A stretch of 64,000 bases of DNA, taken from Candidatus Woesearchaeota archaeon. Its GTDB lineage: Archaea > Nanobdellota > Nanobdellia > Woesearchaeales > DSVV01. Positions 1 through 64,000 of the stretch are shown one piece after another (positions within the stretch are counted from its first letter, which is position 1; each line of letters begins with the position of its first letter). A program made the translations under genes and the position numbers. The stretch is taken from the NCBI GenBank assembly GCA_043813525.1, contig JBDRKY010000046.1:13053-77052 (forward strand). The letters are read 5' to 3'. The notes beneath the pieces are model-generated. The model was not told the DNA's origin and ran no database searches. It saw nothing but the letters and a program-made list of their open reading frames with translations.

Positions 1-843
1 GATGCCAGCAGAATGGCTTGGATCAACAATAACAGGGAGATGAGTTTCTCTTTTTAATAATGCTACAGCATTGATGTCAAGAGTATTTCTGTATGCAGTC
101 TCAAAAGTTCTGATACCTCTTTCGCATAAGATCACATTTTTGTTGCCATTGGCTAATATATATTCTGCTGCCATAAGGAATTCCTTGATAGTTGCTGCAC
201 TTCCTCTTTTCAAGATGACTGGTTTGTTAATCTTGCCCATCTCTTTCAAAAGATCAAAGTTCTGCATATTTCTTGCTCCAACTCTTAATATATCAACATG
301 TTCAGCAGCAATTCTTACATCTCTTACATCCATGACTTCTGTCTCTACAAGAATCCCAACCTTATCTCTAACTTTTTTCAGAAGTTTAAGGCCTTCAATA
401 CCCATGCCTTGGAAATCATATGGAGAAGTTCTTGGTTTAAAAACAGAAGCTCTCATAATTTTGACTCCCATCTCTTTAAGTAATTTCGCAGCTTTCATCA
501 ACTGATCTTCGCTTTCAGCAGAGCAAGGTCCGGCAATCATAACAAACTCGCCATTGCCAATAGAAACATCAATACCTAATGAATTTTCAATTTTGATAAC
601 AGTTGTTTCTGCATGATGTTCTCTGCTAGCTAATTTGAAAGGTTTAAGGATTTTAACAACCTTCTCAACACAATCAAGCGAAGCAAAGTTGTTTGATTCT
701 GCTCTGACATCTCCCTGTACATGTACAACTGTTCTTTCCACACCTTGGAAAGGCACTGGTTTCAAGCCTTTTTCCTCAACTAATCTAATTACATTATCTA
801 TTTCCTCTTGTTTTGTATTTTGTTTCAACACAATTATCATTTT
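1..843 (-). CDS. 3-deoxy-D-arabino-heptulosonate-7-phosphate (DAHP) synthase, type I-beta-like with N-terminal ferredoxin-like regulatory domain; 3' end runs off the window
   Basis: Reverse-strand translation gives MIIVLKQNTKQEEIDNVIRLVEEKG...GEFVMIAGPCSAESEDQLM...KPRTSPYDFQGMG...GARNMQNFDLLKEMG...CERGIRTFE...VIVDPSHS, matching DAHPS/KDO8PS-family motifs. An RBS-like GGAGGT lies upstream of the ATG at 841-843. The plus-strand ORFs listed here are antisense artefacts. Confidence 0.78.
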
Positions 844-1212
844 CTGTACCTCCATTGTTTACTTTTTGTTTTTCCTTATTTTTATGGTGGAAAGCACACC
901 AATTTTTAAATTTTAGTTAGATAACTAACTTATCCAAAACGCCTGAGATTAGAATGCAAATTCAATGAGATATTAAAAGATGCAAGACCATAATCTAAAC
1001 TCAGGCCTTAGTTAAAATAAAAATAGAACCAGTTAAAAAATAAATCAGCTAATGAAAGTTTACTATCTATATCAATTAATACGCAATCATTCATATTTTT
1101 AGCTAAATCTTTCATAATACAATTAGATAGGGATAATTTATATATAAATGTTTTGTAAAAGTTAGAGAAACCTTTAAAAAGTATAGAGAAATTCAACATT
1201 CATATTCAAAAT

Positions 1213-1476
1213 GGCGGCATAACTCAGCCTGGTGGATTTTGTTATATTTAATATTAGCAGATATCCAGGCAATTAGAGTGCTACGCTCATATTGTTGAGC
1301 TATGAGTTCCAAACTTGTTTTGGAGCAATGATTTTAACAAGAGGCACGTAGATGTCCCGCGTTCAAAAAATAGGTGCTTGACGCTGGCTGTTAGGTGATA
1401 GGAATTGGTTTTTAACCATGCTTCTAGCACCCAGCATTAAGCCATAGCACTTAAAATGAAAGTCGCGGTGCCGCCA
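1213..1476 (+). tRNA. tRNA-Met/Ile2 (anticodon CAU) apparently interrupted by three introns (D-loop, anticodon loop 37/38, T-loop); mature length about 74 nt
   Basis: The acceptor 5' GGCGGCA (1213-1219) pairs with TGCCGCC (1469-1475) and is followed by discriminator A1476. U8 is present. The D-stem ACTC (1222-1225) pairs with GAGT (1276-1279), with about 40 extra nt in the D-loop. The anticodon stem CTACG (1281-1285) pairs with CGTAG (1347-1351), the loop is CTCATA with CAT at 1288-1290, and roughly 54 nt are inserted after position 37. The variable loop is ATGTC. The T-stem CCGCG (1357-1361) pairs with CGCGG (1464-1468), the loop starts TTCAAAA, and about 95 nt are inserted. An oligo-T tract follows at 1477-1483. 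Confidence 0.6.
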
Positions 1477-1559
1477 TTTTTTTCTTTTTTTCTTTATTGT
1501 TCTAAAAGTAAATTTTATTAGTAAGATTTATATACCCCTACTAAGCAGATGATAAGGTT

Positions 1560-2195
1560 ATGGTAAATAAAGATGCTGTAAAACAAAAAGAGATAAAATC
1601 AAGTAATATTAAAGCACATAAACTAAAAATATATGATTTAAAACCACAAAACAAAGAGATAGAAAAGCAAACAGAGATGCCAGAAATCACCAAGATAAGC
1701 TTATGGTTAGACAGATATGATGATATATTCTCTGATTTTGATCCAAGACCTTATTCTCAGAGATCATTATCTGATGATTTTTTATCTGAAGCTAAAAAAG
1801 TGATAGTAGAGAAAAAGACAGGAAAGATTGAGATGAACCTTTTGACGCCAAAAGAAATAAGAGATTCAAAATCTGAAGCATTGATAAAAAAAAGGCTCAG
1901 AGAATATTTCAAGAAACAATTTATTAAGATAAATGAAAAAACAAATAAATTAAAAAGAAAGGGTTTCTTTTTGGTTTTTTTTGGTATTATATTCATGATG
2001 GCTGCAACTTATCTATATACATTAGAATCAAAGAATATATTTATCACTTTCTTAATTGTCTTACTTGAACCAAGCGGATGGTTTTCTACATGGTATGGTC
2101 TTGATCAGATATTTTATTATGCAAAAGAAAAAAAGCAGGATTTAGAATTCAACGAAAAGATGTCAAAGTGTGAGATTAATTTCAGCGAATATTAG
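1560..2195 (+). CDS. hypothetical protein with C-terminal transmembrane segments
   Basis: 211-aa ORF with a Lys/Glu-rich N-terminus and a hydrophobic C-terminal region (FFLVFFGIIFMMAATYLY...). No family was recognised. Confidence 0.45.
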   Translation: MVNKDAVKQKEIKSSNIKAHKLKIYDLKPQNKEIEKQTEMPEITKISLWLDRYDDIFSDFDPRPYSQRSLSDDFLSEAKKVIVEKKTGKIEMNLLTPKEIRDSKSEALIKKRLREYFKKQFIKINEKTNKLKRKGFFLVFFGIIFMMAATYLYTLESKNIFITFLIVLLEPSGWFSTWYGLDQIFYYAKEKKQDLEFNEKMSKCEINFSEY

Positions 2196-2247
2196 GTTTT
2201 TTAAATTTAATAAAAAAAGTAATTTTAAAAAATAATGTGTATATTGT

Positions 2248-2790
2248 TCAATTCTCATATATCAAACCGATATTCTTGCATCTTTCAAATAATTGGTTAG
2301 TTATAAACAAATCCTGCCTTAAATATTCCCTTACCTCTTCATATTTTTTTTGTTTCCAAAGCAATGGCATATCACCACCTTTAAAATCCTTATACTTACC
2401 TTCAACACCGATTAGTTTTGCGTAATCATTCAGTTTCCCGGACTTACCATACGTCCTAAATAATGTTAAATGCTCCCTTAGATCGATAAAAGAAGTTGAA
2501 TTAGGCCTGACAATCTCCAGATTATGATGCAGGCTTCTGTTGATCATGAAATAAAAATCAAAATCTCTTATGTTATAACCAACATATCTGACAGATGAGA
2601 ATTTCTTATGCAACTCTCTTATCTTATCCCAAAACTTCAGTATAAGCAATTTCTCATCTTCTTCCATGATAATCAATTCTTCTTTTAAGAATTTCATACC
2701 TATCGCAATAACCCTTCCATTTATAGGTGATAATGCATCTTCTCTGTTATCTGTCAAAGATGCTGTCTCTATATCTAATATAATTTCCAT
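2248..2790 (-). CDS. DnaQ-like (DEDD) 3'-5' exonuclease family protein
   Basis: An N-terminal ILDIETASL motif (Exo I DxE) and overall RNase H-like fold signatures. 180 aa. Confidence 0.55.
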   Translation of the reverse strand: MEIILDIETASLTDNREDALSPINGRVIAIGMKFLKEELIIMEEDEKLLILKFWDKIRELHKKFSSVRYVGYNIRDFDFYFMINRSLHHNLEIVRPNSTSFIDLREHLTLFRTYGKSGKLNDYAKLIGVEGKYKDFKGGDMPLLWKQKKYEEVREYLRQDLFITNQLFERCKNIGLIYEN

Positions 2791-2969
2791 GATTGTTCAC
2801 TTCTTATTATTTTGATTTTTAAAGATTTAGCTGGTTTGATATATGTAATCTATAACATATAATAAATCTATATATTTAATTATAATCGATTATATAAAAC
2901 ACCCCATCATCCAGATTTAGAGAGATATAGATAAAAACAGAACAATGAAAAGAATGAAGATGATATATA

Positions 2970-5657
2970 ATGAAAAAAGAGCAATATGATGATCAGTCTA
3001 CATTAACACCAGCGATGAAGCAATTTGTTTTCTTTAAAGAGAAATACCCAGATTGTCTTATATTATTCAGGATGGGTGATTTTTATGAGATGTTCTATGA
3101 TGATGCTAAATTAGCTTCTAAGATTCTGAATATCACACTGACCAAAAGAGGAACTAAAAATCCAGTTCCTTTAGCTGGTTTACCATACCATGCATTAGAC
3201 AATTATCTGGCAAAATTAATCAGAGCAGGGATCAAATGTGCGATATGCGAACAGATAGAAGATCCAAAAAAAGCTAAAGGTGTTGTCAAAAGAGATGTTA
3301 TCAGGGTTGTGACACCCGGAACAATCATTGATAATGGCCTTCTTTCAGATAGATCAAACAATTATCTGATGAGCCTGTCATTCTCAGACCAGTTGACAGG
3401 GATTGGGATAGTAGACCTGTCAACAGGTGAGTTTCTCACTACAGAATTATATAACGATAATAACAATAATAACTTGATGACTGAAATAAACAGGATAAAT
3501 CCTGCAGAGATAATATTTCCATCTGCACAGATAAATAATAGTATTATTCAACAGTTGAAAGAACAGAATTTTTATATCAATGAATATGAAGACAGGTTTT
3601 ATTTTTATGAGATAGCATATAATAATCTTAAGAATCATTTTAGTACAATCAACCTTGAAGGTTTTGGGCTTGAATCAGGAGGAGAAAAGAAAAAAATATC
3701 TATCGCTTGTTCAGGTGCATTGCTAAGTTATCTTCAGGAGACACAGAAAACAAGTTTAACCCACATCAACAAGATAAGATTTTTCAGCACAAGTGAATTT
3801 ATGATCTTAGACAAAGCAACAATAAGAAATCTTGAGATTGTGAATAATATAAGAGACCACACAGATGATAACACTCTGCTGGCAGTACTTGATAGGACAT
3901 TGACACCAATGGGATCAAGATTACTGAAAAGATGGCTGCTCAATCCATTATTGAATTTGAAACATATAAATTTACGCCTTGATGCAGTTGATTTTCTTTT
4001 CAGGAATATTTTAGTAAGACAAGAGTTAAAAGAATTATTTGATATTGTCAGGGATATTGAAAGGCTGATATCAAGAGTTAATTATGGAAACGCAAATGCC
4101 CGTGATCTATTGGGATTAAGACAATCTCTTAATATTCTCCCACAATTAAAAGAAATATTATTAGAACCTGATAATGAACTTATAGAAAATAATGAGATCT
4201 TAAAAAAAATTCATGATATTGATGACCTGAAAGATATTGCTGAATTAATCAGAAAAGGAATAAAAGAAGACCCTCCATTAAGCATAAATGATGGATGCAT
4301 AATAAAAACAGGCTGCAATAAAGAGCTGGATGAACTGCATGACATCTGCATCAATGGAAGGAGATATCTCAAGGATATTGAAGCAAAAGAACAGCAGAGG
4401 ACAGGCATAAGATCATTGAAAGTGAAATTCAACAGGGTGTTTGGTTATTTCATTGAGGTGACAAGGCCAAATCTTCATCTGATCCCAAAGAATGAAGACG
4501 GCAGTCTGGTATATATAAGGAAGCAGACAACAGCAAATGCTGAAAGATTTATAACAGAAGAGCTGAAACATTATGAAGAGAAGATCCTTGGAGCAGAGGA
4601 GAAAATTAAAGTTTTGGAACTAAACTTATTCAAAGAAATCTGCAATAAGATAATTGAAAAAACCAAAGAAATCCAGGATGCAAGCGATTTCATCGCAAAA
4701 GTTGATGTTCTATTAGGATTTGCAGCTGCTGCATCTGAATATAATTATACAAGACCTGAAGTTGATGATAAATTTTCTATAAGGCTTATGGAAGCAAGGC
4801 ATCCTGTGATCGAAAGGATTGAAAAAGTTTACATTCCAAATGATATCCATATCAGCAAAGACAATAAGACAATGATCATCACAGGACCAAACATGTCTGG
4901 GAAGAGTACAGTCATGAGACAGGTTGCATTATGTGTGCTTATGGCGCAGATCGGCAGCTTTGTGCCTGCAAAAAAAGCAGAGATTGGCATAGTGGACAGG
5001 ATTTTCACAAGGGTTGGCGCGCATGATGATCTGACACATGGCCAGTCCACTTTCATGGTTGAGATGAATGAAACTGCAACAATATTAAACAATGCCACAG
5101 AGAGCTCATTGATCATAATGGATGAGATTGGCCGCGGCACAAGTACATTTGACGGCGTCAGCATCGCATGGAGTGTTGCTGAATATATCAATAAAAATAT
5201 CAAAGCAAAGACATTATTTGCTACTCATTATCATGTCTTGACAAAGTTAGAAAAGTTTGATGGCGTAAAGAATTATCATATCGCTGTAAAAGAAAGCAAG
5301 ACAACAGACAGCAAAGGCAAGGTTAAGGACAATCTAATCTTTCTGCGTAAACTGATAGAAGGCGGCACTGATAAGAGCTTTGGTATTCATGTCGCTAAAT
5401 TAGCAGGCATGCCAAAAGAAGTAATAGACAAAGCAAAAGAAATTCAGTATAAATTAGAAGTTGCAGACAACATGAAAGATGAGATCATTGTTGAGAAGAA
5501 GAGAGGAAAAGATGATAATAAGATAGATAAGAAAGAAACTGAACATCTTATTAATTTTAATAATAAATCAGATACAGACAAATACAACAATAAAGAAAAA
5601 GATGATGAATTAATACAATTTACCAAACTAAGACAGAAAAGACTGATTGATCTATAG
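2970..5657 (+). CDS. mutS: DNA mismatch repair protein MutS (MutS1 type)
   Basis: 895 aa. N-terminal mismatch-binding region (MKQFVFFKEKYPDCLILFRMGDFYEMFYDDA). Walker A ITGPNMSGKSTVMRQVAL. MVEMNETATIL and DEIGRGTSTFDGVSIAWSVAEY motifs. C-terminal HTH-like tail. Confidence 0.9.
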   Translation: MKKEQYDDQSTLTPAMKQFVFFKEKYPDCLILFRMGDFYEMFYDDAKLASKILNITLTKRGTKNPVPLAGLPYHALDNYLAKLIRAGIKCAICEQIEDPKKAKGVVKRDVIRVVTPGTIIDNGLLSDRSNNYLMSLSFSDQLTGIGIVDLSTGEFLTTELYNDNNNNNLMTEINRINPAEIIFPSAQINNSIIQQLKEQNFYINEYEDRFYFYEIAYNNLKNHFSTINLEGFGLESGGEKKKISIACSGALLSYLQETQKTSLTHINKIRFFSTSEFMILDKATIRNLEIVNNIRDHTDDNTLLAVLDRTLTPMGSRLLKRWLLNPLLNLKHINLRLDAVDFLFRNILVRQELKELFDIVRDIERLISRVNYGNANARDLLGLRQSLNILPQLKEILLEPDNELIENNEILKKIHDIDDLKDIAELIRKGIKEDPPLSINDGCIIKTGCNKELDELHDICINGRRYLKDIEAKEQQRTGIRSLKVKFNRVFGYFIEVTRPNLHLIPKNEDGSLVYIRKQTTANAERFITEELKHYEEKILGAEEKIKVLELNLFKEICNKIIEKTKEIQDASDFIAKVDVLLGFAAAASEYNYTRPEVDDKFSIRLMEARHPVIERIEKVYIPNDIHISKDNKTMIITGPNMSGKSTVMRQVALCVLMAQIGSFVPAKKAEIGIVDRIFTRVGAHDDLTHGQSTFMVEMNETATILNNATESSLIIMDEIGRGTSTFDGVSIAWSVAEYINKNIKAKTLFATHYHVLTKLEKFDGVKNYHIAVKESKTTDSKGKVKDNLIFLRKLIEGGTDKSFGIHVAKLAGMPKEVIDKAKEIQYKLEVADNMKDEIIVEKKRGKDDNKIDKKETEHLINFNNKSDTDKYNNKEKDDELIQFTKLRQKRLIDL

Positions 5658-5707
5658 AAAAGATGATAGTAATAAAATATATAAACAACAGAATATAAGA
5701 GGTAAAA

Positions 5708-6349
5708 ATGTACAATTTATTAGGTTTTTTCATACTTTGTTTTAGTTCATTGTTCTCTATAGTTAATCCTTTCTCTACAGCTATAATATATGAAGCACTC
5801 ACAACAAAGTATTCCAAAAAAGAAAAAAAAGCAGCAGTAAAAAAAGCATGCATCACAATGCTGATTATACTGATTATTTTCAGCCTGTGCGGTATGTTCA
5901 TACTGAAATTTTTTAATATAAGTGTAGATGCATTAAGGATTGGTGGCGGTATTTATCTTATCATTATATCATTGAGAATGCTGAATCCAATGAAAAGCCA
6001 GAAAGAACTTCATCCAACATCAAGAAAAGAGCTGAGACAGAAGGATGATATTGCAATAGTGCCTTTAGCCATACCATTTCTTTCAGGGCCAGGAGCAATC
6101 GCAACAACTATTGTTCTGGTGACACAAACACCAAATCATTTAGGCTTGCTTATATTGATAGGTGTGATTATTCTCATAACTATAATTACATATATTGTCC
6201 TCAGAAACTCGAACTTATTGATCAAGAAAATGCTGGGGCATTCAGGTATCAAGACATTAGAGAAATTATTAGGGCTGATTATATTATGCATAGGTGTGCA
6301 GTTCATTCTTAATGGACTGAAAGATTATGTTGTTGGAATTATTATTTAG
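5708..6349 (+). CDS. MarC family integral membrane protein (UPF0056)
   Basis: 213 aa with multiple TM segments. The N-terminal FSIVNPFSTAIIY motif is typical of the MarC family. Confidence 0.65.
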   Translation: MYNLLGFFILCFSSLFSIVNPFSTAIIYEALTTKYSKKEKKAAVKKACITMLIILIIFSLCGMFILKFFNISVDALRIGGGIYLIIISLRMLNPMKSQKELHPTSRKELRQKDDIAIVPLAIPFLSGPGAIATTIVLVTQTPNHLGLLILIGVIILITIITYIVLRNSNLLIKKMLGHSGIKTLEKLLGLIILCIGVQFILNGLKDYVVGIII

Positions 6350-6362
6350 AACCAAAAATACA

Positions 6363-6989
6363 TCAAAACACTTTTCTTTTCTTCAGAAATTCGAGCAAAC
6401 CTTTTGGAAGAATCACTTTCTCAGAATTTTCATGATTTTCATCATCAACAACATATCTAAATGGTAATTCAACCTCTTCACAATCATTTATAGGGATAAT
6501 TATTGTATCTTTGAATTTAATCTCAGAAAAATTTTTACCATCTTCAATAATCATTTTAGCAGCAAGAACTGCTGTATCAGTTGACATCTGCTCTTTCCCC
6601 ATATGCCTTTTTTCAAAATGAATTTTAGTTCCATCTTTTTTTTCTTTTTCTTTCAAAGATTCAGCAATTGTTTTTGTCCTGTTCTGCGGCGGATAATCAC
6701 CCATGATGCCTCCAAACACAAAATAATCAAATTTATCTTTGTCTTTTGTTGTCAGCATCTTATCAGCATTTAGGTCAAGAATGCATATTTTATTATTATC
6801 AAGAATATTAGTATCAACCAAAGATTCAGTGTAAACTTTTCCAAATACACTCAATTTTTCAACAGACTTTTTTCCAGAAACATTTGTAAAAATGATATTT
6901 GCTTTACCAACTATCTCTGCTGCATGCTTATATTCAAGAAAGCACCATTTGTATAGTCTTTTATCAAGATGTTCAATTATATATTTCAT
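6363..6989 (-). CDS. hypothetical protein, possible SPOUT-like RNA methyltransferase fold
   Basis: 208 aa. ICILDLNADK and FVFGGIMGDYPP resemble SPOUT SAM-binding motifs. The assignment is tentative. Confidence 0.35.
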   Translation of the reverse strand: MKYIIEHLDKRLYKWCFLEYKHAAEIVGKANIIFTNVSGKKSVEKLSVFGKVYTESLVDTNILDNNKICILDLNADKMLTTKDKDKFDYFVFGGIMGDYPPQNRTKTIAESLKEKEKKDGTKIHFEKRHMGKEQMSTDTAVLAAKMIIEDGKNFSEIKFKDTIIIPINDCEEVELPFRYVVDDENHENSEKVILPKGLLEFLKKRKVF

Positions 6990-7404
6990 AAGATTAAATA
7001 ATTTAGAATAATATAAAAATGTTTAGATTAATAAAAATGTAGTTAATAAAACAAAAAATTACTCAAACCCGCCATCAGTAAGCATATATTCTTCTAATTC
7101 GTACTTGTCAAATTTTGTTCTATTCATGATTTCTTTAAGGCATTTTCTGCCTTTTCCTGTTTTCTTAACTAATTCTACCATATTCTCACCTTAAAGTTAA
7201 ATATAATTATACAATGCAGTCACAATGCAGTCACAATGCAACCAAAGAAATCACCTGTTTTGATACCCCTTAATATAAATCCGAAGTATCTAATCATTTA
7301 TATATTTTGTGGTTTAGGACTACTCACAAGTAAGAAAACATAAATTTGAAAATATTTATAAATAAATACATATATAGACAAACATAACAAAAAGAGGTTA
7401 AGCA

Positions 7405-8610
7405 ATGGAAGAATATTTAATTTATCTTACAAGCATAGCTATTATTTTATTAATAGGCTTATTTATCGCTTTATTATCTAAGAAAATAAAGATTTCAAAC
7501 ATTCTGCTATTGTTAGTGACAGGTATTATACTTTCAAAAGCAACATATTATGGTGAAAAATTATTTGTATTTCCGACTGTTTTTCTGACATCTCTTGCGA
7601 TATTAGCATTGGTCATGATCATATTTGATGCTTCATCAAGATTCAAATGGAAAACAATTGATATCCATACCATCAAAGCATTGAAACTTGCAGTAATTTT
7701 TTTGATAATCAATATGTTTCTGCTTGCAATAGCAACTTCATTCATATTCAATATAAAAGATGTGTTTGTCGTGCTGATATTTTCCAGTGTCATGGTCGGC
7801 ACAAGCCCTGATGTCATACTTTCGATGCTAAAGCAGAGCAAACATAAAGTTGTGGAGCTCTTAAGGATTGAATCAATCATAAATACTCCTTTGACAGTTC
7901 TTTTACCATTTATTATCCTTGATCTTATGAATACATTAAACCTCGATGGAATAATTTTCTCTAAGATGCTGGAGCAGTTAAAACCTTTCATCACGCAGTT
8001 TGTTGTTGGTATAGGAGCAGGTGTTTTAATTGGCCTTATACTTGCAAAATCCATGAAAAAAGCATATTCTGAGACATTAAGCCCATTGGCATTGATAACA
8101 GCTGCACTGATTACCTATATCCTTGCAGAAAATTTAGGCGGAAATGGTGTTCTTGCTGTGACAGTGATGGGATTGATGTTTGGAAACCTTTACATAAAAC
8201 AGCAGAAAGAACACCTGTACAGCATATCTAACTTTTTTGGCAATTCACTTTTGATTCTTGTGTTCATACTTGTAGGTATAGGAATTAGTGTTCCATTGAC
8301 AGATTATGTGTTCTGGATAAAAGCTTTTATCCTGTTCATTATATATTTAGTGATAAGATATCTTGCTGTTGAGATAACAATGAGAAATGGCTGTTATAAT
8401 TTTAAGGAAAAGATGTTCATGACACTGAACATCCCAAAAGGCATTGCAGTTGCTGTCGTCGCATTCACCTTAGCCAACAGCACAGCAGACATACCAAGAC
8501 TTGCAACAATACTCAACCTGATAGTTGCATTCATGCTCTTCTCATTATTAGTATCAACTATAGTCGGCAAATTTGATAACTGGTTCTTGACAAAAGTAGA
8601 AAATGGATAA
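7405..8610 (+). CDS. cation:proton antiporter (Na+/H+ exchanger family) membrane protein
   Basis: 401 aa and highly hydrophobic, with about 11-12 predicted TM helices. The overall architecture is CPA-like. Confidence 0.6.
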   Translation: MEEYLIYLTSIAIILLIGLFIALLSKKIKISNILLLLVTGIILSKATYYGEKLFVFPTVFLTSLAILALVMIIFDASSRFKWKTIDIHTIKALKLAVIFLIINMFLLAIATSFIFNIKDVFVVLIFSSVMVGTSPDVILSMLKQSKHKVVELLRIESIINTPLTVLLPFIILDLMNTLNLDGIIFSKMLEQLKPFITQFVVGIGAGVLIGLILAKSMKKAYSETLSPLALITAALITYILAENLGGNGVLAVTVMGLMFGNLYIKQQKEHLYSISNFFGNSLLILVFILVGIGISVPLTDYVFWIKAFILFIIYLVIRYLAVEITMRNGCYNFKEKMFMTLNIPKGIAVAVVAFTLANSTADIPRLATILNLIVAFMLFSLLVSTIVGKFDNWFLTKVENG

Positions 8611-8643
8611 CTTTATAAATAAATCCATAACCTTTCTTTATAA

Positions 8644-9096
8644 ATGCCCATATATAAAAAAATATTGCTTGATACCAACTTTTTGATGATACCAGGCAAT
8701 TTTGGGGTAGATATCTTTGAAGAGATTAACAGGATATGCAATTTCAATTATAAGTTGTATCTGCTGGATAAAAGCATAAATGAGCTTAAAAAACTGCCTG
8801 ATAAAGCCAAAAAACAGCGTACAAAAACCAAGATTGCTGTGAATATCGCCTTAAAATTGGTTGAATCATTAGTTAAAGATGGAAAACTTAATATAATCCC
8901 TACGAAAACTGATATTAAGCTTACTAAATTCAGAGGAATGTATGTTGATGATATTATAAAGGATATCACAGCAAAAGATAAGGATAATGAGTATATAATA
9001 GCAACAACAGATATTGAATTGAGAAAACATTTAAAAAGAGTGGTTATTTTAAGACAAAAGAAGTATCTGGAGCTTATTCAAAACACAAATCAATAA
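8644..9096 (+). CDS. PIN-domain protein (conserved archaeal gene upstream of rpoE/spt4)
   Basis: The N-terminal LLDTNFLM acidic motif of a PIN fold. Its position immediately upstream of Rpo7-Spt4-S24e-S27ae matches the conserved archaeal cluster. Confidence 0.6.
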   Translation: MPIYKKILLDTNFLMIPGNFGVDIFEEINRICNFNYKLYLLDKSINELKKLPDKAKKQRTKTKIAVNIALKLVESLVKDGKLNIIPTKTDIKLTKFRGMYVDDIIKDITAKDKDNEYIIATTDIELRKHLKRVVILRQKKYLELIQNTNQ

Positions 9097-9109
9097 AGGT
9101 GAATTATCA

Positions 9110-9709
9110 ATGTACTACAAACTAAAGATTGAGGACCATATAAGAGTTTCTCCTAGATTATTTGGAGATGATACAAATTCAGCTATTCAAAAGCAGATTA
9201 GAGAGAAATTTGATGGTTACATCTCAAAAGAGCTTGGTACAGTAATTGATGTTTCTGATATTGATAAAGCTGAGCAAGGCATTGTCATTCCAGGAGATGG
9301 AGCAGCATATTATAAGACAACTTTTAATTTACTTACATTCAAGCCAGATCTACAGGAAGTTGTGTTTGGTAAAGTAAAAGATATCGCTGATTTTGGTGCA
9401 TTTTTATCTATTGGTCCGATTGATGGCATGATCCATATCTCACAGACAATGGATGATTTTGTAAGTTTCTCAAAAGATAAGGTATTATTAGGAAAAGAAT
9501 CTAAAAGATCATTGAAGACTGGTGATGTCTGCAGAGCAAGAATAATCGCAATAAGCTACAAGGATCCAAGCAATCCAAAATTAGGGATGACAATGAGACA
9601 GCATGGTCTTGGTAAAGTAGATTGGATTGATGAAGAGGAGAAAAAAACTGCAGCAGCTGTTAAAAAAACAGATACAAAGAAAGAGAAAGAAGCACAAAAG
9701 AAGAAATAA
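9110..9709 (+). CDS. rpoE: DNA-directed RNA polymerase subunit Rpo7/E' (S1 domain)
   Basis: MYYKLKIEDHIRVSPRLFGDD N-terminus and an S1-like OB region (GKVKDIADFGAFLSIGPIDGMIHISQ). It is followed by spt4. Confidence 0.85.
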   Translation: MYYKLKIEDHIRVSPRLFGDDTNSAIQKQIREKFDGYISKELGTVIDVSDIDKAEQGIVIPGDGAAYYKTTFNLLTFKPDLQEVVFGKVKDIADFGAFLSIGPIDGMIHISQTMDDFVSFSKDKVLLGKESKRSLKTGDVCRARIIAISYKDPSNPKLGMTMRQHGLGKVDWIDEEEKKTAAAVKKTDTKKEKEAQKKK

Positions 9710-9753
9710 AATTATTATTATAAATTGAATCAAAAAACAAAAAGGTAATCAAT

Positions 9754-9939
9754 ATGGCAAGAAAAGTATGTAAAAGATGTAAGATATTTATTGATAAAGA
9801 TGAATGTCCTTTATGTAAATCAAGCTCATTTTCAACAAACTGGCAAGGCAGGCTATTTGTGGCTGATCCAAACAAGTCATTTGTTGCAAAGCAGATTGGT
9901 CTGACTGCAAAAGGAGAATATGCAATCAAAGTAAGGTAA
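9754..9939 (+). CDS. spt4: transcription elongation factor Spt4 (RpoE'')
   Basis: 61 aa. Zn-ribbon CKRCKIF...CPLC followed by SFSTNWQGRLFVADPNKSFVAKQIGL...GEYAIKV, the classic Spt4 signature. Confidence 0.85.
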   Translation: MARKVCKRCKIFIDKDECPLCKSSSFSTNWQGRLFVADPNKSFVAKQIGLTAKGEYAIKVR

Positions 9940-9949
9940 TGGGATAAAA

Positions 9950-10321
9950 ATGGAATTAGAAATACAAAAACAAAGAGAAACACCGCTTCTTGCAAGAAGA
10001 AGAATTACTGCAATGGTTAATTTTCAGAAAGCAACACCATCAAGAGCAAACATAAGAGATGGGATTGCAAAGAAACTGAATGTTAATGATGAATTAGTCA
10101 TTGTAAGGCATATTTATACAAAATATGGTAAGAATGAAGCAAAGGTAATTGCTCATGTTTATAAAGATAATAAGTTTATAGAGAAGCTTGAAGGTAAAGC
10201 TCTTTTAGAAAAGCATGGAAAAAAAGCTAAAGAAGGTAAAGAAGAGGCTGATACACTTAAAGAAGCACCTGCTGAAACTAAGAAAGAAGAAAATAAGCCA
10301 ACAGAAGAAAATAAAAAATAA
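9950..10321 (+). CDS. rps24e: 30S ribosomal protein S24e
   Basis: ETPLLARRRI...ATPSRANIRDGIAKKLNVNDELVIVRHIYTKYG matches eS24. It has a Lys/Glu-rich C-terminal extension. Confidence 0.85.
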   Translation: MELEIQKQRETPLLARRRITAMVNFQKATPSRANIRDGIAKKLNVNDELVIVRHIYTKYGKNEAKVIAHVYKDNKFIEKLEGKALLEKHGKKAKEGKEEADTLKEAPAETKKEENKPTEENKK

Positions 10322-10336
10322 AGAAGGTAACTTAAA

Positions 10337-10522
10337 ATGGGGAAGAAAAAAAGAAATCCAAAAAAAACATCAAAAGTATCTAATAATTACAAAGTTTCTG
10401 GTGATAAACTGGAAAGAAAAAACAAATTCTGCCCTAAATGCGGCAAAGGTGTATTCATGGCTGAACACAAGAACAGGAACACATGCGGCAAATGCGGATA
10501 TATGGAAAAGAAAAGTAAGTAA
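10337..10522 (+). CDS. rps27ae: 30S ribosomal protein S27ae (zinc ribbon)
   Basis: 61 aa with CPKCG...CGKCG zinc ribbon, and conserved synteny after S24e. Confidence 0.85.
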   Translation: MGKKKRNPKKTSKVSNNYKVSGDKLERKNKFCPKCGKGVFMAEHKNRNTCGKCGYMEKKSK

Positions 10523-10524
10523 AA

Positions 10525-11415
10525 CTAATCTTCATCCTGGCTCTGGAATGCCAGCAGATCTTCTGTTGTCAGCTTTTTTCCGCTCTTTAGTTTTTCATTA
10601 ACCTCTTTTCTTTTCTCTTCAAGGGTCTTGTTCTGCTTCTCTTTTCTGATCTCCTTGACCTCTTCCCTGTTCATATCAAGCTTTCCATATAATATATTCA
10701 TCTCCCTTAATTCATCTTTCAGCTGATCATTTATCTCATTGAACTGTTTTTTATAGAGAATAAACTTATCCATGGCATCTTTCTCTTTCTTCTTAAGATC
10801 TTTTATTATCTTAGATGATTCGATAAGAATCTCATGCCTTTCCTGGCTTTGGTTTGCTTGTACTTGTATTTTTCTATGAAATGTGTTTGCCTCTTTTCTT
10901 AATTCATCCACTTCTTTTGAAAGCGGATGTATCTTTTTCCAGACTGAACTGACCTTCTCAACATCTTTATATCTTTTCCTCAGCTCATTTATCTCTTTCA
11001 TAAGAACTTTTTCCTTATCAAAACTCATAACACTTGTCTCAAGCTTATATTCAAGCTGATCTATTTGTTTTTTTATAGATATAGGGTCACCTTTGATGTT
11101 ATGTTTCTTGACGATAGCATCTTTTTCAAGCTCAAGTTTCTTCAGCTCATCAACTTTCTCTTTAATTTTCTTATTCAAATCATTTCTGTTTCCTTTGTTC
11201 TTCTTGACAGTATCTGTAAGCCCGTCTCTTTTGCCTTTAGCATCTTTCAGTTGAGCTATAGCAGCCTTAATGTCCTGAGAAGTCTTATTCTTCTTTTCAA
11301 AGGCATCTTCTTTCTGCTGATTAACATCATTAAGTTTAGAACGAAGCTCTTTAATAAGCTCTTTTTTCTCTTTGACCTTGCTCAATAATACTTTTTTTTC
11401 ATCTTGGCTTAACAT
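10525..11415 (-). CDS. hypothetical coiled-coil protein (Lys/Glu-rich)
   Basis: 296 aa, low-complexity K/E-rich heptad-like sequence. No catalytic motifs. Confidence 0.45.
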   Translation of the reverse strand: MLSQDEKKVLLSKVKEKKELIKELRSKLNDVNQQKEDAFEKKNKTSQDIKAAIAQLKDAKGKRDGLTDTVKKNKGNRNDLNKKIKEKVDELKKLELEKDAIVKKHNIKGDPISIKKQIDQLEYKLETSVMSFDKEKVLMKEINELRKRYKDVEKVSSVWKKIHPLSKEVDELRKEANTFHRKIQVQANQSQERHEILIESSKIIKDLKKKEKDAMDKFILYKKQFNEINDQLKDELREMNILYGKLDMNREEVKEIRKEKQNKTLEEKRKEVNEKLKSGKKLTTEDLLAFQSQDED

Positions 11416-11497
11416 AAGTTCTCACGTTGTTGTGTTAGAAATGTTAATGTTATTCGTATGAAAACGCTTAACATCTAACATCTAACTTAAAAATAAT

Positions 11498-11794
11498 TTA
11501 TCCAAACAAACTGCCTAATCCTGCAGCTGCCTGACTATCATCTTTTTTCTCTTCTTTTTTCTTCTCTTCTTTTGGCGCTTCTGCACTTGCTGCTACTGGC
11601 GCTGCTGCGACTGGCGCTACTGCTGCCTTCTTGACTGCTTCATCAATATTGACTCCATCCAAAGAAGCAACCAAAGCTTTAACACGAGCATCATCAACCT
11701 TAGAACCTGCAGCCTCCAAAACTTTTTTAACTGATTGTTCATCTACTTTTTGTCCTAATTTGTGCAATAACATTGCAGCGTATATGTATTCCAT
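11498..11794 (-). CDS. rpl12: 50S ribosomal stalk protein P1 (L12e)
   Basis: [19 protein letters not shown]... with an Ala-rich hinge and an acidic C-terminus ([18 protein letters not shown]). Confidence 0.85.
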
Positions 11795-11833
11795 TTTATT
11801 ACCTCCTGTAAATTTAATTCAATTTTTATTGTT

Positions 11834-12706
11834 TTACTTCTGTACCTCTGCTTTTAGGCTTGCTGCCTGAGCTTCTGCTTTTGCAAGCAGCTCTCCAACT
11901 ACAGCGTCTGCCATAAAGTTTGCATCCAAAGCAACTGCTTTTGAATCATTAAATGCTTTTTGTAATAATACTTCAATAGTATCATTGCAAGCATAAGCTA
12001 TCTCTACTGCAAGATTGATTCCTGATGCACCAGCTTCCATCAATCTTCTCATGAACTCATCCTCATCTATCGCAAGGACATCTTTAGTATAGATTGTTCC
12101 ATCTTCATAGACAGCAGTTATTGCAAGGCCAATCTCCATAGGCTCAATTCCTAACCTTGTCAGGATACCTGCAGTCATTGCATTAATCTCCTTGCCTTCC
12201 TTGACAACAATAGAATCTGCCTTAACAACAACCTTGCCATTATCAATACCAGCTTTTATGCCAATCTGACCAAGTTCACCAATGATAGGGCCTGGTGCAA
12301 AACTAGTTGGTCCTGCTTTGACAACAATATCTTTTGGAGCTTTCTGACCTGCTTTTGCTGGAGCGCTTGATTTGCTCTTTTCAAGAATATTATAAAGCTT
12401 GAATGGATTCTCTTTTGTGAACAACAAAGCAGGCATACCTTTAAGATAAGGAACAATACCTTCAATTTCCTTGACATCATTTTTAATCTGATCAAGAGCA
12501 ATCTTCATCAGCCTTCTCTTGGTCATCCTGATGACGCAGCTGTCTCTTAATGAAGCTCTCATCTGCTGAAGCTGTTTTGTTGGCAGATTTTCCATGTTAA
12601 GAGCAGCAACAATCGGATAACTTTTTAATAAATCCTTAAACTCTTTCACAACTTTAATCTTGGTTGGAGAATCTTTCCCAGTGGCTGTTTTTTTATCTTC
12701 TGTCAT
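11834..12706 (-). CDS. rpl10: 50S ribosomal protein uL10 (P0)
   Basis: 290 aa with uL10/P0-like N-terminal and stalk-base regions. It lies between the L1 and P1 genes as in the conserved L1-L10-L12 operon. Confidence 0.85.
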   Translation of the reverse strand: MTEDKKTATGKDSPTKIKVVKEFKDLLKSYPIVAALNMENLPTKQLQQMRASLRDSCVIRMTKRRLMKIALDQIKNDVKEIEGIVPYLKGMPALLFTKENPFKLYNILEKSKSSAPAKAGQKAPKDIVVKAGPTSFAPGPIIGELGQIGIKAGIDNGKVVVKADSIVVKEGKEINAMTAGILTRLGIEPMEIGLAITAVYEDGTIYTKDVLAIDEDEFMRRLMEAGASGINLAVEIAYACNDTIEVLLQKAFNDSKAVALDANFMADAVVGELLAKAEAQAASLKAEVQK

Positions 12707-12707
12707 C

Positions 12708-13367
12708 TTATGCCACCTTCACTGGTTTTCCCATTGTAAATTTAAGGAAGATAGATCTAATATTATTATCATGTGTTGGCAGGTGATGTACAAGCTGGCT
12801 GTAGATAGTAAGTATGTTATCAATCACTTCTTCATCCTTCATAGTTTCGTTACCAACAGCACATTGAACCATCAATGATGTCTTTGCCATGATCCTGATT
12901 GTCTTCTGAAGCTTATCATACAATGGCTTAAGCTGAACCTTAGGAGGCACAACACATCCTGCCTTTGGGTTTGGCATCTTTCCTCTTGGCCCAAGAACCT
13001 TACCAAAAGCACCTGCAACCTTCCCCATTATATTTGCCTGAGCAACAAAATAATCATGTTCCTCAGCTAATTTTTTTGCAGCTTTCTTATCAGAATATTT
13101 TGGGAAATCATCAACTGTCAGCATAGTATCACATACATCCTTAGCTTCATCCTTAAGCTCTGGCCCTACAAGAGCACAGATCTTTACTTTCTTACCTCTT
13201 GTAAAATGCAATGTAGTATAGAAATCTATCTGTTGTTCTATCTTTTTCATATCAAGATTCTGCAAAGTGATGATAAGGTCATAACTCTGAGAGAATTTTC
13301 TTTTCTTATTGTTCTTCTTTAGCTCTTCTATAGCTTTTTTTATCTTATCTTTATCCATTAAAAGCAC
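12708..13367 (-). CDS. rpl1: 50S ribosomal protein uL1
   Basis: KFSQSYDLIITLQNLDMKK...GKVLGPRGKMPNP matches uL1. Operon context with P0 and P1. Confidence 0.85.
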   Translation of the reverse strand: MLLMDKDKIKKAIEELKKNNKKRKFSQSYDLIITLQNLDMKKIEQQIDFYTTLHFTRGKKVKICALVGPELKDEAKDVCDTMLTVDDFPKYSDKKAAKKLAEEHDYFVAQANIMGKVAGAFGKVLGPRGKMPNPKAGCVVPPKVQLKPLYDKLQKTIRIMAKTSLMVQCAVGNETMKDEEVIDNILTIYSQLVHHLPTHDNNIRSIFLKFTMGKPVKVA

Positions 13368-13529
13368 CTCATTGCCCCACTATTGCAGTTATAGCCTAAA
13401 CTTCCTAAATTTGAATATGCAATAGTCATTGGGATTTGAGTAATCTCAATAATAGATATGAATAAAGGGGTTATTTATAAAGTTTGTTATCATAAACTTT
13501 ATATACCACTTAACCAATAATTAGCAGAT

Positions 13530-14171
13530 ATGACTAAAACAAATATAAACAGACAAATTTGGAATATTATTTCAAGAGATATTGCGTTACAGAAATGTTT
13601 GAAGGATGAGATTATCAATAACAGAGCTTTAGCAAAGTTTCTTATCAAGAAGCATAATCTTACTTATTCTTTGGATGCTGTTCTTTCTGCTGTCAGGCGA
13701 TATGTAGGGGAAGAGTTTGAGGAGCATGCTGAAGAGATTGAAGAGGCTTTTAGCAAGATAATCATACTCACAAAGAATAATATAGCGTCAATAAAATTAA
13801 AGAGTGATTCATTTACTAATATTGCTAATGACCACCTCACAAAACAAGCATTGAAATTCAATTTCAGGATGGCAAAGACAAAAGAGATCATCAAGCTAAT
13901 AGTCAACCAAAAAGATATTGAAAAGAAACTGCATACATTTGACCAGCAGTACATTCTTGATGTGACAATGAATCTTTGTGAGATCAGGATAATGTTAGAT
14001 AAAGATGCAACTTATGTAAGAGGATTTATCTCAAGAATATCCAATGAGCTTGCCCTGCATGATGTGAATATACATGACATAATAATTGCAGTACCTGAAA
14101 TCCTGATTTATGTTGACGAGAAAGAGCTGATCAATGCTCAGAAATGCCTGATGGAATTAAAGAACAGTTAA
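13530..14171 (+). CDS. hypothetical protein
   Basis: 213-aa ORF with good coding periodicity. No recognisable motif. Confidence 0.4.
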   Translation: MTKTNINRQIWNIISRDIALQKCLKDEIINNRALAKFLIKKHNLTYSLDAVLSAVRRYVGEEFEEHAEEIEEAFSKIIILTKNNIASIKLKSDSFTNIANDHLTKQALKFNFRMAKTKEIIKLIVNQKDIEKKLHTFDQQYILDVTMNLCEIRIMLDKDATYVRGFISRISNELALHDVNIHDIIIAVPEILIYVDEKELINAQKCLMELKNS

Positions 14172-14202
14172 GCATATATGATTAAATATATTTACTTAGA
14201 TA

Positions 14203-14964
14203 TTAAGTTAATTGATATAAATCATTTGAATCATATCTATCCATATTATCACTGCCACGCATGTTTCTTATAGCAAGCACCTCGTCATAGTGGTTATAGA
14301 TACCCATCATCTTTGCAACCTTTTCAGCAGCAATCTGATCATGCACAAGATGCCTTGAGAGAGCTGCTTTCCCAAACTCAGCAGTAAAGAATGCATCTAC
14401 GCTTTGAAGATGAATATCTATTGGAACCATTCCCCTATCACCAAGAGAATAGAGAACAACCAGATGTTCTGCTTCATATCCTGAAGGTTTCATACCATAA
14501 ACATTTTCAGGATTATAGCCAGCAGGAATATCTAAATCATCTCTGTAAAATTTGGCCTTGTCAGGCAAAGTTTCAAAATGATCTTCAAGCCATGGTCTTA
14601 CATAATTATCAACAACATCCCAATCCTTACTCACAACTGATAAACCATAAAAATCATAGACTGGCTTACCACTTAATACTTTTTCAAGCACCCTATCAGC
14701 AGATTTGATTCTGGTCTTTACTAATCTATGATCATCTCTTACTATATTATCAGGAAAAAAATAAGATACATTACCATTATGAAGAGATCTTACTGGTCTG
14801 TTTAATAAACGAGCAATTACTTCATCTCTGAATTCATCAAGAAATGGCTCTCCTTCATCTATAACAGCCTGAAGCATGAATCTTGAATAATCAGTAAATA
14901 AACCTGCTTCTAAAAAATCATTAACATCTTCTGAATAATTAATAGCTTTTTGCATTTTCTCCAA
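14203..14964 (-). CDS. hypothetical protein (compositionally GC-shifted relative to neighbours)
   Basis: 253-aa ORF that is Asp/Glu-rich with noticeably more G/C-ending codons than flanking genes. No motif recognised. Confidence 0.45.
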   Translation of the reverse strand: MEKMQKAINYSEDVNDFLEAGLFTDYSRFMLQAVIDEGEPFLDEFRDEVIARLLNRPVRSLHNGNVSYFFPDNIVRDDHRLVKTRIKSADRVLEKVLSGKPVYDFYGLSVVSKDWDVVDNYVRPWLEDHFETLPDKAKFYRDDLDIPAGYNPENVYGMKPSGYEAEHLVVLYSLGDRGMVPIDIHLQSVDAFFTAEFGKAALSRHLVHDQIAAEKVAKMMGIYNHYDEVLAIRNMRGSDNMDRYDSNDLYQLT

Positions 14965-15277
14965 AATTTTCAGTTATTTTCAGTTATTTTTTCAATTATC
15001 TACAAGTTCTGCTATATTTTCAACAGACATCAGTATCATAAAATAATATACTAACATACAAATAATATCAATTATACTTTTTTGTTTCTTACCAATATAC
15101 ATTTTAACACACAGTTCATTAGTTAGTAGTCAATTAAGCTATCTAATTATGATTATAAATCATATAATACTATATAAACATATTGACCAAAGATGAGTAA
15201 ATTAATTAATATTGACTAAAATAGAAATAATGTGACTAAAATAAAATATTTAAATTAAGTTGATAAGTTATATCCTC

Positions 15278-15344
15278 AGTTTGACAAGTGTCAAACTTCG
15301 AAGCAATTTATTTATCAAGCCCTTTCAGGGCATATAAATAAATT
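15278..15344. repeat. intergenic nested-palindrome element (copy 1): AGTTTGACAAGTGTCAAACT plus AATTTATTTATCAAGCCCTTTCAGGGCATATAAATAAATT
   Basis: Two adjacent perfect or near-perfect hairpins. The same composite recurs inverted at 47308-47373 and partially at 37437-37456. The shared flanking word CACAAAACGCTAGT lies at 15414-15427 here and at 47294-47307 in copy 3. Confidence 0.6.
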
Positions 15345-15466
15345 GTTAGCATCTTAAAACAAAAAACATAATGCAATGTTTCATTAAATTATGCTTAATT
15401 TTTATGTAATTCGCACAAAACGCTAGTTTCAACACATTCTTTCCAACTCATTTCATTAGCCATTTT

Positions 15467-16003
15467 TTAACCCTCATTAATACGGGTAAAACCATATAAT
15501 ATAACACCATTAAGGATATTGTTTCTTAATTCTTTTGAAAGATTGTTAAGATTTGGTTCAAAAAGAAGATTAATTTTCCTGTTTAATTGTTTTTCATATT
15601 TTGCTATGTTAAGTTTTGATTCTTTCGCTTCAACAAAAATATCAATATCACTTTTTTCTGTAAATGTGGCTTTCGCACCACTACCAAATAAAATTATTGA
15701 GGATGGCAAGGTTGTTTTTTGAATTTGCTCAATCAAGTTAGAATCCATTATCTTTAATATTAAATAATTCTTTTTGTGGAATTTGTATTTTTGATTTTGA
15801 GTATTGGCAAAATATGTCGGATAAAGTGTTTCTTCTTTCTTTTTGATAAATCCTAATCTTTCAAGATCATTAATGTACTTTAGAACAGTTGCATGGCTAA
15901 GCTTCAAATGACGAGCAATACCTCTTACAGAAAAGTCTTTAGTAGGAAATTCTATAAAGAGTTCCAATATTCTATATGTGTTGTTTTTGAATATTTCATC
16001 CAT
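15467..16003 (-). CDS. winged-HTH plus minimal nucleotidyltransferase (MNT-like) domain protein
   Basis: An N-terminal HTH (RGIARHLKLSHATVLKYINDLERLGFI) and C-terminal GSGAKATFTEKSDIDIFV, the NTase-fold GS...DxD motif. Confidence 0.55.
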   Translation of the reverse strand: MDEIFKNNTYRILELFIEFPTKDFSVRGIARHLKLSHATVLKYINDLERLGFIKKKEETLYPTYFANTQNQKYKFHKKNYLILKIMDSNLIEQIQKTTLPSSIILFGSGAKATFTEKSDIDIFVEAKESKLNIAKYEKQLNRKINLLFEPNLNNLSKELRNNILNGVILYGFTRINEG

Positions 16004-16133
16004 TTTACCGCTTGGTTAATTATTTGACCAGTTGGTTATAAAAATGACCACTTCTTTAAAAAGGTTGTGTTTTGTTGTTATTATTGTTAAGTGACAAATT
16101 AAGCGAAAACTTTATAAATGACATACAAAAAAA

Positions 16134-17999
16134 CTAATAATTGACCAGTATCTCTACATCCTTGCCAAAGATATCTTTCAGGTTCTCAAAGATTGGCTCT
16201 TTGATGAATACTTTTGGTGGAATCTCTATCTTTGCAAGATGTTTTTCAAGATCTTCCAGGGTAGCAGGCTCTGTTGTTCCTATGCTGCCGTCTTTGTTGA
16301 TCTTTGCCTTGCTGATCTCTTTGTCTTTATGGTCAATATCATGTATGATAAATGCAACATCATCTAATAATAATACTTCACCATATCTGCTGCCATGCTT
16401 GACTCTGATCTTTGTCCTCTCTAATTCCCTTCCTCTTTTTCTCTGCATGTATTCAACAAGGAATTTGATCAGCTCTCTTGAAGATTTTCTGGTCTGCTCA
16501 ACTTCTGTTTTTCCAAGTTTGCCAGCATCATAATTCTTCTTTGCTTTGATTATTTCGTCAAGCATTCTTAGGTATTTTTGCGGGATAAGGCCTTTATGAA
16601 CCATTTCGTCTTCAAATATTTGGAGCATATCTAAATCTTTTACCTTTTCAACGCCTTCTAACCTTAAGATGTCTCTCACAATTGTAACAACTGATTCATA
16701 TATATGGACAACTGAATCCTTCTCTTTCATCAGCTCAATCTGTGTGAACAGTTTCTTGATTCTTTTTAAGAACTTGTCAGCATCTGATAACAGCTGATCA
16801 ACTTCTTTTCCAGATAATTTTTCCATAGTACCATGTTCAAGATCTTTTCTGATCTGGATATTATGTTCAAGTATTTTCACAAACTCTTCTTCAAGAAGCT
16901 TTTCTTTCTTAACAAATACTTCTCTTAGCAGTTTTGCAGTCTCTCTTGGAGCAGGCGGTGGAACACCATATAACATCAATGCAGCCTGTGACGGCGTCAA
17001 AATAGCATAATATGTGTCTTCCATACCAATTTCTTTGATTTTAAAGTTAACTCTTTTTAGCATCTGCTCACCAGAGTTCATAAACATATCAATCGCTTCA
17101 ATTGACGGCTTTATCTTGCCCATCCTGAGCAACTGTTTCCATGGCATAAATATTCCTCTGTCAAAGAATGGCACACCATCTCTCAATAATGTGAAGATGA
17201 TCGGGTTTGCTTCTTTTAATGAATCCCAGAAATCTGTCAATATGTAAACCTGTATGTTTATCTTGTTCTTGATGCCTGTGATTTCGCCAGCTTCAATACC
17301 CATGCCTATGATTATGGCCCTAAGCTTATCTTTAAGCTCTGCTCTTGTCATTCTTTTAACATCTGTATCATCAATGACAATGAAAACATCAATATCACTT
17401 GTAGGTGTTGCCTGTCCTCTGACTAAGCTTCCACTTAATACATAAGTCACAATATATTTCTCAAACTTTTTCAGTACCATATTTTTATGTACTTCAGAAA
17501 TCTTGACTGCACTTAACATACCAGTATCATAGATTGGAGCTGATAATGCGATCATCTGTAAAAGATCTCTTTTTCCGTCATAACAACTCTGCCATAATTC
17601 TGAGAATATGACTGTCTGAGGATAAAGGTTTTTGTCAATCTCCTGCGCCATATTGTCAATGATCGTATGTAATTTTTGCTTTAATTCCTGTTTTGACATC
17701 TTTTTAGAATCATTATCATCTACAAGAACTAAAACATTGATCTTTTCTGTATCTGGCTTTTCTCCTTCTTTTGGCTTTTCAGGAGGCAGTAATGCGATAC
17801 CTGCGATATATTTGTCAAACTTCTCAACAACTTTACTCTTGAATTTCTCTAATTTTCCTTTGATAACATCTAACTTTTCCTGTGCTTCTTTGCTCAAAGG
17901 AGGCATTCCCAGAGGCATTTGCTGCGCTGGAGCTCCTTTTGGAACAGGTGTAACACTTTTAGGTTGTGCCTTAATTGGTTTACTTGTTTTTTTTGCCAT
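16134..17999 (-). CDS. large protein with two nucleotidyltransferase-fold domains
   Basis: 621 aa with a K/P-rich N-terminus. Contains GSLVRGQATPTSDIDVFIVIDD and a second NTase-like region (INVLVLVDDND). Confidence 0.5.
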   Translation of the reverse strand: MAKKTSKPIKAQPKSVTPVPKGAPAQQMPLGMPPLSKEAQEKLDVIKGKLEKFKSKVVEKFDKYIAGIALLPPEKPKEGEKPDTEKINVLVLVDDNDSKKMSKQELKQKLHTIIDNMAQEIDKNLYPQTVIFSELWQSCYDGKRDLLQMIALSAPIYDTGMLSAVKISEVHKNMVLKKFEKYIVTYVLSGSLVRGQATPTSDIDVFIVIDDTDVKRMTRAELKDKLRAIIIGMGIEAGEITGIKNKINIQVYILTDFWDSLKEANPIIFTLLRDGVPFFDRGIFMPWKQLLRMGKIKPSIEAIDMFMNSGEQMLKRVNFKIKEIGMEDTYYAILTPSQAALMLYGVPPPAPRETAKLLREVFVKKEKLLEEEFVKILEHNIQIRKDLEHGTMEKLSGKEVDQLLSDADKFLKRIKKLFTQIELMKEKDSVVHIYESVVTIVRDILRLEGVEKVKDLDMLQIFEDEMVHKGLIPQKYLRMLDEIIKAKKNYDAGKLGKTEVEQTRKSSRELIKFLVEYMQRKRGRELERTKIRVKHGSRYGEVLLLDDVAFIIHDIDHKDKEISKAKINKDGSIGTTEPATLEDLEKHLAKIEIPPKVFIKEPIFENLKDIFGKDVEILVNY

Positions 18000-18238
18000 T
18001 ATATCACCTTTGTTAATATTTTATGTTCTTTGAAGAATGTTATTCATTATCATCTGTCTTGCGACATCTATATACTCAATCATATAGGTCAATTATATAA
18101 TATATAAATAATTGTTTGTTTTAGGATATATATATGGGGCAAAAATGTCATAATTTAGTGTTTTTTGGTGTGTTTAACTACTATTAAATAATAAATCATA
18201 TTTTTAAAGAATAATCTTTTTTTAGAACAAAAAGAAAG

Positions 18239-18613
18239 ATGAAATTAAAGCCAGAAGACAGATTAAATAGGAACATAACTCCTGAGAAGCTTGCTAAATA
18301 TTTTGATGTCACAGGCAGAGCCTTGAAGAAAGTAAAGATTGTCTCCAAAGTATTTATGAGAGCAGATTGTAACCTGTCAAGAGATATTAAAGAAGAATTT
18401 GATTTCAAGAAACATGCTGAAGATTTCTTAGATATGGCACAGCGTTATTATTCAGATGCAAAACATTTTGAAGAGAATGGAGATATTGTAAATGCGTTTG
18501 CATGCCTTAATTATGCTCATGGATGGTTAGATGCTGGTGCAAGATTGGGTCTGTTTGATGTTGATGGGGATAATGTTCTTTTTACTGTTGATGTAAAGGA
18601 AGATAAATTATAA
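18239..18613 (+). CDS. small conserved archaeal protein (DUF357-like)
   Basis: 124 aa. The assignment is by resemblance only. Confidence 0.4.
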   Translation: MKLKPEDRLNRNITPEKLAKYFDVTGRALKKVKIVSKVFMRADCNLSRDIKEEFDFKKHAEDFLDMAQRYYSDAKHFEENGDIVNAFACLNYAHGWLDAGARLGLFDVDGDNVLFTVDVKEDKL

Positions 18614-19018
18614 TATTTCTTTTATTTCACTACTCTTGTAAACCTTAATCACATCCTGTTGTTTTAGTCTTTTATCATCTGACCATAATATACTATCAGG
18701 ATATGCTAAAACACAAGCAACAAATAATACATCTTTTTTATCAATATCCTTAATTATCTTTAATGCTTTCTCACGATATGGTATAAGAACCTGTGTGGGT
18801 ATAATCATTACTTTTTTTAGAATTATACTTAATAGTTTGTTAAATTCAATAATATTTAATCCTGACTTTTTGAATAATTCATCTTTATATTTTTCCATCT
18901 CTTCAAATATGTAAGAAGGAAATAAGAATGTGCCTTCATATTCTAAAATTATTCTTCTTGTGTATGAATCTTTAATTAAAGCTGAGAAAAGAATATTTGA
19001 ATCAATTACTATATTCAT
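18608..19018 (-). CDS. PIN-domain toxin (VapC-like)
   Basis: 136 aa with an N-terminal IVIDSNILFSAL acidic motif. It overlaps the upstream small antitoxin-like ORF by 4 bp. Confidence 0.55.
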   Translation of the reverse strand: MNIVIDSNILFSALIKDSYTRRIILEYEGTFLFPSYIFEEMEKYKDELFKKSGLNIIEFNKLLSIILKKVMIIPTQVLIPYREKALKIIKDIDKKDVLFVACVLAYPDSILWSDDKRLKQQDVIKVYKSSEIKEIL

Positions 19019-19248
19019 GCAAGAAACCTCTTAGAAGCAGCAGATTTTATTTTATTACTGAATTCATCCACATCTTTTTGTGTCAATTTACTTTTTTTCG
19101 CTAGTTTCTCTGCTAAATTAAGTGTTTCTAACTTGTTTATTATAGCTTTTCTTGCTACTTCACTCCATCTTACTTCTGAAAAGTGTTTCATCTCTTGATG
19201 TATATTCTCTGGTATTGAAAGTGTTATATTTCCCATATTTATCACCAC
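19015..19248 (-). CDS. VapB-like antitoxin (small DNA-binding protein)
   Basis: 77-aa ORF translationally coupled (ATGA overlap) to the PIN gene. Confidence 0.5.
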   Translation of the reverse strand: MVINMGNITLSIPENIHQEMKHFSEVRWSEVARKAIINKLETLNLAEKLAKKSKLTQKDVDEFSNKIKSAASKRFLA

Positions 19249-19291
19249 ACATATATATGTGATAACACATATTTAAATGTTTTGATTTTTG

Positions 19292-19483
19292 GTATGTAAT
19301 AAGTCTCCTTTCTTGGATATTATTGCCGCCTTATGTTTGTTTTCATCATAATACAGTTCGAAGATATTTATGCTGCGAAAACCTTCTGTTTAACCAGTCT
19401 CGCTTTCAGAATGATAATCATCCAGTTTTCGCTGATGAAAACCAGCTACAATAATATTCTTTTTTAGGAGACTTATTACATAC
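19292..19483. mobile_element. MITE copy 1 (192 bp) with terminal inverted repeats GTATGTAATAAGTCTCCT...AGGAGACTTATTACATAC
   Basis: It is an almost exact reverse complement of 47102-47293. It is flanked by the direct repeat GATTTTT(G), at 19284-19291 and 19484-19491, consistent with a target-site duplication. Confidence 0.75.
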
Positions 19484-19576
19484 GATTTTTGTTAAAAAAA
19501 CGTAAATGTTTGGAGTTTAATATAAATCATTTCAAAAATAGAATTGCTTACAAGTAAAATATTATGAAACAATTAA

Positions 19577-20776
<1,200 letters not shown>

Positions 20777-20807
20777 ATCATTAAGAAATCCTATTTAATT
20801 TATATAG

Positions 20808-21317
20808 TTATCTAAGCATCAAACCTAATACCAATCCTAAAATAAGCCCTGCTAATATCCCCCATGTGATATAATGAATCTTATTTGTTATCTCTTTTGT
20901 CAGCTTCAAGCCATAAATATTCCTGACTTCATCTATATCATCAACCTCTGTTGTTTCTGATGTTTGCTCTTCTTCATTTTTAAGGTCTGTCAACAGATTT
21001 TCAAAGCTTTTGAAATCAGCTGGTTTTTGAACTATTGACTGCAGTTCTAAAATTCTGTTCTTGATTAGCTGTCCCATTTGTTCTTTATCATAACTATAAC
21101 TTAGTTCTTCTGCTAAATCCTTATCTTCAAGGACATCATTTATCCAGTTCGCAAAGTCATTCCTGTCAGGAGTTACATGATGCAAAAAAGTCTTAACATT
21201 CATATCTTTCAATTCATCCAACAGATGCTTAAGATTCTTTAATTCTCCACCAGACAATAGTTTGAAACTGACATCAGGATGAACATCACTAAGTATTTTT
21301 TTAGCTTTCTCAACCAT
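20808..21317 (-). CDS. hypothetical protein, paralog family with NDFANWIN motif; C-terminal TM helix
   Basis: 169 aa. It shares HHVTPDRNDFANWINDVLEDKDLAEEL with the adjacent ORF 21403-21915 (YHVNESKNDFANWINHCLGEKELADEL). Confidence 0.5.
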   Translation of the reverse strand: MVEKAKKILSDVHPDVSFKLLSGGELKNLKHLLDELKDMNVKTFLHHVTPDRNDFANWINDVLEDKDLAEELSYSYDKEQMGQLIKNRILELQSIVQKPADFKSFENLLTDLKNEEEQTSETTEVDDIDEVRNIYGLKLTKEITNKIHYITWGILAGLILGLVLGLMLR

Positions 21318-21402
21318 TTACTCTCTAAACCCCATTGGTATTCCCACTTTTTTTGTTGAAATTCTATCAGGAAACTAATTATTTAAGTTATAAAAATATT
21401 TA

Positions 21403-21915
21403 CTATTTTTTAAGTTCACTTGCAATATGCCTTAATATCAGCAGTTCATTGCTTGTCTTAGTATTATATTTTAATAGCTCATCTGCAAGCTCTTTCTCAC
21501 CTAAACAATGATTTATCCAGTTTGCAAAATCATTCTTGCTCTCATTAACATGATAAGTGAAAGTTTCATCTTTCATATTTCTCATAGCCATCACAAGCTC
21601 ATGAAGACTGCACAATTCAGTACCGTCAGATACATAAAACTTATGCTCATCTTTTACTTTCTGATGGAATTTATGACCTAACCTGTTATCTTTTGTACCC
21701 CCTCTAAAATCAAGCAATTTCAGAGCTTTAGGATTAAGCCTGCCAGCAAGCTTCATAATTTCACTGTTTTTTAGACTGCTGTCAAGCCTATAACCTTTTT
21801 TTGACTTAGATTTATCAGAACTTTTACTTTTTGCTGTTAATTTTAATGATTTTGCTTTAAAACTTACTTTAGGTTTCCCTTTTTTTGAATTAGACAATAC
21901 AAATGTCTCTCCCAT
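21403..21915 (-). CDS. hypothetical protein, paralog of 20808-21317 (shared NDFANWIN domain)
   Basis: 170 aa with a Lys/Ser-rich N-terminus. It shares a conserved block with the upstream neighbour. Confidence 0.5.
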   Translation of the reverse strand: MGETFVLSNSKKGKPKVSFKAKSLKLTAKSKSSDKSKSKKGYRLDSSLKNSEIMKLAGRLNPKALKLLDFRGGTKDNRLGHKFHQKVKDEHKFYVSDGTELCSLHELVMAMRNMKDETFTYHVNESKNDFANWINHCLGEKELADELLKYNTKTSNELLILRHIASELKK

Positions 21916-21999
21916 TGATGTTCACCTCTCTTTTTTTGAATAATTATATAATATACATTTATTAATATAAGAAGTATATAAATCTTATTATTTTTAGAG

Positions 22000-22225
22000 T
22001 CTGGGTTTAGGTTCGGGCTTTTAGATATTAATATTATAAATCCCAAAAAAACCAAATCCCAAATCCCAAAAAAACCAAATCCCAAATCCCAAAAAAACCA
22101 AATCCCAACAAAAATAAATCCCAAAAACAAAAAGAATATAGAGCGTAGCTCCTTTTTGGAGTTTGGGATTTGGAGTTTGGGATTTAAATTAATATCCCCT
22201 ACAGCCCGAACTTATACCCATATTG
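22000..22225. mobile_element. MITE-like element A (about 225 bp) with about 30-bp imperfect TIRs (CTGGGT(A/T)TA(A/G)GTTCGGGCT...) and internal (AATCCCAA)n / (CCAAAAAAACCAAATCCCAAAT)n microsatellite
   Basis: It is the reverse complement of the element at 44271-44507. Its own two ends are inverted repeats of each other. Confidence 0.65.
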
Positions 22226-22241
22226 TATTTTTATGTACTAT

Positions 22242-24644
22242 TTATCTTTCATAATACTTCTTTAGTATTTCATAGAACTCTTTGAAATTAGATATATCAT
22301 TTATTGTGAGCTCTGCAGTGCTGCTGCCTGTTGTGTTGAGAGTGATGTTTCCATTGCTGAACATCTTATTCAGCATGCCCTGTGAAAAATTGATATAATC
22401 AATCTTACTAAATACAATTGATTTTTGTTTCTTATAGACCATTCCATATCTCATATAAACCCTATATGGCTGAATGACATATCTCTTTACTTTTACATAC
22501 CATATTATCAATGGCAAAAATATGATGAATGGGAATATGATAATCACAGGAACAACTGAATTGATCATATCCTGCTTTGCTGTAAGGATTGGAGCTGGTG
22601 AATATTTATTGATGTTCTGTTCAATATCTCTAACTTTACTTGCAGAAGGTCTTGTATGGAATATCAGATCAATCAATTCATCTTTATTTTCAATATCATC
22701 AACATAATTGATATTAAAACCATTTGATATAATTCTCTTTTCTTTACCGCTTTGGATTACATGTTCTCCTGCAACATCAAACCTGATAGAGCCTCTGGAT
22801 GAAAATGGATATTTTGTCGTTGTGATATCTTTTATATTATCATAAGGCACATAATAAAACTCTTTGAAAAAGATTCCTCTTTGGAAATATACATATTCTT
22901 TGTGAAAAGTCATCTTTGATACTTCATAATAATAATATTTGTATATTGTTGATAAGATAAATAAAAATATTATACCTCCTGCAGATAATATCATCAATAT
23001 CATATATAATGGATTAAGGAATGCAGATATGATGAACAATGAAGGGATGATTATTATTAAAAACAATGTGAAAAAGAAATTTGCTTTCAGCATCTCACCA
23101 AAATTAAAATGGGAATCCATCTGATACAATATCTCGTTAGAATATGTTGAAAATTTATCTGTAACTCCATGAACCTTATCATTTTCTTTAATGCCAAGTT
23201 TTCCAAGGATATTCTTATACATATCTTTTATTTTCTTTATATTTGAGAAAGCTATATGTTCTGATGAGCCTATTGACCAGAAATTCACTGAACATGTATC
23301 AAACCATTTATCTATAAAATTCTCTTTGAATATGACAGCCATTATCTTATCATTAGTAAATTCTTTGTGCTTTGAATAGATGAAATTAAAATCTTCTGAC
23401 ATACTGTTCTTGTTTATCTTGTAAGTTGTAAAAGTAACTGTTATCAATGCAGTAACTAAAAGAATAAGCCATAATGGCAGCAGAATAAAGATTATTATGA
23501 AGAATGGTAAGGCCAGCAGTAATGGTATGAATGTCTTTCTGCTGTCCATCCTGAACTCTGCAGTAAAATCTGTATCTTTGCGAAGTTTTGCTCTATATTC
23601 TCCTGTTGTCTTTGCAGATGCTTTTTTTATAGTTTCAGCATGTAATTGATGTTCTTTTGCAACATGCCTTTTTCCTGTGCCTACTAAAGATTTAGTCTTT
23701 CCAATCAGCATATCAAGATTAGATTTTAATCTGTCTCCATTTCTCATATTCTTGAACTTGACTTCCTGTCCTGTACCTTGGCAGCTTATTTGTACATCAT
23801 ACAAACTGAATATTTTATCAACTAAAGTTTGAGTTGTTGTTGTATCTGACAGATTTTCCATTGGCATGATACTATAATTTTTAGTCAGAAATCCTTCTTT
23901 GTATGTTATTGTATCATTATAGATCCTATATCTTCTGTTTTTGAGGTCAAGGAAAGTGAATACAGGAAATGAGATAAGAAATATTATCACTGGAATACTA
24001 ATAACTAAAGCTATGATTATTGTATTAATATTTTTAATCTTATCTATCATATAAAAAAAGAACATGATAACAATAAATGCCGTGCTTATGAAATTTCGCA
24101 TAGCCTCAAAAAAAGCACCGATCAGACTAGGCTGTTCTTCCTGCACTAATTTTGATTTTGTCAGCTTAAATCCATTATGCTGCATTAATTTTTGGATGTA
24201 ATCATATGTTTTCCCATAAGAGCTGATAGATGACAGATAAACTTCAGCTGCGCTGCTTCCAGCAGACTGTATAGCAATATTTCCTGTGTTAAGTAGTTTG
24301 TTCTCGATAAAAGGCAGGACCATAGATACATTAGTAATATTTTTAACAATAAGCTCTGTTTCATTATCTGAAAATATACCACCTGATTTATGTATTATCT
24401 TGTTAGCTGTGAAAATATATCTCTCTTTATTGTATCTTACTGTGAGAGAATAATAAATGATTGCCTCAATCACCACGATAATTATAATGAAAAGTATGAG
24501 CCATACAAAAGTTCCTGTAAATATGCTTGCTATTATGCCCACTACACTAAAAAATAAGAATGTGATGATAAAGCTCTTGATGAAGCTATATGTAACAAAA
24601 GCAGTCCTATTTGGCTTTAGCTCATGTTGTGCTGGCTGCGGCAT
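22242..24644 (-). CDS. large membrane protein with repeated YdbT/bPH_2-like (membrane-flanked PH) domains
   Basis: 800 aa. Recurrent pairs of TM helices are followed by about 80-aa soluble modules (e.g. YYSLTVRYNKERYIFTANKIIHKSGGIFSDNETELIVKNITNVS). Confidence 0.55.
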   Translation of the reverse strand: MPQPAQHELKPNRTAFVTYSFIKSFIITFLFFSVVGIIASIFTGTFVWLILFIIIIVVIEAIIYYSLTVRYNKERYIFTANKIIHKSGGIFSDNETELIVKNITNVSMVLPFIENKLLNTGNIAIQSAGSSAAEVYLSSISSYGKTYDYIQKLMQHNGFKLTKSKLVQEEQPSLIGAFFEAMRNFISTAFIVIMFFFYMIDKIKNINTIIIALVISIPVIIFLISFPVFTFLDLKNRRYRIYNDTITYKEGFLTKNYSIMPMENLSDTTTTQTLVDKIFSLYDVQISCQGTGQEVKFKNMRNGDRLKSNLDMLIGKTKSLVGTGKRHVAKEHQLHAETIKKASAKTTGEYRAKLRKDTDFTAEFRMDSRKTFIPLLLALPFFIIIFILLPLWLILLVTALITVTFTTYKINKNSMSEDFNFIYSKHKEFTNDKIMAVIFKENFIDKWFDTCSVNFWSIGSSEHIAFSNIKKIKDMYKNILGKLGIKENDKVHGVTDKFSTYSNEILYQMDSHFNFGEMLKANFFFTLFLIIIIPSLFIISAFLNPLYMILMILSAGGIIFLFILSTIYKYYYYEVSKMTFHKEYVYFQRGIFFKEFYYVPYDNIKDITTTKYPFSSRGSIRFDVAGEHVIQSGKEKRIISNGFNINYVDDIENKDELIDLIFHTRPSASKVRDIEQNINKYSPAPILTAKQDMINSVVPVIIIFPFIIFLPLIIWYVKVKRYVIQPYRVYMRYGMVYKKQKSIVFSKIDYINFSQGMLNKMFSNGNITLNTTGSSTAELTINDISNFKEFYEILKKYYER

Positions 24645-24679
24645 AGTATTGTATAAAATATGATTAGGTTTATATATTT

Positions 24680-25861
24680 TTACTTAAGCTCAACCAGTGT
24701 TCTTATATTATCACTAAGATCAGCAAGATGAGAATCAACTTTTGGATTGCCTGTTGTAAGATAATTATATTCTCTTTTTAGTGTTTGGATAATCTCGTTG
24801 TTTGGCTTGTAATTGCTTCTTTTGCCTGTTGATGCTTGATGCACATACCATATCGGTTCAAATCCGCACCATGTTCCTGAGAATGCAGCAGCATCTGCAT
24901 TTAAGAAATCATAAAGAGATATTTCTCCTTCTCTTACATTAATGCCCATCTCCCTTGCAATTTCAATAACAAGAGCTCTTTTTGTTCCTGGCAGGATTGA
25001 CATATCTAATGAAGGTGTCCACAGCTGATTATCAAACACAGCAAACGCATTTTCACCCCCGCCTTCTAAAACATATCCGTTTGGGTCCAAAAGAAGAGCT
25101 TCGTCATAACCTAATGCTAATGCTGTGTTTTTAGCAACTCCACCTAATCCATAATTAGCTCCGCTTTTTATTTTTCTCATAACAGTTTGAATACCATTTT
25201 GGTAATTTTGTCCAGGAGGGAGCAATAGTGTTTCAAATACCAGCACTCTTGCACCTTGTTCAGGAGCTGAGCTTAAATATGATGGAACATTCTGCGCCAT
25301 GATCTCAAGAACAGCCTGATGCCCTATTGATGCAACTCCTAACCCAGAAACAAAAACAGGTCCATCATCTCCATCTACAATTTTCTCATCTCTATATACA
25401 TTTGGCCTGACATAAACTAATTCTCTTGGGTTGATATAACTCGTTTCCGCAGATATTGGGTTTATATTCTCTCTGATTGTCTGAAAAATTGCTTCCTTAA
25501 CTTCATCATGAGTAATGTTTAGATAAACCTGTGCTTCTTCTGGTATTGGTCTTGTTAGATCCCTATCTGGAAATGATCTTTCTAACATTTCTTCAATGCC
25601 TGTTAAATGTATTGGCTTAGTAATCATTAATGCTTCCATTGTTTTAAATAATCTATTAACATGTTTATCCAAAAAAAGAATGTACAGATTACCATCAACA
25701 CCTGGCACTCCAAGTATACCTTCAAAACCAGAAGTAGCATAATGCATCACATGCTTTGCAGGTGTATTTGTTATTTTTGAATATTCTCTTGCATTAATCA
25801 ATCCTTTTCTGCCTAATGTATCAAACCTGAATAATTTTGATTGTAATATATCTTTTGCCAT
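24680..25861 (-). CDS. class IV (branched-chain/D-amino-acid type) aminotransferase-like protein
   Basis: 393 aa with ATSGFEGI and HVNRLFKT motifs resembling BCAT/DAAT fold IV. The gene is GC-shifted. Confidence 0.55.
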   Translation of the reverse strand: MAKDILQSKLFRFDTLGRKGLINAREYSKITNTPAKHVMHYATSGFEGILGVPGVDGNLYILFLDKHVNRLFKTMEALMITKPIHLTGIEEMLERSFPDRDLTRPIPEEAQVYLNITHDEVKEAIFQTIRENINPISAETSYINPRELVYVRPNVYRDEKIVDGDDGPVFVSGLGVASIGHQAVLEIMAQNVPSYLSSAPEQGARVLVFETLLLPPGQNYQNGIQTVMRKIKSGANYGLGGVAKNTALALGYDEALLLDPNGYVLEGGGENAFAVFDNQLWTPSLDMSILPGTKRALVIEIAREMGINVREGEISLYDFLNADAAAFSGTWCGFEPIWYVHQASTGKRSNYKPNNEIIQTLKREYNYLTTGNPKVDSHLADLSDNIRTLVELK

Positions 25862-26038
25862 GTTTACACCTCATTAGTCATTAATTTCTTGTTTTATTAG
25901 TTTGGATTATATAACCTGTTTGATAATATTTCAGCTTATTTATTGTTGGATTTATGTTTGCTTAAAAAAGTTTATGGAATATGATTTTTTACTTTAAAAT
26001 AGAATAAATATAAAAATAAGGTATTTTTTCTAGTAATC

Positions 26039-26640
26039 ATGACTAAAAAAACAAGGAAAGGAGCAGTAGCAATAAGAAAGAGAAGGAAACAGAGAGCAGA
26101 TGCACACTCCAGAGAAAAGTTAGGAGTTCTTCATCAAAATATGTTTCTTTATTAAGTGTTTCATCTTTACCGAGCTCATCTTTATCACAAAGTGCAGGCA
26201 TATATGGTTTATCTGCATATAAATCAGCAGGAGATATATCACAAGCGCATGATTCGTTTACGTTTAGGTCAGAAGGATATTGTGCTCATGATCAAAAGAA
26301 AAAACCAAATGACCTGTATGATTTTGGTTCTATGATGCTTATTGTATTAGGATTTTATGTAGCTCTTGGAGTTGGTGCATGGTATTATATACCAAATTTA
26401 GTTCCAATAAAATTACCTGAAATCACTTCACCTGCACCAGCTAATCTGGAATCATTGCATCAAAATATGGAAGTGATTACAACAAAGCTTTAGGTGAGAT
26501 GATGAAAAGACAAGCTGAATCTTATCGAAGAATGTTTAGATCTTTTCCAGAACCTACTTGGTCTTCAGATCTTGAAAATGATATTGATGAACTGTTCAGG
26601 TCTGCTGATAATCCACAAAGAATGAACAGAAGAGTTTTAG
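26039..26640 (+). pseudogene. probable degraded gene (series of short frame-shifted ORFs)
   Basis: About 880 bp with no ORF of 60 aa or more. MTKKTRKGAVAIRKRRKQ... stops after 38 codons. A membrane-protein-like reading (…MMLIVLGFYVALGVGAWYYIPN…) continues in another frame, and a third fragment MMKRQAESYRRMF... follows. Confidence 0.3.
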
Positions 26641-26997
26641 AAACTTCATCTTTATGATTTAGTTCCTGATACTGTATCTGTACTTTTTAAAATTGGTTGT
26701 TTTGAATAAGCATATAAATTAGCAAAATTATATGATTATGAAGTGCCAGATGCATTATATACTGTCGCGGAAAATACTCTGATTGAAAAACTTTATGGAA
26801 TTGTACCTAAAACTGAGGTTGAACCAAATGTTTTGTCAATTCTTCTTAATATATCCTGTGTTAGGCATTATGCAAAACATTGGATGCATGTTGAACATAT
26901 TCCTGAAAGTGATGTTCCTGAAGGATATAATGGTAAATTTGTTTTAGTGAGTTATAATATTTAACAGGTATTCTTTTTGTAAATTTTATTTATTATA

Positions 26998-28350
26998 TTA
27001 TTGATTCTCATTCTCAACTTTTATCCTATATCTTAAATCATTAATAATATTCATAAATGCGATAAAGCAGTCATAAGGGCTTTCATAGGGGTTGAAATAT
27101 TTGTGGACGTCTCCGTCAGAAAACCATTTTGTGCACATATAATAAAAATGATCACTTGTTTGCAATCTTCTCCAGTCATTGATTAGTTTTTCTGCTGCTT
27201 TTTTTTTGCTGTTATCTTTATCACTGATATTGTTTGATATTCTTATCATATCTGGCTCCATATCATGCAGATTATTGAATGCTGCTTCCTGCATATGATT
27301 GCCAAGCCATGCTGATAAATCACGTTCAACATCTGCCCATGAAACAAAATTATGCATGTCTATCTCTCCCTTTGATTTATATTTTCTGATAGCTTCTGAT
27401 GGTGTTACAAAATCATTGCTTTGGTGTTTAGATTCTACAAGATGATTTTGAGGTTTAGAATGCTGGTCAGAATCTCCTTGATTTTTGGAGCTGTTAAGCA
27501 GTTCTTCAGGCAGTTTTTCCATGAATTTGAATATTCCTGTATCTTCCCATTGATGCTCTCCAAATGTCTCATAATCCATAAATAAATTTAATACTTCACC
27601 ATTGCCATGGATCTTGTTTATCCAACCAGCAAACTTTTCAGCTGTTAAAGGCCATTCATCCCATCCTTTGTTTGAAAACCTGAATGCAATATCATCACTA
27701 AGCTTATAATTCTTCAGAAGAAGCTTTATTTTCTTATGCTGTGGCTTTTCAGAAGTTGTTTTTGCATTGTAAACAAAATTAGGGCTTCTCCAATCAAGAA
27801 TATGATCTGCACCCTCTGTAATGATTCCTTTGAAACCTTTTTCTTCCATAAAACTAGCTAATTCATTATTAAAAATAAGTTCAGTATTCCTAAAAACTTT
27901 TGATCTTGCATTCTCTGCGCCAAACAATTCTTTAATCTTTCTTTTGTGCAAATTTACCTGATGCATGAATTCTTTTTTTGATTTTAGAAATGAAAGCGAA
28001 TGATGGAATGTCTCATTCAGAAATTCAATATTTCCTGTATCTGCCAGATGCTGGAAAGATTCAATAACTTTAGGGGTGTATTCTTCAAACTGCTCTAATG
28101 CTGTTCCGGATATTGAATATGATATCTTGAATTGTTTGTTGTTATTGATGTGTTTTTCTTTACTGAACCTATCAATTAATCTGAGCATTAATTTGTTTGC
28201 AGGGATATAACATTTTCCAGCAACTTTCTCACAGATCTCTTTATTCTTTTTGTGATCAAAATAATCATGATTTTTACCAATATCAAATACTTTATAGTTT
28301 TTTAATCTATAAGGTTGGTGAACTTGGAAATAAAAGCATGTGGATACCAT
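26998..28350 (-). CDS. glycoside hydrolase family 57 protein (alpha-amylase/alpha-glucan processing type)
   Basis: 450 aa. The N-terminal YFQVHQPYRL matches the GH57 signature. It neighbours a glycogen-synthase-like GT. Confidence 0.7.
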   Translation of the reverse strand: MVSTCFYFQVHQPYRLKNYKVFDIGKNHDYFDHKKNKEICEKVAGKCYIPANKLMLRLIDRFSKEKHINNNKQFKISYSISGTALEQFEEYTPKVIESFQHLADTGNIEFLNETFHHSLSFLKSKKEFMHQVNLHKRKIKELFGAENARSKVFRNTELIFNNELASFMEEKGFKGIITEGADHILDWRSPNFVYNAKTTSEKPQHKKIKLLLKNYKLSDDIAFRFSNKGWDEWPLTAEKFAGWINKIHGNGEVLNLFMDYETFGEHQWEDTGIFKFMEKLPEELLNSSKNQGDSDQHSKPQNHLVESKHQSNDFVTPSEAIRKYKSKGEIDMHNFVSWADVERDLSAWLGNHMQEAAFNNLHDMEPDMIRISNNISDKDNSKKKAAEKLINDWRRLQTSDHFYYMCTKWFSDGDVHKYFNPYESPYDCFIAFMNIINDLRYRIKVENENQ

Positions 28351-28450
28351 TTTATTTAATTGGTTAGGGCAGATGAATTAATTGCCATTTGCACTTTAAT
28401 GCTGTACAGCTTTAAAGTTTTAAAGGCAAATAAAACCTGTAGTTTAACCA

Positions 28451-29722
28451 CTAAGCCCCAGCCCCTAAACCCTTTTTTAAAACATTATTATATACATCAA
28501 TACATTTTTTTGCAGGATTGTTCCAGTCAAATTTCATCACTTCTTTTGCACCATTCTCTTGCAGGCATTTATGTGCTTCCTGATAATTTAAAACACCGAT
28601 TATTTTATTTGCCATATCATCAATATCCCAAAAATCAACCTTTAACGCATGATCTAATATTTCACTGACACCAGATTGTTTTGATATCAACACTGGTGTA
28701 TTGTTTCTCATTGCTTCTAATGGTGTTATTCCAAAAGGCTCTGATATAGATGGCATCACATAAAGATCAGCCATAGAATATGCTCTGTCAATATCTTTTC
28801 CTCTCAAAAAACCAGTGAACAAAACTTTGTCTGCAATTCCCATCCTTGCAGCTTCTTCAATCATATAACCTTCCATATCTCCATTCCCAGCAACAACAAA
28901 TTTAACATTGTTTTTGTATCCTATATTTTTATATTCTAAAACTCTTTTTGCAGCTTTCAGAAACCAATCTGGACCTTTTTGTATAGTAATTCTTCCTAAG
29001 AAAAGAACAACATGATCTCCATCTTTTATCTTCTCAGCTGACTTATCGAATTTGTTGCCATTAAATTCAACTGCATTGTGCACAACTGTAATCTTTTCTG
29101 CTGGTATACCATAGTGTTCAACAATCTTGTTTTTTGTGAACTTAGAGACAGACATTATGTGATCTGCTGTATGCATGCCTTTTCTTTCGATATCATAGAT
29201 ATATTGGTTTGGATTGCCGCCTGTCCTGTCAAACTCAGTAGCATGGACATGAATAACAAAAGGTTTTCCTGAGGTCTGTTTTGCTTCAATGCCTGCCTGA
29301 TAAGTCATCCAGTCATGGCAATGAATTATGTCATGCTCTTCTTCATCTGCAATGACAGCTGCCTGTTTGGCATATCTATGGACTTCTTCGTAAAGGTTTT
29401 TACTGTAGATTGCATCTTTTGAACTTTTGTTGGCACGATAATGCTCTTGGTAGCTTTCATATCGTTCATTATATTTCTCAGAATCAATATATGGTATAAG
29501 CAAAGAATCAACTTTTTTAATTATTATATTCTTAATATTAGTGATGCGGTCTGCAACAATTAGTTTGACATGTGTTTTTTCTGGTTCTGTTTTTGCTTTT
29601 GGCATAACAAAAGTTACATCTATATTTTGATTAGAAAGACCTTTCGTAAGTCCGTGACAGGCTGTACCTAAACCTCCAGAACTATATGGCGGGAATTCCC
29701 AGCCAAACATAAGTACTTTCAT
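28451..29722 (-). CDS. glycosyltransferase family 4/5, archaeal glycogen synthase-like
   Basis: 423 aa. An N-terminal MFGWEFPPYSSGGLGT and a C-terminal PSISEPFGITPLEAM (EX7E-type motif). Confidence 0.7.
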   Translation of the reverse strand: MKVLMFGWEFPPYSSGGLGTACHGLTKGLSNQNIDVTFVMPKAKTEPEKTHVKLIVADRITNIKNIIIKKVDSLLIPYIDSEKYNERYESYQEHYRANKSSKDAIYSKNLYEEVHRYAKQAAVIADEEEHDIIHCHDWMTYQAGIEAKQTSGKPFVIHVHATEFDRTGGNPNQYIYDIERKGMHTADHIMSVSKFTKNKIVEHYGIPAEKITVVHNAVEFNGNKFDKSAEKIKDGDHVVLFLGRITIQKGPDWFLKAAKRVLEYKNIGYKNNVKFVVAGNGDMEGYMIEEAARMGIADKVLFTGFLRGKDIDRAYSMADLYVMPSISEPFGITPLEAMRNNTPVLISKQSGVSEILDHALKVDFWDIDDMANKIIGVLNYQEAHKCLQENGAKEVMKFDWNNPAKKCIDVYNNVLKKGLGAGA

Positions 29723-29981
29723 CTCTTTTTATACCTCTTTTTTAAATTTTAATTATTAGTATAACTATTAATACAGTATTTTCACTACTGGTGCTTTATA
29801 TATATTGTTATATTTATTAAAAATAAATGAAAACGACCAGATATATCTGTAAAAGGTAAGATATATATATGAGTTAATATAGATTATGACATATTCGTGT
29901 CATTAATGTGTGGGTGTTAATTGGCATTTGTTACATATTTATGTATTTAATACTATTTTTTTAGACTAAAAAGAGGATAAA

Positions 29982-30563
29982 GTGGGAACACGAGAATTAG
30001 ATGAGCAGGAAAAACTTATTGTAAGAGAATTAATCAAAGATCCAAGGATTAGTGATAATCAGATTTCTCAAAAGACAAATATCCCTTTGAAGAGTGTAAA
30101 CAGGAAAAGGAAAAAGATGGAATTTGAAGGCCTATTAAGTTATTATGCGCATCTGGATAATACTGAAAAAGGAACAGGCAGGTTTGGCGGAAGGCATCTT
30201 TATACAATCAAATTGAATCATGGCATCTCAAGAAAAAGTTTCTTGGATTTCCTAAAAAATAATTCTGCAAGAAATAATCATAAACTAAGGCATGTGCACT
30301 CTACTTTTTTGGGAACATCAGGTGGTAATTTAGTCCTTGTAAAACTGATTGAATCAAGGTTAAGCTCTGATATCATTGAGATTTTTAATTGCGATTTAGT
30401 TCCGGAAATAAAACAGCATTTTGGTGAAGATGCAATTGTAAGCGCAGATGTCATACAGATTGATGAAATATTCAGGATGTTCCATAATTATATGCCTGGA
30501 ATCAATATGACAGATGGCAAAATCTCAGAACACTGGAATGATGATATGGTTTTTGTTGATTAG
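29982..30563 (+). CDS. HTH-containing putative transcriptional regulator
   Basis: 193 aa. An N-terminal LIVRELIKDPRISDNQISQKTNIPLKSVNRKRKKM winged-helix-like region. Confidence 0.45.
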   Translation: MGTRELDEQEKLIVRELIKDPRISDNQISQKTNIPLKSVNRKRKKMEFEGLLSYYAHLDNTEKGTGRFGGRHLYTIKLNHGISRKSFLDFLKNNSARNNHKLRHVHSTFLGTSGGNLVLVKLIESRLSSDIIEIFNCDLVPEIKQHFGEDAIVSADVIQIDEIFRMFHNYMPGINMTDGKISEHWNDDMVFVD

Positions 30564-30850
30564 ATAATTTATTCTGTGATATATATAATGATTTTAGAGT
30601 TATGGGTTTCTAAATTACTAGTGTTTTGTGCGAAATTTTGAATAAAGATATTTTAAATAGTAAAAGCTCTCAACTTTCATTGCATTATGTTTTCTGTTTT
30701 AAGGCGCTTTGATTACACAGATAGGAAGTTCATATTGCATTCTTCACATAATTACATTTATAAAATTGAAGGTTATAACCTATGATTTTAGTAATAATTG
30801 ACTGTTATAATCGATACATTTAAATATAATCAAGTACTACATTATTAAAA

Positions 30851-32131
30851 ATGGATGAAAAAATTAAACTAGCACTAGAAAAACAAAATCCATGGTGGTT
30901 TAATAGAAGTTTTGATACAGGTGTACCTCGGTTAGAATTTTATCCTGAACTTCACAAATATCTTAAAACTCCAGAAGTTCTTCTCATTTTGGGAGCAAGA
31001 AGAACTGGAAAATCAACACTTGCATATCAACTTATAAAAACACTTTCTGTTCAGCCAGAATCTATTCTTTTCATTAACTTAGATGAACCTCTTTTTCAAA
31101 GTAAATCTGATGACCCAGAATTTCTTACATCTCTAATAGAAGAATATACAGTTGAGCAAAAAAATGTGAATAAATTTTATATATTTATAGATGAAATTCA
31201 AAATTATAGCTATTGGGTACAAACAATTAAAACATTTCATGATGTAAACAAAAATTTGAAATTTGTATTAATTGGCTCTACTTCATCCCTTCTTAAAAGT
31301 GCTATGAGTATACGTCTTTCAGGAAGATATTTTAGTACTACAATTTATCCTCTTAATTTCAAGGAGTTTTTCTTGTTTAATGATGTGAAGAAACCAACAA
31401 TTCAACAAAAAAAGCAATTGTTTGGACAATATCTCAAATTAGGAGGGTTTCCAAGAGTAGTTCTGGAGAAAGATAAACAACTTAAACAAGACATTCTTAA
31501 GAATTATTTTCAAACAATTTATCTTAAAGATATTATCTATCCACATAAATTACGCAATAATAAAGATGTCTTTGATTTGTTATATTTTGCAATTTCTAAT
31601 ATAGGAAAACCTTTGTCATATAGAAAAATTGCTCAATTATTAAACATCTCTTTAGATACAGTCAAAGAATATCTTTTATATGCTGAAGAATCATATCTAC
31701 TTTTTCTAGTCAGAAAATATGATCCATCTGTTAAGAAGCAATTAGTAAACCCACAAAAAGTATATTGTATAGACACTGGACTTATTAACGCAGTATCTTT
31801 TAAATTTTCTGAGAATAAAGGCAGAATTTTAGAAAACTTAGTCTTTATGGCTTTGCAAAAAAACTATGATGAAATTTTTTATCACAAAGATAAGTCTGAA
31901 TGCGACTTCCTAATAAAGAAAGGTGCAAAAATAATAACTGCAATTCAAGTTAGTCTTACACTTAAAGATCCTGACACACGAAAAAGAGAATTAAAAGGTA
32001 TTCTTGAAGCAATTCATACCCATAAACTCAAGGAAGGTATTATTCTTACAGAAAAAGAAGAAGAAACTATAATTAATGAAAACAAGAAAATTTATGTAAA
32101 ACCTGTATACAAATGGCTCGAAGAATTTTGA
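30851..32131 (+). CDS. AAA+ family ATPase (COG1373/DUF4143-type)
   Basis: 426 aa. Walker A ILGARRTGKSTLAYQ, Walker B FIFIDEIQ, and a C-terminal DUF4143-like region. Confidence 0.7.
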   Translation: MDEKIKLALEKQNPWWFNRSFDTGVPRLEFYPELHKYLKTPEVLLILGARRTGKSTLAYQLIKTLSVQPESILFINLDEPLFQSKSDDPEFLTSLIEEYTVEQKNVNKFYIFIDEIQNYSYWVQTIKTFHDVNKNLKFVLIGSTSSLLKSAMSIRLSGRYFSTTIYPLNFKEFFLFNDVKKPTIQQKKQLFGQYLKLGGFPRVVLEKDKQLKQDILKNYFQTIYLKDIIYPHKLRNNKDVFDLLYFAISNIGKPLSYRKIAQLLNISLDTVKEYLLYAEESYLLFLVRKYDPSVKKQLVNPQKVYCIDTGLINAVSFKFSENKGRILENLVFMALQKNYDEIFYHKDKSECDFLIKKGAKIITAIQVSLTLKDPDTRKRELKGILEAIHTHKLKEGIILTEKEEETIINENKKIYVKPVYKWLEEF

Positions 32132-32191
32132 TCAGTTAAGATTACACTTCCAAACATGATGTAATCATGTTTTAACAAGAATTGGCTGTTT

Positions 32192-32677
32192 TTGACGCAC
32201 CAGATTCACTTTATGGGTGTTAAACCACTAACTCCTGCAAAACTCAAAAAAGAACATGATTCCCTGCCAAGAAATCATCTTATTGCTAACAACTTCTTTC
32301 TGATAAGAAATATTGAACAGTGGGGAGAGGGAACTAATAAGATCGTCAAGTGGAGTGTAAATCATGGTCTTAAAGAGCCAGATTTCAAAGAAATTGGTGG
32401 AGGATTTATGGTTGTGTTCTATGCTCCGAAAGATATCCTTGCTTTAATCCCAGAAAAAGGAAAAACTGATCTTAAGGAAATGGGATTAAATGAAAGACAA
32501 ATAGAAGGTTTGAGACTGATGATTAATCGGGGAGAAAAGCTTACAATCCAAGAATATGCTATGAAATTTGATGTTAGCAGTAAGACTGCAAAACGAGATA
32601 TTAAAGAATTAGTTGAAACTGGCTACATTAAGAAAGTTGGAGTAAAAAAGGGTGCTTTCTTTGAGGCATGTCCCTAA
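32192..32677 (+). CDS. C-terminal fragment of an AlbA_2/HATPase_c_4/HTH-type putative transcription regulator (N-terminally truncated)
   Basis: 161 aa that begins mid-domain. GGGFMVVFYAP...IQEYAMKFDVSSKTAKRDIKELVETGYIKKVG is the C-terminal HTH part of the COG2865 family. It is likely a remnant. Confidence 0.4.
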   Translation: MTHQIHFMGVKPLTPAKLKKEHDSLPRNHLIANNFFLIRNIEQWGEGTNKIVKWSVNHGLKEPDFKEIGGGFMVVFYAPKDILALIPEKGKTDLKEMGLNERQIEGLRLMINRGEKLTIQEYAMKFDVSSKTAKRDIKELVETGYIKKVGVKKGAFFEACP

Positions 32678-32713
32678 AAACTAAATTATGTCCCTAAAAA
32701 TGTCCCTAAAAAA
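32668..32713. repeat. three direct copies of (A)TGTCCCTAAAAA spanning the stop codon of the preceding ORF
   Basis: ATGTCCCTAAAAA at 32668, again at 32688, and TGTCCCTAAAAAA at 32701. Confidence 0.6.
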
Positions 32714-32714
32714 A

Positions 32715-32948
32715 TTACTTCCTAAACACCATTTTAGACAGCGTATCTCCAAACGCGTACAAAACAATAGCTAATCCTAGAGAACCAAGACCAACAATCA
32801 TTAAAACAGAGATTTTCAACAAAAAGCCGCAAATTAAGAAAACTAAAGCTAGAAAGCCTATAACATAGCTTGGAAGCCGATACCTTTCTTCTCGGCTGTA
32901 TACTCTTCTTTGATTTGTTTTCTTGTTTTGGCCATTACTTACCTCCAA
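32715..32948 (-). CDS. small membrane protein (two TM helices)
   Basis: 77 aa. A basic N-terminus followed by two hydrophobic helices. Confidence 0.35.
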   Translation of the reverse strand: MEVSNGQNKKTNQRRVYSREERYRLPSYVIGFLALVFLICGFLLKISVLMIVGLGSLGLAIVLYAFGDTLSKMVFRK

Positions 32949-33429
32949 GGGTCTTCATAGCTTTAATATTTTTCGAAAATAAAGGGATTTCCTTATTTTC
33001 AAGCTTAGGGAAGATTTTCTCGATTTTCTCAAAAGTTTCGATGAAATCGTATACTCTCTTTGTTTCATCGAGTAAATGGTAATTTTGCAGTTCAAACCTT
33101 TGAATTAAGCGCACATAGTCGTCGAGAGAAAGCATTTGAACAATAATCTCATAGAGTTTCTGATCTTTAGATTCTGCAAAACTTAAGAAAAATGGAAGTT
33201 GCAAAACAAAGCCAATATCCAAATCTGTAGCCTTTTTCTCATTTTTTTCAGTAATTGAGAGGAAAATGTCTAAATTAAGGTAAACTTTCTGAGTATAGTC
33301 AGATAATGTGAGATAGAAATATTCTAAAGCTTGTTTGAAAGAATTTGTTAGTTTTGTGTTTTTACCCATATTGTTGATAATCTCTTTAATTAGCTTAGGA
33401 TTAGCTTGAAACTGCTTTCCTTTCCTCAC
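32935..33429 (-). CDS. hypothetical protein
   Basis: 164-aa ORF. No motif recognised. Confidence 0.4.
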   Translation of the reverse strand: MRKGKQFQANPKLIKEIINNMGKNTKLTNSFKQALEYFYLTLSDYTQKVYLNLDIFLSITEKNEKKATDLDIGFVLQLPFFLSFAESKDQKLYEIIVQMLSLDDYVRLIQRFELQNYHLLDETKRVYDFIETFEKIEKIFPKLENKEIPLFSKNIKAMKTLGGK

Positions 33430-33504
33430 AATTCGCCCATTTTTTACTGATTCCTCTATTTCTTTCTACATAATATTAGCTGGCAAAGAGGCTGCATCAA
33501 CATC

Positions 33505-33990
33505 GTTGGTAAAGGAAATAAACGTCGTGTAATTCCTATGAGTCCTTTAGTTAGGAATTTACTGCGAGACTTATTCTCACGACAGGACAGATTTCCTATA
33601 GCCATACGAACAATACAAAAGTACATTAGAGAAGTAGCTGAAAGAGCAAGAATAATGAAGCCAGTAAGTCCGCATGTATTAAGGCAAGGGTTTGAATATG
33701 TGCGAGTAAATGACTTAGATGGACATCAGCGAGGAGGATTTTACATTAAAAAAGAAAATTCGCAAGAATCAAATACTCATTTTGTACTAAAGCATTTGTT
33801 TACAGAATTGCATGACAATATTTATGTTGAGCAAGTATTTGGCGATAGAAGAGTAGACGCTGTGTTTTTGCTTGAAGGCTTCAAATTAGGTATTGAAATT
33901 GAAACAGGAGCAAACAGAGAAGATTATTTAGCAGATAAGATAAAGTGGTTAGATAAGAATTTTGACAGTTGGATTTTTGTCTGTCCTTAA
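33505..33990 (+). pseudogene. tyrosine recombinase (XerC/D-like integrase) C-terminal catalytic-domain fragment, N-terminally truncated
   Basis: The reading frame opens after stop codons at about 33430-33500. It reads IVGKGNKRRVIPMSPLVRNLLRDL...SPHVLRQGF, the integrase box motifs (KGxK.R.VPL, HxLRH). There is no N-terminal core-binding domain. The C-terminal 80 aa (VDAVFLLEGFKLGIEIETG) look like an unrelated PD-(D/E)xK-like segment. Confidence 0.5.
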
Positions 33991-34273
33991 AAGTTGGTTC
34001 CAAAGTATATGAAATATGTTGATAACAAAAAAAGCTACTGTGCAAACCCTAAATAAGCCAAGAAATTAGTTTTGGAGTTCATACCTCCGGAAGAACTACG
34101 AAACGATTTCGGCGAGATGGCTTAAGAGCTAGGAATTTAGGGGTTTGGTAGCTTTTGGACAGCTGAGTTATATAGGATATATTACGGAAATATTAACCTA
34201 TATTTTGTGACGGAAAGAGGGCTTCTTAAAACCACTAAATAGTGACAACAAAACCATAAACTTTATAAATGAG

Positions 34274-35776
34274 TTGGCAAATACTAGCCTTAGAATGGTT
34301 TTATTTCCCATAGATGAAGGTTCAGTAAGAAGAGAGACTAATTTTTTTAGTTATGTTAATAGATTTACAACTGTTCTTGAAGAAGTTCTTAGAGACATTC
34401 GTACTGTTGTTAAAAGTTATGACGAATTTCCTACTTTAGATAATCCTGAAGATATGATTCGTCCAGATTTAGTTCAAGGCTGGGAAGATCTTTTTGGCAA
34501 TGAGAGAAGAACAATTAGCACTGTTGCAACTGTTCTTAGTGGATATCTGAAAAGAATAAACCCAGATGATGATAATTCTGGAGATCCAATTATTGATGAA
34601 GTTTCTCGTTTAGAACCCGACACTTATGTTTGGCAGATAAGATATGGTAATCAAAAAAAGAGAGCCATCGATGAAGCTGCCAAGGGTTTAGAAGCTAAAT
34701 TAGTTGATAGAATCAGAACTGCAGCTTTTGAATTGTCTCTTGAATATGCTGATAACATTGGACGAGATTTAAGTCCTCCAGAATACGCAAGTTTAGTTCG
34801 TGAAACTCCTATTCTAAGAGTTAATGGAAATGTTGTGGGTGTTGCTCATAAGTGGCGCTCTGATATGTATAGAAAAATTGGAGTTGCTCAAGGTATTGAT
34901 CCAGCATTGTTATATGAATTAGCGTTTAAGACTGTTGTTAAGGCTAAAGGCTGGGATTCATTAGGAGATAAACAATTAATTGAAGCACTTGAAGGAGAAG
35001 GTGTGCCAGTAAAGATGTTTACTCGCTACACAGGAAGAAATATTCAAACAGAAGAGCCTATAACACAAATAAGAGTAGATTCAACTGAGCCAGATTTGGA
35101 TAAGGATTTTAATTCTGAAGGAAGCCATAATTTCGAAGGGCAAAGTGTTCATTATATCATTTTGCCAACAAAATCAACTTATGCTCAAGCTACTAGTGCC
35201 TTAGTTACAGCTTGCCAAGAAGATAGGTTATCAGCACAACCTACTGCTTTTGGAAAACCTAGAGGTTTAACCTTCTTAGAACTTTATGTCGCTAGAAAGA
35301 TGAATGAAGATTTATGGAATACTTCCTTTGATACTTGCATGGGCATTGCCTACTCAAAAGACGATAATCTTAGATTTAAAGTAAGTCCAGTTTGTAAAGA
35401 ATTAATAGAAATTCCAGCAGATTATAATATTGCTGGACTGCCTGTTGTTTATGCTGATTTTGATGGTGTCGAGTTAGACAGAAGTGAGGGAACTTTTAAC
35501 ACTTTATTTACTTCCAGAGATCAATTAATGGCAAGTCAATTTTATGATATCGCTTTTGAGGGAAACAGTGCTATAAAAGAGTATGCAGCTAAAAAAATGT
35601 TTGATAATTTCGAATATAGAAATGCTTTTGGTATTTGGTTATTAAACTTTGTAAATGAAGACCAAATAAGGGGCATCTGGGTTTACGATCGTGACGACGG
35701 CTCTAGTGCTGGTGGCAACCTTAACCTTCTCAACTATAGCCGTTTCCTTCGAGTAGCCCACCTTGAGACGCCGTAG
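34274..35776 (+). CDS. DGR target protein (variable protein) with C-terminal variable repeat. The start codon is uncertain: TTG at 34274 or ATG about 21 nt downstream.
   Basis: 500-aa ORF, GC-shifted. The last approximately 30 codons (RGIWVYDRDDGSSAGGNLNLLNYSRFLRVAHLETP) are the VR. The corresponding TR encodes an Asn-rich AAC/AAT array (NNHNNNSNANGNNNLNNNS). The C-terminal region is plausibly a C-type-lectin/FGE-like ligand-binding fold, as in other DGR targets, but this is inferred. Confidence 0.75.
   Translation: MANTSLRMVLFPIDEGSVRRETNFFSYVNRFTTVLEEVLRDIRTVVKSYDEFPTLDNPEDMIRPDLVQGWEDLFGNERRTISTVATVLSGYLKRINPDDDNSGDPIIDEVSRLEPDTYVWQIRYGNQKKRAIDEAAKGLEAKLVDRIRTAAFELSLEYADNIGRDLSPPEYASLVRETPILRVNGNVVGVAHKWRSDMYRKIGVAQGIDPALLYELAFKTVVKAKGWDSLGDKQLIEALEGEGVPVKMFTRYTGRNIQTEEPITQIRVDSTEPDLDKDFNSEGSHNFEGQSVHYIILPTKSTYAQATSALVTACQEDRLSAQPTAFGKPRGLTFLELYVARKMNEDLWNTSFDTCMGIAYSKDDNLRFKVSPVCKELIEIPADYNIAGLPVVYADFDGVELDRSEGTFNTLFTSRDQLMASQFYDIAFEGNSAIKEYAAKKMFDNFEYRNAFGIWLLNFVNEDQIRGIWVYDRDDGSSAGGNLNLLNYSRFLRVAHLETP
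35670..35758 (+). repeat. DGR variable repeat (VR), about 89 bp, at the 3' end of the target gene
   Basis: It aligns base-for-base with 35999-36087. About 16 mismatches all fall where the TR has A (VR has T/G/C). The 3' edge (IMH-like, CGAGTAGCCCACC) differs from the TR at two T-to-C positions. A short hairpin ACGCC-GTA-GGCGT (35768-35780) spans the stop codon. Confidence 0.85.
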
Positions 35777-35998
35777 GCGTGCAAAAAATATTAGAGAATT
35801 AAAAAGCGAAAACTATTTATTCCAGTATTAATTCAAATTTCCTGACTTAGAGTTTTTATTCATCTGAGTAAAAGTTTTAGGTCGTGGGCTACACGTCCTT
35901 TCACTAAGGCTTGCAAGAGTCATGAAATTCAATCACAACAGCAATGAAGTGATGGTGAACAAACACTATGTGTTTAATGGGTGAGGGGGCTACATGAA

Positions 35999-36087
35999 GG
36001 GGCATCTGGGTTAACAATCATAACAACAACTCTAATGCTAATGGCAACAATAACCTTAACAACAATAGCCGTTTCCTTCGAATAGCT
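35999..36087 (+). repeat. DGR template repeat (TR), about 89 bp, immediately upstream of the RT gene
   Basis: GGGGCATCTGGGTTAACAATCATAACAACAACTCTAATGCTAATGGCAACAATAACCTTAACAACAATAGCCGTTTCCTTCGAATAGC is adenine-rich with AAC/AAT codons in the VR frame. It ends 9 nt before the RT start codon. Confidence 0.85.
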
Positions 36088-36096
36088 CATATTATT

Positions 36097-37179
36097 ATGA
36101 ATTATCAAGAATTGTGTTCTTACCAAAACTTAGAGTTGGCTTTCAAGAAAGCGAGAAAAGGAAAAACAACAAAGGATTATGTCATTGCTTTTGAGAAAGA
36201 CATGAAAGAAAATCTAACTAACCTTCGTTATGAACTTCTTTTACATAGTTATCGACCAAAACCACTAGAAATATTTATTATTAGAGATCCAAAAACAAGA
36301 ACGATTAGCAAGTCAGATTTTAGAGATAGAGTTGTTCATCACGCCCTATGTAATGTTATTGCTCCAACATTTGAAAAACATTTTATCCATGACTCTTATG
36401 CCAACCAAGTTGGAAAGGGAGCATTGAAAGCAATTTCTCGTTTTGATGAGTTTACAAGAATAGCCTCCAACAATTACACTAAGAAGATATTTGTTCTAAA
36501 GGCTGACATAAGAAAATATTTTGAGAATGTCAACCACAACGTCTTATTAGAATTATTACAAGCGCAGATTAAAGACAAGAAGATATTATGGTTAATCAAA
36601 CTAATATTATCAAACCATGCAACAAAAGTATCAAACAAAGGAATGCCTTTAGGTAATCTAACTTCACAATTCTTTGCCAATGTTTATTTACATGAGTTAG
36701 ACTTGTTTGTTAAGCATATTATCAAAGCGAAATATTACATTCGTTACGTGGATGACTTTATTATCATCAATAAAAGTAAGAACAAACTGAAACAATTCAA
36801 GAAGGAAATTAACAAATTTCTTTTAGAAAAATTAGATTTAGAACTGCACCCAGAAAAATCGAGAATTATTCAACTACAAAAGGGGATTAATTTCTTAGGA
36901 TTTAGAATATTTCCACAATACAAACTACTTGTAAAAAAGAATTTGCGGAAATTTAAAGCAAAACTAAATAATTACTCTGAAAATTTCCCAAAGGGTTGTT
37001 CAGATTACGACAAAATCTATGATTTCTTAGAAGGTTGGACTGCTTATGCTAAATATGCTAGCACCTACAAGCTAAGAAAAGAAATATTCCAAAGTATTGA
37101 ACCAGTCTTTGAAAACCAAATGTCAACCAAAGAAATCAACAGATACCTCAAAACAATCAAGAATCATAAGAAATCTTGA
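36097..37179 (+). CDS. diversity-generating retroelement reverse transcriptase (DGR RT)
   Basis: 360 aa. RT domains 1-7 with the catalytic YVDDFII. Motif 4 is MPLGNLTSQFFANVYL, the DGR-type (I/L)GxxxSQ rather than the group II QGxxxSP. There is no maturase/X or En domain. The TR is directly upstream. Confidence 0.85.
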   Translation: MNYQELCSYQNLELAFKKARKGKTTKDYVIAFEKDMKENLTNLRYELLLHSYRPKPLEIFIIRDPKTRTISKSDFRDRVVHHALCNVIAPTFEKHFIHDSYANQVGKGALKAISRFDEFTRIASNNYTKKIFVLKADIRKYFENVNHNVLLELLQAQIKDKKILWLIKLILSNHATKVSNKGMPLGNLTSQFFANVYLHELDLFVKHIIKAKYYIRYVDDFIIINKSKNKLKQFKKEINKFLLEKLDLELHPEKSRIIQLQKGINFLGFRIFPQYKLLVKKNLRKFKAKLNNYSENFPKGCSDYDKIYDFLEGWTAYAKYASTYKLRKEIFQSIEPVFENQMSTKEINRYLKTIKNHKKS

Positions 37180-37436
37180 CGCACAAATACACAAAACAGC
37201 AGCAAGCTTTTTATATCAGTAAGTCTTCTATCACGATAAGTTGGCGTTTACAGCCAAATACCAAAAGTGAGCTGAGATAAGAAAATTTGATGCGCAATAA
37301 GCAAGAAGGCGTTTTGCGCAAGAGGCTTTGAAAGCCACAAATTCTTAGCGCAGAAGTAATTACTAGAGAAAAGTAACAAATGTGCAAACATTTACCAATT
37401 CTCGTCGAAAACCTTAAGATAAACATTTATAGCCAA

Positions 37437-37456
37437 AGTTTGACAGTTGTCAAACT
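37437..37456. repeat. partial copy of intergenic palindrome AGTTTGACAGTTGTCAAACT
   Basis: It matches the first hairpin of the elements at 15278 and 47354, and lies in the 370-bp non-coding region downstream of the RT. Confidence 0.5.
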
Positions 37457-37555
37457 GAAGTTATAATCAAATTTCTAAAAAAACCATCCTATTAAAGCTT
37501 TAGGACTCTCTTCTTTCATTAATCTATTATATAATTCAGCTAATCTTTTAATAGA

Positions 37556-38332
37556 TTAATGCCCTTTTGACTCTTCTGCCATTGCCAGAAAATATTTCAA
37601 TGTAATTCTGTATTGTTCTTGTATCTCTTTATTATCAAGACAAACAAGTTTACTGTTTCTTATTACAGATCCGCTTAATTGTGAACAGTGATATTGTTTT
37701 ACTGGGCTGCTTTCTTTTAATCCTATCATACTGCCAACATTGCTTGATCCGTATTCATCTTTGTCTGGCTCGATTTTTCCATTGATATATCTCTCAACAA
37801 AGTTTGCCTCTTCCAGAACTCTGTAAAATTCTTCAGTATCTGTTGTAGGGCTCTCTCTTTTTTCTCCAGCATCATGTTCTTTTTCAGATTCCATATCTCC
37901 AATAACCTCATAGACTAAAGCAAAGCTTTTTATTCTTCCGTTAGTGTGCATATCTAATGTTGCATGATAGACTTCACTTGTTGTGCATGCATCAAAACTT
38001 ACAGTGTAAGAATAAGTTATTATTTCTCTTCCATTTATTGATTTTCCTTTATACTCTCGTCCATATTTTCTGACTAATGCAATAGCTCTTTGAACCAGAT
38101 CTTTAGCTGAATGTTGCTGTTCATCTAAGTTATCTTTTGGTAATCTTGTTTCTTGTTCTTCAGGCAGTCTTATGTGCTGTTCTGTAGGTGTTGTTATTTG
38201 TTGGTCAGGCGGCTCATTTTGTTCTTGCGCATATGCATTTGCAATAAACTCTAATCCATTCTCTATCACTCTTGGTATTGATAAAAATGCAAATCCTGCA
38301 ATTACTCCTTCTAATAATCTTCGTCTTTTCAT
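37556..38332 (-). CDS. hypothetical secreted/membrane-anchored protein
   Basis: 258 aa with an N-terminal signal-anchor-like hydrophobic segment (LLEGVIAGFAFLSIP). Confidence 0.45.
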   Translation of the reverse strand: MKRRRLLEGVIAGFAFLSIPRVIENGLEFIANAYAQEQNEPPDQQITTPTEQHIRLPEEQETRLPKDNLDEQQHSAKDLVQRAIALVRKYGREYKGKSINGREIITYSYTVSFDACTTSEVYHATLDMHTNGRIKSFALVYEVIGDMESEKEHDAGEKRESPTTDTEEFYRVLEEANFVERYINGKIEPDKDEYGSSNVGSMIGLKESSPVKQYHCSQLSGSVIRNSKLVCLDNKEIQEQYRITLKYFLAMAEESKGH

Positions 38333-38502
38333 ATCTCTATATAATACATCCTTATATAAATATGTTTTTATAGACGATAAATTTATCTATATATTATTCG
38401 GAAATATTGATATTAAGAACGAAAAAACATAATGTTAATCAACTTGTTTTGTACTTTTATTGATTATTTATAATTTTCAATTCATAATATCTGAATGCTT
38501 TA

Positions 38503-39660
38503 TTATTTATCATATTCGCAGCTTTTTGGGAGTATTAATACTAATCTCGGATGGCTTGGTTTTTGTTTTTGCTCTTCTGCAATATTTCCATAGTCTACAA
38601 TATGTGCAGCACCTATCACAACTGCCATATTACCAACATAATTATTATTATTACCTGCATAACCATTATCACTTGCATAACCATTAATACCTTTAGCTAA
38701 TCTGTCAGATATAGTTAATGTATTGTTATAGCTTTCCCAGCTTCTTTTTTTATTTCTTTGATTTTCTTTTTCTATTAATCCTATCGCTTCTTGAAGTTCA
38801 CTTTCACTCATGTTTTCCGTGTCTTTGGCTATTTTAACTAATCTTTTATAACCTCTTTGCTGTTCTGGGCTTTGGTTTTCCCAGCCATATATTTTTATAC
38901 CTTTTAAATAACATAATATATGGAATAGATCAGTATGTGATTTAGGGAGAACTATCCTGAGTTCATCGTCATTTAACCCAAGCATTAATCTCCTGTCCTG
39001 TTCAGAAACTTCTGTATTTGCTTTTTCTGATATATCACTTTCAGCCATCATAAACCCTTCTAATGTCACTGCATCTATTATTCCTTTCCCATGTATTTCT
39101 CTTATTTCTCTGTATAATTGTATCTGGCATTCAAGTGAGCCTTTCTCATAAATAATCTCATCTTTATCACTTTTTGACATAGTGTCTGGATGATACTGTA
39201 GAAATACATAGATTGTTCTTTGATCATTTTTGTGTTCTAATAATACCTGATATTCTCCATTAAGATTTCTAAGATAAGATTCAGCTGATTTAGCTCTTTG
39301 TTCTATTGTATCTGCTGTTAAATCTTTTTTTTCTGTAATCCCTATAATCCCTACATTCTTTATTTCTGTAGCTTTTTTTCCTGCAGTATTTGTTCCTGTA
39401 TATTCTGAATATTCAAGCTCAGTATCAACATGAGCAATACGATCTTCTGTTGTGTCACCAGAATCATAATTATTTCCTAATGCAAAATAAGCAGCAATCC
39501 CGCCAAATAATAAGGCTCCTGCTCCTAAAATTGGTTTCCAATATCTTTTTACATTTGCCAAAAAACCTATATATTTAGATGCAGAACTATTTCTTTTTTT
39601 CATATCTTTAGTTCTTTTTGGCTTTCTATAGTGTTTCTTTCTACTATTGGCTTTTCCCAT
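38503..39660 (-). CDS. hypothetical membrane-anchored protein
   Basis: 385 aa with a basic N-terminus, one TM helix (ILGAGALLFGGIAAYFAL) and a long extracytoplasmic domain. Confidence 0.45.
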   Translation of the reverse strand: MGKANSRKKHYRKPKRTKDMKKRNSSASKYIGFLANVKRYWKPILGAGALLFGGIAAYFALGNNYDSGDTTEDRIAHVDTELEYSEYTGTNTAGKKATEIKNVGIIGITEKKDLTADTIEQRAKSAESYLRNLNGEYQVLLEHKNDQRTIYVFLQYHPDTMSKSDKDEIIYEKGSLECQIQLYREIREIHGKGIIDAVTLEGFMMAESDISEKANTEVSEQDRRLMLGLNDDELRIVLPKSHTDLFHILCYLKGIKIYGWENQSPEQQRGYKRLVKIAKDTENMSESELQEAIGLIEKENQRNKKRSWESYNNTLTISDRLAKGINGYASDNGYAGNNNNYVGNMAVVIGAAHIVDYGNIAEEQKQKPSHPRLVLILPKSCEYDK

Positions 39661-39770
39661 TTTATTAATATTGATATTTAATGATTATTTATAAATTTAA
39701 TCATATTTAATACTAATAAGTAGTAACAAAATCGAAAACTTTATAAATAATAGGTTTTCAGGAGTATTAT

Positions 39771-40676
39771 ATGGCAAAAAATGATGGTTTAGAGGGTTAT
39801 TATAATATCGTCAATACAACTATTGCTCTTGATTATCTTCTTGATAATAAATATAGTAATGATGCTCGTATATTTGAAAGTGATAAAGAAGATTTTTATG
39901 CTATTGGATTGGAACATGTAAAGATTGGCAGAAAAACATTAGCAGAACTCCTTGGGATTGAAACAGACAGGCTTACAGACCTAACTCCTGAAGCAGAAAC
40001 TATCCATCAAGAAGCACATCAACTGGTTGAATCTTTCTTAGGCAGAAGCTTTGCTCAAAGAGAGGTATATGCAATCAGTGGCTTAAACATTGTAGGTGCT
40101 TCATTCCCAATTTTACCTGTAATTTTGATTGATTCAGATATTACAGGATTAAAGCCTGATTATTCTGATTATCTTGTTTTTGCTGTAGATAATAAGGAAA
40201 TAACTGGTAAATTATTGAAACCTAATGATTATTTAATGTCTATTTTATGCCATGAATATGGGCATCAGGTTTTTAGTGAATGTTATAAGCAAGAAATTGA
40301 ACACTTAATTTCAAGATATTTGCCAAGTTTAAACAGCTTGTCTGACTCAAATCAAGATGAACCAGAATTACGGGCAAGACTATCTATTGATGAAGCATTT
40401 GCATTTTGGTTTGGTGAAGAAGTTTATGGTGTGAGTCATTTATCTGAAGCTCTTGCAAATATATATGAAAAAAGATTAGATAGCAGGCTTATGAAACATA
40501 TATATTCTGTTCTAAAAACAAAATCTAAACAACATGGAAAACAATATGTTCTTGATAATTTTGTTGATATTGTATCTGATAACATAGATAATATATTGCC
40601 TGTTAGGCTTAGAGCAACTTGTCTTGCTGTATTGTTGAATGATGATTCATCAATTTATACTGGTCAAATTAAGTAA
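39771..40676 (+). CDS. putative zinc metallopeptidase (HExxH motif)
   Basis: 301 aa with LCHEYGHQVF (HExxH) near residue 160. No other family assignment. Confidence 0.45.
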   Translation: MAKNDGLEGYYNIVNTTIALDYLLDNKYSNDARIFESDKEDFYAIGLEHVKIGRKTLAELLGIETDRLTDLTPEAETIHQEAHQLVESFLGRSFAQREVYAISGLNIVGASFPILPVILIDSDITGLKPDYSDYLVFAVDNKEITGKLLKPNDYLMSILCHEYGHQVFSECYKQEIEHLISRYLPSLNSLSDSNQDEPELRARLSIDEAFAFWFGEEVYGVSHLSEALANIYEKRLDSRLMKHIYSVLKTKSKQHGKQYVLDNFVDIVSDNIDNILPVRLRATCLAVLLNDDSSIYTGQIK

Positions 40677-40726
40677 TTGTCCTTAACTAAATCTTTATAA
40701 AACTGAATTGATTACTTGGATCTATA

Positions 40727-41386
40727 ATGATAACTAAAGCAGAGAAAACAGGCATTAGGGAATATAATAAAGAGAAAAAATCAGATTTAGCGATGAAACT
40801 ACTTTTATCTTTATATGCAATATTAATGATAATCATAGCCAGGTATGCAATACTGACTAATGCAACTACTTGGCTTTGGGATGCAGGAGTTACATTTACA
40901 ATTGTATTTGTTGTTTATCTGTCAAGGAATAAATTAAGATTAAATGCATGGCTCTATGCTATGTTTTTGTTTAGCCTTGCCTTGCATACTTTAGGTGTTT
41001 ATGGCTTTTATACTAAACAGTTCTTTGGTCTGGATTTTGATCATTACACACATTTCTTTGCTAGTTTTGCAGTAAGCATGATACTTTGCAATTGGTTGTT
41101 ACATTATAATAATCTAAAATCTAAATTTGCAACTGTCTGTTTCATCGCAATATTAATGACAATTGGGATAAGTGCAATCCATGAGACAATAGAATTTCTT
41201 GGCTATACTTTTTTGAATGCAGATGGCGCTAATCTCTTTTTCCCAGGCAATACTGCAATTCCCAGCCTAACAGCTGCAGATATTGGTGATAGTGGAACAT
41301 ATTCTAACACAATGATTGATATCATCTATAATATGGTCGGTGCTGTTGCTGGGTGTGTTGTGATTGGTATGAATAAGCTATTTTGA
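40727..41386 (+). CDS. integral membrane protein, unknown function
   Basis: 219 aa with about 6 TM helices and a conserved HETIEFLGY motif. Confidence 0.45.
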   Translation: MITKAEKTGIREYNKEKKSDLAMKLLLSLYAILMIIIARYAILTNATTWLWDAGVTFTIVFVVYLSRNKLRLNAWLYAMFLFSLALHTLGVYGFYTKQFFGLDFDHYTHFFASFAVSMILCNWLLHYNNLKSKFATVCFIAILMTIGISAIHETIEFLGYTFLNADGANLFFPGNTAIPSLTAADIGDSGTYSNTMIDIIYNMVGAVAGCVVIGMNKLF

Positions 41387-41403
41387 TGTAGTATTTTTTT
41401 AAT

Positions 41404-42396
41404 TTACTTTAAAATGCCTAAATGTAATATTCTGGAGCCTGTCTGATTGACTGGGTCAATGCTTTTTCCAATTATAATTCCATCCTCTGGGCTGAAATAA
41501 GTCTCTATGATATCACCAAAAATATTCTTAACCTTTGCAATCTCTTCACCTTTTTTTACTTTCTCAGCCAGACCAAGATAAACCTGTAACACACCTCCAT
41601 CAGTTGTATATAACCAATATGATTTTTTACATATCACTGGTTTCTGAGCTGGTGGAATTATATCACCTTCAATCATCCTTAGATGTATAAATGTGTTTAA
41701 TATGCCGTTAACAGAAGATATCACCATGTTTTTCTGGAATCTGTGGGGATTGCCTAATTCAACAGTGATACACTTTATTTTTTCATCTGTTGCTGATCTT
41801 CTTAATGTGCCTTTGCTACCTATATTATGCAGGATAATCTCAGCATTCTGTAATAATGCCATCCTTCTGGTCACATGATCTTTCATGTTTGCTCTCACAT
41901 AAAATGAATTAACCCTTCCAGAACTTGCAGTGTGAAGATCTATCAGATAATTCATATGCTTAATAATCTTTGAGAAAAATCTATATGCATATATTTCGCT
42001 TCTGTTCCCTCTTGGATTTCCAGGCATAATCTTATTCAGGTCTATCTCGTCATTGAATTTTCTTTTTCTTCTTATGAAACCAGTAACATTTGAGACAGGA
42101 ACACCGATTATTGTACCCTTTAATCTCATAGGATTTATTTTTTTGATAATATTATGAATAACTAATATTCCATTTAATTCATTTCCATGTATTGCAGCTG
42201 TCAACCCAAATACAGGCCCTTGTTCAATCCCTTTTGCAATTATCAAAGGTACATATATTGGATTCCCAAGGCCATCAGAAATAATATGCAGATGATATTT
42301 CTCTATTGTACCAGGTTTAATCTTATCTAAATCAAGATCATAAATTATTTCATTATTATCATGTGAAGCTCTCATTTTACTCAACCAATATTTCAT
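41404..42396 (-). CDS. succinylglutamate desuccinylase/aspartoacylase (AstE/AspA) family zinc carboxypeptidase-like protein
   Basis: 330 aa with GLTAAIHGNELNG, the H-x-x-E zinc-binding signature of the family, and a downstream DLH motif. Confidence 0.6.
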   Translation of the reverse strand: MKYWLSKMRASHDNNEIIYDLDLDKIKPGTIEKYHLHIISDGLGNPIYVPLIIAKGIEQGPVFGLTAAIHGNELNGILVIHNIIKKINPMRLKGTIIGVPVSNVTGFIRRKRKFNDEIDLNKIMPGNPRGNRSEIYAYRFFSKIIKHMNYLIDLHTASSGRVNSFYVRANMKDHVTRRMALLQNAEIILHNIGSKGTLRRSATDEKIKCITVELGNPHRFQKNMVISSVNGILNTFIHLRMIEGDIIPPAQKPVICKKSYWLYTTDGGVLQVYLGLAEKVKKGEEIAKVKNIFGDIIETYFSPEDGIIIGKSIDPVNQTGSRILHLGILK

Positions 42397-43810
42397 GGAT
42401 TAGTTTCTCATCTGTGTTTAATGATTTAAACAATTTTCTTTTAAATTTACCTTCTTCATTGATAAGATTGTTCGCCATCTTATCTATCGCGACAAATGCA
42501 AGAATAGCCTGAATATACGCTTCAATCAGATCATCAAGACCAATTCCTAATATATTGAAATCCTTCTTGTCCATGATTAATAATCTTTCAGTATCAGATG
42601 TCCATCTGTTCTCTCCTTTTTTTACAGAAAGATTTGTACCAAGAATTTCCCATGAATATCTATTGTCTGGAAGTTTGTTAACTAAAGGCTTTTTTGCTCT
42701 TCTTGCATATAATGCCACAGGCCTGATACCTTCTTTTGTGTTTACAATCATAAATCTCAAGTCAGCAACATAAATATCATTATGTTTGTTTGGCAAAGTA
42801 CCTATATGATAAAACTTGTCTACCTTACCAATAGAACTCCATGAAAAATTTCCTATCAGGCTCTGGACTATGAACTGATCATACCCAAAATCCTTGCTCA
42901 TAAATTTGTCTAACTCTTTTTGATTTGTTATAGTGAATACTCCCTGTCCTGCATTGCTGTATGGCACTTTTACCACAGCATGCCCATTGAATCTTTTTAC
43001 CCATAAAGGTATCTCATTTTTTGAGACATCCCTTATTGTTTCTGGAATATTTATCTTTAGACCTGTCCCCAATAATTCAGAATTTAAAAGATCATATGCT
43101 TTTGCTGCAACCATCTTGTTTCTTCCGCCAGCTAAACAAACTATTGTTGGGTTATAGACTAGTGTCTTTGTCTGTATAGGTATTCTGTTCCATGGTTTCT
43201 GTGTTACATAACGGATAGCAGCTTTTATGGGATATATCTTATCTTTGTGTTTGATATGTAAAATACCATCTTTGAAAGATATATGATCATTTTCCTCTCC
43301 GTTAAAAAAAGGAACAAGAAATACATTTTCATCCTTAATTTGTGCAAGAGCTGAAGCATAACCTGAAGCTTCCATATAGTTCTTGTCATATAATACAGCT
43401 AATCTGCCTTTGGGAAGGGATTTGTCTTTCAATAAAGGCATGAATGAATTCTTTATAAGGAATTCATAACCACCCATCTCTTTATGTTCATTGAATAATG
43501 GCATAGACTTCTGTCCTGATGGTGAAGAATTTGTCTCAATCAATGCTATCTTACGATTTCCTTTCTCTGTTGTTACATAAAACAGGTCTGCTCCTGCCCA
43601 TCTCATATATTTAGGCTTATACTCAATGATTGATTTAAGTACATCTTTATTTGTTGATGGATTCAGATGACAATACCTTTTTATGATCTGGTCTGTCTTT
43701 AGAGTAAGAAAATAAGATACTAAATGGTGCAGAGACGCATTGATAACTTTAGTGTAATAATGTTGTTCTACAGTGAATGTGTTTGGCTTGATGAGCTCAA
43801 CTTTTTTCAT
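42377..43810 (-). CDS. ATP-grasp-fold protein (RimK-like ligase family, putative)
   Basis: 477 aa with IALIETNSSPSG and GHAVVKVPYSNAGQGVF glycine-rich ATP-grasp-like motifs. It overlaps the AstE/AspA gene by 20 bp, suggesting an operon. Confidence 0.4.
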   Translation of the reverse strand: MKKVELIKPNTFTVEQHYYTKVINASLHHLVSYFLTLKTDQIIKRYCHLNPSTNKDVLKSIIEYKPKYMRWAGADLFYVTTEKGNRKIALIETNSSPSGQKSMPLFNEHKEMGGYEFLIKNSFMPLLKDKSLPKGRLAVLYDKNYMEASGYASALAQIKDENVFLVPFFNGEENDHISFKDGILHIKHKDKIYPIKAAIRYVTQKPWNRIPIQTKTLVYNPTIVCLAGGRNKMVAAKAYDLLNSELLGTGLKINIPETIRDVSKNEIPLWVKRFNGHAVVKVPYSNAGQGVFTITNQKELDKFMSKDFGYDQFIVQSLIGNFSWSSIGKVDKFYHIGTLPNKHNDIYVADLRFMIVNTKEGIRPVALYARRAKKPLVNKLPDNRYSWEILGTNLSVKKGENRWTSDTERLLIMDKKDFNILGIGLDDLIEAYIQAILAFVAIDKMANNLINEEGKFKRKLFKSLNTDEKLIHEILVE

Positions 43811-43857
43811 TTCTTGGATAGTCTGATTATCTATTTATAAATTTGATTATTTAAGAT

Positions 43858-44271
43858 TTATTCAATATACTTAATCATTCCCCTTACTTCAATCAAAGTA
43901 CCATCCTGTATCATATCATCAATTATCTTTTCACCATACTTTTCAATTAAGCCCATAGAATCAGCTTCATTATTATTTTCCTTGAGGTAGTTGATGATTT
44001 CTTTTCTTATTGATTCTGCCTGTTTTGCTAAGTTTTCTTTTTCTGCTTTTTTCTCATGAATATTTTCTTTCTCAAGCATTTCAAGAACAGCTTTTATATG
44101 CTTGCAAACAGTACCTTTTCTTTTTGCATAAAATATGTAACCTGGGCAGCTGCATACCTGCTTTATAGGATCAACTATATAGAACTTGCCTTTGCTTGAA
44201 GCAGATTCAACTTTGTACTTGTCTTGCTGTTTTATTATGTTCATCTTGCTGTTTATACCAATAATATCCAA
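43858..44271 (-). CDS. SWIM zinc-finger protein
   Basis: 137 aa with CSCPGYIFYAKRKGTVCKHI, the CxC...CxH SWIM pattern. Confidence 0.5.
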   Translation of the reverse strand: MDIIGINSKMNIIKQQDKYKVESASSKGKFYIVDPIKQVCSCPGYIFYAKRKGTVCKHIKAVLEMLEKENIHEKKAEKENLAKQAESIRKEIINYLKENNNEADSMGLIEKYGEKIIDDMIQDGTLIEVRGMIKYIE

Positions 44272-44507
44272 TCTGGGTATAAGTTCGGGCTGTAGGAAAT
44301 ATTAATTTAAATCCCAAATCCCAAATCCCAAATCCCAAATCCCAAATCCCAAATCCCAAACTCCAAAAAGGAGCTACGCTCTATATTCTTTTTGTTTTTG
44401 GGATTTATTTTTGTTGGGATTTGGTTTTTTTGGGATTTGTGATTTCCAAGCGTTAGCTTGGTTTGTGATTTATAATATTAATATCTAAAAACCCGAACTT
44501 AGATCCA
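44271..44507. mobile_element. MITE-like element B, inverted copy of 22000-22225, with six AATCCCAA tandem units
   Basis: A shared core, GGGTATAAGTTCGGGCTGTAGG...CTCCAAAAAGGAGCTACGCTCTATATTCTTTTTGTTTTTGGGATTTATTTTTGTTGGGATTTGGTTTTTTTGGGATTT...ATAATATTAATATCTAAAAACCCGAAC, is reverse-complementary to element A. Confidence 0.65.
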
Positions 44508-44967
44508 ACATCAGAATATCAATAATTTTATAAATACTTTATGATTTTTGGTGTATAATGTTAATGTAGTTTACTTATACTCATGCCAACGTGGCACATA
44601 TCTTAATCCTTCGGATAAAGAAGCACCACCTTGGCAATCGTTACACTCATGCCAACGTGGCACAACCTGGTACTGCGCAAGCCTGGAATATAGGATTTGT
44701 ATCAGTGAGCTTGTTTCCTCCGGGATATCCCAGTTCAAAAAAAAGTTAGAAAGTAAGAGAGTTTGAATGAAAAGCTTCTAACTTTTTTGAAAGTCTGGGC
44801 GTTGGCGTTTTACTCTTAAAATGGCATCATATTGCTGAGAAACTTTTTATTCCAGAAAAAGCTTGCTTCAAATATCTCCCCAAAACCCTAAACCCTTAAT
44901 TACCATTGTGATATAATTATGGTTTAGAACATTTTATTTTTATTATATAAAACATATAAATCAATCC

Positions 44968-46239
44968 TTGTTTCTTCATCAGATGGATCAAGAATTAGAA
45001 GAAATACTGCGAAAAAATAATGTATATCTTAGAAAATATGGCAGATTAATTGAAAGAGATGACTGCAAAGATAAAGTTATAGATTATATTGCTACTCATG
45101 ACACATTGTTAGATGATTGTTTAATGTTCTCAGGGTATTATATAACCAAAATTGCTATGTATTTATTGGATGAAACACCTGAATTGCTTGCTGGCATTGC
45201 AGATCATCTGGAAAAGTTGTACCAGTTTAATTTAAATGTAAATGAATTAGGTAAATTATACGATGGTGAAGCATTTCCTTGTGATGTTATTCTTATCAGG
45301 TCTGTTGCGATGGGTAATGCAGCTATTTGTGCAGAGAGGATTTCTTTAAATTTTGAATGTATTGAAACTGCAATAGCATGGTTAGACAGAGCCAGTAAAG
45401 CATCTCTTGAATCTGCAGAGATTAGTAAAGCAGTTGATAAAAGACATTCTGTATTAGCTTATAAGTGTGCAGCAACTCATATAAACAACATGATTACACT
45501 GGTAAAAAACCTTCCAAGAGATCATCCTCTTCGTGGTAAATTAGATAATAAGACAGATGGATGGATTGAAGATCAGATAAATGCAAATTTAACAGCTACA
45601 AAACTAAGAGAAGGAGTTAATGCTATGCATGGACAGGAAAGAAAAGAAATAATTGAGATGATTGAAAAATGTTATCTTGTTGTATCTGTTTGTTTGGAAA
45701 GATTATATAAGTGTGATAAGAAGAATCCTAATCTACATGATGTTAACATGAATCGTTTAGAACAGATGTATTGCATTAATATGGAAAAATCACAATTTAG
45801 TTTAGAAATTGGGCATTATTCAGCTGCATTTGATGATTTAAGGATGACTGCTATCGCAGCAAGGAGACATTATCTTAATTCTGGCAGGCATTTGAGAAAT
45901 AGAGATGGCTCATGGGCTGAGAGATCATATAGAGCATTTGAACAGGCTGGAGAGTTAGTTGACACTTATTCATTTTTCAGACAATTAAATGTGATTGGTG
46001 AGGTATTTGAAGAAAAAGGTGATATGGCTTATTTCTTATCATTTCATCAAAGCCAAAAAAAGCAAAGATGGGATAAATTAGCATTAAAATCATATAAAAT
46101 AGCATTAGGATATTATGAACAATGTCCTGAAATACCTTCAGAGAGGATTGATACAGTATCTACAAAGATCTATAATCGTGAAAGATCAAAAAAAAAAAAA
46201 GATCATAACTCATCAAGAGGAAGCAGAAGGGGACGATGA
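44968..46239 (+). CDS. hypothetical protein
   Basis: 423-aa ORF with a basic C-terminus (KKKKDHNSSRGSRRGR). No motif recognised. Confidence 0.45.
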   Translation: MFLHQMDQELEEILRKNNVYLRKYGRLIERDDCKDKVIDYIATHDTLLDDCLMFSGYYITKIAMYLLDETPELLAGIADHLEKLYQFNLNVNELGKLYDGEAFPCDVILIRSVAMGNAAICAERISLNFECIETAIAWLDRASKASLESAEISKAVDKRHSVLAYKCAATHINNMITLVKNLPRDHPLRGKLDNKTDGWIEDQINANLTATKLREGVNAMHGQERKEIIEMIEKCYLVVSVCLERLYKCDKKNPNLHDVNMNRLEQMYCINMEKSQFSLEIGHYSAAFDDLRMTAIAARRHYLNSGRHLRNRDGSWAERSYRAFEQAGELVDTYSFFRQLNVIGEVFEEKGDMAYFLSFHQSQKKQRWDKLALKSYKIALGYYEQCPEIPSERIDTVSTKIYNRERSKKKKDHNSSRGSRRGR

Positions 46240-46284
46240 ATATTTACCATTAACTTTTTAAAATAAACTATGATTCTTTGAGAT

Positions 46285-47109
46285 ATGGCTGGAAAATATG
46301 TTAGTCGGTCTGCTGGAAAAAAAACCAGAAGAAAAACTAGAGAAAGAGTTAGAGAAAGAGTTAGAGAAAGAGCTAGAAAAATAGCCAGAAAAACTACGGA
46401 AATAACTGAAGAAACTATTGACAGAATCAGGTATATCAATGCTAATGCAATTGTTGCAGGTCTTATGCCAAATACTTTGATTGATTATGCTTCTGCTAAC
46501 ATAGATCAAGAAAATGTGCTGGTTGCATTATTAAGAAAGACAGAAGAATCATTTAGTGAGTTGGGTATTGTGCATGCTGATCTGGATGCATTGACATCAG
46601 CTGCATTAGAATTAGCACCTGAAGATGCAGAAGCTAATCATAATAAGGGCTCTTATTTTTATAAATTTAGCAGATATAAAGAAGCATTGCCTTTCTATGA
46701 AAAAGCAGTAGAATTAACTTCAGATGATGAGCAAAGAGCAACAAATGTTGGTTATCATATTGATTATTGCAGAACATTATATTTAGCTGGTTTTGCTTCT
46801 AAAGCTAAATCTGAAATTAAAAAAGGTATATCTAATTTTTCAAATGAAGGTATTTATAATTATTTATTAGCACAAATGGTAGAAAAAGAAGTTGAATATT
46901 TAAGAAGTAAGAATAGTAAGTGGGTAAGAGCTGTGCACCATTATCAAGATGCTGCCAGAAAATTAAGAGCACAAATAAAACAAAAACCTGATTCTAAAAA
47001 TAGAGCTATACATGAAAAATATCTGAGTACTGCAGAAGAAGCAATCAAAATGATCAAAAGAGAACATAAATATCATGATTATAAAAAATTGCTGTTTTAT
47101 CGTATGTAA
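46285..47109 (+). CDS. hypothetical protein with N-terminal basic tandem repeat (RERVRERVRERAR) and TPR-like helical region
   Basis: 274 aa. A 12-bp unit AGAGAAAGAGTT repeated three times at 46339-46376 encodes (RERV)n. YKEALPFYEKAVEL is TPR-like. Confidence 0.45.
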   Translation: MAGKYVSRSAGKKTRRKTRERVRERVRERARKIARKTTEITEETIDRIRYINANAIVAGLMPNTLIDYASANIDQENVLVALLRKTEESFSELGIVHADLDALTSAALELAPEDAEANHNKGSYFYKFSRYKEALPFYEKAVELTSDDEQRATNVGYHIDYCRTLYLAGFASKAKSEIKKGISNFSNEGIYNYLLAQMVEKEVEYLRSKNSKWVRAVHHYQDAARKLRAQIKQKPDSKNRAIHEKYLSTAEEAIKMIKREHKYHDYKKLLFYRM

Positions 47110-47293
47110 TAAGTCTCCTAATAAGGAATATTATTGCTGCCAGTTTTCATCAGCGAAAACTGGATGATTATCATTCTGAAAGCGAGACTGGTTAAACAGA
47201 AGGTTTTCGCAGCATAAATATCTTCGAACTGTATTATTATGAAAACAAATATAAGGCGGCAATAATATCCAAGAAAGGAGACTTATTACATAC
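47102..47293. mobile_element. MITE copy 2 (192 bp), reverse orientation relative to copy 1
   Basis: More than 90% identical to the reverse complement of 19292-19483. The same TIRs, GTATGTAATAAGTCTCCT / AGGAGACTTATTACATAC. Confidence 0.75.
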
Positions 47294-47373
47294 CACAAAA
47301 CGCTAGTAATTTATTTACATGCCCTTTCAGGGCTTGATAAATAAATTACTCCAAGTTTGACAAGTGTCAAACT
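47294..47373. repeat. intergenic nested-palindrome element (copy 3, inverted relative to copy 1) directly abutting MITE copy 2
   Basis: CACAAAACGCTAGT plus AATTTATTTACATGCCCTTTCAGGGCTTGATAAATAAATT plus AGTTTGACAAGTGTCAAACT. Confidence 0.6.
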
Positions 47374-47391
47374 TGGGTTATTACATATGTT

Positions 47392-48075
47392 TTATCTACA
47401 CACTTTCCAACCATCCTGATATAATAATATGCGTTCAAGAACTTGTTTTGTTTCATCATTTAGTAAAGTACCATATACTTTGCCTTTGAACCATTCTCTT
47501 TTGACTTCAAAAGCTTTTTCATATGATGTATTAAGATGCCTTCTGAATTCACAAGGTAATATTCTTTGTTTTTTGAAACCTGTGTTTTTTACAACATATA
47601 TGTAACCTCTTTCATCAATGCTATGGCTGGCTATTTCTCTGATAGATCCTTCAAAACCAAGAGATTGTATCTCATCAATATATTCTGGTTCTACATAATA
47701 CCTTAAGTCTAATACTAATTGGTCACTTGTTTTTTTTTCATGCCATCTTCTCTCGACAGTTCCTATACCTGATAATTGTCCCCTGTTCTTATTGGTATGC
47801 ACTGCATACATCAATGCAACACCAGCATTATCTGTAGCTGAAACACCATTTAATCCAGATATTAAATCTCTTCTTCCCATATCATCAGTAGAACCATGAA
47901 GAAGATAGCCTTTGCTGACAATATAATTGAAGAATCTTTCAACAGGAGTTGCACCTGGAAAGTTATTTAGAAATTCAGGAAGACCTGCTTTTTCAAATTC
48001 TTCAGCAGTGCATAATTTTCTGCCAATATTTTCAACATATCTTTCAATAAGAGTATCAATATATGTCATGAACAT
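47392..48075 (-). CDS. hypothetical protein
   Basis: 227-aa ORF. No motif recognised. Confidence 0.45.
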   Translation of the reverse strand: MFMTYIDTLIERYVENIGRKLCTAEEFEKAGLPEFLNNFPGATPVERFFNYIVSKGYLLHGSTDDMGRRDLISGLNGVSATDNAGVALMYAVHTNKNRGQLSGIGTVERRWHEKKTSDQLVLDLRYYVEPEYIDEIQSLGFEGSIREIASHSIDERGYIYVVKNTGFKKQRILPCEFRRHLNTSYEKAFEVKREWFKGKVYGTLLNDETKQVLERILLYQDGWKVCR

Positions 48076-48098
48076 AGGTTATATCATGGATAATTTAA

Positions 48099-49757
48099 AT
48101 GTTATTGTCTTACACCACAAACATTAAATATCATGCCAAAATCCTTTATCTTATGCTGACTTATACTAATCCTGTATATACTGATTTTAAATATGCTGAA
48201 TCTGCTGAAAGGCGTGAATTGACAGATATTCTTGGCTGTCTTGTCAAACAATTTAATGGAGTTATGCCTGAAGTCAGCATGAGAAGGCAGATGATATATG
48301 ACCATTGGAACAAGAAATACAGGCGCGAAGAGCCAAGATTAGCTGTTTCTTGGGATATTGGAGCAATGAATGAACAGCTTTACAGAAGATTAGAAAGGAT
48401 ATTCAATGAATCTGTTCTTGATGATACAGGTGTTCATTCAAAGGATTATTACAGGATAAAAGGAAAAGCACCAGCTAAATTTGTTGGGTTTGACGGTTGC
48501 CAGACAGGAAAGATTAGAGGTTTTCCTGTCTATCCAGACAACATTCCTCGCTTTGATTGTTCTGCATACAGTGAAACCAAACAAATATTATGGGTTGCCA
48601 GAGAATATCCTACATTAAAAGATGCAAAACAAAATATGAAAGGCAGAGGTAAAAATTATTGGTTTTATAGTGATGGCAGATTTGTTGTTAATCTCAGGCT
48701 GGAATCATGCAAAGAGATTGAATTTATTGATACTGCATTAAGAGTGAGTGTTGCTCTAAACGGCTCTTATGATTCCTTTGACAGGGCTAAAGCATTATAT
48801 TTAGCTCAAAAACAATTAGTGAGAAGAGATACTAAATCTGAATCTCAAGATGATATATTAGGATTAGATGAACTTATAGAAGATATCAAATTCAGGCAGT
48901 TCTTCGCAACTTTATATCCAGAAGAAGCAAGAAGATTAGGAGTAACAGATGAATCTGTATTATTAGTTGGAGTTCCAGGAACTGGCAAAAGCTCAATCGC
49001 TTCCAGTTTATTATGGGACCCGCAATTAGAAGAAGTTGTATTTATCCCATTAGATGTAACTGAATTATTACAGGCAGGCTATTCATCAAATAAAATAATG
49101 GATTCTTTCTTTGGCGGTATCCGTGATATGCACAGAAGATATGGTTTCAGGCCCATGTTATGGTGCGATGATTTAGAGGCAGCATTTCTTGAAGACAGAT
49201 CAAGAGGCTCAAGAGAAGTTGCAGTAACACAATCTACACTGCTTAACCAATTACAGGGTGTAACTAAAGATTATGGTGTAAGAATATCAGGCTCAAGCAA
49301 TTACCCTGAAAGAATCGATCCCAGATTCCTTGAATTTGGCAGAATCAGTTATATGTATCATGTTCCAATCCCAACAGACACAAACATATTAGCAAGGATA
49401 TTATCTAAACACATAAGCAAAAGAGAACAGGTAATATTAAATAATGATTGTATTGATTTAAGTGATGATTTTACATACAGTAATGTTGATATACATGAGA
49501 TTGTAGCTGAATGTATTGGTTTTACACCACGATTATTAGTTAAGCTGGTTAATGAAGCAGGTATGCAGGCAGCAAAAAGAATATATAAAACATTCTCCGG
49601 CACCAGAAAGTATCCTTTAGTTGTGACTGGTGATGATTACAAAAAAGCAATTAAGATTGTGAAATCAACAACTGACCTTGACCATCTTAAAAGAAGAGAC
49701 GAAGAGATAAGTGCATTTGTTGTGAAAAAAGGCGGGAAGAGGGTTGGGTTTAGGTAA
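48099..49757 (+). CDS. AAA-family ATPase with N-terminal extension
   Basis: 552 aa. Walker A LLVGVPGTGKSSIASSL, Walker B-like MLWCDDLE, and arginine-finger-type residues downstream. Confidence 0.55.
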   Translation: MLLSYTTNIKYHAKILYLMLTYTNPVYTDFKYAESAERRELTDILGCLVKQFNGVMPEVSMRRQMIYDHWNKKYRREEPRLAVSWDIGAMNEQLYRRLERIFNESVLDDTGVHSKDYYRIKGKAPAKFVGFDGCQTGKIRGFPVYPDNIPRFDCSAYSETKQILWVAREYPTLKDAKQNMKGRGKNYWFYSDGRFVVNLRLESCKEIEFIDTALRVSVALNGSYDSFDRAKALYLAQKQLVRRDTKSESQDDILGLDELIEDIKFRQFFATLYPEEARRLGVTDESVLLVGVPGTGKSSIASSLLWDPQLEEVVFIPLDVTELLQAGYSSNKIMDSFFGGIRDMHRRYGFRPMLWCDDLEAAFLEDRSRGSREVAVTQSTLLNQLQGVTKDYGVRISGSSNYPERIDPRFLEFGRISYMYHVPIPTDTNILARILSKHISKREQVILNNDCIDLSDDFTYSNVDIHEIVAECIGFTPRLLVKLVNEAGMQAAKRIYKTFSGTRKYPLVVTGDDYKKAIKIVKSTTDLDHLKRRDEEISAFVVKKGGKRVGFR

Positions 49758-50744
49758 ATAGATCTAAATCAAATAATCATATTTTGGATGATAAACCATT
49801 TTTTATAGCCTCCTTTATTATTTGATAATAAGCTTCACTCCATAAAATAATAAATAATTTCTAAAAGCTTCTTTTCCAAGATTTTCTTCATCATTTATCA
49901 GCATAGTAAACAATTCTTCTTTTGTGAATATGTAATAATCAACTTTTATATGGGAAAGCCTTGTGATTTCTTTGATATAATGTGCTATTCCTTCACATAA
50001 ATGAAGTATTTTTGCTACTATCTTTTTTATTAATATCTGTTTGCTGTAAAAATCTATTGTTCTTAAATGTTCTATTGATGATATGAAATTTAGTATCATT
50101 TTACTTACATAAGTAATAAATTACTTATATGCTTTTTAGTTAATGGTGTTATAAAATGACTTTGTATAGTATTGATTTAACGTAACTGCCACAAAATAAC
50201 GTAACATTTTATCGCATTTTTAAATTTGTGTTTGAGCATTTTTGCGCCTAACATCAACTTGTTATACGTAGCGAACCTTTGATGGTGAGTGGAGTTTTTA
50301 ATTTGTCTGAAATATAAGTTGATATTGTAGTTTTTTTAATGAATCATTATCAATAACTGCGTAGCAGAGTAAAAGTCTGTAGGACAGGAGGAATCAGATG
50401 TTATGGCTTTGATATTTTATCTTTAGCTTGTTTTTCTACAATTATAAATAATTTGTTTAATGCCTCTTGCGGAATATCAAGATTCATTTTTGTTTTAAGA
50501 TCTTCTAAAAAACAGCCTAAGTCAAAATTAAGTTTAAGACACTGCAAATACATCAGTATCAACCCAATTCGCAACGGATTTCAAAAATACTATATTACAG
50601 TATATCCGATTGAAATTTAGGCTTTAGAATGGCTGAAACCCTATAATTCTAGCATTTTAACTCAGAAGAATAGAAAAATGCAAGGTTATATAACCTTGCA
50701 TACCTTATTTTTTGTTGACAAAAACAAAAATGAGGTGATAAACA

Positions 50745-51818
50745 ATGAATCTTACTGAGTTAAAAAGTTTACTAATTTCAGCAAAAAATGAGTTAAATGA
50801 ACAATTAAATCTCAAAAGAAGTAAACAAATTAAATATACAGAAAAGCAATATTTTGAATTAGTCACTTTTTTGAGTTTATGGAATATTGCTGGTGAAGAT
50901 GGAAGCAAGATAATGAATCAAATTGATGATGTTCCATCTGGTGATGCGTTGATGCAACAGCTTCAAAAATTTGCTATTGATGACGTGGAATTTATGTTCA
51001 ATAATATTTATGAAAAACAATTTCTAAAACAATTTAAGAAAAAAAAGAAACATAAAGCAATAGCAATAATTGATGTTCATGAGCAGGAAACTTATAGCAA
51101 AGATAAGCGAAAATCTGATGATATTCGTGGTGGCAAGCATAAGAACGGAACTAATTTTTTCTTTAAATTTGCTACAATCCAACTTATTATCAAGAACAAA
51201 ATAATTACATTGGGTGTAAAAATTCATCGACGAGGAATACATCTTTATAATATAGTAAATGATTTAGTTAAACATGTAAAAAAGTTTGTCAAGATTAAAG
51301 TTTTGTTATTGGATAGAGGTTTTAGAGATGTTGATATTTTCAATCAACTTGAATACCTTAAAATTCCAGTTTTAATGCCATGTATTAAAGATAAAAAAAC
51401 AAGAAAACAATTTGAAAAAGCTGTAAGAAAATTTTCAGTTGTGAAGTATTATTGGAAAAATTGTCGTGGAGAATTTGCAGATTTCAAATTGTTAATGATA
51501 AAACTTGATAATGAAAAAGAGATTGGTTTTTACACAACAATGAGGTATACTTTTCTTCATTCAGTAAGATATTACCTTAATCTTTACGCTAAAAGATGGA
51601 ATATTGAAACAGGTTATCGTCTACAAAAATATTTTCTGCCAAAAACAACATGTGTAAAAGGAGTTGTACGTTATTTTTATTTTTGTTATGCTGTTGCTAT
51701 GCATAATTTATGGCATATAATTAAGATTGTCACCGACAAAGTAACATTTACAGTCACAACAATGAAATTCATTCTGGTTTACTTTTGGATTACCACACAT
51801 TTAAGTTTTGAACTGTGA
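50745..51818 (+). CDS. DDE transposase, IS4/IS5-superfamily-like
   Basis: 357 aa with VLLLDRGFRDVD (second D region) and YAKRWNIETGYRLQK (the Y-x2-R-x3-E-x6-K signature around the catalytic E). It is preceded by 640 bp of non-coding DNA. The TIRs were not confidently identified. Confidence 0.6.
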   Translation: MNLTELKSLLISAKNELNEQLNLKRSKQIKYTEKQYFELVTFLSLWNIAGEDGSKIMNQIDDVPSGDALMQQLQKFAIDDVEFMFNNIYEKQFLKQFKKKKKHKAIAIIDVHEQETYSKDKRKSDDIRGGKHKNGTNFFFKFATIQLIIKNKIITLGVKIHRRGIHLYNIVNDLVKHVKKFVKIKVLLLDRGFRDVDIFNQLEYLKIPVLMPCIKDKKTRKQFEKAVRKFSVVKYYWKNCRGEFADFKLLMIKLDNEKEIGFYTTMRYTFLHSVRYYLNLYAKRWNIETGYRLQKYFLPKTTCVKGVVRYFYFCYAVAMHNLWHIIKIVTDKVTFTVTTMKFILVYFWITTHLSFEL

Positions 51819-52100
51819 ATTTTATGCTAAAAAATCTTATTTTTCTTGTGTTAAAACTCTTGTTTTGATGAAAAATCATTTATTTTTGGAAATAAGATTA
51901 TCAATCACAAAGATTTTTTTGTTATTTAATAAAAAATTTTGATGTTGAACTAAAAAAATAGGAATCAAGAAGCCAAATTTGAACTTTCAAGCCGAACTAC
52001 TGAAGAACATTTAGGGGCGTTGTTTATCACTGGACAATGGCCTAAAAGATTTATATAGTAGTTCATTTATTTACATTTGTATTCAAATGAGGGGTAAAAT

Positions 52101-52241
52101 ATGGCACAGAAAAATGTAACATTAAGTCTTGATGAAAATATTTACGATAATTATAAAGAATTTTGTAAAAAAAATGCAATAGCTTTATCAAGAAGTATAG
52201 AAGTTTTTATGGAAACAAAATCAAAAAAAGAGGAAAAATGA
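52101..52241 (+). CDS. small ribbon-helix-helix/CopG-like protein, candidate controller of the adjacent R-M genes
   Basis: 46 aa, MAQKNVTLSLDENIYDNYKEFCKKNAIALSRSIEVFMETKSKKEEK. Its stop overlaps the methyltransferase start (ATGA). Confidence 0.45.
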   Translation: MAQKNVTLSLDENIYDNYKEFCKKNAIALSRSIEVFMETKSKKEEK

Positions 52242-53839
52242 ATCAAGCATTAATATCAATGGGTGAAGCATCGAAATGGGCGTCAGAATATTTAGATAGA
52301 CCTGTCACTCAATCAAATATAAGTTATTTAATTCAATATGCTAAAATAAAAAAATACTATGATGAGCAAAAGAAAATAAAGATTAATCAAGATGAGTTAA
52401 AAAAGTATTATGATAAAGAAGTTGTACAAAAACAGCAACAATGGAAAAGTAAATTAGGTAAGGATTTAAATTGGGGGCTATCTTTTTCAAATTTAAGAGA
52501 AACAGATACTACAAAGCATGTTCATAGATTGCATCCCTATAAAGGAAAATTTATCCCTCAATTGGTTGAGTATTTTTTGGATTCTCATCTAAATACTTTC
52601 AAAAAACAAATATTTTTCAAGGAAGGAGATATTATTCTTGATCCTTTTATGGGAAGTGGAACAACACTCATACAATCATCAGAACTAGGTTTGCATTCAA
52701 TAGGCATAGATGTTTCAGATTTTAATTGTTTAATCTCTAAAGTGAAAATTGGAAAATATGATTTATCAAGATTGGATAAATTAGCAAGAGATATTTGTTT
52801 TAAGACAAGAGAATTTAGTCAAGATGTTTTTGATGATTCTTTCGATATGCAATTAAAAGAAAGATTGAGCGAGTTTAATAAAAATAATTTCCCAAATCCT
52901 GAATTCAAGAATAAAGTTAGAAAAGGTTTTATCAATAACGAAAAGGAATATGGAGAAGAAAAACTTAAACAATTCTTAAAAGAAAATAGAGAATTCTTTG
53001 AAGAAAATGGAACAAAAAACAAATCCAGATTATTAAATGAAAAAGATATGAACAGTTTTTTGAGTAAGTGGTTTTCAAAAAGAGTTAAACAAGAATTATT
53101 TTATTATATTAGATTTTTAGGCAAAATTGAAGATAAACAATTAAAAAATGTTTTAAGAATAATTCTAAGTAGAACTGCTCGTTCATGCAGAGCAACAAGA
53201 CACGCTGATTTGGCAACATTAAAAGAACCTCAAGTTGGACCATACTATTGTAGAAAGCATAAAAAATTATGTACCCCAATCAATTCCATTATTAAACATT
53301 TGATTAGATACACCTATGACACTACAAAAAGATTAAATGAATTTTCAGACATTAGAAAAAATGTTAATTCTGGAGTCATTCATGGAGATTCAAGAGAAGT
53401 AAACATTTTTGAAGAAATTAAAAAACAAAATCCAGAATTTTTTAAGTTATTAGAGAATAATAAAATAGCAGGGATTTTTACCTCTCCGCCTTATGTTGGA
53501 CAAATTGATTATCATGAGCAACATGCATATTCTTATGAATTATTTGATATTCCAAGAAAAGATGATAAAGAAATTGGACCTTTGTATAAGGGGCAAGGGA
53601 AACAAGCAAGAGATGAATATGTTGAAGGAATAAGTAATGTTTTAATCAATATAGGAAAATTTGTTAAAAATGATGGAGATTATTTCATAGTCGCAAATGA
53701 TAAATATAATTTGTATCCATTAATCGCAGAAAAAAGCAATTTAAAAATTGTTGATAAATTTAAAAGACCTGTTTTAAACAGAACAGAAAAAGATAGACAA
53801 CCTTATGCTGAAATAATATTTTATATGAAGAAAAAATGA
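52238..53839 (+). CDS. DNA methyltransferase (N6-adenine/N4-cytosine amino-MTase, alpha-class motif order)
   Basis: 533 aa. Motif I DPFMGSGTTL near residue 135 and motif IV IFTSPPYVGQIDY near residue 410, with a long intervening region (TRD). Confidence 0.75.
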   Translation: MNQALISMGEASKWASEYLDRPVTQSNISYLIQYAKIKKYYDEQKKIKINQDELKKYYDKEVVQKQQQWKSKLGKDLNWGLSFSNLRETDTTKHVHRLHPYKGKFIPQLVEYFLDSHLNTFKKQIFFKEGDIILDPFMGSGTTLIQSSELGLHSIGIDVSDFNCLISKVKIGKYDLSRLDKLARDICFKTREFSQDVFDDSFDMQLKERLSEFNKNNFPNPEFKNKVRKGFINNEKEYGEEKLKQFLKENREFFEENGTKNKSRLLNEKDMNSFLSKWFSKRVKQELFYYIRFLGKIEDKQLKNVLRIILSRTARSCRATRHADLATLKEPQVGPYYCRKHKKLCTPINSIIKHLIRYTYDTTKRLNEFSDIRKNVNSGVIHGDSREVNIFEEIKKQNPEFFKLLENNKIAGIFTSPPYVGQIDYHEQHAYSYELFDIPRKDDKEIGPLYKGQGKQARDEYVEGISNVLINIGKFVKNDGDYFIVANDKYNLYPLIAEKSNLKIVDKFKRPVLNRTEKDRQPYAEIIFYMKKK

Positions 53840-54327
53840 CAGATAGAGAACATCTTCCAGCAGAACTAAAAAGAAAAATATTGGTAGAGGCAGGACATTG
53901 CTGTGCTATACCTTCATGTAGATTTCTTACAACAGAAATAGCTCATATTGAACCCTATGAGAAGGTCAAATAACACAAGTATGAAAATCTAATAGCTATA
54001 TGCCCAAATTGCCATACAAGAGCAGACAAGAAAGAAATTGATAGAAAATCGTTGAAAATATATAAAAGAATCTTACAACGATTAACTGATAAATATGACA
54101 GATTTGAACTAAATGTCTTAAGTGAATTGCATCATGGAAGAAATGTAATTATGGCTGGAAATATGCTTCTACTCATAAAGAACCTATTGGATGAAAATCT
54201 TGTAAATGTAAATGGTGGCGGGGTTATTATTGAGGGGATTCCAAGTAATGTCAGAGTATCATTAACACAAATAGGTGATCAATTTATACGGGAATGGATT
54301 TCTGCAAAAGAGGAATTAACTTATTAA
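53836..54327 (+). pseudogene. HNH endonuclease gene interrupted by a single in-frame TAA (53971-53973)
   Basis: It starts with ATGA overlap to the MTase stop. It reads ...GHCCAIPSCRFLTTEIAHIEPYEKVK-stop-HKYENLIAICPNCHTRADKKEIDRK..., so the C-x2-C...H...N...C-x2-C-H HNH-zinc motif is split by the stop. The same frame then continues open to 54327. Confidence 0.55.
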
Positions 54328-54333
54328 GAAAAT

Positions 54334-55158
54334 TTAAACATCCATTTTTTCTTCGGCAACTTCTTTAATTTTAGTTTGTATTTTTTCCTTAAACTCTTTT
54401 CCCACTTCATCAAAAATATCAAGAATCTCTTTATATGTTCCTTCTCCACCCAATAACTTCCAGAATTTTTCAGCAACATAAAGCTCTTTTTCTTCATCCA
54501 AATAACCTTGCATTGTAAATCTGCTATATGATTCTGGGTGGTAAGGATTGTAAGGAATTGCTAAGATTGTATTTACTTTCTTTTTTCTAAGTGCTACCCA
54601 TTCCAACAATTTTTGTTTTGATTTGACAAAAACATCTATATTTGGTTTGGCTGTTTTTATTTCAATATAATACTCATCATTTCCTTTTTTTAGAAATAAA
54701 TCTGCTCTAATTTTTATTTTTCTTCCGCCATTATTATTACACTTTAAAATTTCACTAATTTCCTGTTCTTCATTCGCTTTCCTAGTTCCATTTTTTATTT
54801 CCTGTAGAATTTGAGATATTACTGTATTTTCTTCGTTTGTAATTTCCCCTTCAACATCATAGCCCGTTTTAACTTCATCATAACTTGTTAATGCTACAAT
54901 TTCAGAGATTTTTTCATAAATTGACATTCCTAAGGTTGTAGCTAATGAATGGATGAAAGAATATGCAGCTACTTTTTCAGAATCTTGCATAAGTTTTGCT
55001 AAAAAAGGCATAGATGTTGTTTCTCTTGCATACTTGGATAGTTTGTCATTTAGTTTAGTTCTTAATAATTCCTTGATTTTCTCTACTTGTTCTTTATTCA
55101 GTGCCATATTTAAATAAAGATAGACTTTCATATATAAATGTTCTTCTGTTTTGTACAT
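54334..55158 (-). CDS. putative type II restriction endonuclease (PD-(D/E)xK, TdeIII-like)
   Basis: 274 aa with IRADLFLKKGNDEYYIEIKTAKPN (the D...E-x-K catalytic pattern). It is convergent with and adjacent to the MTase locus. Confidence 0.45.
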   Translation of the reverse strand: MYKTEEHLYMKVYLYLNMALNKEQVEKIKELLRTKLNDKLSKYARETTSMPFLAKLMQDSEKVAAYSFIHSLATTLGMSIYEKISEIVALTSYDEVKTGYDVEGEITNEENTVISQILQEIKNGTRKANEEQEISEILKCNNNGGRKIKIRADLFLKKGNDEYYIEIKTAKPNIDVFVKSKQKLLEWVALRKKKVNTILAIPYNPYHPESYSRFTMQGYLDEEKELYVAEKFWKLLGGEGTYKEILDIFDEVGKEFKEKIQTKIKEVAEEKMDV

Positions 55159-55481
55159 GCATAGCTCCTTTTAAGGATATTGTTACTGCCTTTAAATTTA
55201 TAGTAGGGACTTATCAGCTTGCTGATATTCGGAACGGAAATCCTACTTAGCTTAGCAGCAAGAGCTTTTGTGCTGCCAATCTTCAGCATCGAAAACTTGA
55301 TTAAATCTTTGTTAGCAAGTCTGCAAAATTATTTATTTGTTTTCGATGCCGAATACAACCAAGTTTGAAATGTGCTGAAGATAACAAGAAGGCAGCACAA
55401 AAGCTCTCAGCTCAGAAGGTTGTAGGATTTCCGTCCCTACTATTGGCAGTAACAATATCCCAGTTAGGAGCTATGCATGTA
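55153..55481. repeat. about 330-bp hairpin element with long inverted termini (GTACATGCATAGCTCC...GGATATTGTTACTGCC...TAGTAGGGAC and their complements), left arm overlapping the start codon of the REase-like gene
   Basis: The left arm at 55153-55210 is reverse-complementary to 55431-55481. The inner parts are GGAACGGAAATCCTAC / GTAGGATTTCCGTCC and CAGCAAGAGCTTTTGTGCTGCC / GGCAGCACAAAAGCTCT. Confidence 0.6.
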
Positions 55482-55641
55482 CTCTGTTTTTGTTTTTTAA
55501 GGCACCCCTAATAAAATTTCTTTTTCGTAGAAAAAGACAATATGTGCGAAGCACTGACGCCCCTTCTTATAAATTCTTTTACGAAGTAGGCACAGTATCA
55601 AATTCTCGTGAAATATAAATAGTAGTAGTCATCTTGTTTTA

Positions 55642-55950
55642 GTATGTAGAAAGTCTCTTAATAAGGAATATTATTGCAGCCAGTTTTCATCATGGAAATC
55701 AAAAACTCAATCGTCACAATGGGTGGGGTATGTTTTTTGACATAAACTGATAAGATTGGGTTTTTGGTTAGTAGAATTTACCCATTATTATTGAGTTTAC
55801 CCAATTACCCTGAGGGATGGGGTAAATTCTAGTAAATCTTACAATTAAAATCATAAGGGAGCTCCATACCTTAATGTCTCACGACCTGTATTGTGATAAA
55901 AACAAACATAAGGCAGCAATAATATTCTAAAAAGGAGACTTTCTACATAC
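55642..55950. mobile_element. MITE copy 3 (309 bp, variant core) with TIRs GTATGTAGAAAGTCTC...GAGACTTTCTACATAC
   Basis: The first approximately 50 bp and the last approximately 45 bp match the ends of copies 1 and 2 (AATAAGGAATATTATTGCAGCCAGTTTTCATCA ... AACAAACATAAGGCAGCAATAATAT). The internal sequence is unrelated. Confidence 0.65.
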
Positions 55951-55998
55951 AAAAATTAGACATATTTATATATATATATATACATAATAAAATAAATC

Positions 55999-57333
55999 AT
56001 GCTAAAAGAAGCTATATTTATACTCAAAAGACGTCTAAAAGGTAGAAAAGCTATCAAAAAATACAAAGGCAGCCATGCAAAAATATGCAGACAAATAATA
56101 AATTCTTGTTTCAATGGACTCTTTTTTCAGATAAGTACAGGCAATTTTGCTAATTTTTATATCCGTGATTTTGGGATGTGTGTAAGATCACTGCTAAAAT
56201 TAGGGTATAAAGATGAAGTATACAAAACATTAACTTTCGCATTGAGCAATTATGCTGAACATGGCAAGGTAACAACAACAATAACACCTGTCATATCTGT
56301 TTTCAAAGCCAATATTATGACAGATAAAAGCTATCAGAAAAATGCAGCCAATAAAAAGATCTCAGAAAAAGATTATTATGACTTCATTTGGGGAAGAAAT
56401 GAACATAATCATTGCAGAGATTTCTTTGATATTGCTCCTGACAGCCTTGCATTTCTGCTATATTCACTTAGGATATCCCAGTCAAAAGCTTTGGTTTCAG
56501 CATATAAGCCTTTTTTGAAAAGAGAGCTCAATAGATATTTTGAGATTATTGTTGATAAAGAAACAGGTTTAGTAAAAAACATTAATAATATCAGGAAAAA
56601 TAGCAAAAATAAAGGGATTTATTTCTCGTCTATAAAAGATCATGCAATAAGAAACAGCAGCTGTTATGATAATTGTATGTTAGGGATGATAAGTGCTGAA
56701 GCTAAAAAATTAAAGCTATTTGATCAAGAGACTGAAAACCCTTTTGCTAAATTTAATTATACAGAACTTATAAAAAAATATTTTTGGGATGTGAAAAAAA
56801 ATAGATATGGTTATTTCAAAGATGACTTAAACAACAATGTTCCAACAGGAGATGCAAATGTCTTTCCATACTGGTGCGGAATATTTGGTATTAAAGGGAA
56901 AAACATGTCTGAAGAGATTAAGATGTTAAATCAGTCTGTTAAAGCTATACAAAATAATGGATTAGACAAACCATTCCCGCTTAAATATTCACAGCATAAC
57001 CCGAATAGGTATGGAAATTTTCTATTTTTGCCGTCTTTATTCGCTCCAAACTATGAAGGAAATGCAGTCTGGATGCATCTTGGCCTATGTTATCTTGATG
57101 TCATCGCAGATGCAGCAGAAAATATGAAAAATAAAAAAGAAAAAATATATTACAAAAAGCTTTTAAAAAAATATTTAAATCAATATACAAAGCAGATAAA
57201 CATATATAATAATTTCCTTGAAGTATATAGTGTTGATAAGCAAGATAAGCAGGCAAAACCATACACATCATTGTTTTATCTATGTGATGATTCAATGCTA
57301 TGGTGCTGTAAGTATCTGGAAATGATAAAATAA
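55999..57333 (+). CDS. hypothetical protein
   Basis: 444-aa ORF. No secure motif. Confidence 0.45.
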   Translation: MLKEAIFILKRRLKGRKAIKKYKGSHAKICRQIINSCFNGLFFQISTGNFANFYIRDFGMCVRSLLKLGYKDEVYKTLTFALSNYAEHGKVTTTITPVISVFKANIMTDKSYQKNAANKKISEKDYYDFIWGRNEHNHCRDFFDIAPDSLAFLLYSLRISQSKALVSAYKPFLKRELNRYFEIIVDKETGLVKNINNIRKNSKNKGIYFSSIKDHAIRNSSCYDNCMLGMISAEAKKLKLFDQETENPFAKFNYTELIKKYFWDVKKNRYGYFKDDLNNNVPTGDANVFPYWCGIFGIKGKNMSEEIKMLNQSVKAIQNNGLDKPFPLKYSQHNPNRYGNFLFLPSLFAPNYEGNAVWMHLGLCYLDVIADAAENMKNKKEKIYYKKLLKKYLNQYTKQINIYNNFLEVYSVDKQDKQAKPYTSLFYLCDDSMLWCCKYLEMIK

Positions 57334-57349
57334 TCTATAATAAAAGAAA

Positions 57350-58204
57350 ATGAAAACAACAGATCCTGAAAGAAAATATTTCACGACAAAACAGGGCTAT
57401 AAGATATTCTACCTGATAAAAAGATTCAATAACAGCAAGCCATTCATATATTTCCAGCACGGATTGACAGGCAATCATACTGTATGGAAAGGGCATATGG
57501 ATTATATGATTGAGCATAAGCAGCCTTTCATAATAATTGATCTTCTCGGACATGGATTATCACAGAAAGCTATTGGAAAAGACTGTTATTCTGTGAAAAA
57601 CTATGGAGATTATCTCCTACAGGTATTAGAGCATGAGAAGATAAAGGATTACTTCATGATAGGTCAATGTTTTGGCGGGATGATTGGTCTGTATAATGAG
57701 ATCCATAGGAAAACAAAGTCAAAAGCATTAGTGCTCATAGGTGTTCCTTTAAGAAATCCTGCAAAACATTTTGTGCATAGATGGGCAGAGCCATTCAGCC
57801 CTCTGCTGAGAGTCATCCTTACTTACATCCCTGTCACATTAGGCTGGTTATTCGGCAGGAAAAGATATCCTCTGATCAATTACAATAACCATACCAAAAG
57901 AGGCAGAATCTCTATTTTTCTTTTGGACATGATCGGCACTCCAAAAATAGCATATGGCTGGACACTTTACAGCATGTCTTACACAAATCTTGCTCCGCAC
58001 CTGAAAAAAGTGAAAAAACCTGTCATGTTAGTATATGGTGAAGGTGACCTTAAATGGATGAAAGAACCTTATGCACAGATGAAAGAAGCATTTGACAATC
58101 CAAAAACAGTAATACTTAAAAATGTAGACCACCTAGTGACTATGAGAGCACCAATCCAGCTGAGCAAAGAGATAATTAAGTTTATGAAAGAGATTAAGAA
58201 ATGA
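57350..58204 (+). CDS. alpha/beta-hydrolase fold protein
   Basis: 284 aa with FQHGLTGNH (oxyanion region) and the nucleophile-elbow-like GQCFGG, plus a C-terminal VDHLV histidine region. Confidence 0.6.
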   Translation: MKTTDPERKYFTTKQGYKIFYLIKRFNNSKPFIYFQHGLTGNHTVWKGHMDYMIEHKQPFIIIDLLGHGLSQKAIGKDCYSVKNYGDYLLQVLEHEKIKDYFMIGQCFGGMIGLYNEIHRKTKSKALVLIGVPLRNPAKHFVHRWAEPFSPLLRVILTYIPVTLGWLFGRKRYPLINYNNHTKRGRISIFLLDMIGTPKIAYGWTLYSMSYTNLAPHLKKVKKPVMLVYGEGDLKWMKEPYAQMKEAFDNPKTVILKNVDHLVTMRAPIQLSKEIIKFMKEIKK

Positions 58205-58920
58205 TTTCAATAATAATCCCAACATTGAATGAAGAAAAGTACATCAATAAACTTTTGAGCAGCCTGAAGAATCAGTTCTATAAGAATTTTGAGGTCATTG
58301 TTGTTGATGCCGGCTCTACAGATGAGACTGAAAAGGTTGTGAACAAATTCAAACATAGATTCAAGAGACTGGATTTCGTAATGTTAGGTGAGAAAAATGT
58401 ATCTAAACAGAGGAATATTGGAGCAAGGGTCTCTGTTGGCGAGATTCTTGTGTTTCTTGATGCAGATATTATAGTCTATGACCAGCATTTCCTCTCTAAT
58501 ATCGTCAAGATATTCAGGTATAAGAAAAAATGTGGAGGCATAATGACTTATGTATATGTTGATCCTAAAGAAGAGATATTGATAGACAAGATATTCCATA
58601 CTATTAATAATTCTTGGTTAAGTATCCTGAACACAATAGGTTTCCCAATCATGAGAGGGGGATCAATGGTAGTGAAAAAAGAATATTTTGATAAGATCAA
58701 AGGTTTTAATGAGAATATGTATGTTGCTGAAGACATTGATTTCTCTAAGAGATTAAGAAGTGCTGCAAAAGTAAGGAATAGCAGGCTTATTGTTTCTGAA
58801 TCAGCCAGAAGATATCGCAGAGATGGCTACATCAAATTATGGTGGCAATGGACTGTGAATGGCATATGGTGTTTCTTGTTTGGTAAATCTTATCTTAAAA
58901 AATGGAATCCAGTGAGGTAA
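58201..58920 (+). CDS. family 2 glycosyltransferase
   Basis: 239 aa with ISIIIPTLNEEKYI, VVDAGSTDET and FLDADI (DxD) motifs. Its start overlaps the previous gene (ATGA). Confidence 0.75.
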   Translation: MISIIIPTLNEEKYINKLLSSLKNQFYKNFEVIVVDAGSTDETEKVVNKFKHRFKRLDFVMLGEKNVSKQRNIGARVSVGEILVFLDADIIVYDQHFLSNIVKIFRYKKKCGGIMTYVYVDPKEEILIDKIFHTINNSWLSILNTIGFPIMRGGSMVVKKEYFDKIKGFNENMYVAEDIDFSKRLRSAAKVRNSRLIVSESARRYRRDGYIKLWWQWTVNGIWCFLFGKSYLKKWNPVR

Positions 58921-58956
58921 TTAGTTAGTCGTATCTCTAACAAATTTATAAAAAAG

Positions 58957-60060
58957 ATGGCAAAAATATTATATGCGTTATCAGGTGAGGGTTATGGGCA
59001 TGCAACAAGAACCAAAGTGATTCTTGATGCTTTATCTAAATTTAATAAGTTAAATGATAATAATAATAAATCAGATAATCATGAGATAAAAATAATCTGC
59101 GGCGGAAAAGCTTACCAATATCTTTCTGAACATTATAAGGATATAATAAAGATACAATCAATGCATATAAAATATAAGAACAATAAGGTAAGTGGTCTTG
59201 GCACTTTTCTTCTTAACCTGAAAACATTGCCTGAACAAGTCAATTCATATTTTATAATTAAGAAAGCTATAAAATCTTTCAGACCAGATGTGATAATAAA
59301 TGATTTTGAGAATCTAAGCGCATATGCTGCTATGTTCAATAATATACCATTGATATCAATTGGAAATCATCATGTGATATCAAATGCAGAGCATAAAATA
59401 AGCCAAAAATATTTATGGGTATTATTCAAATCACTTGTTGTCATAAGATATTTTAACCCTAAAATAGATTATCATTATATCACTTCATTTTTTTTTCCAA
59501 AATTTAAAAATAAATATTCATCTAATTCTGGGTATTTGCCAATATTAATAAGAGAGGATATTAAAAAATTAAAGCCAACTATTAAGAAAAATCATGTTCT
59601 CGTATACCAAACATCAAAAACAAATCAAAAGTTATTTGATGTACTGAAAAAATTCAAAAAAATATTTATAATATATGGGTTTAATATTGATAAAGAAGAA
59701 GGTAATCTTCAATTCAAACAATTTAATGAGAAAGAGTTTTATAATGATCTTTCTGGGTGTGAAGCTGTCATTGCAAATGGAGGATATAGTTTGATGAGTG
59801 AAGCATTATATCTGAAAAAGCCTTATCTGGCAGAACCTATCAAAGAACAATTTGAACAGATATTGAATGCAATTTATCTTCAGAAAAAAGGGTATGGAAT
59901 GTTTGTTGAAAATCTGGATGAAAGACATATTAAAGAATTCTTTCTAAGATTAGATAAATACAGAAAGAATATGAATATGATAGATAATAAAAAGATTGAC
60001 AAAGAATTTTATGATTCAATCAAAAGGATTAATATGAAGATTAGAGAGTTAAGTCGATGA
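58957..60060 (+). CDS. GT1/GT28-type (MurG/UDP-glycosyltransferase-like) glycosyltransferase
   Basis: 367 aa. The N-terminal YALSGEGYGHATRT glycine-rich motif and the C-terminal GGYSLMSEALYLKKPYL are typical of the GT-B family. Confidence 0.6.
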   Translation: MAKILYALSGEGYGHATRTKVILDALSKFNKLNDNNNKSDNHEIKIICGGKAYQYLSEHYKDIIKIQSMHIKYKNNKVSGLGTFLLNLKTLPEQVNSYFIIKKAIKSFRPDVIINDFENLSAYAAMFNNIPLISIGNHHVISNAEHKISQKYLWVLFKSLVVIRYFNPKIDYHYITSFFFPKFKNKYSSNSGYLPILIREDIKKLKPTIKKNHVLVYQTSKTNQKLFDVLKKFKKIFIIYGFNIDKEEGNLQFKQFNEKEFYNDLSGCEAVIANGGYSLMSEALYLKKPYLAEPIKEQFEQILNAIYLQKKGYGMFVENLDERHIKEFFLRLDKYRKNMNMIDNKKIDKEFYDSIKRINMKIRELSR

Positions 60061-60108
60061 AATAATGAATTAATTGTGATAAGGTAATGAAAAACACAAG
60101 GTGATAAA

Positions 60109-60768
60109 ATGATACTGATATTATTGGGGCCTCCTGGCTCAGGAAAAGGTACACAGGCAAAGATGCTGATGGAAAAATATGGAATTCCACAGATATCAAC
60201 TGGTGATATATTGAGAGCAGAGGCTGCAAAAGGCAGTGAACTTGGCAGAAAAGCTAAAGAGATAATGGATTCTGGAAAACTTGTCAGTGATGAGATCATA
60301 TTAGACATAATCGAAAAAAGAATCAATGAAGATGACTGCAAGAAAGGCTTTATCCTTGATGGTTTTCCAAGGACAATTGTGCAGGCAGATGGATTAAAAA
60401 AACTATTAGGCAGGAATAAGCTAAAGCTTGATAAAGTCATCAATGTCAATGTAAAGGACAATATTGTCGTGGAAAGAATATCCGGAAGATGGACATGCAA
60501 AGAGTGTGAGGCAATTTTCAACACATTTACAAACCCGCCAAAAAAAAAAGGAATATGTAATCAATGCAAAGGCGAGCTTTATCAGAGAGAAGACCAAAAA
60601 GAAAATGTTGTCAAAGACAGGCTGAAAGTGTACAGAGAACAGACAAAGCCATTGATTGATTATTACAAGAACAATGATACTTATAAAAAAGCAGGTGTTT
60701 TTGCTGAGATTAACGGCTCACTTGTGATTAAAAAAGTGTTTGAAACCATTGTAAAAGTTTTAGACTGA
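60109..60768 (+). CDS. adk: adenylate kinase (long type with zinc-binding lid)
   Basis: The P-loop ILLGPPGSGKGTQA, GDILRAE, and the lid C-x2-C...C-x2-C (CKECEAIF...CNQCKG). Confidence 0.9.
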   Translation: MILILLGPPGSGKGTQAKMLMEKYGIPQISTGDILRAEAAKGSELGRKAKEIMDSGKLVSDEIILDIIEKRINEDDCKKGFILDGFPRTIVQADGLKKLLGRNKLKLDKVINVNVKDNIVVERISGRWTCKECEAIFNTFTNPPKKKGICNQCKGELYQREDQKENVVKDRLKVYREQTKPLIDYYKNNDTYKKAGVFAEINGSLVIKKVFETIVKVLD

Positions 60769-60792
60769 TTTTTTTATCTCTTATTCTTGCAA

Positions 60793-62076
60793 TCATCTCT
60801 TTATCGCAGTAATATTGCACCACACATTATGCTTATCTGGTCTATATTGTACATCCCTAAATCCTCTTTGCTCTAATAGATTTACTATTTTCATAGGGTG
60901 AGTATAATATTCATACAGACCTCGTGCTGCATCACCATGCTCTTTGTTGTCCACACTCAATACTTTTGCGGCTATATCTGGATCATCTGCAAATAAGACT
61001 GCATTAACACCTTTGATGCCATCATAATAATGATTTACTGAATCTAAGAACTGCTCTCTGTCTGACTGCATACCAACATCAATCAATGGCATCACAATCC
61101 TTCTGCCAGATGAATAAAGCTGTTTATAACCCATATCCCTTAGTTTAGATACATGTGGAGCAGCTTCTTTTTCAGGAAGAAAATCAATAACAACCATACC
61201 ATCCTTCAATATGTTGACAAATATTAAATGTTCTCTAGATACACTAGACGCATTTATCTCAACTTTCAATTCTTCTGATATTAAAGGAACTGAGGAATAA
61301 GATTCTCCAATCAAGTATAATGCCTTATGCTGAATTTTTGCATTATCAACTCCAACCCCAGCATCAGGATCTCTCTTATCTAAAATTACAACTTTATAAT
61401 TTCCTAATGATGCTAAATCCAACGCTAATTTATGTATTTTCTCTTCCTGATATCTCATGTCTACAATGCCTGTTCCCCAATGAAATAATCCATCCTTCTC
61501 TAAAATACGATGCGCTTCATCTATGACATGATGCAGGCCTTGTGTATAAGCAGTGACATGATGTATCGCTAAAGTCGCTTCAAAAGCACTGACACTATTA
61601 TCTTCAAATGCAAATGGATCTGCAAGATTGCCCTGCCTTATAATAATCTGTCTTTGTCCAAATTCTCTAAGATTAAGTACAGCAGCAGAATCCTTATCAT
61701 CAACCAAAGTATATCCTCTTTCCCTTATGCCTGTTCTTTTTGCATCTGAAACTGTTTCATCATCCTCAAACATTGGCTTAATCAAAGCATCAATAGAACC
61801 TGCAATAATATTTTTATTACAGTCAAACATTGCAATACATCCATTACCTATCATAGCCTCAACAAGATCAAGATTTCTGGAAAATGGAACTGCTTCAGGG
61901 CCTTGGCCAGCTATGACTAAAGTATTTATTAGACCTCTATGAGTTCTTCCTGCAAAAAAACCAGACAAAGCCTGAAGCATATAATTATGCATATCATAAA
62001 GAGATGCCCTTGCAATCTTTTTATATATCTGGCTTGCTGCGATATCTTCATATTTTTGATATTCTATTCTTGTCAT
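60793..62076 (-). CDS. hypothetical protein (GC-shifted)
   Basis: 427-aa ORF with clean coding periodicity. No family recognised. Confidence 0.45.
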   Translation of the reverse strand: MTRIEYQKYEDIAASQIYKKIARASLYDMHNYMLQALSGFFAGRTHRGLINTLVIAGQGPEAVPFSRNLDLVEAMIGNGCIAMFDCNKNIIAGSIDALIKPMFEDDETVSDAKRTGIRERGYTLVDDKDSAAVLNLREFGQRQIIIRQGNLADPFAFEDNSVSAFEATLAIHHVTAYTQGLHHVIDEAHRILEKDGLFHWGTGIVDMRYQEEKIHKLALDLASLGNYKVVILDKRDPDAGVGVDNAKIQHKALYLIGESYSSVPLISEELKVEINASSVSREHLIFVNILKDGMVVIDFLPEKEAAPHVSKLRDMGYKQLYSSGRRIVMPLIDVGMQSDREQFLDSVNHYYDGIKGVNAVLFADDPDIAAKVLSVDNKEHGDAARGLYEYYTHPMKIVNLLEQRGFRDVQYRPDKHNVWCNITAIKR

Positions 62077-62316
62077 TTTTATTCTCTGCTGTTATTGCCT
62101 GATGTCATTATTATCCCTATTATTGTATATATCCACAGCAAAGTAATGCAAATGGATTTTTAAATGTTTTTGAAAAAATCGGAAATATTCCATATTCGTC
62201 TACTCCACTACAACACAAGTTTATATGCTCAAAACAGCAAGTAAGATTAGAATAAAGGGGCTGGTTTGGAAAAACTGAAATTAATATTAGGAAACTTGAG
62301 GTAAGGAGGTAATAAA

Positions 62317-63339
62317 ATGTTAAGAATAAGAAAAACAGAAGATAAAAAAGATTGCAGCAAAAGCAGTATATGGGGAAAGATTGGATTAGTTTTATTAGGA
62401 GCAGCAGCAGGTGCAGCAACATATCATGTAATGAGTGATGATGGAGCAACAGAAGCAAAAGAAAAAATAGCTGCAGTTGATACAGAAAGCCCTGAAGGAG
62501 TATTTGATGTGTTCAAATCAGGAGCAGACACTGATTCTGAAGGATTGGCAAATGTGATGAGTGGAAAATACCAAGAGGACAGAGATGCTATGAAAAATGT
62601 CGTAGGAGTATGTAATGGTGTTGTCAAGATGGAAAAAGATTATGTAAGAGGGCTTTTTGCAAAGATGCCTGTGCTGCCAGGAAGCGCAGATCCAAATGAG
62701 ATTTCTTTGGACATGAAAATTTATGACGGACAAAGAGCTGCTACAATTAATTATAGTGCAACAGGCGCTGAATATATTGTCACAGAAAATAAACTTCTTG
62801 GAACAAAAAGCCTTGGACTATATGTAATACCAGCAGTTGCTTCTGCTGAAAAAACAAAAGAAAATTCTGGAAATGGAAATGCATCAACTAATCCTGGCTA
62901 TAATGAAAAACAGGAAGAAGAAAAAGCAAATCCTGGTTACAATGGTTCTGGCAGTGCTGGTGCTGGAAAAACAGGTACAGGCAGTACAGCAGGTATGGAA
63001 GATACAGAAGTAAAACCAAGAGAAGCAAAGCCAAATGGAGATTATAATGGTCTTGAGAACAGTGTAAAAGAACAAGGAACAGAGGGGACACAAGGAATAA
63101 AGACAGAAGGTGAAAAAGCTGGCGGCCTTGATAAAAGTGTGCAGGATGCTCTGGAAGGAAAAACAAAGCCAGGATACAAAGGCAATGGAAATGGAACAGA
63201 AAAAAAAGAGCCTGAAAAGAATTACACACCTGGCAACAGCGTAGATAAAAGCACAGGACAATCCCAATACAGTGACAGTTTTGATAATCTTGTCACTGAT
63301 ATCGTGGATATGGTCTTTGATACAATGTACAAAAGCTGA
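62317..63339 (+). CDS. hypothetical secreted Gly/Lys/Glu-rich protein with N-terminal TM/signal segment
   Basis: 340 aa. WGKIGLVLLGAAAGAATYHV is a hydrophobic anchor, and the C-terminal half is low-complexity (GYNGSGSAGAGKTGTGS). Confidence 0.45.
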   Translation: MLRIRKTEDKKDCSKSSIWGKIGLVLLGAAAGAATYHVMSDDGATEAKEKIAAVDTESPEGVFDVFKSGADTDSEGLANVMSGKYQEDRDAMKNVVGVCNGVVKMEKDYVRGLFAKMPVLPGSADPNEISLDMKIYDGQRAATINYSATGAEYIVTENKLLGTKSLGLYVIPAVASAEKTKENSGNGNASTNPGYNEKQEEEKANPGYNGSGSAGAGKTGTGSTAGMEDTEVKPREAKPNGDYNGLENSVKEQGTEGTQGIKTEGEKAGGLDKSVQDALEGKTKPGYKGNGNGTEKKEPEKNYTPGNSVDKSTGQSQYSDSFDNLVTDIVDMVFDTMYKS

Positions 63340-63435
63340 ATGTTTTCAGATAATGCATATAAGCTAAAGATAAAGAAAGCAGTTTGTAATTGCTCTCAAT
63401 AAAAAATAAAAAACAAAAGTTCGGAGGTAAAAAAA

Positions 63436-64000
63436 ATGACAAGAGGAAATGGTGCTGCTGCAGTAGCAGTTGAAACAGATATGGATAGTGCACAGATGGG
63501 CACTGATGAAGATTTAGAGGAAAAAGTTGATGTAGCAAAAGAGCAAGAAAAAACACAGGGTGTGTTAGCAAAAGCAAAGAACTATTTTTCTAGGAGAAAT
63601 AGTGTAACAAGTGCACAAAAAGAACTAACACCTCAGCAGACAAAGGATAGGATATACGCACAGGAAGAGCAGATCTCAGCAATCGGTGCAGAAAAATATA
63701 TGGGCCTTCCAGCTTATGTTAGAGGACCAGTCTTGAAACTGCTTAACAAATGGAACAAAGCTGGCATGGGAAAGGTTAAGATGGCAGAGGATCAGTTTTT
63801 GGAATGCTGTGAAGAAGCTGAAGCAGTATTAAGCGGGATAGGTGACATACTTGATAATCAACAGGTCAATGGAGAAAATGTACCAATTGGCCTTCGTAGC
63901 TTAAGAGACTGGTATGATGACCAAAGACAGAATGCAGCAGAATCAGGTGTTGAAGGATATGAGACTATCAAAGAGCTTGATGGAAGAGTAGGTGAATTAG
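63436..64000 (+). CDS. hypothetical protein, 3' end beyond the window
   Basis: An ATG at 63436 is preceded by GGAGGT. The open frame runs to the window end (MTRGNGAAAVAVETDMDSAQMGTDEDLEEK...). Confidence 0.45.
   Translation, partial: MTRGNGAAAVAVETDMDSAQMGTDEDLEEKVDVAKEQEKTQGVLAKAKNYFSRRNSVTSAQKELTPQQTKDRIYAQEEQISAIGAEKYMGLPAYVRGPVLKLLNKWNKAGMGKVKMAEDQFLECCEEAEAVLSGIGDILDNQQVNGENVPIGLRSLRDWYDDQRQNAAESGVEGYETIKELDGRVGEL

What the first reader, a model, noticed from the sequence alone, without database searches (positions are those of the whole stretch)
1213..1476. tRNA(CAU) gene apparently split by three introns, 264 nt for a 74-nt tRNA
All canonical helices can be assembled, but only by skipping three inserts. 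One of about 40 nt sits in the D-loop, between AGCCTGG and TTA-GAGT. One of about 54 nt sits at the canonical 37/38 site, where CTCATA is followed by the distant CGTAG that completes the anticodon stem. One of about 95 nt sits in the T-loop, where CCGCG-TTCAAAA is completed by CGCGG 100 nt downstream. A 7-bp acceptor stem (GGCGGCA/TGCCGCC), discriminator A and an oligo-T terminator frame the gene. Multi-intron tRNAs at non-canonical positions are rare, reported mainly in Thermoproteales and some DPANN lineages. Each intron should form a bulge-helix-bulge or relaxed BHB motif for the splicing endonuclease. This CAU tRNA has G1:C72 and no three-G:C anticodon stem, so it is an elongator Met or a Ile2 (agmatidine) tRNA rather than an initiator.
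Basis: seen in the sequence. Interest (0 to 1): 0.6.

Follow-up and report, generated by a model that had tools for sequence, protein, structure and literature searches.

The report
Three-intron tRNA(CAU) gene in Woesearchaeota
This is a real archaeal tRNA gene (anticodon CAU) cut into four pieces by three short protein-spliced introns, which is a rare but already known arrangement, found here in a Woesearchaeota genome where standard tRNA finders miss it.

Summary
Window 1213-1476(+) encodes a 75-nt tRNA(CAU) in four exons: 1213-1232, 1273-1291, 1346-1367 and 1463-1476. The three introns are 40 nt in the D-loop (19/20), 54 nt at the canonical 37/38 site, and 95 nt in the T-loop (59/60).

ARAGORN and Rfam find nothing in the raw DNA. 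ARAGORN calls the spliced product tRNA-Met(cat). The unspliced 264 nt folds by itself into a cloverleaf with three extension hairpins (z = -4.3).

The strongest evidence is comparative. Related metagenomic and Woesearchaeota-MAG contigs carry the same gene. Two variants lack the D-loop intron and read AGCCTGG|TTAGAGT, exactly the predicted splice junction. A third has a different 22-nt intron at the same site. All keep the 37/38 and 59/60 introns, and stems show compensatory changes.

Each junction fits a relaxed bulge-helix-bulge motif, with cleavage after the second bulge nucleotide. Three introns is the published maximum, and D-loop and 59/60 sites have precedents, so this is a new member of a known kind. 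Elongator Met versus Ile2 identity is unresolved; initiator is excluded.

A second hidden gene, a two-intron tRNA-Ser(GGA), lies at 44651-44807.

The parts
1173..1186 (+). Putative archaeal TATA-like promoter element (TTTAAAAAGTATAG), about 27-40 nt upstream of the mature 5' end
   Evidence: Read from the sequence. All relatives have TTTATAAA(T/C) about 25-40 nt upstream of the mature 5' end. Its function is inferred.
1213..1232 (+). Exon 1 (20 nt; tRNA positions 1-19 including 17a): acceptor 5' strand, U8, A9, D-stem 5' strand, D-loop AGCCUGG
   Evidence: This 20-mer is identical in 5 metagenome loci.
1233..1272 (+). Intron 1 (40 nt) in the D-loop between G19 and U20. Central helix GCCU 1227-1230 / AGGC 1267-1270. 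5' bulge GG|U 1231-1233. 3' bulge AA|U 1271-1273. Inner helix GGAU 1234-1237 / AUCC 1263-1266.
   Evidence: This stretch is exactly absent in the L081 and L082 types, which read AGCCTGG|TTAGAGT. The L084 type has an unrelated 22-nt intron with the same BHB geometry at the same site. Constrained fold.
1273..1291 (+). Exon 2 (19 nt; positions 20-37): UUA, D-stem 3' strand, G26, anticodon stem 5' strand, C32 U33 C34 A35 U36 A37
1292..1345 (+). Intron 2 (54 nt) at canonical 37/38. 3' bulge GC|A 1344-1346. Central helix C1286-G1343, U1287-A1342, C1288-G1341 plus an A1289.A1340 mismatch. 5' bulge UA|U 1290-1292. Inner helix UGU 1293-1295 / ACA 1337-1339, extended by UGAG 1296-1299 / UUUA 1333-1336. 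It contains a G.A / U.U / A.G internal loop (1300-1305 / 1327-1332).
   Evidence: An intron sits at the same site in all relatives, with a conserved ACAAGAGGC 3' end.
1346..1367 (+). Exon 3 (22 nt; positions 38-59): A38, anticodon stem 3' strand, variable loop AUGUC, T-stem 5' strand, UUCAAA
1368..1462 (+). Intron 3 (95 nt) in the T-loop at 59/60. Central helix UUCA 1362-1365 / UGAA 1457-1460. 3' bulge AG|U 1461-1463. The 5' bulge AA|A lies within a 5x3 A-rich internal loop. The rest is a long imperfect hairpin (-29.9 kcal/mol, z = -3.3).
   Evidence: Relatives carry a 29-nt intron at the same site with the same UG(A/G)A-AG|U 3' junction.
1463..1476 (+). Exon 4 (14 nt; positions 60-73): U60, T-stem 3' strand, acceptor 3' strand, discriminator A73. 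CCA is not encoded.
1477..1491 (+). Oligo-T tracts (T7 C T7), a likely archaeal transcription terminator
   Evidence: Read from the sequence. Relatives also have T-runs directly after A73. Its function is inferred.

Best explanation
Window 1213-1476(+) is a functional, transcribed gene for a 75-nt archaeal elongator-type tRNA with anticodon CAU (tRNA-Met or tRNA-Ile2). It lies in a Candidatus Woesearchaeota (DPANN) genome and is interrupted by three protein-spliced bulge-helix-bulge introns.

Inferred pathway:
1. Transcription starts from an A/T-rich TATA element and stops at the oligo-T run.
2. The precursor folds into the cloverleaf with three extension hairpins.
3. The archaeal splicing endonuclease (EndA) recognises a 4-bp helix flanked by bulges at each insertion. 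It cuts after the second bulge nucleotide on each strand.
4. The four exons (20, 19, 22 and 14 nt) stay held together by the acceptor, D, anticodon and T stems. An RtcB-type ligase joins them, and the introns are probably released as circles.
5. RNase P, RNase Z and the CCA-adding enzyme finish the ends.

All three motifs are relaxed rather than strict, so the enzyme must be a broad-specificity EndA.

What is shown here: the gene structure, the junction positions, conservation and covariation. What is inferred from established archaeal tRNA biology: every enzymatic step.
For: - The spliced product is called tRNA-Met(cat), 75 nt, by ARAGORN, with all four stems fully Watson-Crick paired.
- By direct reading, the spliced sequence also carries the expected conserved bases: U8, A14, G18, G19, A21, U33, A37, G53, U54-U55-C56, A58 and C61, and it allows G15:C48.
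- The MFE of the unspliced 264 nt is the cloverleaf with three arms (-90.3 kcal/mol, z = -4.33).
- Forcing all three BHB conformers costs only 4.4 kcal/mol, and 4.7-8.7 kcal/mol in relatives.
- Five metagenome loci and further contigs carry the same gene in three other variants. One of these contigs comes from NCBI assembly GCA_018657385.1. Two variants lack intron 1 exactly at the predicted junction, and one has a different 22-nt intron there.
- Compensatory changes occur at 28:42 (U-A vs C-G), at 52:62 (C-G vs A-U) and in the intron-1 inner helix. All 140 cells pair, against 34-45% in slid controls.
- The 'cut after the second bulge nucleotide' rule reproduces the intron-less relatives' D-loop (AGCCUGGUUA) and gives the consensus T-loop UUCAAAU.
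- The host is archaeal and named Woesearchaeota.
- A second gene in the same window, tRNA-Ser(GGA) at 44651-44807, has a strict 37/38 BHB intron. It also has a strict 59/60 intron with the same TTCAAA|AAA...TGAAAG|T junction.
- Literature: archaeal tRNAs carry up to three introns; 59/60 and D-loop introns are known; DPANN lineages show heavy tRNA gene disruption (PMC3239211, PMC5829648, PMC8450103).
Against: - There are no RNA-level data, so neither splicing nor expression has been observed.
- None of the three motifs is a strict hBHBh'. In intron 1, the MFE prefers a register in which the 5' bulge GG is paired. Intron 2 has an A.A mismatch in the 4-bp helix. In intron 3, the 5' bulge sits in a 5x3 internal loop.
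- No EndA or RtcB gene lies in the window (Pfam scans).
- Only four distinct sequences support the covariation, so the statistics are thin (9 of 500 shuffles reach the observed values).
Confidence: 0.9

Rival explanations
1. It is a decaying tRNA pseudogene whose loops have been hit by three unrelated insertions, and it no longer yields a functional tRNA.
For: ARAGORN and Rfam do not detect it. All three BHB motifs are imperfect. Intron 3 is three times longer than in relatives.
Against: The exons are fully intact and covary. Insertions sit precisely where a 4-bp helix plus bulges can form. Relatives with different intron sequences keep the same geometry. The TATA element and oligo-T run are conserved. 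The same 59/60 arrangement recurs in tRNA-Ser in this window.
Confidence: 0.05
2. It is a different structured RNA (for example a self-splicing intron-bearing tRNA, a tRNA-like element or a small regulatory RNA), and the tRNA parse is coincidental.
For: The strong fold of the whole region would also be expected of other structured RNAs. A parse with six free boundaries is permissive.
Against: No Rfam family matches, even at E <= 10, beyond noise hits. The inserts are far too short for group I or group II introns. Relatives delete exactly one insert and leave a canonical D-loop.
Confidence: 0.02
3. The gene is real, but at least one intron has an added function beyond being spliced out. Intron 2 may carry a K-turn-like G.A/U.U/A.G loop that binds L7Ae. 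The 95-nt T-loop intron may give a stable circular RNA.
For: There is a symmetric loop at 1300-1305 / 1327-1332. C-box-like AUGAUGA or GAUGA sequences sit on the 3' strand of intron 2 in relatives. The intron 3 hairpin has z = -3.3.
Against: No D box (CUGA) is present and I could not find a guide complementarity. The intron 3 sequence is not conserved in relatives. No copies occur elsewhere in the window.
Confidence: 0.15

Closest known systems
Multiple-intron tRNA genes of Thermoproteales (Pyrobaculum, Thermofilum, Caldivirga; Sugahara et al. 2007/2008, as cited in PMC4033280 and PMC8450103)
   Same: Up to three BHB or relaxed-BHB introns in one tRNA gene. One is at 37/38 and the others are at non-canonical sites, including the D and T arms. 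Introns turn over quickly between relatives.
   Different: The host here is a low-GC (32%) DPANN archaeon (Woesearchaeota), not a hyperthermophilic crenarchaeon. Its EndA type is unknown here, whereas Thermoproteales use (alpha-beta)2 with the Crenarchaea-specific loop.
ARMAN-2 (Ca. Micrarchaeum) disrupted tRNAs: pre-tRNA-Cys(GCA) with a 59/60 hBH intron, pre-tRNA-Pro(GGG) with two T-loop introns (PMC3239211)
   Same: A DPANN host. The same 59/60 T-loop insertion site. Relaxed motifs that need a broad-specificity endonuclease.
   Different: The cases described there have one or two introns, and this gene has three. ARMAN-2 uses the epsilon2 EndA. Kaneta et al. 2018 link tRNA gene disruption in several DPANN lineages to alpha4-type EndA with an L3 loop; the EndA of this lineage was not examined here.
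Methanopyrus kandleri pre-tRNA-Glu(UUC) with a canonical intron plus a D-loop HBh' intron (PMC5829648)
   Same: A relaxed HBh'-type intron in the D-loop combined with a 37/38 intron in the same precursor.
   Different: That gene has two introns rather than three, in a different tRNA and phylum.
Three-intron elongator tRNA-Met in a eukaryotic alga (described in PMC4090602)
   Same: The same isoacceptor class (CAU elongator) carrying three introns.
   Different: That is a eukaryotic gene with very short introns and a different splicing context.

Membership tests
Canonical type I tRNA | 7/4/5/5-bp cloverleaf stems, a 7-nt anticodon loop and a 7-nt T-loop after removal of the inserts | tested here: met
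   ARAGORN calls the spliced 75-mer tRNA-Met(cat), and all 21 stem pairs are Watson-Crick.
Canonical type I tRNA | Conserved and tertiary-interaction nucleotides: U8-A14, G18G19, A21, G15:C48, U33, purine 37, G53-C61, U54U55C56, A58 | tested here: met
   Read directly from the spliced sequence GGCGGCAUAACUCAGCCUGGUUAGAGUGCUACGCUCAUAACGUAGAUGUCCCGCGUUCAAAUCGCGGUGCCGCCA.
Canonical type I tRNA | Stems maintained by compensatory change in relatives | tested here: met
   28:42 is U-A vs C-G and 52:62 is C-G vs A-U. Pairing is 100% against 34-45% in slid controls. Only 4 distinct sequences are available.
Archaeal BHB (hBHBh' or relaxed) tRNA intron | A 4-bp central helix flanked by two 3-nt bulges on opposite strands | tested here: inconclusive
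   Intron 1 meets it in an alternative register only. Intron 2 has 3 Watson-Crick pairs plus A.A. Intron 3 has a strict 3' bulge, but its 5' bulge lies inside a 5x3 loop. All three fit the published relaxed classes (HBh'/hBH), not the strict motif. The three-BHB fold costs +4.4 kcal/mol over the MFE.
Archaeal BHB (hBHBh' or relaxed) tRNA intron | Symmetric cleavage sites whose ligation restores a canonical tRNA | tested here: met
   Cutting after the second bulge nucleotide gives D-loop AGCCUGGUUA, which is identical to the intron-less relatives. It also gives anticodon loop CUCAUAA and T-loop UUCAAAU.
Archaeal BHB (hBHBh' or relaxed) tRNA intron | The host is an archaeon encoding EndA and an RNA ligase | tested here: inconclusive
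   An archaeal host is shown (S24e, L10P insert, RpoE/Rpb7-like; the neighbouring protein is named Ca. Woesearchaeota). No EndA or RtcB was found among the roughly 50 window ORFs scanned. The rest of the genome is not available.
Archaeal BHB (hBHBh' or relaxed) tRNA intron | The introns are actually excised and the exons ligated in vivo | not testable with these tools
   No RNA data are available.
Archaeal initiator tRNA-Met | A1:U72 and three consecutive G:C pairs (29-31:39-41) in the anticodon stem (established knowledge) | tested here: not met
   The gene has G1:C72, and its anticodon stem is CUACG/CGUAG.
tRNA-Ile2 (agmatidine) versus elongator tRNA-Met | Isotype-specific identity elements or covariance-model score (tRNAscan-SE 2.0 Ile2 and Met models), and TiaS present in the genome | not testable with these tools
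   The isotype models are not available here. Literature look-ups gave no usable archaeal determinants. The other CAU tRNAs of the genome lie outside the window.
Group I or group II intron-containing tRNA | A match to self-splicing intron covariance models, with an intron of 200 nt or more | tested here: not met
   There are no Rfam hits at the gathering threshold or at E <= 10. The inserts are 40, 54 and 95 nt.

The most novel reading that the evidence does not exclude
Non-canonical tRNA introns (D-loop 19/20, T-loop 59/60) may be actively gained, lost and replaced within one closely related Woesearchaeota clade (neighbouring proteins 72-87% identical). In that case these populations would be a natural time series for tRNA-intron turnover outside Thermoproteales. 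Some of the introns (the K-turn-like intron 2, the 95-nt hairpin of intron 3) might also persist as functional circular RNAs.
Probability: 0.25. Interest if true: 0.6.

Novelty: new member of a known kind. Interest (0 to 1): 0.4.

Why it matters
- It shows that DPANN (Woesearchaeota) genomes carry tRNA genes at the known maximum of three introns. Generic finders (ARAGORN, Rfam tRNA model) miss them completely, and both tRNA genes I could find in this 64-kb window are of this kind. That bears directly on 'missing tRNA' calls and completeness estimates for DPANN MAGs. Kaneta et al. 2018 raised this concern explicitly.
- The presence/absence and size polymorphism of the D-loop and T-loop introns among close relatives is useful material for the debate on how non-canonical introns arise.
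- It predicts a broad-specificity EndA in this lineage.
- It does not reveal a new mechanism.

Tried and rejected
- ARAGORN on the window, default and with intron options, found 0 genes. Only at a relaxed threshold did it give three implausible calls, one a spurious 'Thr' overlapping 1117-1298.
- Rfam gave no tRNA hit at the gathering threshold. At E <= 10 over 1100-1600 it gave only noise (miRNA, snoRNA, Leptospira sRNA).
- BLAST of the three introns against the window and all loci found no other copies, so there is no evidence here for a repeated mobile intron family.
- An exact-protein look-up of the neighbouring ORF (1560-2195) and of P0001 found nothing on record.
- The MutS search in GTDB representative genomes gave a best hit of only 50% identity, and none of the fetched loci carries the tRNA exon-1 sequence.
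- Loci around the neighbouring-gene homologues P0011 (54% identity), P0002, P0006 and P0008 carry no copy of the tRNA, so no further variants were obtained.
- Intron 2 as a cis-acting box C/D guide was rejected. There are C-box-like motifs but no D box (CUGA), and I found no guide complementarity.
- A nested intron inside the 95-nt intron 3 was considered. It has no similarity to the 29-nt introns of relatives beyond the junction, so I treat it as sequence replacement or expansion.
- Literature look-ups could not discriminate Met from Ile2, because no usable archaeal determinants were retrieved.
- A crude scan for further tRNAs with intact T-arms found none credible.

Full report
**What is in the sequence.** Window 1213-1476(+) reads as follows:

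- GGCGGCA-UA-ACUC-AGCCUGG
- [40 nt]
- UUA-GAGU-G-CUACG-CUCAUA
- [54 nt]
- A-CGUAG-AUGUC-CCGCG-UUCAAA
- [95 nt]
- U-CGCGG-UGCCGCC-A, followed by T7 C T7.

ARAGORN (with intron options) finds no tRNA anywhere in the 64-kb window. Rfam also finds none, at the gathering threshold or at permissive thresholds. The only corrections are that the mature RNA is 75 nt and that the last T-loop base (U60 = U1463) comes from the final exon.

**Is it a tRNA?** I joined exons 1213-1232, 1273-1291, 1346-1367 and 1463-1476. The result is a 75-mer that ARAGORN calls tRNA-Met(cat), with perfect 7/4/5/5 stems.

- It carries U8, A14, G18G19, A21, G15:C48, U33, A37, G53:C61, U54U55C56 and A58, plus a 5-nt variable loop and A73.
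- The exons are 57% G+C. The introns are 28-41% G+C, and the genome is 32%.
- The unspliced 264-nt RNA has the cloverleaf with three long extension hairpins as its minimum-free-energy structure. The energy is -90.3 kcal/mol with z = -4.33, and none of 200 shuffles folds as well.

A caveat: a parse with six free boundaries is permissive. My crude 'acceptor plus split T-arm' pattern gives about five chance hits per random 64 kb. Sequence-internal evidence alone would therefore not be conclusive.

**Comparative evidence, which decides the case.** A scan of metagenome contigs with the 20-nt exon 1 found five loci. Look-ups through homologues of the neighbouring exonuclease gene found more, including NCBI assembly GCA_018657385.1. 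The homologue used for that look-up is named Candidatus Woesearchaeota archaeon by NCBI. Together they give three further variants of the gene.

- **D-loop intron.** The L081 and L082 types have no D-loop insert and read AGCCTGG|TTAGAGT. The MAFFT alignment shows a clean 40-column gap exactly at my predicted intron 1. The L084 type has an unrelated 22-nt insert (AAGATGTTGATCATCTGGGCAA) at the same site.
- **Other introns.** All variants keep an intron at 37/38 (47-48 nt) and one at 59/60 (29 nt, against 95 nt in the window).
- **Exon covariation.** The exons differ from the window at only four positions, which form two compensatory pairs: 28:42 U-A vs C-G, and 52:62 C-G vs A-U.
- **Pair counts.** Across cloverleaf and BHB helices, 140 of 140 cells pair and 3 pairs have double changes. 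Slid controls pair at 34-45%. With four sequences the shuffle statistic is modest (9 of 500).
- **Flanking signals.** A TTTATAAA-type element lies about 25-40 nt upstream in the relatives, with TTTAAAAAGTATAG at the corresponding place in the window. T-runs follow A73 in every copy.
- **Relatedness.** Neighbouring genes (the exonuclease and MutS) are 72-87% identical to those of the window, so these are close relatives.

**Splice-site anatomy.** The rule is that EndA cuts after the second nucleotide of each 3-nt bulge flanking a 4-bp helix. I recalled this rule from memory. It is validated here because it alone reproduces the intron-less D-loop of the relatives.

- **Intron 1 (19/20).**
  - Helix GCCU 1227-1230 / AGGC 1267-1270.
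  - Bulges GG|U (1231-1233) and AA|U (1271-1273).
  - Inner helix GGAU / AUCC.
  - The outer side is only A14-U plus the D-stem, so this is an HBh'-like motif.
  - In the MFE, the GG of the 5' bulge instead pairs with CC 1265-1266.
  - L084 keeps the same geometry with different bases (U.G in the central helix; AGAUG/CAUCU as the inner helix).
- **Intron 2 (37/38).**
  - Outer helix is the anticodon stem.
  - 3' bulge GC|A38.
  - Central helix C32-G, U33-A, C34-G plus an A35.A mismatch that is conserved in all four variants.
  - 5' bulge U36 A37|U.
  - Inner helix UGU / ACA, continuing as UGAG / UUUA in the window.
- **Intron 3 (59/60).**
  - Outer helix is the T-stem.
  - 3' bulge AG|U60.
  - Central helix UUCA / UGAA.
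  - The 5' bulge AA|A is embedded in a 5x3 A-rich loop, so this is hBH-like.

Forcing all three motifs at once costs 4.4 kcal/mol relative to the MFE in the window, and 4.7-8.7 kcal/mol in the relatives. All three introns are therefore relaxed BHB substrates.

**Host and mechanism.** The window encodes archaeal or eukaryote-type proteins: S24e, L10P with its insertion domain, L1, an Rpb7-like RpoE and SFM1. Its exonuclease is 100% identical to an NCBI protein from a Candidatus Woesearchaeota MAG. No EndA or RtcB gene lies in the window.

The inferred pathway is transcription, EndA cleavage at the three motifs, RtcB-type ligation of four exons held together by the cloverleaf stems, RNase P and RNase Z trimming, and CCA addition (CCA is not encoded). 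This pathway rests on established archaeal biology, not on data from here.

Kaneta et al. 2018 (PMC5829648) report several relevant points. Only certain EndA types, or those with specific loop inserts, cut relaxed non-canonical introns. [quoted passage not shown] Incomplete tRNA sets in DPANN probably hide undetected disrupted genes. That study also predicted tRNA genes from a Woesearchaeota MAG.

**Identity.** Initiator is excluded by G1:C72 and the lack of a G:C triplet in the anticodon stem. I could not resolve elongator Met from Ile2 (agmatidine). The isotype models are not available here, and the literature I could reach gave no usable archaeal determinants.

**Comparison with what is known.**
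- Archaeal tRNA genes carry 'one to a maximum of three' introns (PMC3239211; PMC4033280; PMC8450103).
- A 59/60 hBH intron is described in ARMAN-2 pre-tRNA-Cys.
- A D-loop HBh' intron is described in M. kandleri pre-tRNA-Glu.
- The BHB models of tRNAscan-SE 2.0 were trained on Crenarchaeota, Euryarchaeota and Thaumarchaeota, not on DPANN.
- A full-text search for Woesearchaeota with tRNA, introns and splicing endonuclease returned only two papers. I found no description of such a gene in the one I read.

This is therefore a new member of a known kind, at the known upper limit of intron number and in a lineage where it is expected but poorly documented.

**Extra finding that supports the reading.** My split-T-arm scan also picked up 44651-44807(+).
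- Splicing out 44689-44707 and 44740-44793 gives an 84-nt tRNA-Ser(GGA) that ARAGORN accepts, with G73 and an oligo-T run.
- The first intron is 19 nt at 37/38 and has a strict BHB: CUGG/UCAG with bulges AA|U and UG|A.
- The second is 54 nt at 59/60 and is also strict: UUCA/UGAA with bulges AA|A and AG|U.
- Its 59/60 junction (TTCAAA|AAA...TGAAAG|T) is nearly the same as in the CAU gene.

Both tRNA genes I could find in this window are multi-intron genes that ARAGORN and the Rfam tRNA model do not detect.

**Verdict.** The gene-level conclusion has high confidence (about 0.9). Splicing itself is inferred. Interest is moderate. The value lies in annotation of DPANN tRNA sets and in the intron presence, absence and size polymorphism among close relatives, not in a new mechanism.

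Noticed in passing
window 44651-44807 (+): A second hidden disrupted tRNA gene, tRNA-Ser(GGA). Its exons are 44651-44688, 44708-44739 and 44794-44807. It has a 19-nt strict-BHB intron at 37/38 and a 54-nt strict-BHB intron at 59/60. ARAGORN calls the spliced 84-mer tRNA-Ser(gga). ARAGORN and Rfam miss it in the raw DNA.
   Followed up: yes
window 44580-44598 and 44646-44664 (+): A 19-nt direct repeat, CTCATGCCAACGTGGCACA. The 5' end of tRNA-Ser plus 5 leader bases is duplicated 66 nt upstream. The upstream copy can pair with CCACCTTGGC (44626-44635), giving an acceptor-like hairpin. The only TATA-like elements lie upstream of the first copy. This could be a leader hairpin, a rearrangement scar or a further intron-like insert. 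It is unexplained.
   Followed up: partly
window about 44310-44440: A tandem heptamer repeat, (AAATCCC) about 8 times, followed within 100 nt by several inverted GGGATTT copies. It lies in the intergenic region upstream of tRNA-Ser.
   Followed up: no
window 35845-35998 (+) and 36097-37179 (+): An RT-16 RNA (Rfam RF03019, 69.6 bits, E = 1e-8) lies immediately upstream of an RVT_1 reverse transcriptase ORF. This is an RT-associated structured RNA module in a Woesearchaeota contig.
   Followed up: no
window 1300-1305 / 1327-1332 (inside intron 2); same region in L081, L082, L084: A symmetric internal loop gives G.A / U.U / A.G. Relatives have GAUGA/GAUGA or a C-box-like AUGAUGA on the 3' strand. 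This is a possible K-turn or L7Ae site in the 37/38 intron. There is no D box.
   Followed up: partly
L084/L100 versus the window: The tRNA gene is inverted relative to the adjacent exonuclease and MutS genes in the L084-type contig compared with the window and the L082 type. This indicates a local rearrangement around the tRNA.
   Followed up: no
L101/L102 (relatives), MutS gene: In one related lineage the MutS homologue is 1345 aa and carries an intein with a LAGLIDADG domain (Pfam Intein_splicing, LAGLIDADG_3). The window's MutS (2970-5657) has none.
   Followed up: no
window 50745-51818, 52238-53839, 54334-55158: A DDE transposase lies next to an N6/N4 DNA methylase and a TdeIII-type restriction endonuclease. 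This may be a mobile restriction-modification island.
   Followed up: no

Follow-up and report, generated by a model that had tools for sequence, protein, structure and literature searches.

Two inverted copies of one short repeat lie about 22 kb apart in a 64-kb stretch of DNA from an uncultured Woesearchaeota archaeon (64,000 nucleotides, hereafter the window), and the question which this locus raises is what the pair says about the DNA between its members. The original prediction, made from the sequence, was that the copies bracket an accessory segment which might invert by recombination between them, or which might represent a composite transposon. The reading put forward here, which is held with high confidence, is that the repeat, named F1, belongs to the non-autonomous DNA transposons (MITEs), measures about 230 bp and is present as two separate insertions, which mark neither an island nor a unit that has been moved or flipped. 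F1 is a new MITE family, belonging to a type of element that is already known.

The existence of the two copies, and the fact that they are reverse complements of each other, were confirmed. With refined boundaries, F1a comprises 229 bp (21997-22225, + strand) and F1b 244 bp (44269-44512, - strand, inverted with respect to F1a). Their alignment contains 192 matches, 24 mismatches and 41 gap columns, equivalent to 89% identity over aligned columns, and includes a core run of about 75 nt without any difference, while the repeat finder returned 109 nt at 97%. Each of the core strings quoted as common to both has exactly two occurrences in the window, where chance would give 0-0.04, and a profile search of the 64 kb revealed no third copy. 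Terminal inverted repeats are indeed present, although imperfect: 24-25 of the 40 terminal positions pair, the solid part being some 16 nt long (GGGT[AT]TA[AG]GTTCGGG). Each copy forms one long hairpin (single-stranded DNA folding, z = -6.8 for F1a and -10.7 for F1b).

Both copies are intergenic, and their contexts relative to the neighbouring genes differ. F1a lies between the stop of the gene for a PH-domain membrane protein (22242-24644, -) and the start of a DUF5752 gene (21403-21915, -), and F1b between the divergent starts of a SWIM gene (43858-44244, -) and ORF 44968-46239 (+). A single ORF, of 88 aa with a TTG start, extends over F1a and runs through a low-complexity array; no ORF is common to F1a and F1b. 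Moreover, no Rfam family matched F1 at threshold, the best E-value (0.028) being far below gathering scores and of the kind given by microRNA-like hairpin noise. Of the features by which MITEs are recognized, F1 shows the small size, terminal repeats of at least 10-15 bp, duplications of 2-10 bp and the lack of coding capacity. The ends of F1 also carry AT-rich, TATA-like strings which face outwards.

The copies differ most visibly in their tandem arrays. In the left arm of F1a, a 23-mer (AAATCCCAAAAAAACCAAATCCC) is repeated 3.1 times with 100% matches (22038-22108, +), where F1b has about one unit, and in its right arm a 14-mer (TTTGGAGTTTGGGA) is repeated 2.2 times (22155-22185, +). F1b, in turn, contains 7.4 units of the 7-mer AAATCCC, again with 100% matches (44309-44360, +), at a place where F1a has about two units, interrupted. 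The microsatellite lengths are thus copy-specific, as had been proposed, and the slippage claimed for the repeat is supported as a change occurring since the F1 copies diverged, because the arrays are perfect yet of differing length.

Inspection of the borders of both elements, which the original prediction had suggested, revealed a private 8-bp direct repeat at each. F1a is flanked by two identical copies of TATTTTTA (21989-21996 and 22226-22233; 8/8, with a chance of about 1e-4). For F1b, at boundaries homologous to those of F1a, the low-coordinate side (44261-44268) reads GATATTAT and the high-coordinate side (44513-44520) GATATTCT, both on the - strand, which match at 7/8 positions (the chance of at least 7/8 being about 3e-3). 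The possession of its own duplication by each copy points to two independent cut-and-paste insertions, and strengthens the "MITE-like" label.

F1 is not the only family of this kind in the window, since four further MITE-type elements were found in the 64 kb, three of them belonging to a second family (F2) and one to a third (F3). F2a (192 bp; 19292-19483, +) possesses perfect 18-nt terminal inverted repeats (GTATGTAATAAGTCTCCT) and an 8/8 duplication (GATTTTTG). F2b (47102-47293, -) is 96% identical to F2a, inverted with respect to it and without a target-site duplication; ORF 46285-47109 takes its final codons and its TAA stop from the tip of F2b. The diverged copy F2c (309 bp; 55642-55950, -) has a different interior and likewise no target-site duplication, while F3 (330 bp; 55153-55482) shows 38-nt terminal inverted repeats and an 8/8 duplication (TCTGTTTT). 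Duplications of 8 bp accompany four of the six copies overall, those of F2a and F3 (two of the four further elements) being perfect. Furthermore, the subterminal motif GGATATTGTT of F3 is common to F1 and F2. In the form G[GA]ATATT[AG][AT]T it occurs 15 times in the window, against 4.6 expected, and nine of the 15 occurrences lie in MITE ends, all facing inwards; a scan of the window combining motif and repeat recovered exactly the six elements (two F1, three F2 and F3). The window also contains hairpin repeats of another type (F4), which are located at the 3' ends of genes.

With four more MITE copies nearby, chance suffices to account for an inverted F1 pair (probability 1/2 for any one pair). 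The repeat families are nevertheless arranged as a mirror image, F4-F2-F1 ... F1-F2-F4, the left copy of each family being inverted with respect to the right ones. This order and orientation are treated here as chance (about 1/32 for orientation alone), though without an explanation for them. Two other accounts of the mirror, both very improbable, are a rule fixing how this MITE group is oriented with respect to a replication or strand-switch point near 30 kb, and repeated symmetric inversions involving the F1 pair; were the inversions real, the interval bearing the diversity-generating retroelement (DGR) would be present in both orientations in the population. The 2.5-kb spacers between F2 and F1 on each side were considered as an old inverted duplication and rejected, the proteins encoded there being unrelated.

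Most of the gene content listed for the interval was verified. The DGR comprises a reverse transcriptase (36097-37179), an Rfam RT-16 RNA (35845-35998) and a VR/TR pair in which 16 of the 17 mismatches fall at TR adenines. The integrase remnant corresponds to a XerA-like fragment in ORF 33538-33990 (matched aa 11-52, E = 2.9e-6), located 11 kb away from either F1 copy. GH57, a GT5 glycogen-synthase-like gene and AstE/AspA are present as well. The listing failed in two respects: no ATP-grasp domain was detected in 42377-43810, and no gene is clearly GC-shifted, the GC content in 1-kb steps being 0.27-0.37 inside the interval and 0.26-0.40 outside. No tRNA gene was found in the window, nor any DUF5752 remnant in the gene-free 1.1-kb gap at 25862-26997.

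Comparison with related Woesearchaeota loci shows how this neighbourhood is organized where F1 is absent. In the loci L140 and L128, GT5-GH57-DUF5752 occur in the same order and on the same strand as across F1a in the window, and L140 then runs on, like the window, to S24e-Rpb7-PIN_9. GT5-GH57-Aminotran_4 (aminotransferase IV) is found in L138, with SWIM and DUF2238 nearby, and DUF2238-HTH_24-GT5-GH57 in L125. Homologues of the SWIM and DUF2238 genes located close to F1b thus belong to this region in L138 and L125 as well, the DUF2238-SWIM block of L138 being inverted with respect to the window and L125. Homologues of GH57 at about 60% identity number in the thousands, many of them named as Woesearchaeota. 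For the flanking PH-domain protein, the best homologues show just 54% identity and are non-syntenic. The stretch which varies between relatives extends over 30851-40676, between the anchors HTH_24 (29982-30563) and DUF2238 (40727-41386), and contains AAA_14/DUF4143, HATPase_c_4-HTH, the integrase fragment, the DGR and other ORFs. This variable stretch (about 30.8-40.7 kb) is well inside the F1 pair and is not bounded by it, and the 22-kb interval is in the ancestral orientation, collinear with the relatives.

The claim that the pair brackets an accessory segment is not borne out by these data, since genes on the inner side (GT5-GH57-Aminotran_4, SWIM, DUF2238) and on the outer side (DUF5752, Rpb7, PIN_9) adjoin in relatives, the GC content is flat and the variable part is internal. 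The related idea that the two F1 copies and the intervening DNA have moved, or can move, as a 22.5-kb composite transposon is suggested by a layout like that of mobilised MITE-flanked sequences such as integrons (PMC10969869), and by the mobile-looking genes inside (DGR, integrase fragment, AAA_14/DUF4143). It is nonetheless the least probable of the readings considered, to the point of being nearly excluded. The outer flanks of the whole unit, TATTTTTA and AGAATATC, match at only 2/8 positions, hence there is no duplication of the unit, and each element keeps a private one instead. Genes on either side of the copies, within the interval and immediately beyond it, are conserved as neighbours in relatives without F1, and the GC content is flat; furthermore, F1 is non-coding, and a matching transposase is absent from the window. 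Such a use of the flanks is of some general value, as duplications can rule out past inversion or composite transposition without read data.

The same flanks bear on the proposal that the F1 copies act as recombination sites, so that the 22-kb DGR-bearing interval flips, occasionally or as a population-level switch. In favour of this are the inverted layout and a stretch of identity of about 75 nt (97% over 109 nt), which may suffice for recombination; the copies are still a formal substrate for it. Moreover, MITEs and IS elements have been described as recombination hotspots (PMC10969869), and local rearrangements do occur in the neighbourhood in relatives, such as the inverted block of L138. 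After an F1 x F1 inversion, however, the swapped flanks would be expected to match, and they do so at only 4/8 and 4/8 positions, compared with 8/8 and 7/8 for the flanks that each copy has as its own. The matched duplications having been kept, the net number of crossovers between the F1 copies since insertion must be zero or even. Nor does gene order speak for flipping: as in L140 and L128, GT5-GH57 is followed collinearly by DUF5752 and Rpb7/PIN_9; the only recombinase near the repeats is a fragment, with no intact one present, and the other four MITE copies make equally good inverted pairs, so that the F1 pair is not special. Segment inversion thus finds no positive evidence here, and flipping, also as a rare ongoing event, is considered unlikely. 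If reads showed it, the interest would be moderate, as a case of a large inversion mediated by MITEs in an archaeon with an ultra-small genome.

A different possibility is that F1, instead of being a transposon, has been kept or spread for a host function as a structured element between genes, for example a REP-like hairpin, a small RNA gene or a promoter/terminator module. Its strong hairpins in both copies are compatible with such a role, as are the F4 hairpins at gene 3' ends and a TATA-like string, TTTAAATTAATAT, about 60-75 nt upstream of the ATG of the SWIM gene, which might serve as a promoter element. Direct duplications of 8 bp, on the other hand, mark staggered-cut transposition and are unexpected for spread of the REP/RAYT type or for a conserved RNA gene. 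In addition, Rfam gave no family at threshold, the gene contexts of F1a and F1b differ, and no element homologous to F1 was found in about 216 kb of related Woesearchaeota loci, either at the corresponding sites or elsewhere. A host function is accordingly regarded as highly unlikely, and independent insertion of a MITE remains the preferred reading.

According to this preferred reading, a transposase supplied in trans would bind the imperfect terminal inverted repeats together with the inward-facing subterminal motif. The enzyme would cut with a stagger of 8 bp at AT-rich intergenic targets, into which F1 would be pasted, and gap repair would then generate the 8-bp target-site duplication. 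After insertion, the arrays in the hairpin arms would change in length by slippage, the 23-mer in F1a and the 7-mer in F1b, while the inverted layout at 22 kb would be a coincidence in a MITE-dense genome. Whereas the repeat with its terminal inverted repeats and hairpin, the duplications, the differing arrays, the sister families and the synteny across the junctions were observed directly, the type of transposase and the mobilisation of F1 in trans are inferred. Neither an autonomous element nor a transposase with F1-like ends was found within the window, the only transposase gene there being ISH3-like (50745-51818). This gene was rejected as the parent of F1, as its flanks contain neither terminal repeats nor the subterminal motif and the 8-bp duplications differ in length from the target-site duplication of the ISH3 family, which is 4-5 bp.

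Searches for F1 relatives were extended to larger collections. The terminal repeat, as an 18-nt degenerate pattern in 596 Gb of genome contigs, gave 117 loci with no similarity beyond the seed, the pattern being too short; every locus was an isolated match, the genomes being unrelated and mostly bacterial. With a 20-nt seed from the F1 core, metagenome contigs yielded one match, attributable to chance. Viral contigs returned no match to the F1 terminal repeat, the F1 core, the F1 left end or the F4 palindrome, and nine matches to the F2 terminal repeat, which span only 18-21 nt.

Several known systems can be compared with these elements. The Correia repeat-enclosed elements of Neisseria are abundant intergenic MITEs too, but they duplicate TA, where F1 duplicates 8 bp instead, and what is described as inverting in their case is a single element, as opposed to 22 kb of DNA between two copies. 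Among archaea, the MITEs of Sulfolobus are linked to known ISs. The MITEs SM1-SM4 of Sulfolobus solfataricus P2 (Redder, She and Garrett 2001, as cited in PMC10969869) and those of DPANN/Woesearchaea are, like the MITEs of the window, small (about 200-330 bp) and non-coding, with terminal repeats and short duplications, and in both cases the elements are intergenic, with several families per genome and a high density. The likeness of F1 to archaeal MITEs concerns these features, and F1 has in addition two expandable arrays in its hairpin arms. MITE-mobilised integrons (PMC10969869) also have two copies of one MITE around a gene block, as here; the F1 copies, however, have their own duplications and no outer one, and the genes which they flank are largely conserved chromosomal neighbours.

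As for the origin of the transposase, the IS66 family/ISBst12 group shows 8-bp direct repeats and ends starting with GTA, and ISDge4, for instance, has the ends GTGAC/GTAAC and an 8-bp direct repeat (PMC12898284). The tips of F2 and F3 start with GTATG and GTACA, with 8-bp duplications, whereas those of F1 start with GAG/CAA, and no IS66-type transposase occurs in the window. This group may be taken as a candidate source of the transposase, as a lead only, on these two generic features. The motif common to the three families, together with the 8-bp duplications, offers a handle for finding the transposase active in a DPANN archaeon.

Prokaryotic MITEs range in size from about 50 to 800 bp, and a published census counts a Woesearchaea genome among the most MITE-dense of archaea, with 105 per Mb (PMC11602168). 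In a lineage reported as MITE-rich, the present locus is a routine case which contributes at least one uncatalogued MITE family, its density of six in 64 kb being about that census figure.

The two inverted elements of the original prediction were confirmed by direct reading and alignment, and their limits were refined to 21997-22225 on the plus strand (F1a, 229 bp) and 44269-44512 on the minus strand (F1b, 244 bp, inverted relative to F1a). The copies are 89% identical over aligned columns only (192 matches, 24 mismatches); about 75 consecutive nt are the same in both, repeat detection gave a 109-nt match at 97%, and three indel blocks separate the two. The core strings first described occur exactly twice in 64 kb, versus 0-0.04 expected, and a search of the window with a profile made from F1a and F1b returned no third copy. 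Against shuffles, the folding of each copy into one extended hairpin scores z = -6.8 and -10.7. The predicted terminal inverted repeats of about 30 bp are present but imperfect, with 24-25 of 40 positions pairing and a solid core of GGGT[AT]TA[AG]GTTCGGG. The predicted copy-specific arrays are real and perfect, a 23-mer repeated 3.1 times in the left arm of F1a and a 7-mer repeated 7.4 times in the right arm of F1b, which supports a past change in array length by repeat slippage after the copies diverged.

An 8-bp direct duplication around a copy is the footprint of a staggered-cut, cut-and-paste insertion. When flanks were compared at boundaries homologous in both copies (GA..TGG... to ...CCCA[TG]ATTG), both F1 elements were found to have private 8-bp duplications: F1a has TATTTTTA on both sides (8/8), and F1b lies between GATATTCT and GATATTAT (7/8). 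For random 8-mers at the same spacing in the window, the corresponding chances are about 1e-4 for 8/8 and 2e-3 to 3e-3 for at least 7/8. Moreover, F1 has no coding capacity and no Rfam family match, and both sites are intergenic. Thus, what had been called MITE-like is a MITE by the working definition, based on size, terminal inverted repeats, target-site duplication and non-coding character (PMC11602168). The MITE pair F1a and F1b is genuine and well formed, represents a family not catalogued before, and lies in a MITE-rich Woesearchaeota genome. No relative of F1 came up when metagenome and viral contigs were scanned with exact seeds, so this family appears to be either confined to this lineage or poorly sampled.

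Two further MITE families are found in the window. F2 has perfect terminal inverted repeats of 18 nt (GTATGTAATAAGTCTCCT), with one copy at 19292-19483 on the plus strand (F2a, 8/8 duplication GATTTTTG), another, 96% identical and inverted, at 47102-47293 on the minus strand (F2b), and a diverged one at 55642-55950, also on the minus strand (F2c). No 8-bp duplication was found at F2b or F2c, the flanks of which are partly inverted-complementary (GTTTT[AG]T..), and the tip of F2b provides the last codons and TAA stop of a TPR ORF (46285-47109). F3 (55153-55482, 330 bp) ends in terminal inverted repeats of 38 nt and is flanked by an 8/8 duplication, TCTGTTTT. Common to the twelve aligned ends of the three families is an inward-facing subterminal motif, G[GA]ATATT[AG][AT]T, located some 17-25 nt inside the tips; it occurs 15 times in the window versus 4.6 expected, nine of these within MITE ends. 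A scan for pairs of inward-facing motifs whose outer ends match recovered exactly the six MITE copies in the window, and about 216 kb of loci from related Woesearchaeota yielded none. At six copies in 64 kb, the MITE density of the window is of the same order of magnitude as the 105 per Mb of a Woesearchaea genome that ranks among the most MITE-dense of archaea in a census of prokaryotic MITEs (PMC11602168). F1, F2 and F3 are inferred to be mobilised by a single kind of transposase that cuts with an 8-bp stagger. No transposase with matching ends or motif is present in the window; its sole transposase gene (50745-51818), ISH3-like at 135 bits and below the NCBIfam cutoff of 225, has neither and was rejected as the parent of F1. 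In combination with 8-bp duplications, the GTA... at the tips of F2 and F3 is reminiscent of the IS66/ISBst12 group (example in PMC12898284), a candidate source to be taken as a lead only.

The F1 pair had been proposed to bracket a 22-kb accessory segment, but it does not. GC content is flat across the F1 boundaries and the window has no tRNA gene; stronger evidence is that, in relatives, the genes flanking the F1 sites on either side form part of a single conserved neighbourhood. On the minus strand, the window carries GT5 (28451-29722), GH57 (26998-28350), an aminotransferase IV (24680-25861) and a PH-domain protein (22242-24644), followed beyond F1a by two DUF5752 genes (21403-21915 and 20808-21317) and, further on, by S24e, Rpb7 and PIN_9 (8644-10321). 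The PH-domain protein shows 100% identity to NCBI protein MFH1439422.1, encoded on a 98,548-bp contig of a MAG named Candidatus Woesearchaeota archaeon. The gene order and strand are those of a related contig, L140 (GCA_016935125.1), with GT5-GH57-DUF5752-DUF5752 and then S24e, Rpb7 and PIN_9 a few kb on, so that the F1a junction joins ancestral neighbours. Similarly, L128 (GCA_042571645.1) has GT5-GH57 and then a DUF5752 homologue, and L138 (GCA_018303325.1) has GT5-(Avd)-GH57-aminotransferase IV, its SWIM and DUF2238 genes lying a few kb off. Homologues of GH57 at about 60% identity number in the thousands, and many are named as Woesearchaeota. The conserved block also includes the SWIM gene abutting F1b (43858-44244, minus strand) and DUF2238 (40727-41386). 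A fourth relative, L125, reads DUF2238, 3.4 kb, HTH_24-GT5-GH57. The part that differs among relatives lies between HTH_24 and DUF2238: 3.4 kb of unrelated genes in L125, versus about 10 kb in the window. The accessory DNA is therefore roughly 30.8-40.7 kb (AAA_14/DUF4143, HATPase_c_4-HTH, a XerA-like fragment, a DGR and unknown ORFs), well within the F1 pair and unrelated to it.

A unit moved on its outer ends, as in a composite transposon, should bear one duplication at those ends; here the match between outer flanks is 2/8 and each F1 copy keeps its own duplication, and this reading was rejected. Segment inversion is a further reading of the pair, the copies being still a formal recombination substrate. 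A crossover between inverted copies swaps flanks, after which each copy would carry one of its own 8-mers and the reverse complement of one of the other's. Swapped pairs match at only 4/8 and 4/8 versus 8/8 and 7/8 unswapped; on balance, then, the two F1 copies have undergone zero or an even number of crossovers with each other after inserting, and the present orientation of the interval is the one collinear with relatives. Rearrangements of this neighbourhood do occur in the lineage, the DUF2238-SWIM block being inverted in L138 versus the window and L125, but nothing ties them to F1. The bracketed-island, composite-transposon and inversion readings of the F1 pair are not supported.

The DGR within the pair looks complete (34274-37179) and comprises a target ORF (34274-35776, VR at 35668-35760), an Rfam RT-16 RNA (35845-35998), the TR (35997-36089) and a reverse transcriptase (36097-37179); 16 of 17 TR/VR mismatches lie at TR adenines. 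The XerA-like integrase fragment (ORF 33538-33990) is found just upstream. Avd-like genes (23S_rRNA_IVP/bAvd) occur beside or between GT5 and GH57 in L138 (7598-7999 and 10859-11266) and L125 (11563-11949 and 13119-13478), and therefore DGR-type parts recur in this neighbourhood across relatives. L138 also contains 5.4 kb without called genes (11266-16665). The 1.1-kb stretch between the GH57 and aminotransferase genes of the window (25862-26997), versus 350 bp or less in L138, has only ORFs of at most 73 aa and reversed GC skew, with no DUF5752 remnant and no Rfam family.

A double-hairpin repeat, F4 (AAGTTTGACAnnTGTCAAACTT then AATTTATTTATCAAGCCCTnnnAGGGCATnTAAATAAATT), is found at 15260-15350 (plus), 37417-37466 (minus) and 47302-47388 (minus), the last directly abutting F2b. 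Every copy lies shortly beyond the 3' end of a gene on the minus strand and is terminator-like or REP-like. Left of about 30 kb, the copy of each family is inverted versus those on the right (F1 +/-, F2 +/-/-, F4 +/-/-), and the family order is mirrored over 15260-47388 (F4-F2-F1 ... F1-F2-F4), with F2-to-F1 spacings of about 2.5 kb on the left versus 2.6 kb on the right. The genes of the two F2-F1 stretches show no homology, the chance of the orientation pattern alone is about 1/32, and the arrangement is treated as coincidence.

Among the other features of the window, the ISH3-like DDE transposase gene is preceded by 650 bp that lack genes and include a perfect 24-nt palindrome (50678-50701), and it lies next to genes for an N6/N4 DNA methylase (52238-53839) and a TdeIII-type restriction endonuclease (54334-55158); F3 and F2c fill the intergenic space next to the latter. 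A full five-domain MutS of 895 aa is encoded at 2970-5657. Between F1b and ORF 44968-46239, a sequence of about 24 nt that holds the palindrome TGCCACGTTGGCA is directly repeated (44575-44598 and 44641-44664, 66 nt apart) and looks like a paired regulator-binding site. Finally, a 37-nt repeat (16083-16119, 34234-34270 and 39712-39748) ends in AAACTTTATAAAT, resembling archaeal BRE/TATA. ORFs 34274 and 39771 start about 3-22 nt downstream of this repeat, which also adjoins 16134 and probably represents a shared promoter module.

Follow-up and report, generated by a model that had tools for sequence, protein, structure and literature searches.

The window, by which we mean the whole 64-kb stretch of Candidatus Woesearchaeota DNA that was analyzed, carries a target gene, a variable repeat (VR) inside that gene, a template repeat (TR), a structured RNA between the two repeats and a reverse transcriptase (RT) gene (Table 1). 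A complete diversity-generating retroelement (DGR) had been proposed for this locus in a sequence-only reading, and every testable hallmark of one was found here, namely the adenine bias of the repeats, the RT, the hairpin at the VR and the concerted evolution of TR and VR.

Table 1. Features of the DGR cassette (positions in the window)
Feature	Position	Strand	Remarks
Target (variable protein) gene	34274..35776	+	500 aa; N-terminal ~275 aa without assigned fold, C-terminal ~225 aa AvpA-like
AvpA-like CLec-fold domain (predicted)	35096..35773	+	target C-terminus; VR at its end
VR	35668-35760	+	93 nt, 17 differences from TR
GC-rich hairpin ACGCC-GTA-GGCGT	35768-35780	+	just 3' of VR; stop codon in loop
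Candidate archaeal TATA-like box CTATTTATT	35813..35821	+	~24 nt upstream of RT-16 start
RT-16 RNA (Rfam RF03019)	35845..35998	+	structured RNA directly 5' of TR
RT-16 P1 hairpin	35845-35861:35866-35882	+	MFE fold
RT-16 5' box GUGGGCUA	35884..35891	+	5' strand of helix with TR 3' box; conserved C-A next
RT-16 outer stem	35895-35905:35980-35990	+	MFE fold
RT-16 inner hairpins	35908-35921, 35928-35959, 35961-35975	+	MFE fold
TR	35997-36089	+	93 nt, 35 adenines, 13 AAY codons
TR 3' box UAGCUCAU	36083..36090	+	3' strand of helix; IMH*-like; not copied into VR
DGR reverse transcriptase gene	36097..37179	+	360 aa; PLGNLTSQ and YVDD motifs; Pfam RVT_1

Repeats, target protein and reverse transcriptase

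The VR and TR could be aligned without gaps over their 93 nt at an offset of 329 nt. The two colinear repeats first placed at 35670-35758 and 35999-36087 are therefore real, each being 2 nt longer on either side. When the alignment was tabulated, 16 of the 17 mismatches fell on an A in the TR, as had been claimed, and the VR has G at ten of these positions, T at four and C at two. The sole other mismatch in the window is a T in the TR facing a C in the VR (36087/35758), so that TR and VR are identical at 57 of 58 non-A positions. With 35 adenines among 93 TR positions, the probability that at least 16 of 17 mismatches fall on adenine is 1.4 × 10^-7 (hypergeometric). The share of mismatches at A is 94% in the window and 97% family-wide, where 51 distinct TR/VR pairs have 611 of their 630 mismatches at TR adenines. 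A scan of both strands of the whole window for A-biased repeat pairs returned the VR/TR pair alone. All 16 A-substitutions are at codon position 1 or 2 of the target frame, in which the TR is translated as ...NNHNNNSNANGNNNLNNNS... and the VR as ...YDRDDGSSAGGNLNLLNYS...; the reading of the TR as AAC/AAT codons and that of the VR were as previously given. No stop codon can be reached by mutation from any TR codon, and the coding capacity of the TR is about 4 × 10^17 protein variants. These observations indicate that the C-terminal VR, in the AvpA-like domain, is rewritten from the TR downstream of it and is altered only where the template has adenines.

The full target protein had no match among Pfam, NCBIfam, PHROGs, PADLOC or the sequences in the PDB. 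One homolog at 76% identity was found, and there are 237 distant relatives (cluster representatives at 50% identity) that mostly match the C-terminal domain; relatives of the N-terminal region were detectable only in a small group. The structure predicted for the C-terminal domain is the AvpA-type C-type lectin (CLec) fold of Nanoarchaeota DGR targets, which places the VR at the C-terminus and in a ligand-binding fold of the variation-tolerant kind (CLec or Ig). The earlier statement that the target lacks recognizable domains holds for its N-terminal ~275 aa, but not for the C-terminal ~225 aa. Pfam has no family for these proteins, which number at least 237 cluster representatives, and the prediction would give them an AvpA-like CLec fold.

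The RT matched the PHROGs profile phrog_1423 at 3 × 10^-112. Its closest solved relative is bRT (PDB 8ub7, E = 1.7 × 10^-44), which is ahead of the other solved relatives by 20 orders of magnitude, with group II RTs at about 10^-24. It is 29% identical to the Brt of BPP-1 over 322 aa, the full length of Brt. The PLGNLTSQ and YVDD motifs are invariant across 32 RT homologs and conform to the [LIV]GxxxSQ of motif 4 and the YxDD of DGR-clade RTs, and there is no endonuclease domain. More than 8000 relatives were found, the closest being from Woesearchaeota and Nanoarchaeota. The NCBIfam group II, retron and DRT models all scored under their curated cut-offs; as a group II RT/maturase (TIGR04416, the top NCBIfam model) the protein reached 172 bits against a cut-off of 300, and as a retron RT (the retron St85 RT model) 61 bits against 235. 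An Rfam search of the window detected neither a group II intron RNA, at gathering or E < 1 thresholds, nor a retron RNA family. Judged by these comparisons the RT belongs to the DGR RTs, in agreement with the earlier assignment from its LGNLTSQ motif. Its start, put at 9 nt past the TR, is correct for the TR end then used and lies 7 nt from the extended one.

The accessory protein Avd is present in about 74% of DGRs and is not universal. In this cassette no ORF lies between the target and RT genes, no Avd or four-helix bundle was detected with Pfam, NCBIfam and PHROGs in the nearby ORFs at 32935-33429, 33538-33990 and 37556-38332, and relatives have no conserved small ORF near the cassette. 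An avd-like ORF had been reported as missing, which is correct for the surroundings of the cassette but is not an oddity of the locus, such absence being normal in the clade. The layout is the 'Architecture A' of Wu et al. 2018 (PMC5758913), who found 29% of DGRs to be without any accessory gene and suggested that mutagenic homing can proceed in a mode independent of Avd.

The evidence that the cassette came in on a virus or integrative element, as suggested from a GC shift and an integrase remnant, is weak. The shift is marginal (0.35-0.37 for the cassette stretch against a range of 0.26-0.40 in the window), the nearby integrase similarity is a 42-residue match far under the cut-off, the adjoining genes are cellular or regulatory, and IMG/VR holds no close relative of the RT, the best being 48% identical. 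Among relatives, several targets per TR are common.

A structured RNA module in the VR-TR spacer

The 220 bp between VR and TR, previously described as a non-coding spacer, hold a copy of the Rfam family RT-16 that abuts the TR. RT-16 belongs to a set of 19 motifs 'near RT genes' and was described without a function (Weinberg et al. 2017, PMC5737381); in that study only RT-10 was tied to a DGR, and retrons were guessed for many of the others. The window copy matches the whole model (positions 1-158) at 69.6 bits against a gathering score of 50, with an E value of 1 × 10^-8 for the whole window, and it scores 140.8 bits with a covariance model built in this analysis. Relatives also carry Rfam RT-16 matches at the gathering threshold. 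Across 61 distinct copies the core is 91.6% paired, compared to 68.2% in shuffles, and 23 of its 25 pairs covary.

Of the 74 RT-sampled loci whose flanks were long enough, 64 carried RT-16 (on the RT strand in 55 and on the opposite strand in 7), and the search gave no match at 10 loci of the same RT clade. Both RT-16 and a TR/VR pair could be located at 45 loci, and at 41 of them the gap between the RT-16 3' end and the TR start is -7 to +3 nt. This position does not change with the orientation of the RT gene (co-directional, convergent or divergent); RT-16 and the TR thus form one RNA module, and RT-16 is not a leader of the RT gene. The TATA-like box upstream of RT-16 is conserved in the sister locus, L088, and TATA-like hexamers are enriched at this place in relatives; the box is a candidate archaeal promoter element.

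The 5' box of RT-16 pairs with the 3' box of the TR in a long-range helix of 7-8 bp (35884-35891:36083-36090), as covariation supports, looping out the RT-16 core and the entire TR. The family consensus at the TR box is GG-AA-UAGCC, and an invariant AA (36081-36082) precedes the box. The pairing was tested on an alignment of 40 loci, with three TR-box positions placed by hand via the VR alignment and one locus added by hand. The two boxes were 90.4% paired compared to 76.2% in shuffles and showed 43 double-change cells compared to 12.1, and none of 500 shuffles reached either observed value. Slid controls were 18-47% paired, and a control pairing with the similar 3' box of RT-16 gave no signal. 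Compensatory changes were seen in six of the seven helix pairs, the terminal A-U pair (A35891-U36083) is invariant in 40 of 40 loci, and an A-C mismatch occupies a mid-position in 13 of 40. The MFE fold of the window RNA contains the helix (z = -3.4), which is 3 nt from the RT-16 outer stem; the TR starts a few nt past that stem. Since G-U pairs occur on the sense strand only, an RNA is favored over a DNA inverted repeat.

In most relatives a second, terminal helix forms between a 5' arm and a 3' tail. Cognate duplexes average -18.7 kcal/mol against -13.8 kcal/mol for non-cognate ones, and none of 20000 permutations reached the cognate mean. The U-run tail is absent from the window and its sister, where a doubtful AU-rich stretch is the only candidate for a terminal clamp. 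Between the TR box and the RT start codon there are 23 nt in the clade (median) and 8 nt in the window; the tight TR-RT spacing that had been called unusual is the norm in the clade, and so short a distance leaves no room for a 3' RNA domain.

The 3' ends of the repeats are asymmetric (IMH in the VR, IMH* in the TR). In the window they differ at 35753/36082 and 35758/36087 and diverge thereafter, the VR reading CGAGTAGCC and the TR CGAATAGCT, with one A/G difference instead of the GG/AA of the family pattern (GGGGTA vs GGAATAGCC). Taking the window and the sister locus together, non-A mismatches between TR and VR occur only at TR positions 3, 87 and 91, the last two within the TR 3' box, so the transferred tract appears to be TR positions 4-86, with those three outside it. 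Across the family the invariant AA of the TR mostly faces a fixed GG in the VRs, so that the nucleotides templated first, even if they are copied, are not transferred. The small GC-rich hairpin seen earlier over the target stop codon was found again, with the TAG (35774-35776) inside its loop. Among relatives, a matching stem with a GAA or GTA triloop accompanies 34 of 51 distinct VR flanks, whereas none of 43 TR flanks has one. GRA-triloop hairpins within target genes have been described (Paul et al. 2015, PMC4372165), and by comparison with BPP-1 and nanoarchaeal hairpins this one is probably a target-site recognition element.

Probable TR-to-VR transfer, a proposed mechanism and its alternatives

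The TRs of the window and L088 have six differences, all at non-A positions, and all six are mirrored in the VRs of the respective lineage. The flanking target CDS is only 80-85% identical between the two loci, and 17 of the 24 differences between the orthologous VRs are at TR adenines. Since the VRs follow the TR of their own lineage at all six positions, transfer probably took place after the lineages diverged. We infer from this one sister lineage that the DGR has been active at least since the split from its closest sampled relative. The three VRs of a relative sampled in three assemblies (L005, L006 and L024) are identical, so that ongoing diversification was not observed.

The DGR hallmarks, the AvpA-type target and the transfer indicated by the sister locus place the cassette, as a new member, in the avd-less DGR family already known from nanoarchaea. 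As a DGR it is ordinary in kind; what is new is the RNA in the VR-TR spacer. For the explanation as a whole, an intact, accessory-gene-less DGR of nanoarchaeal type in Candidatus Woesearchaeota with an RT-16 and TR RNA module as described here, we estimate a probability of about 0.8.

We propose that the helix between the RT-16 and TR boxes is the counterpart of the TR:Sp template:primer duplex of BPP-1. Its invariant A-U pair would position the RT, and cDNA synthesis would start on the invariant AA (36082, then 36081), perhaps primed from a 2'-OH, as Sp A56 primes in BPP-1 and the branching G in retrons. The outer stem of RT-16 would serve as the stop at the TR 5' end. A priming and scaffold domain would thus lie 5' of the template, as in a BPP-1 DGR RNA permuted to a retron-like connectivity, and this domain may compensate for the missing Avd. 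The adenine-mutagenized cDNA, covering TR positions ~4-86, would then replace the VR, guided by homology, the 3'-end asymmetry (VR GAGTAGCCC vs TR GAATAGCTC) and the GC hairpin. For avd-less DPANN DGRs in general, we put forward only tentatively, at somewhat less than even odds, the joint reading that their RNA is circularly permuted with RT-16 as the counterpart of the BPP-1 spacer, that A35891 or a neighbor primes in cis and the outer stem ends the cDNA, and that the RNA scaffold takes the place of Avd. Under this reading, a competing local hairpin (P1) and a terminal 5'/3' clamp by the RT start codon would provide resting and active conformations in most relatives.

The priming role of the helix is argued by analogy, and the helix could instead just delimit or stabilize the template, with nicked target DNA or something else as primer. 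In its fuller form this alternative is a canonical DGR in which RT-16 is an RT-binding handle, a stability element or a leader, the helix bounds or protects the template, and priming occurs at the nicked target strand at the VR 3' end or from a short element 3' of the TR. We consider it possible though rather unlikely. The VR-side hairpin and asymmetric VR/TR ends would fit target-primed models too; the fixed GG of the VRs facing the AA of the TR also agrees with it, as does the short conserved 3' tail of most relatives, but the window and L088 lack that tail and TR-to-VR transfer is indicated there nonetheless. A role as leader is excluded by the constant position on the TR at convergent and divergent loci. 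Moreover, the geometry of the helix mirrors the priming duplex of BPP-1 adjoining its stop duplex, and the invariant terminal A-U is followed on opposite strands by a conserved unpaired C-A and the invariant AA, which speaks against this alternative.

It is improbable that the cassette is a decaying or silent relic whose A-biased differences were laid down in the past. Only one genome copy of the locus is sampled, no variants of the target were found in its cluster, and the VRs shared by three assemblies of one relative could be read in this way. However, the RT gene has an intact ORF that keeps its catalytic motifs and residues invariant across the 32 homologs, RT-16, both boxes and the hairpin are intact, TR and VR agree at all but one non-A position against a 15-20% divergence of the orthologous flanks, and each of the six TR changes specific to a lineage recurs in its VRs. 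An RT of a group II intron, retron or defense system beside an unrelated duplication is hardly credible: PADLOC RT and DRT models match, relatives are labelled 'retron-type' or 'group II' in their sources and the top NCBIfam model is a group II one, but its score is under the curated cut-off, bRT leads the solved relatives, Rfam returns RT-16 alone, and the A-biased substitution spectrum rules out a plain duplication and refutes the idea.

Comparison with known systems

The closest known systems are the DGRs of Nanoarchaeota (DUSEL4) and groundwater DPANN archaea with AvpA (Paul et al. 2015, PMC4372165; Handa et al. 2016, PMC5006420, PDB 5ioo). They share with the window a DPANN host, RT relatives labelled Woesearchaeota or Nanoarchaeota, an AvpA-type CLec target domain, IMH/IMH* of the TGGGGT/TGGAAT type across the family, the lack of a clear avd, and a GC hairpin with a trinucleotide loop within the end of the target gene. 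The window differs in its hairpin loop, which is GTA rather than GRA, and in the extra N-terminal ~275-aa region of its target. In itself the locus adds a further DGR to the many already known from DPANN archaea. No description of a role for RT-16 or of its pairing with IMH* was found in PMC4372165 or PMC5006420. Relative to the published RF03019, RT-16 is here given an exact place, directly against the 5' end of DGR TRs, and gains two long-range helices outside the Rfam model.

The value of the locus lies in this RNA. The sole mechanistic model is that of BPP-1, which requires Avd together with a structured RNA on the 3' side of the template. The BPP-1 DGR (mtd-avd-TR-Sp-brt) resembles the window cassette in several ways. 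Transfer from TR to VR is adenine-specific, as it appears to be in the window, and the RTs are homologous from end to end. The target has a CLec fold and carries its VR at the C-terminus, IMH and IMH* are asymmetric, a hairpin follows the VR on its 3' side, and a short duplex on the template at the 3' end of the TR adjoins a second one at its 5' end. BPP-1 differs in needing Avd, whereas the window cassette has no avd, and in the place of its structured RNA (Sp; RF03022), which follows the TR on the 3' side and precedes brt (Weinberg et al. 2017, PMC5737381; Handa et al., bioRxiv 10.1101/2023.10.23.563531); the RF03022 motif is at 2882..2750, 3' of the TR at 3020..2887. In the window, RT-16 is 5' of the TR and its 5' box is paired with the TR 3' end, so the connectivity is permuted. 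A spacer RNA of the BPP-1 type between TR and RT was rejected, the Rfam search of the window giving no RF03022 (Phage_DGR) match and the gap being only 7 nt.

The retron msr-msd RNA likewise has a structured non-coding domain 5' of the template and a helix between the 5' region and the template 3' end that sets the RT start, with the template looped between. The cassette is not itself a retron: its RT is outside the retron clade, its template is a protein-coding repeat homologous to the VR of the target gene, the product would serve retrohoming with adenine mutagenesis, and only the topology of 5' domain and 3' template is retron-like. The proposed architecture is testable, since it gives an orphan Rfam motif a role, names exactly which nucleotides form a covarying helix at the template 3' end and marks the likely start and stop of cDNA synthesis, in a clade of thousands of members with a 360-aa RT, no accessory protein and an RNA of ~250 nt. 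If true, it would describe a minimal two-component (RT and RNA) system of targeted mutagenesis, attractive for engineering, and would link the RNA topologies of DGRs and retrons.

An adenine-specific repeat pair and a DGR-type reverse transcriptase

The two repeats of about 89 bp reported by the sequence-only reading proved to be real and ungapped, at a slightly greater length of 93 nt. When the variable repeat (VR) was aligned to the template repeat (TR) and substitutions were tabulated by template base, the adenine specificity read from the sequence was borne out. Sixteen of the 17 mismatches have A in the downstream copy (with G at ten, T at four and C at two of the VR positions), and, given that 35 of the 93 TR positions are adenines, a hypergeometric test puts the chance of 16 or more of the 17 being at A at 1.4e-7. 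The sole non-A mismatch in the 93-nt window repeats is T in the TR and C in the VR (36087/35758). The A-substitutions are all at codon positions 1 or 2 of the target ORF. Read in the target frame, the TR is NNHNNNSNANGNNNLNNNS and contains 13 AAY codons; its 18 mutable codons are all safe from conversion to a stop and together allow about 4e17 protein variants. Since a scan of both strands of the whole 64-kb window detected no second A-biased or T-biased repeat pair, the window holds a single target, unlike many relatives. In these, one TR serves two or three tandem target genes with a GC hairpin at each VR (three VRs each in L005/L006/L024, L004, L047 and L048; two each in L027, L035 and L088). 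The window has a VR-specific hairpin at 35768-35780, and equivalents with a GAA or GTA loop occur in 34 of 51 VR flanks versus 0 of 43 TR flanks of relatives.

Coordinates of the cassette components and of the genes upstream
Feature	Position	Strand	Length	Remarks
AAA_14/DUF4143 ATPase	30851-32131	+		followed by the RecG-C-terminal/HTH protein
RecG-C-terminal/HTH protein	32192-32677	+		ATPase pair 1.6-3.4 kb upstream of the cassette
150-aa ORF	33538-33990	+	150 aa	residues 11-52 weakly like the C-terminal catalytic region of XerA/XerD tyrosine recombinases
Target ORF	34274-35776		500 aa	
VR	35668-35760		93 nt	ungapped against TR, offset 329
RT-16 (RF03019)	35845-35998	+		Rfam 69.6 bits versus gathering score of 50
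TR	35997-36089		93 nt	
RT ORF	36097-37179		360 aa	Pfam RVT_1; PHROG 1423 'reverse transcriptase' at 3e-112

The reverse transcriptase (RT) was confirmed as DGR-type. The PLGNLTSQ motif, which includes the LGNLTSQ noted earlier, and YVDD are invariant across 32 homologs. The best match among solved structures is 8ub7_A (E 1.7e-44), with group II RTs 20 orders of magnitude weaker at about 1e-24, and the numbering of 8ub7_A (D138, I181, G182, Q187) agrees with the bRT residues that Handa et al. single out (bioRxiv 10.1101/2023.10.23.563531). Direct BLASTP against Brt, the RT of the prototype Bordetella phage BPP-1, gave 29% identity over 322 residues (E 5e-54). In the profile comparison with group II intron models, the NCBIfam group II RT/maturase, Drt3a, retron St85, Drt2 and AbiA profiles all scored far under their curated cut-offs, the best reaching 172 bits against 300. 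More than 8000 relatives were found, and the nearest (58-65% identity) are labelled Woesearchaeota or Nanoarchaeota. These data establish an adenine-specific TR-to-VR relationship and a DGR-type RT at this locus.

Transfer from TR to VR was explored by comparison with a sister cassette (L088/L089), which houses P0122, a target homolog, and has the same RT-16 RNA, a near-identical TR, the same 7-nt TR-RT junction and two VRs. The window TR and the L088 TR differ at six positions (TR 8, 31, 37, 49, 73 and 76). At all six, the window VR matches the window TR and both L088 VRs match the L088 TR. The orthologous VRs show 24 differences, 17 of them at TR adenines, and the target coding sequences upstream of the VR are 79.6% identical (85% across the last 300 nt). 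This pattern points to concerted TR-to-VR evolution after the window and L088 lineages split, and is the best substitute at hand for population data. Non-A mismatches in the window and sister locus are confined to TR positions 3, 87 and 91, and these limit the transferred tract to TR 4-86. As a caveat, in a relative sampled in three independent assemblies (L005, L006, L024), all three VRs are identical across assemblies.

The RT-16 RNA and its pairing with the 3' end of the template repeat

The segment between VR and TR had been read as non-coding spacer; a structured RNA, RT-16, was found inside it by Rfam, as the sole Rfam family matched in the window. RT-16 is one of 19 'RT' motifs described near RT genes without assigned function, among which only RT-10, located in BPP-1 between TR and brt, was tied to a DGR (Weinberg et al. 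2017, PMC5737381). We sampled the clade by RT rather than by RNA: protein look-ups supplied 5 loci, and scanning metagenomes with an RT alignment supplied 80. A covariance model built on five Rfam hits detected RT-16 in 62 sources, and Rfam plus a filter-free search added two more; of 74 loci whose RT is preceded by 350 nt or more of sequence, 64 thus carry it. The ten such loci where RT-16 went undetected with filters off (L008, L015, L016, L021, L029, L030, L036, L046, L080 and L081) may use a different RNA (Rfam RT-11 has sequence blocks in common with RT-16) or have their TR elsewhere. The three RT-16 core helices are 91.6% paired versus 68.2% in shuffles, with compensatory changes at 23 of 25 pairs. 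Among 80 viral DGR loci with RTs 34-48% identical, only two weak RT-16-like matches were detected, indicating that RT-16 is specific to this archaeal clade.

With TR and VR located independently, the gap between the end of RT-16 and the start of the TR is -7 to +3 nt in 41 of 45 loci; it is +29 to +39 nt in the four outliers, where detection of TR/VR homology is incomplete. The RNA and TR are co-directional with and upstream of the RT in 55 loci, convergent and downstream in five and divergent in two. Because the gap holds in all three arrangements, RT-16 belongs to the TR and not to the RT gene, and the two form one module. The L088 copy (7832-8031) carries an insertion of about 50 nt, an extra hairpin, in the conserved CAUAAA...UUCAA loop, which marks a variable insertion site in an RNA otherwise nearly identical to that of the window.

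Alignment of the 3' junctions of 54 TR/VR pairs revealed a conserved box at the end of every TR (consensus GG-AA-UAGCC; CG-AA-UAGCUCA at 36079-36089 in the window). Opposite this box the VRs have GGGGTA and are divergent beyond it; a TGGGGT/TGGAAT asymmetry had already been noted (Paul et al. 2015, PMC4372165). The TR box is complementary to GGGCUA, a conserved sequence on the 5' border of the RT-16 core (the 5' box). The resulting 7-bp helix was examined in a composite alignment of 40 loci, in which four TR boxes were placed by hand (three corrected, one locus added). By shuffle-based statistics that are not phylogeny-aware, it is 90.4% paired versus 76.2 +/- 1.4% in shuffles, 43 cells are changed on both sides versus 12.1 expected, and the covariation score is 0.50 versus 0.23, each value being matched by 0 of 500 shuffles. 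Pairing fell to 18-47% in slid registers. Covariation is seen at six of the seven pairs (C-G to U-A and A-U to G-C are among the changes, as is a triple swap in L027), and the terminal A-U pair is invariant in 40 of 40 loci. All G-U pairs are in the sense orientation, which favors an RNA over a DNA inverted repeat. The minimum free energy structure of 35845-36096 from RNAfold (z-score -3.4) pairs 35884-35891 with 36083-36090, three nucleotides from the RT-16 outer stem (35895-35905 with 35980-35990). The RT-16 core and the TR are both enclosed in the loop that this covarying helix forms. Two of the non-A VR/TR mismatches (TR 87 and 91) fall inside the helix, and the sequence there is never copied.

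Two other pairings were considered and rejected. The RT-16 3' box (GGGCUAC just before the TR) showed no covariation as a partner of the TR box (71.8% versus 73.4%). An exact 10-nt direct repeat, ACTTAGAGTT, lies in the 5' arm of the RT-16 hairpin P1 (35845-35854) and in the RT coding sequence (36128-36137, codons for NLEL); pairing of its downstream copy with the 3' arm of P1 is conceivable, but as the P1 sequence is not conserved in L088 the repeat is probably due to chance. Separately, in the window, L088 and the L005 subgroup, the RT-16 5' box (UGGGCUAC, 35884-35891) has a closer complement in the VR 3' end (GTAGCCCA, 35750-35760) than in the TR box; the VRs of most other relatives diverge right after GGGGTA. 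This complementarity may have a role in target recognition or may reflect no more than longer TR/VR homology.

A possible cis-priming mechanism and a terminal clamp

In the cryo-EM model of BPP-1, the duplex between the TR and the spacer RNA Sp ends in the priming adenosine Sp A56 and adjoins an avd:Sp 'stop' duplex (Handa et al., bioRxiv 10.1101/2023.10.23.563531). By analogy, we propose that the helix between the 5' box and the TR box may be the template:primer duplex. The invariant A35891-U36083 pair would then be at the site of the priming nucleotide, the invariant AA (36082, 36081) would provide the first template positions, and the RT-16 outer stem would act as the stop just 5' of the TR. 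The remaining steps of retrohoming, including the parts played by the hairpin at 35768-35780 and the asymmetric ends, are assumed to follow the general DGR model. We assign a probability of about 0.4 to the cis-priming part of this mechanism.

Most relatives have a second helix, or clamp, between a 5' arm at the start of RT-16 (UGUCYYRG-like) and a tail 2-20 nt past the TR box (CYRRGAC, after which there is often a U-run). The mean for cognate duplexes was -18.7 kcal/mol, versus -13.8 for non-cognate ones (Mann-Whitney P 3.7e-9; 0 of 20000 permutations). Since the clamp 5' arm is also the 5' strand of P1, a local hairpin in Rfam, and in many loci the P1 3' strand extends into the 5' box, part of which P1 then sequesters, the hairpin and the combination of clamp and putative priming helix may be alternative conformations. 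In relatives the clamp 3' strand lies just before or overlaps the RT start codon (L018 2338-2355, L058 and L034, for example). It is possible that clamp and P1 constitute a conformational switch coupling RNA activation to RT translation. The U-run tail is absent from the window and L088. A window candidate for the clamp, UAAUUCA (35829-35) with UGAAUUA (36098-104), is AU-rich and weak, is upstream of where transcription probably starts and differs in register in L088, and was left as doubtful.

The spacing between TR and RT, previously thought unusually tight, is typical of the clade: the TR box is 8 nt from the RT start codon in the window, and co-directional loci have a median of 23 nt for this distance (range 5-68). 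Such distances leave no space for a 140-nt spacer like that of BPP-1.

Target protein, genomic context and relation to known DGRs

The target had no match in Pfam, NCBIfam, PHROGs, PADLOC or PDB sequences. A word-indexed search returned P0122 alone (76% identity); an exhaustive profile search returned 237 representatives, mostly proteins of 260-300 aa and nearly all matching over the C-terminal 200 or so residues only. A 50-sequence profile of this domain still had no match in PDB or Pfam. Likeness to AvpA, the variable protein of Nanoarchaeota DGRs, came from fold comparison alone and not from sequence or profile searches, and on this predicted fold the target would be an AvpA-type protein with a C-type lectin fold; for the full-length protein, AF2 on a two-sequence alignment gave a pLDDT of 32.5. 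In the AvpA-like P0281 (283 aa), the called ORF runs past the VR into sequence like an RT N-terminus (DICSYNNLELAFKMARKGKTQKEYVIECH), which suggests a locus with RT-like coding sequence directly after the VR. The cassette may have been rearranged or degraded, or the gene call may be an artefact. Another AvpA-like homolog, P0288, is labelled as a Betaproteobacteria MAG, likely a binning contaminant; every other named relative is from Woesearchaeota or Nanoarchaeota.

Arrival on a virus or integrative element had been suggested from a GC shift and an integrase remnant. The cassette GC of 0.35-0.37 is inside the window range of 0.26-0.40. The supposed remnant amounts to a 42-residue XerA similarity that scores 27 bits where the cut-off is 220 (phrog_216 integrase, E 1e-3); the other 100 or so residues of this ORF lack any match, and the ORF is at most what remains of a recombinase, joined to something else. 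No close RT was found in IMG/VR, and the viral DGR loci yielded just the two weak RNA matches. The neighbors encode an HTH regulator, the AAA_14/DUF4143 ATPase, the RecG-C/HTH protein, a DUF2238 protein and an AstE/AspA-type hydrolase, with no viral genes among them. Pairs of such an ATPase and a RecG-C-terminal/HTH protein are frequent in archaeal genomes, and nothing was found to link this pair with the DGR. The window and L088 cassettes showed no synteny in their flanks. Given the cellular neighbors, the sub-cut-off integrase match, the unremarkable GC and the non-syntenic flanks, mobility is possible but unsupported.

The features examined here identify the locus as a DGR that groups with the nanoarchaeal, AvpA-type, accessory-less elements, and in itself it is a further example of an already known type. 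Accessory-less 'Architecture A' accounts for 29% of DGRs (Wu et al. 2018, PMC5758913). Our literature search found no assignment of RT-16 to DGRs, no structured domain 5' of a TR and no pairing with IMH*, the motif at the TR 3' end. The survey by Handa et al. covered only Avd-containing DGRs and five archaeal genomes, taking in 40 nt on the 5' side and 100 nt on the 3' side of the TR (bioRxiv 10.1101/2023.10.23.563531). The question of how DGRs without the accessory protein Avd prime and bound cDNA synthesis can now be recast as specific mutational tests. On its coding strand, BPP-1 has the order VR, avd, TR (3020..2887), structured RNA RF03022 (2882..2750) and brt. The structured RNA is therefore 3' of the TR in BPP-1 and 5' of it here, a permuted connectivity, and with its structured RNA 5' and its template 3' the window RNA resembles that of a retron.
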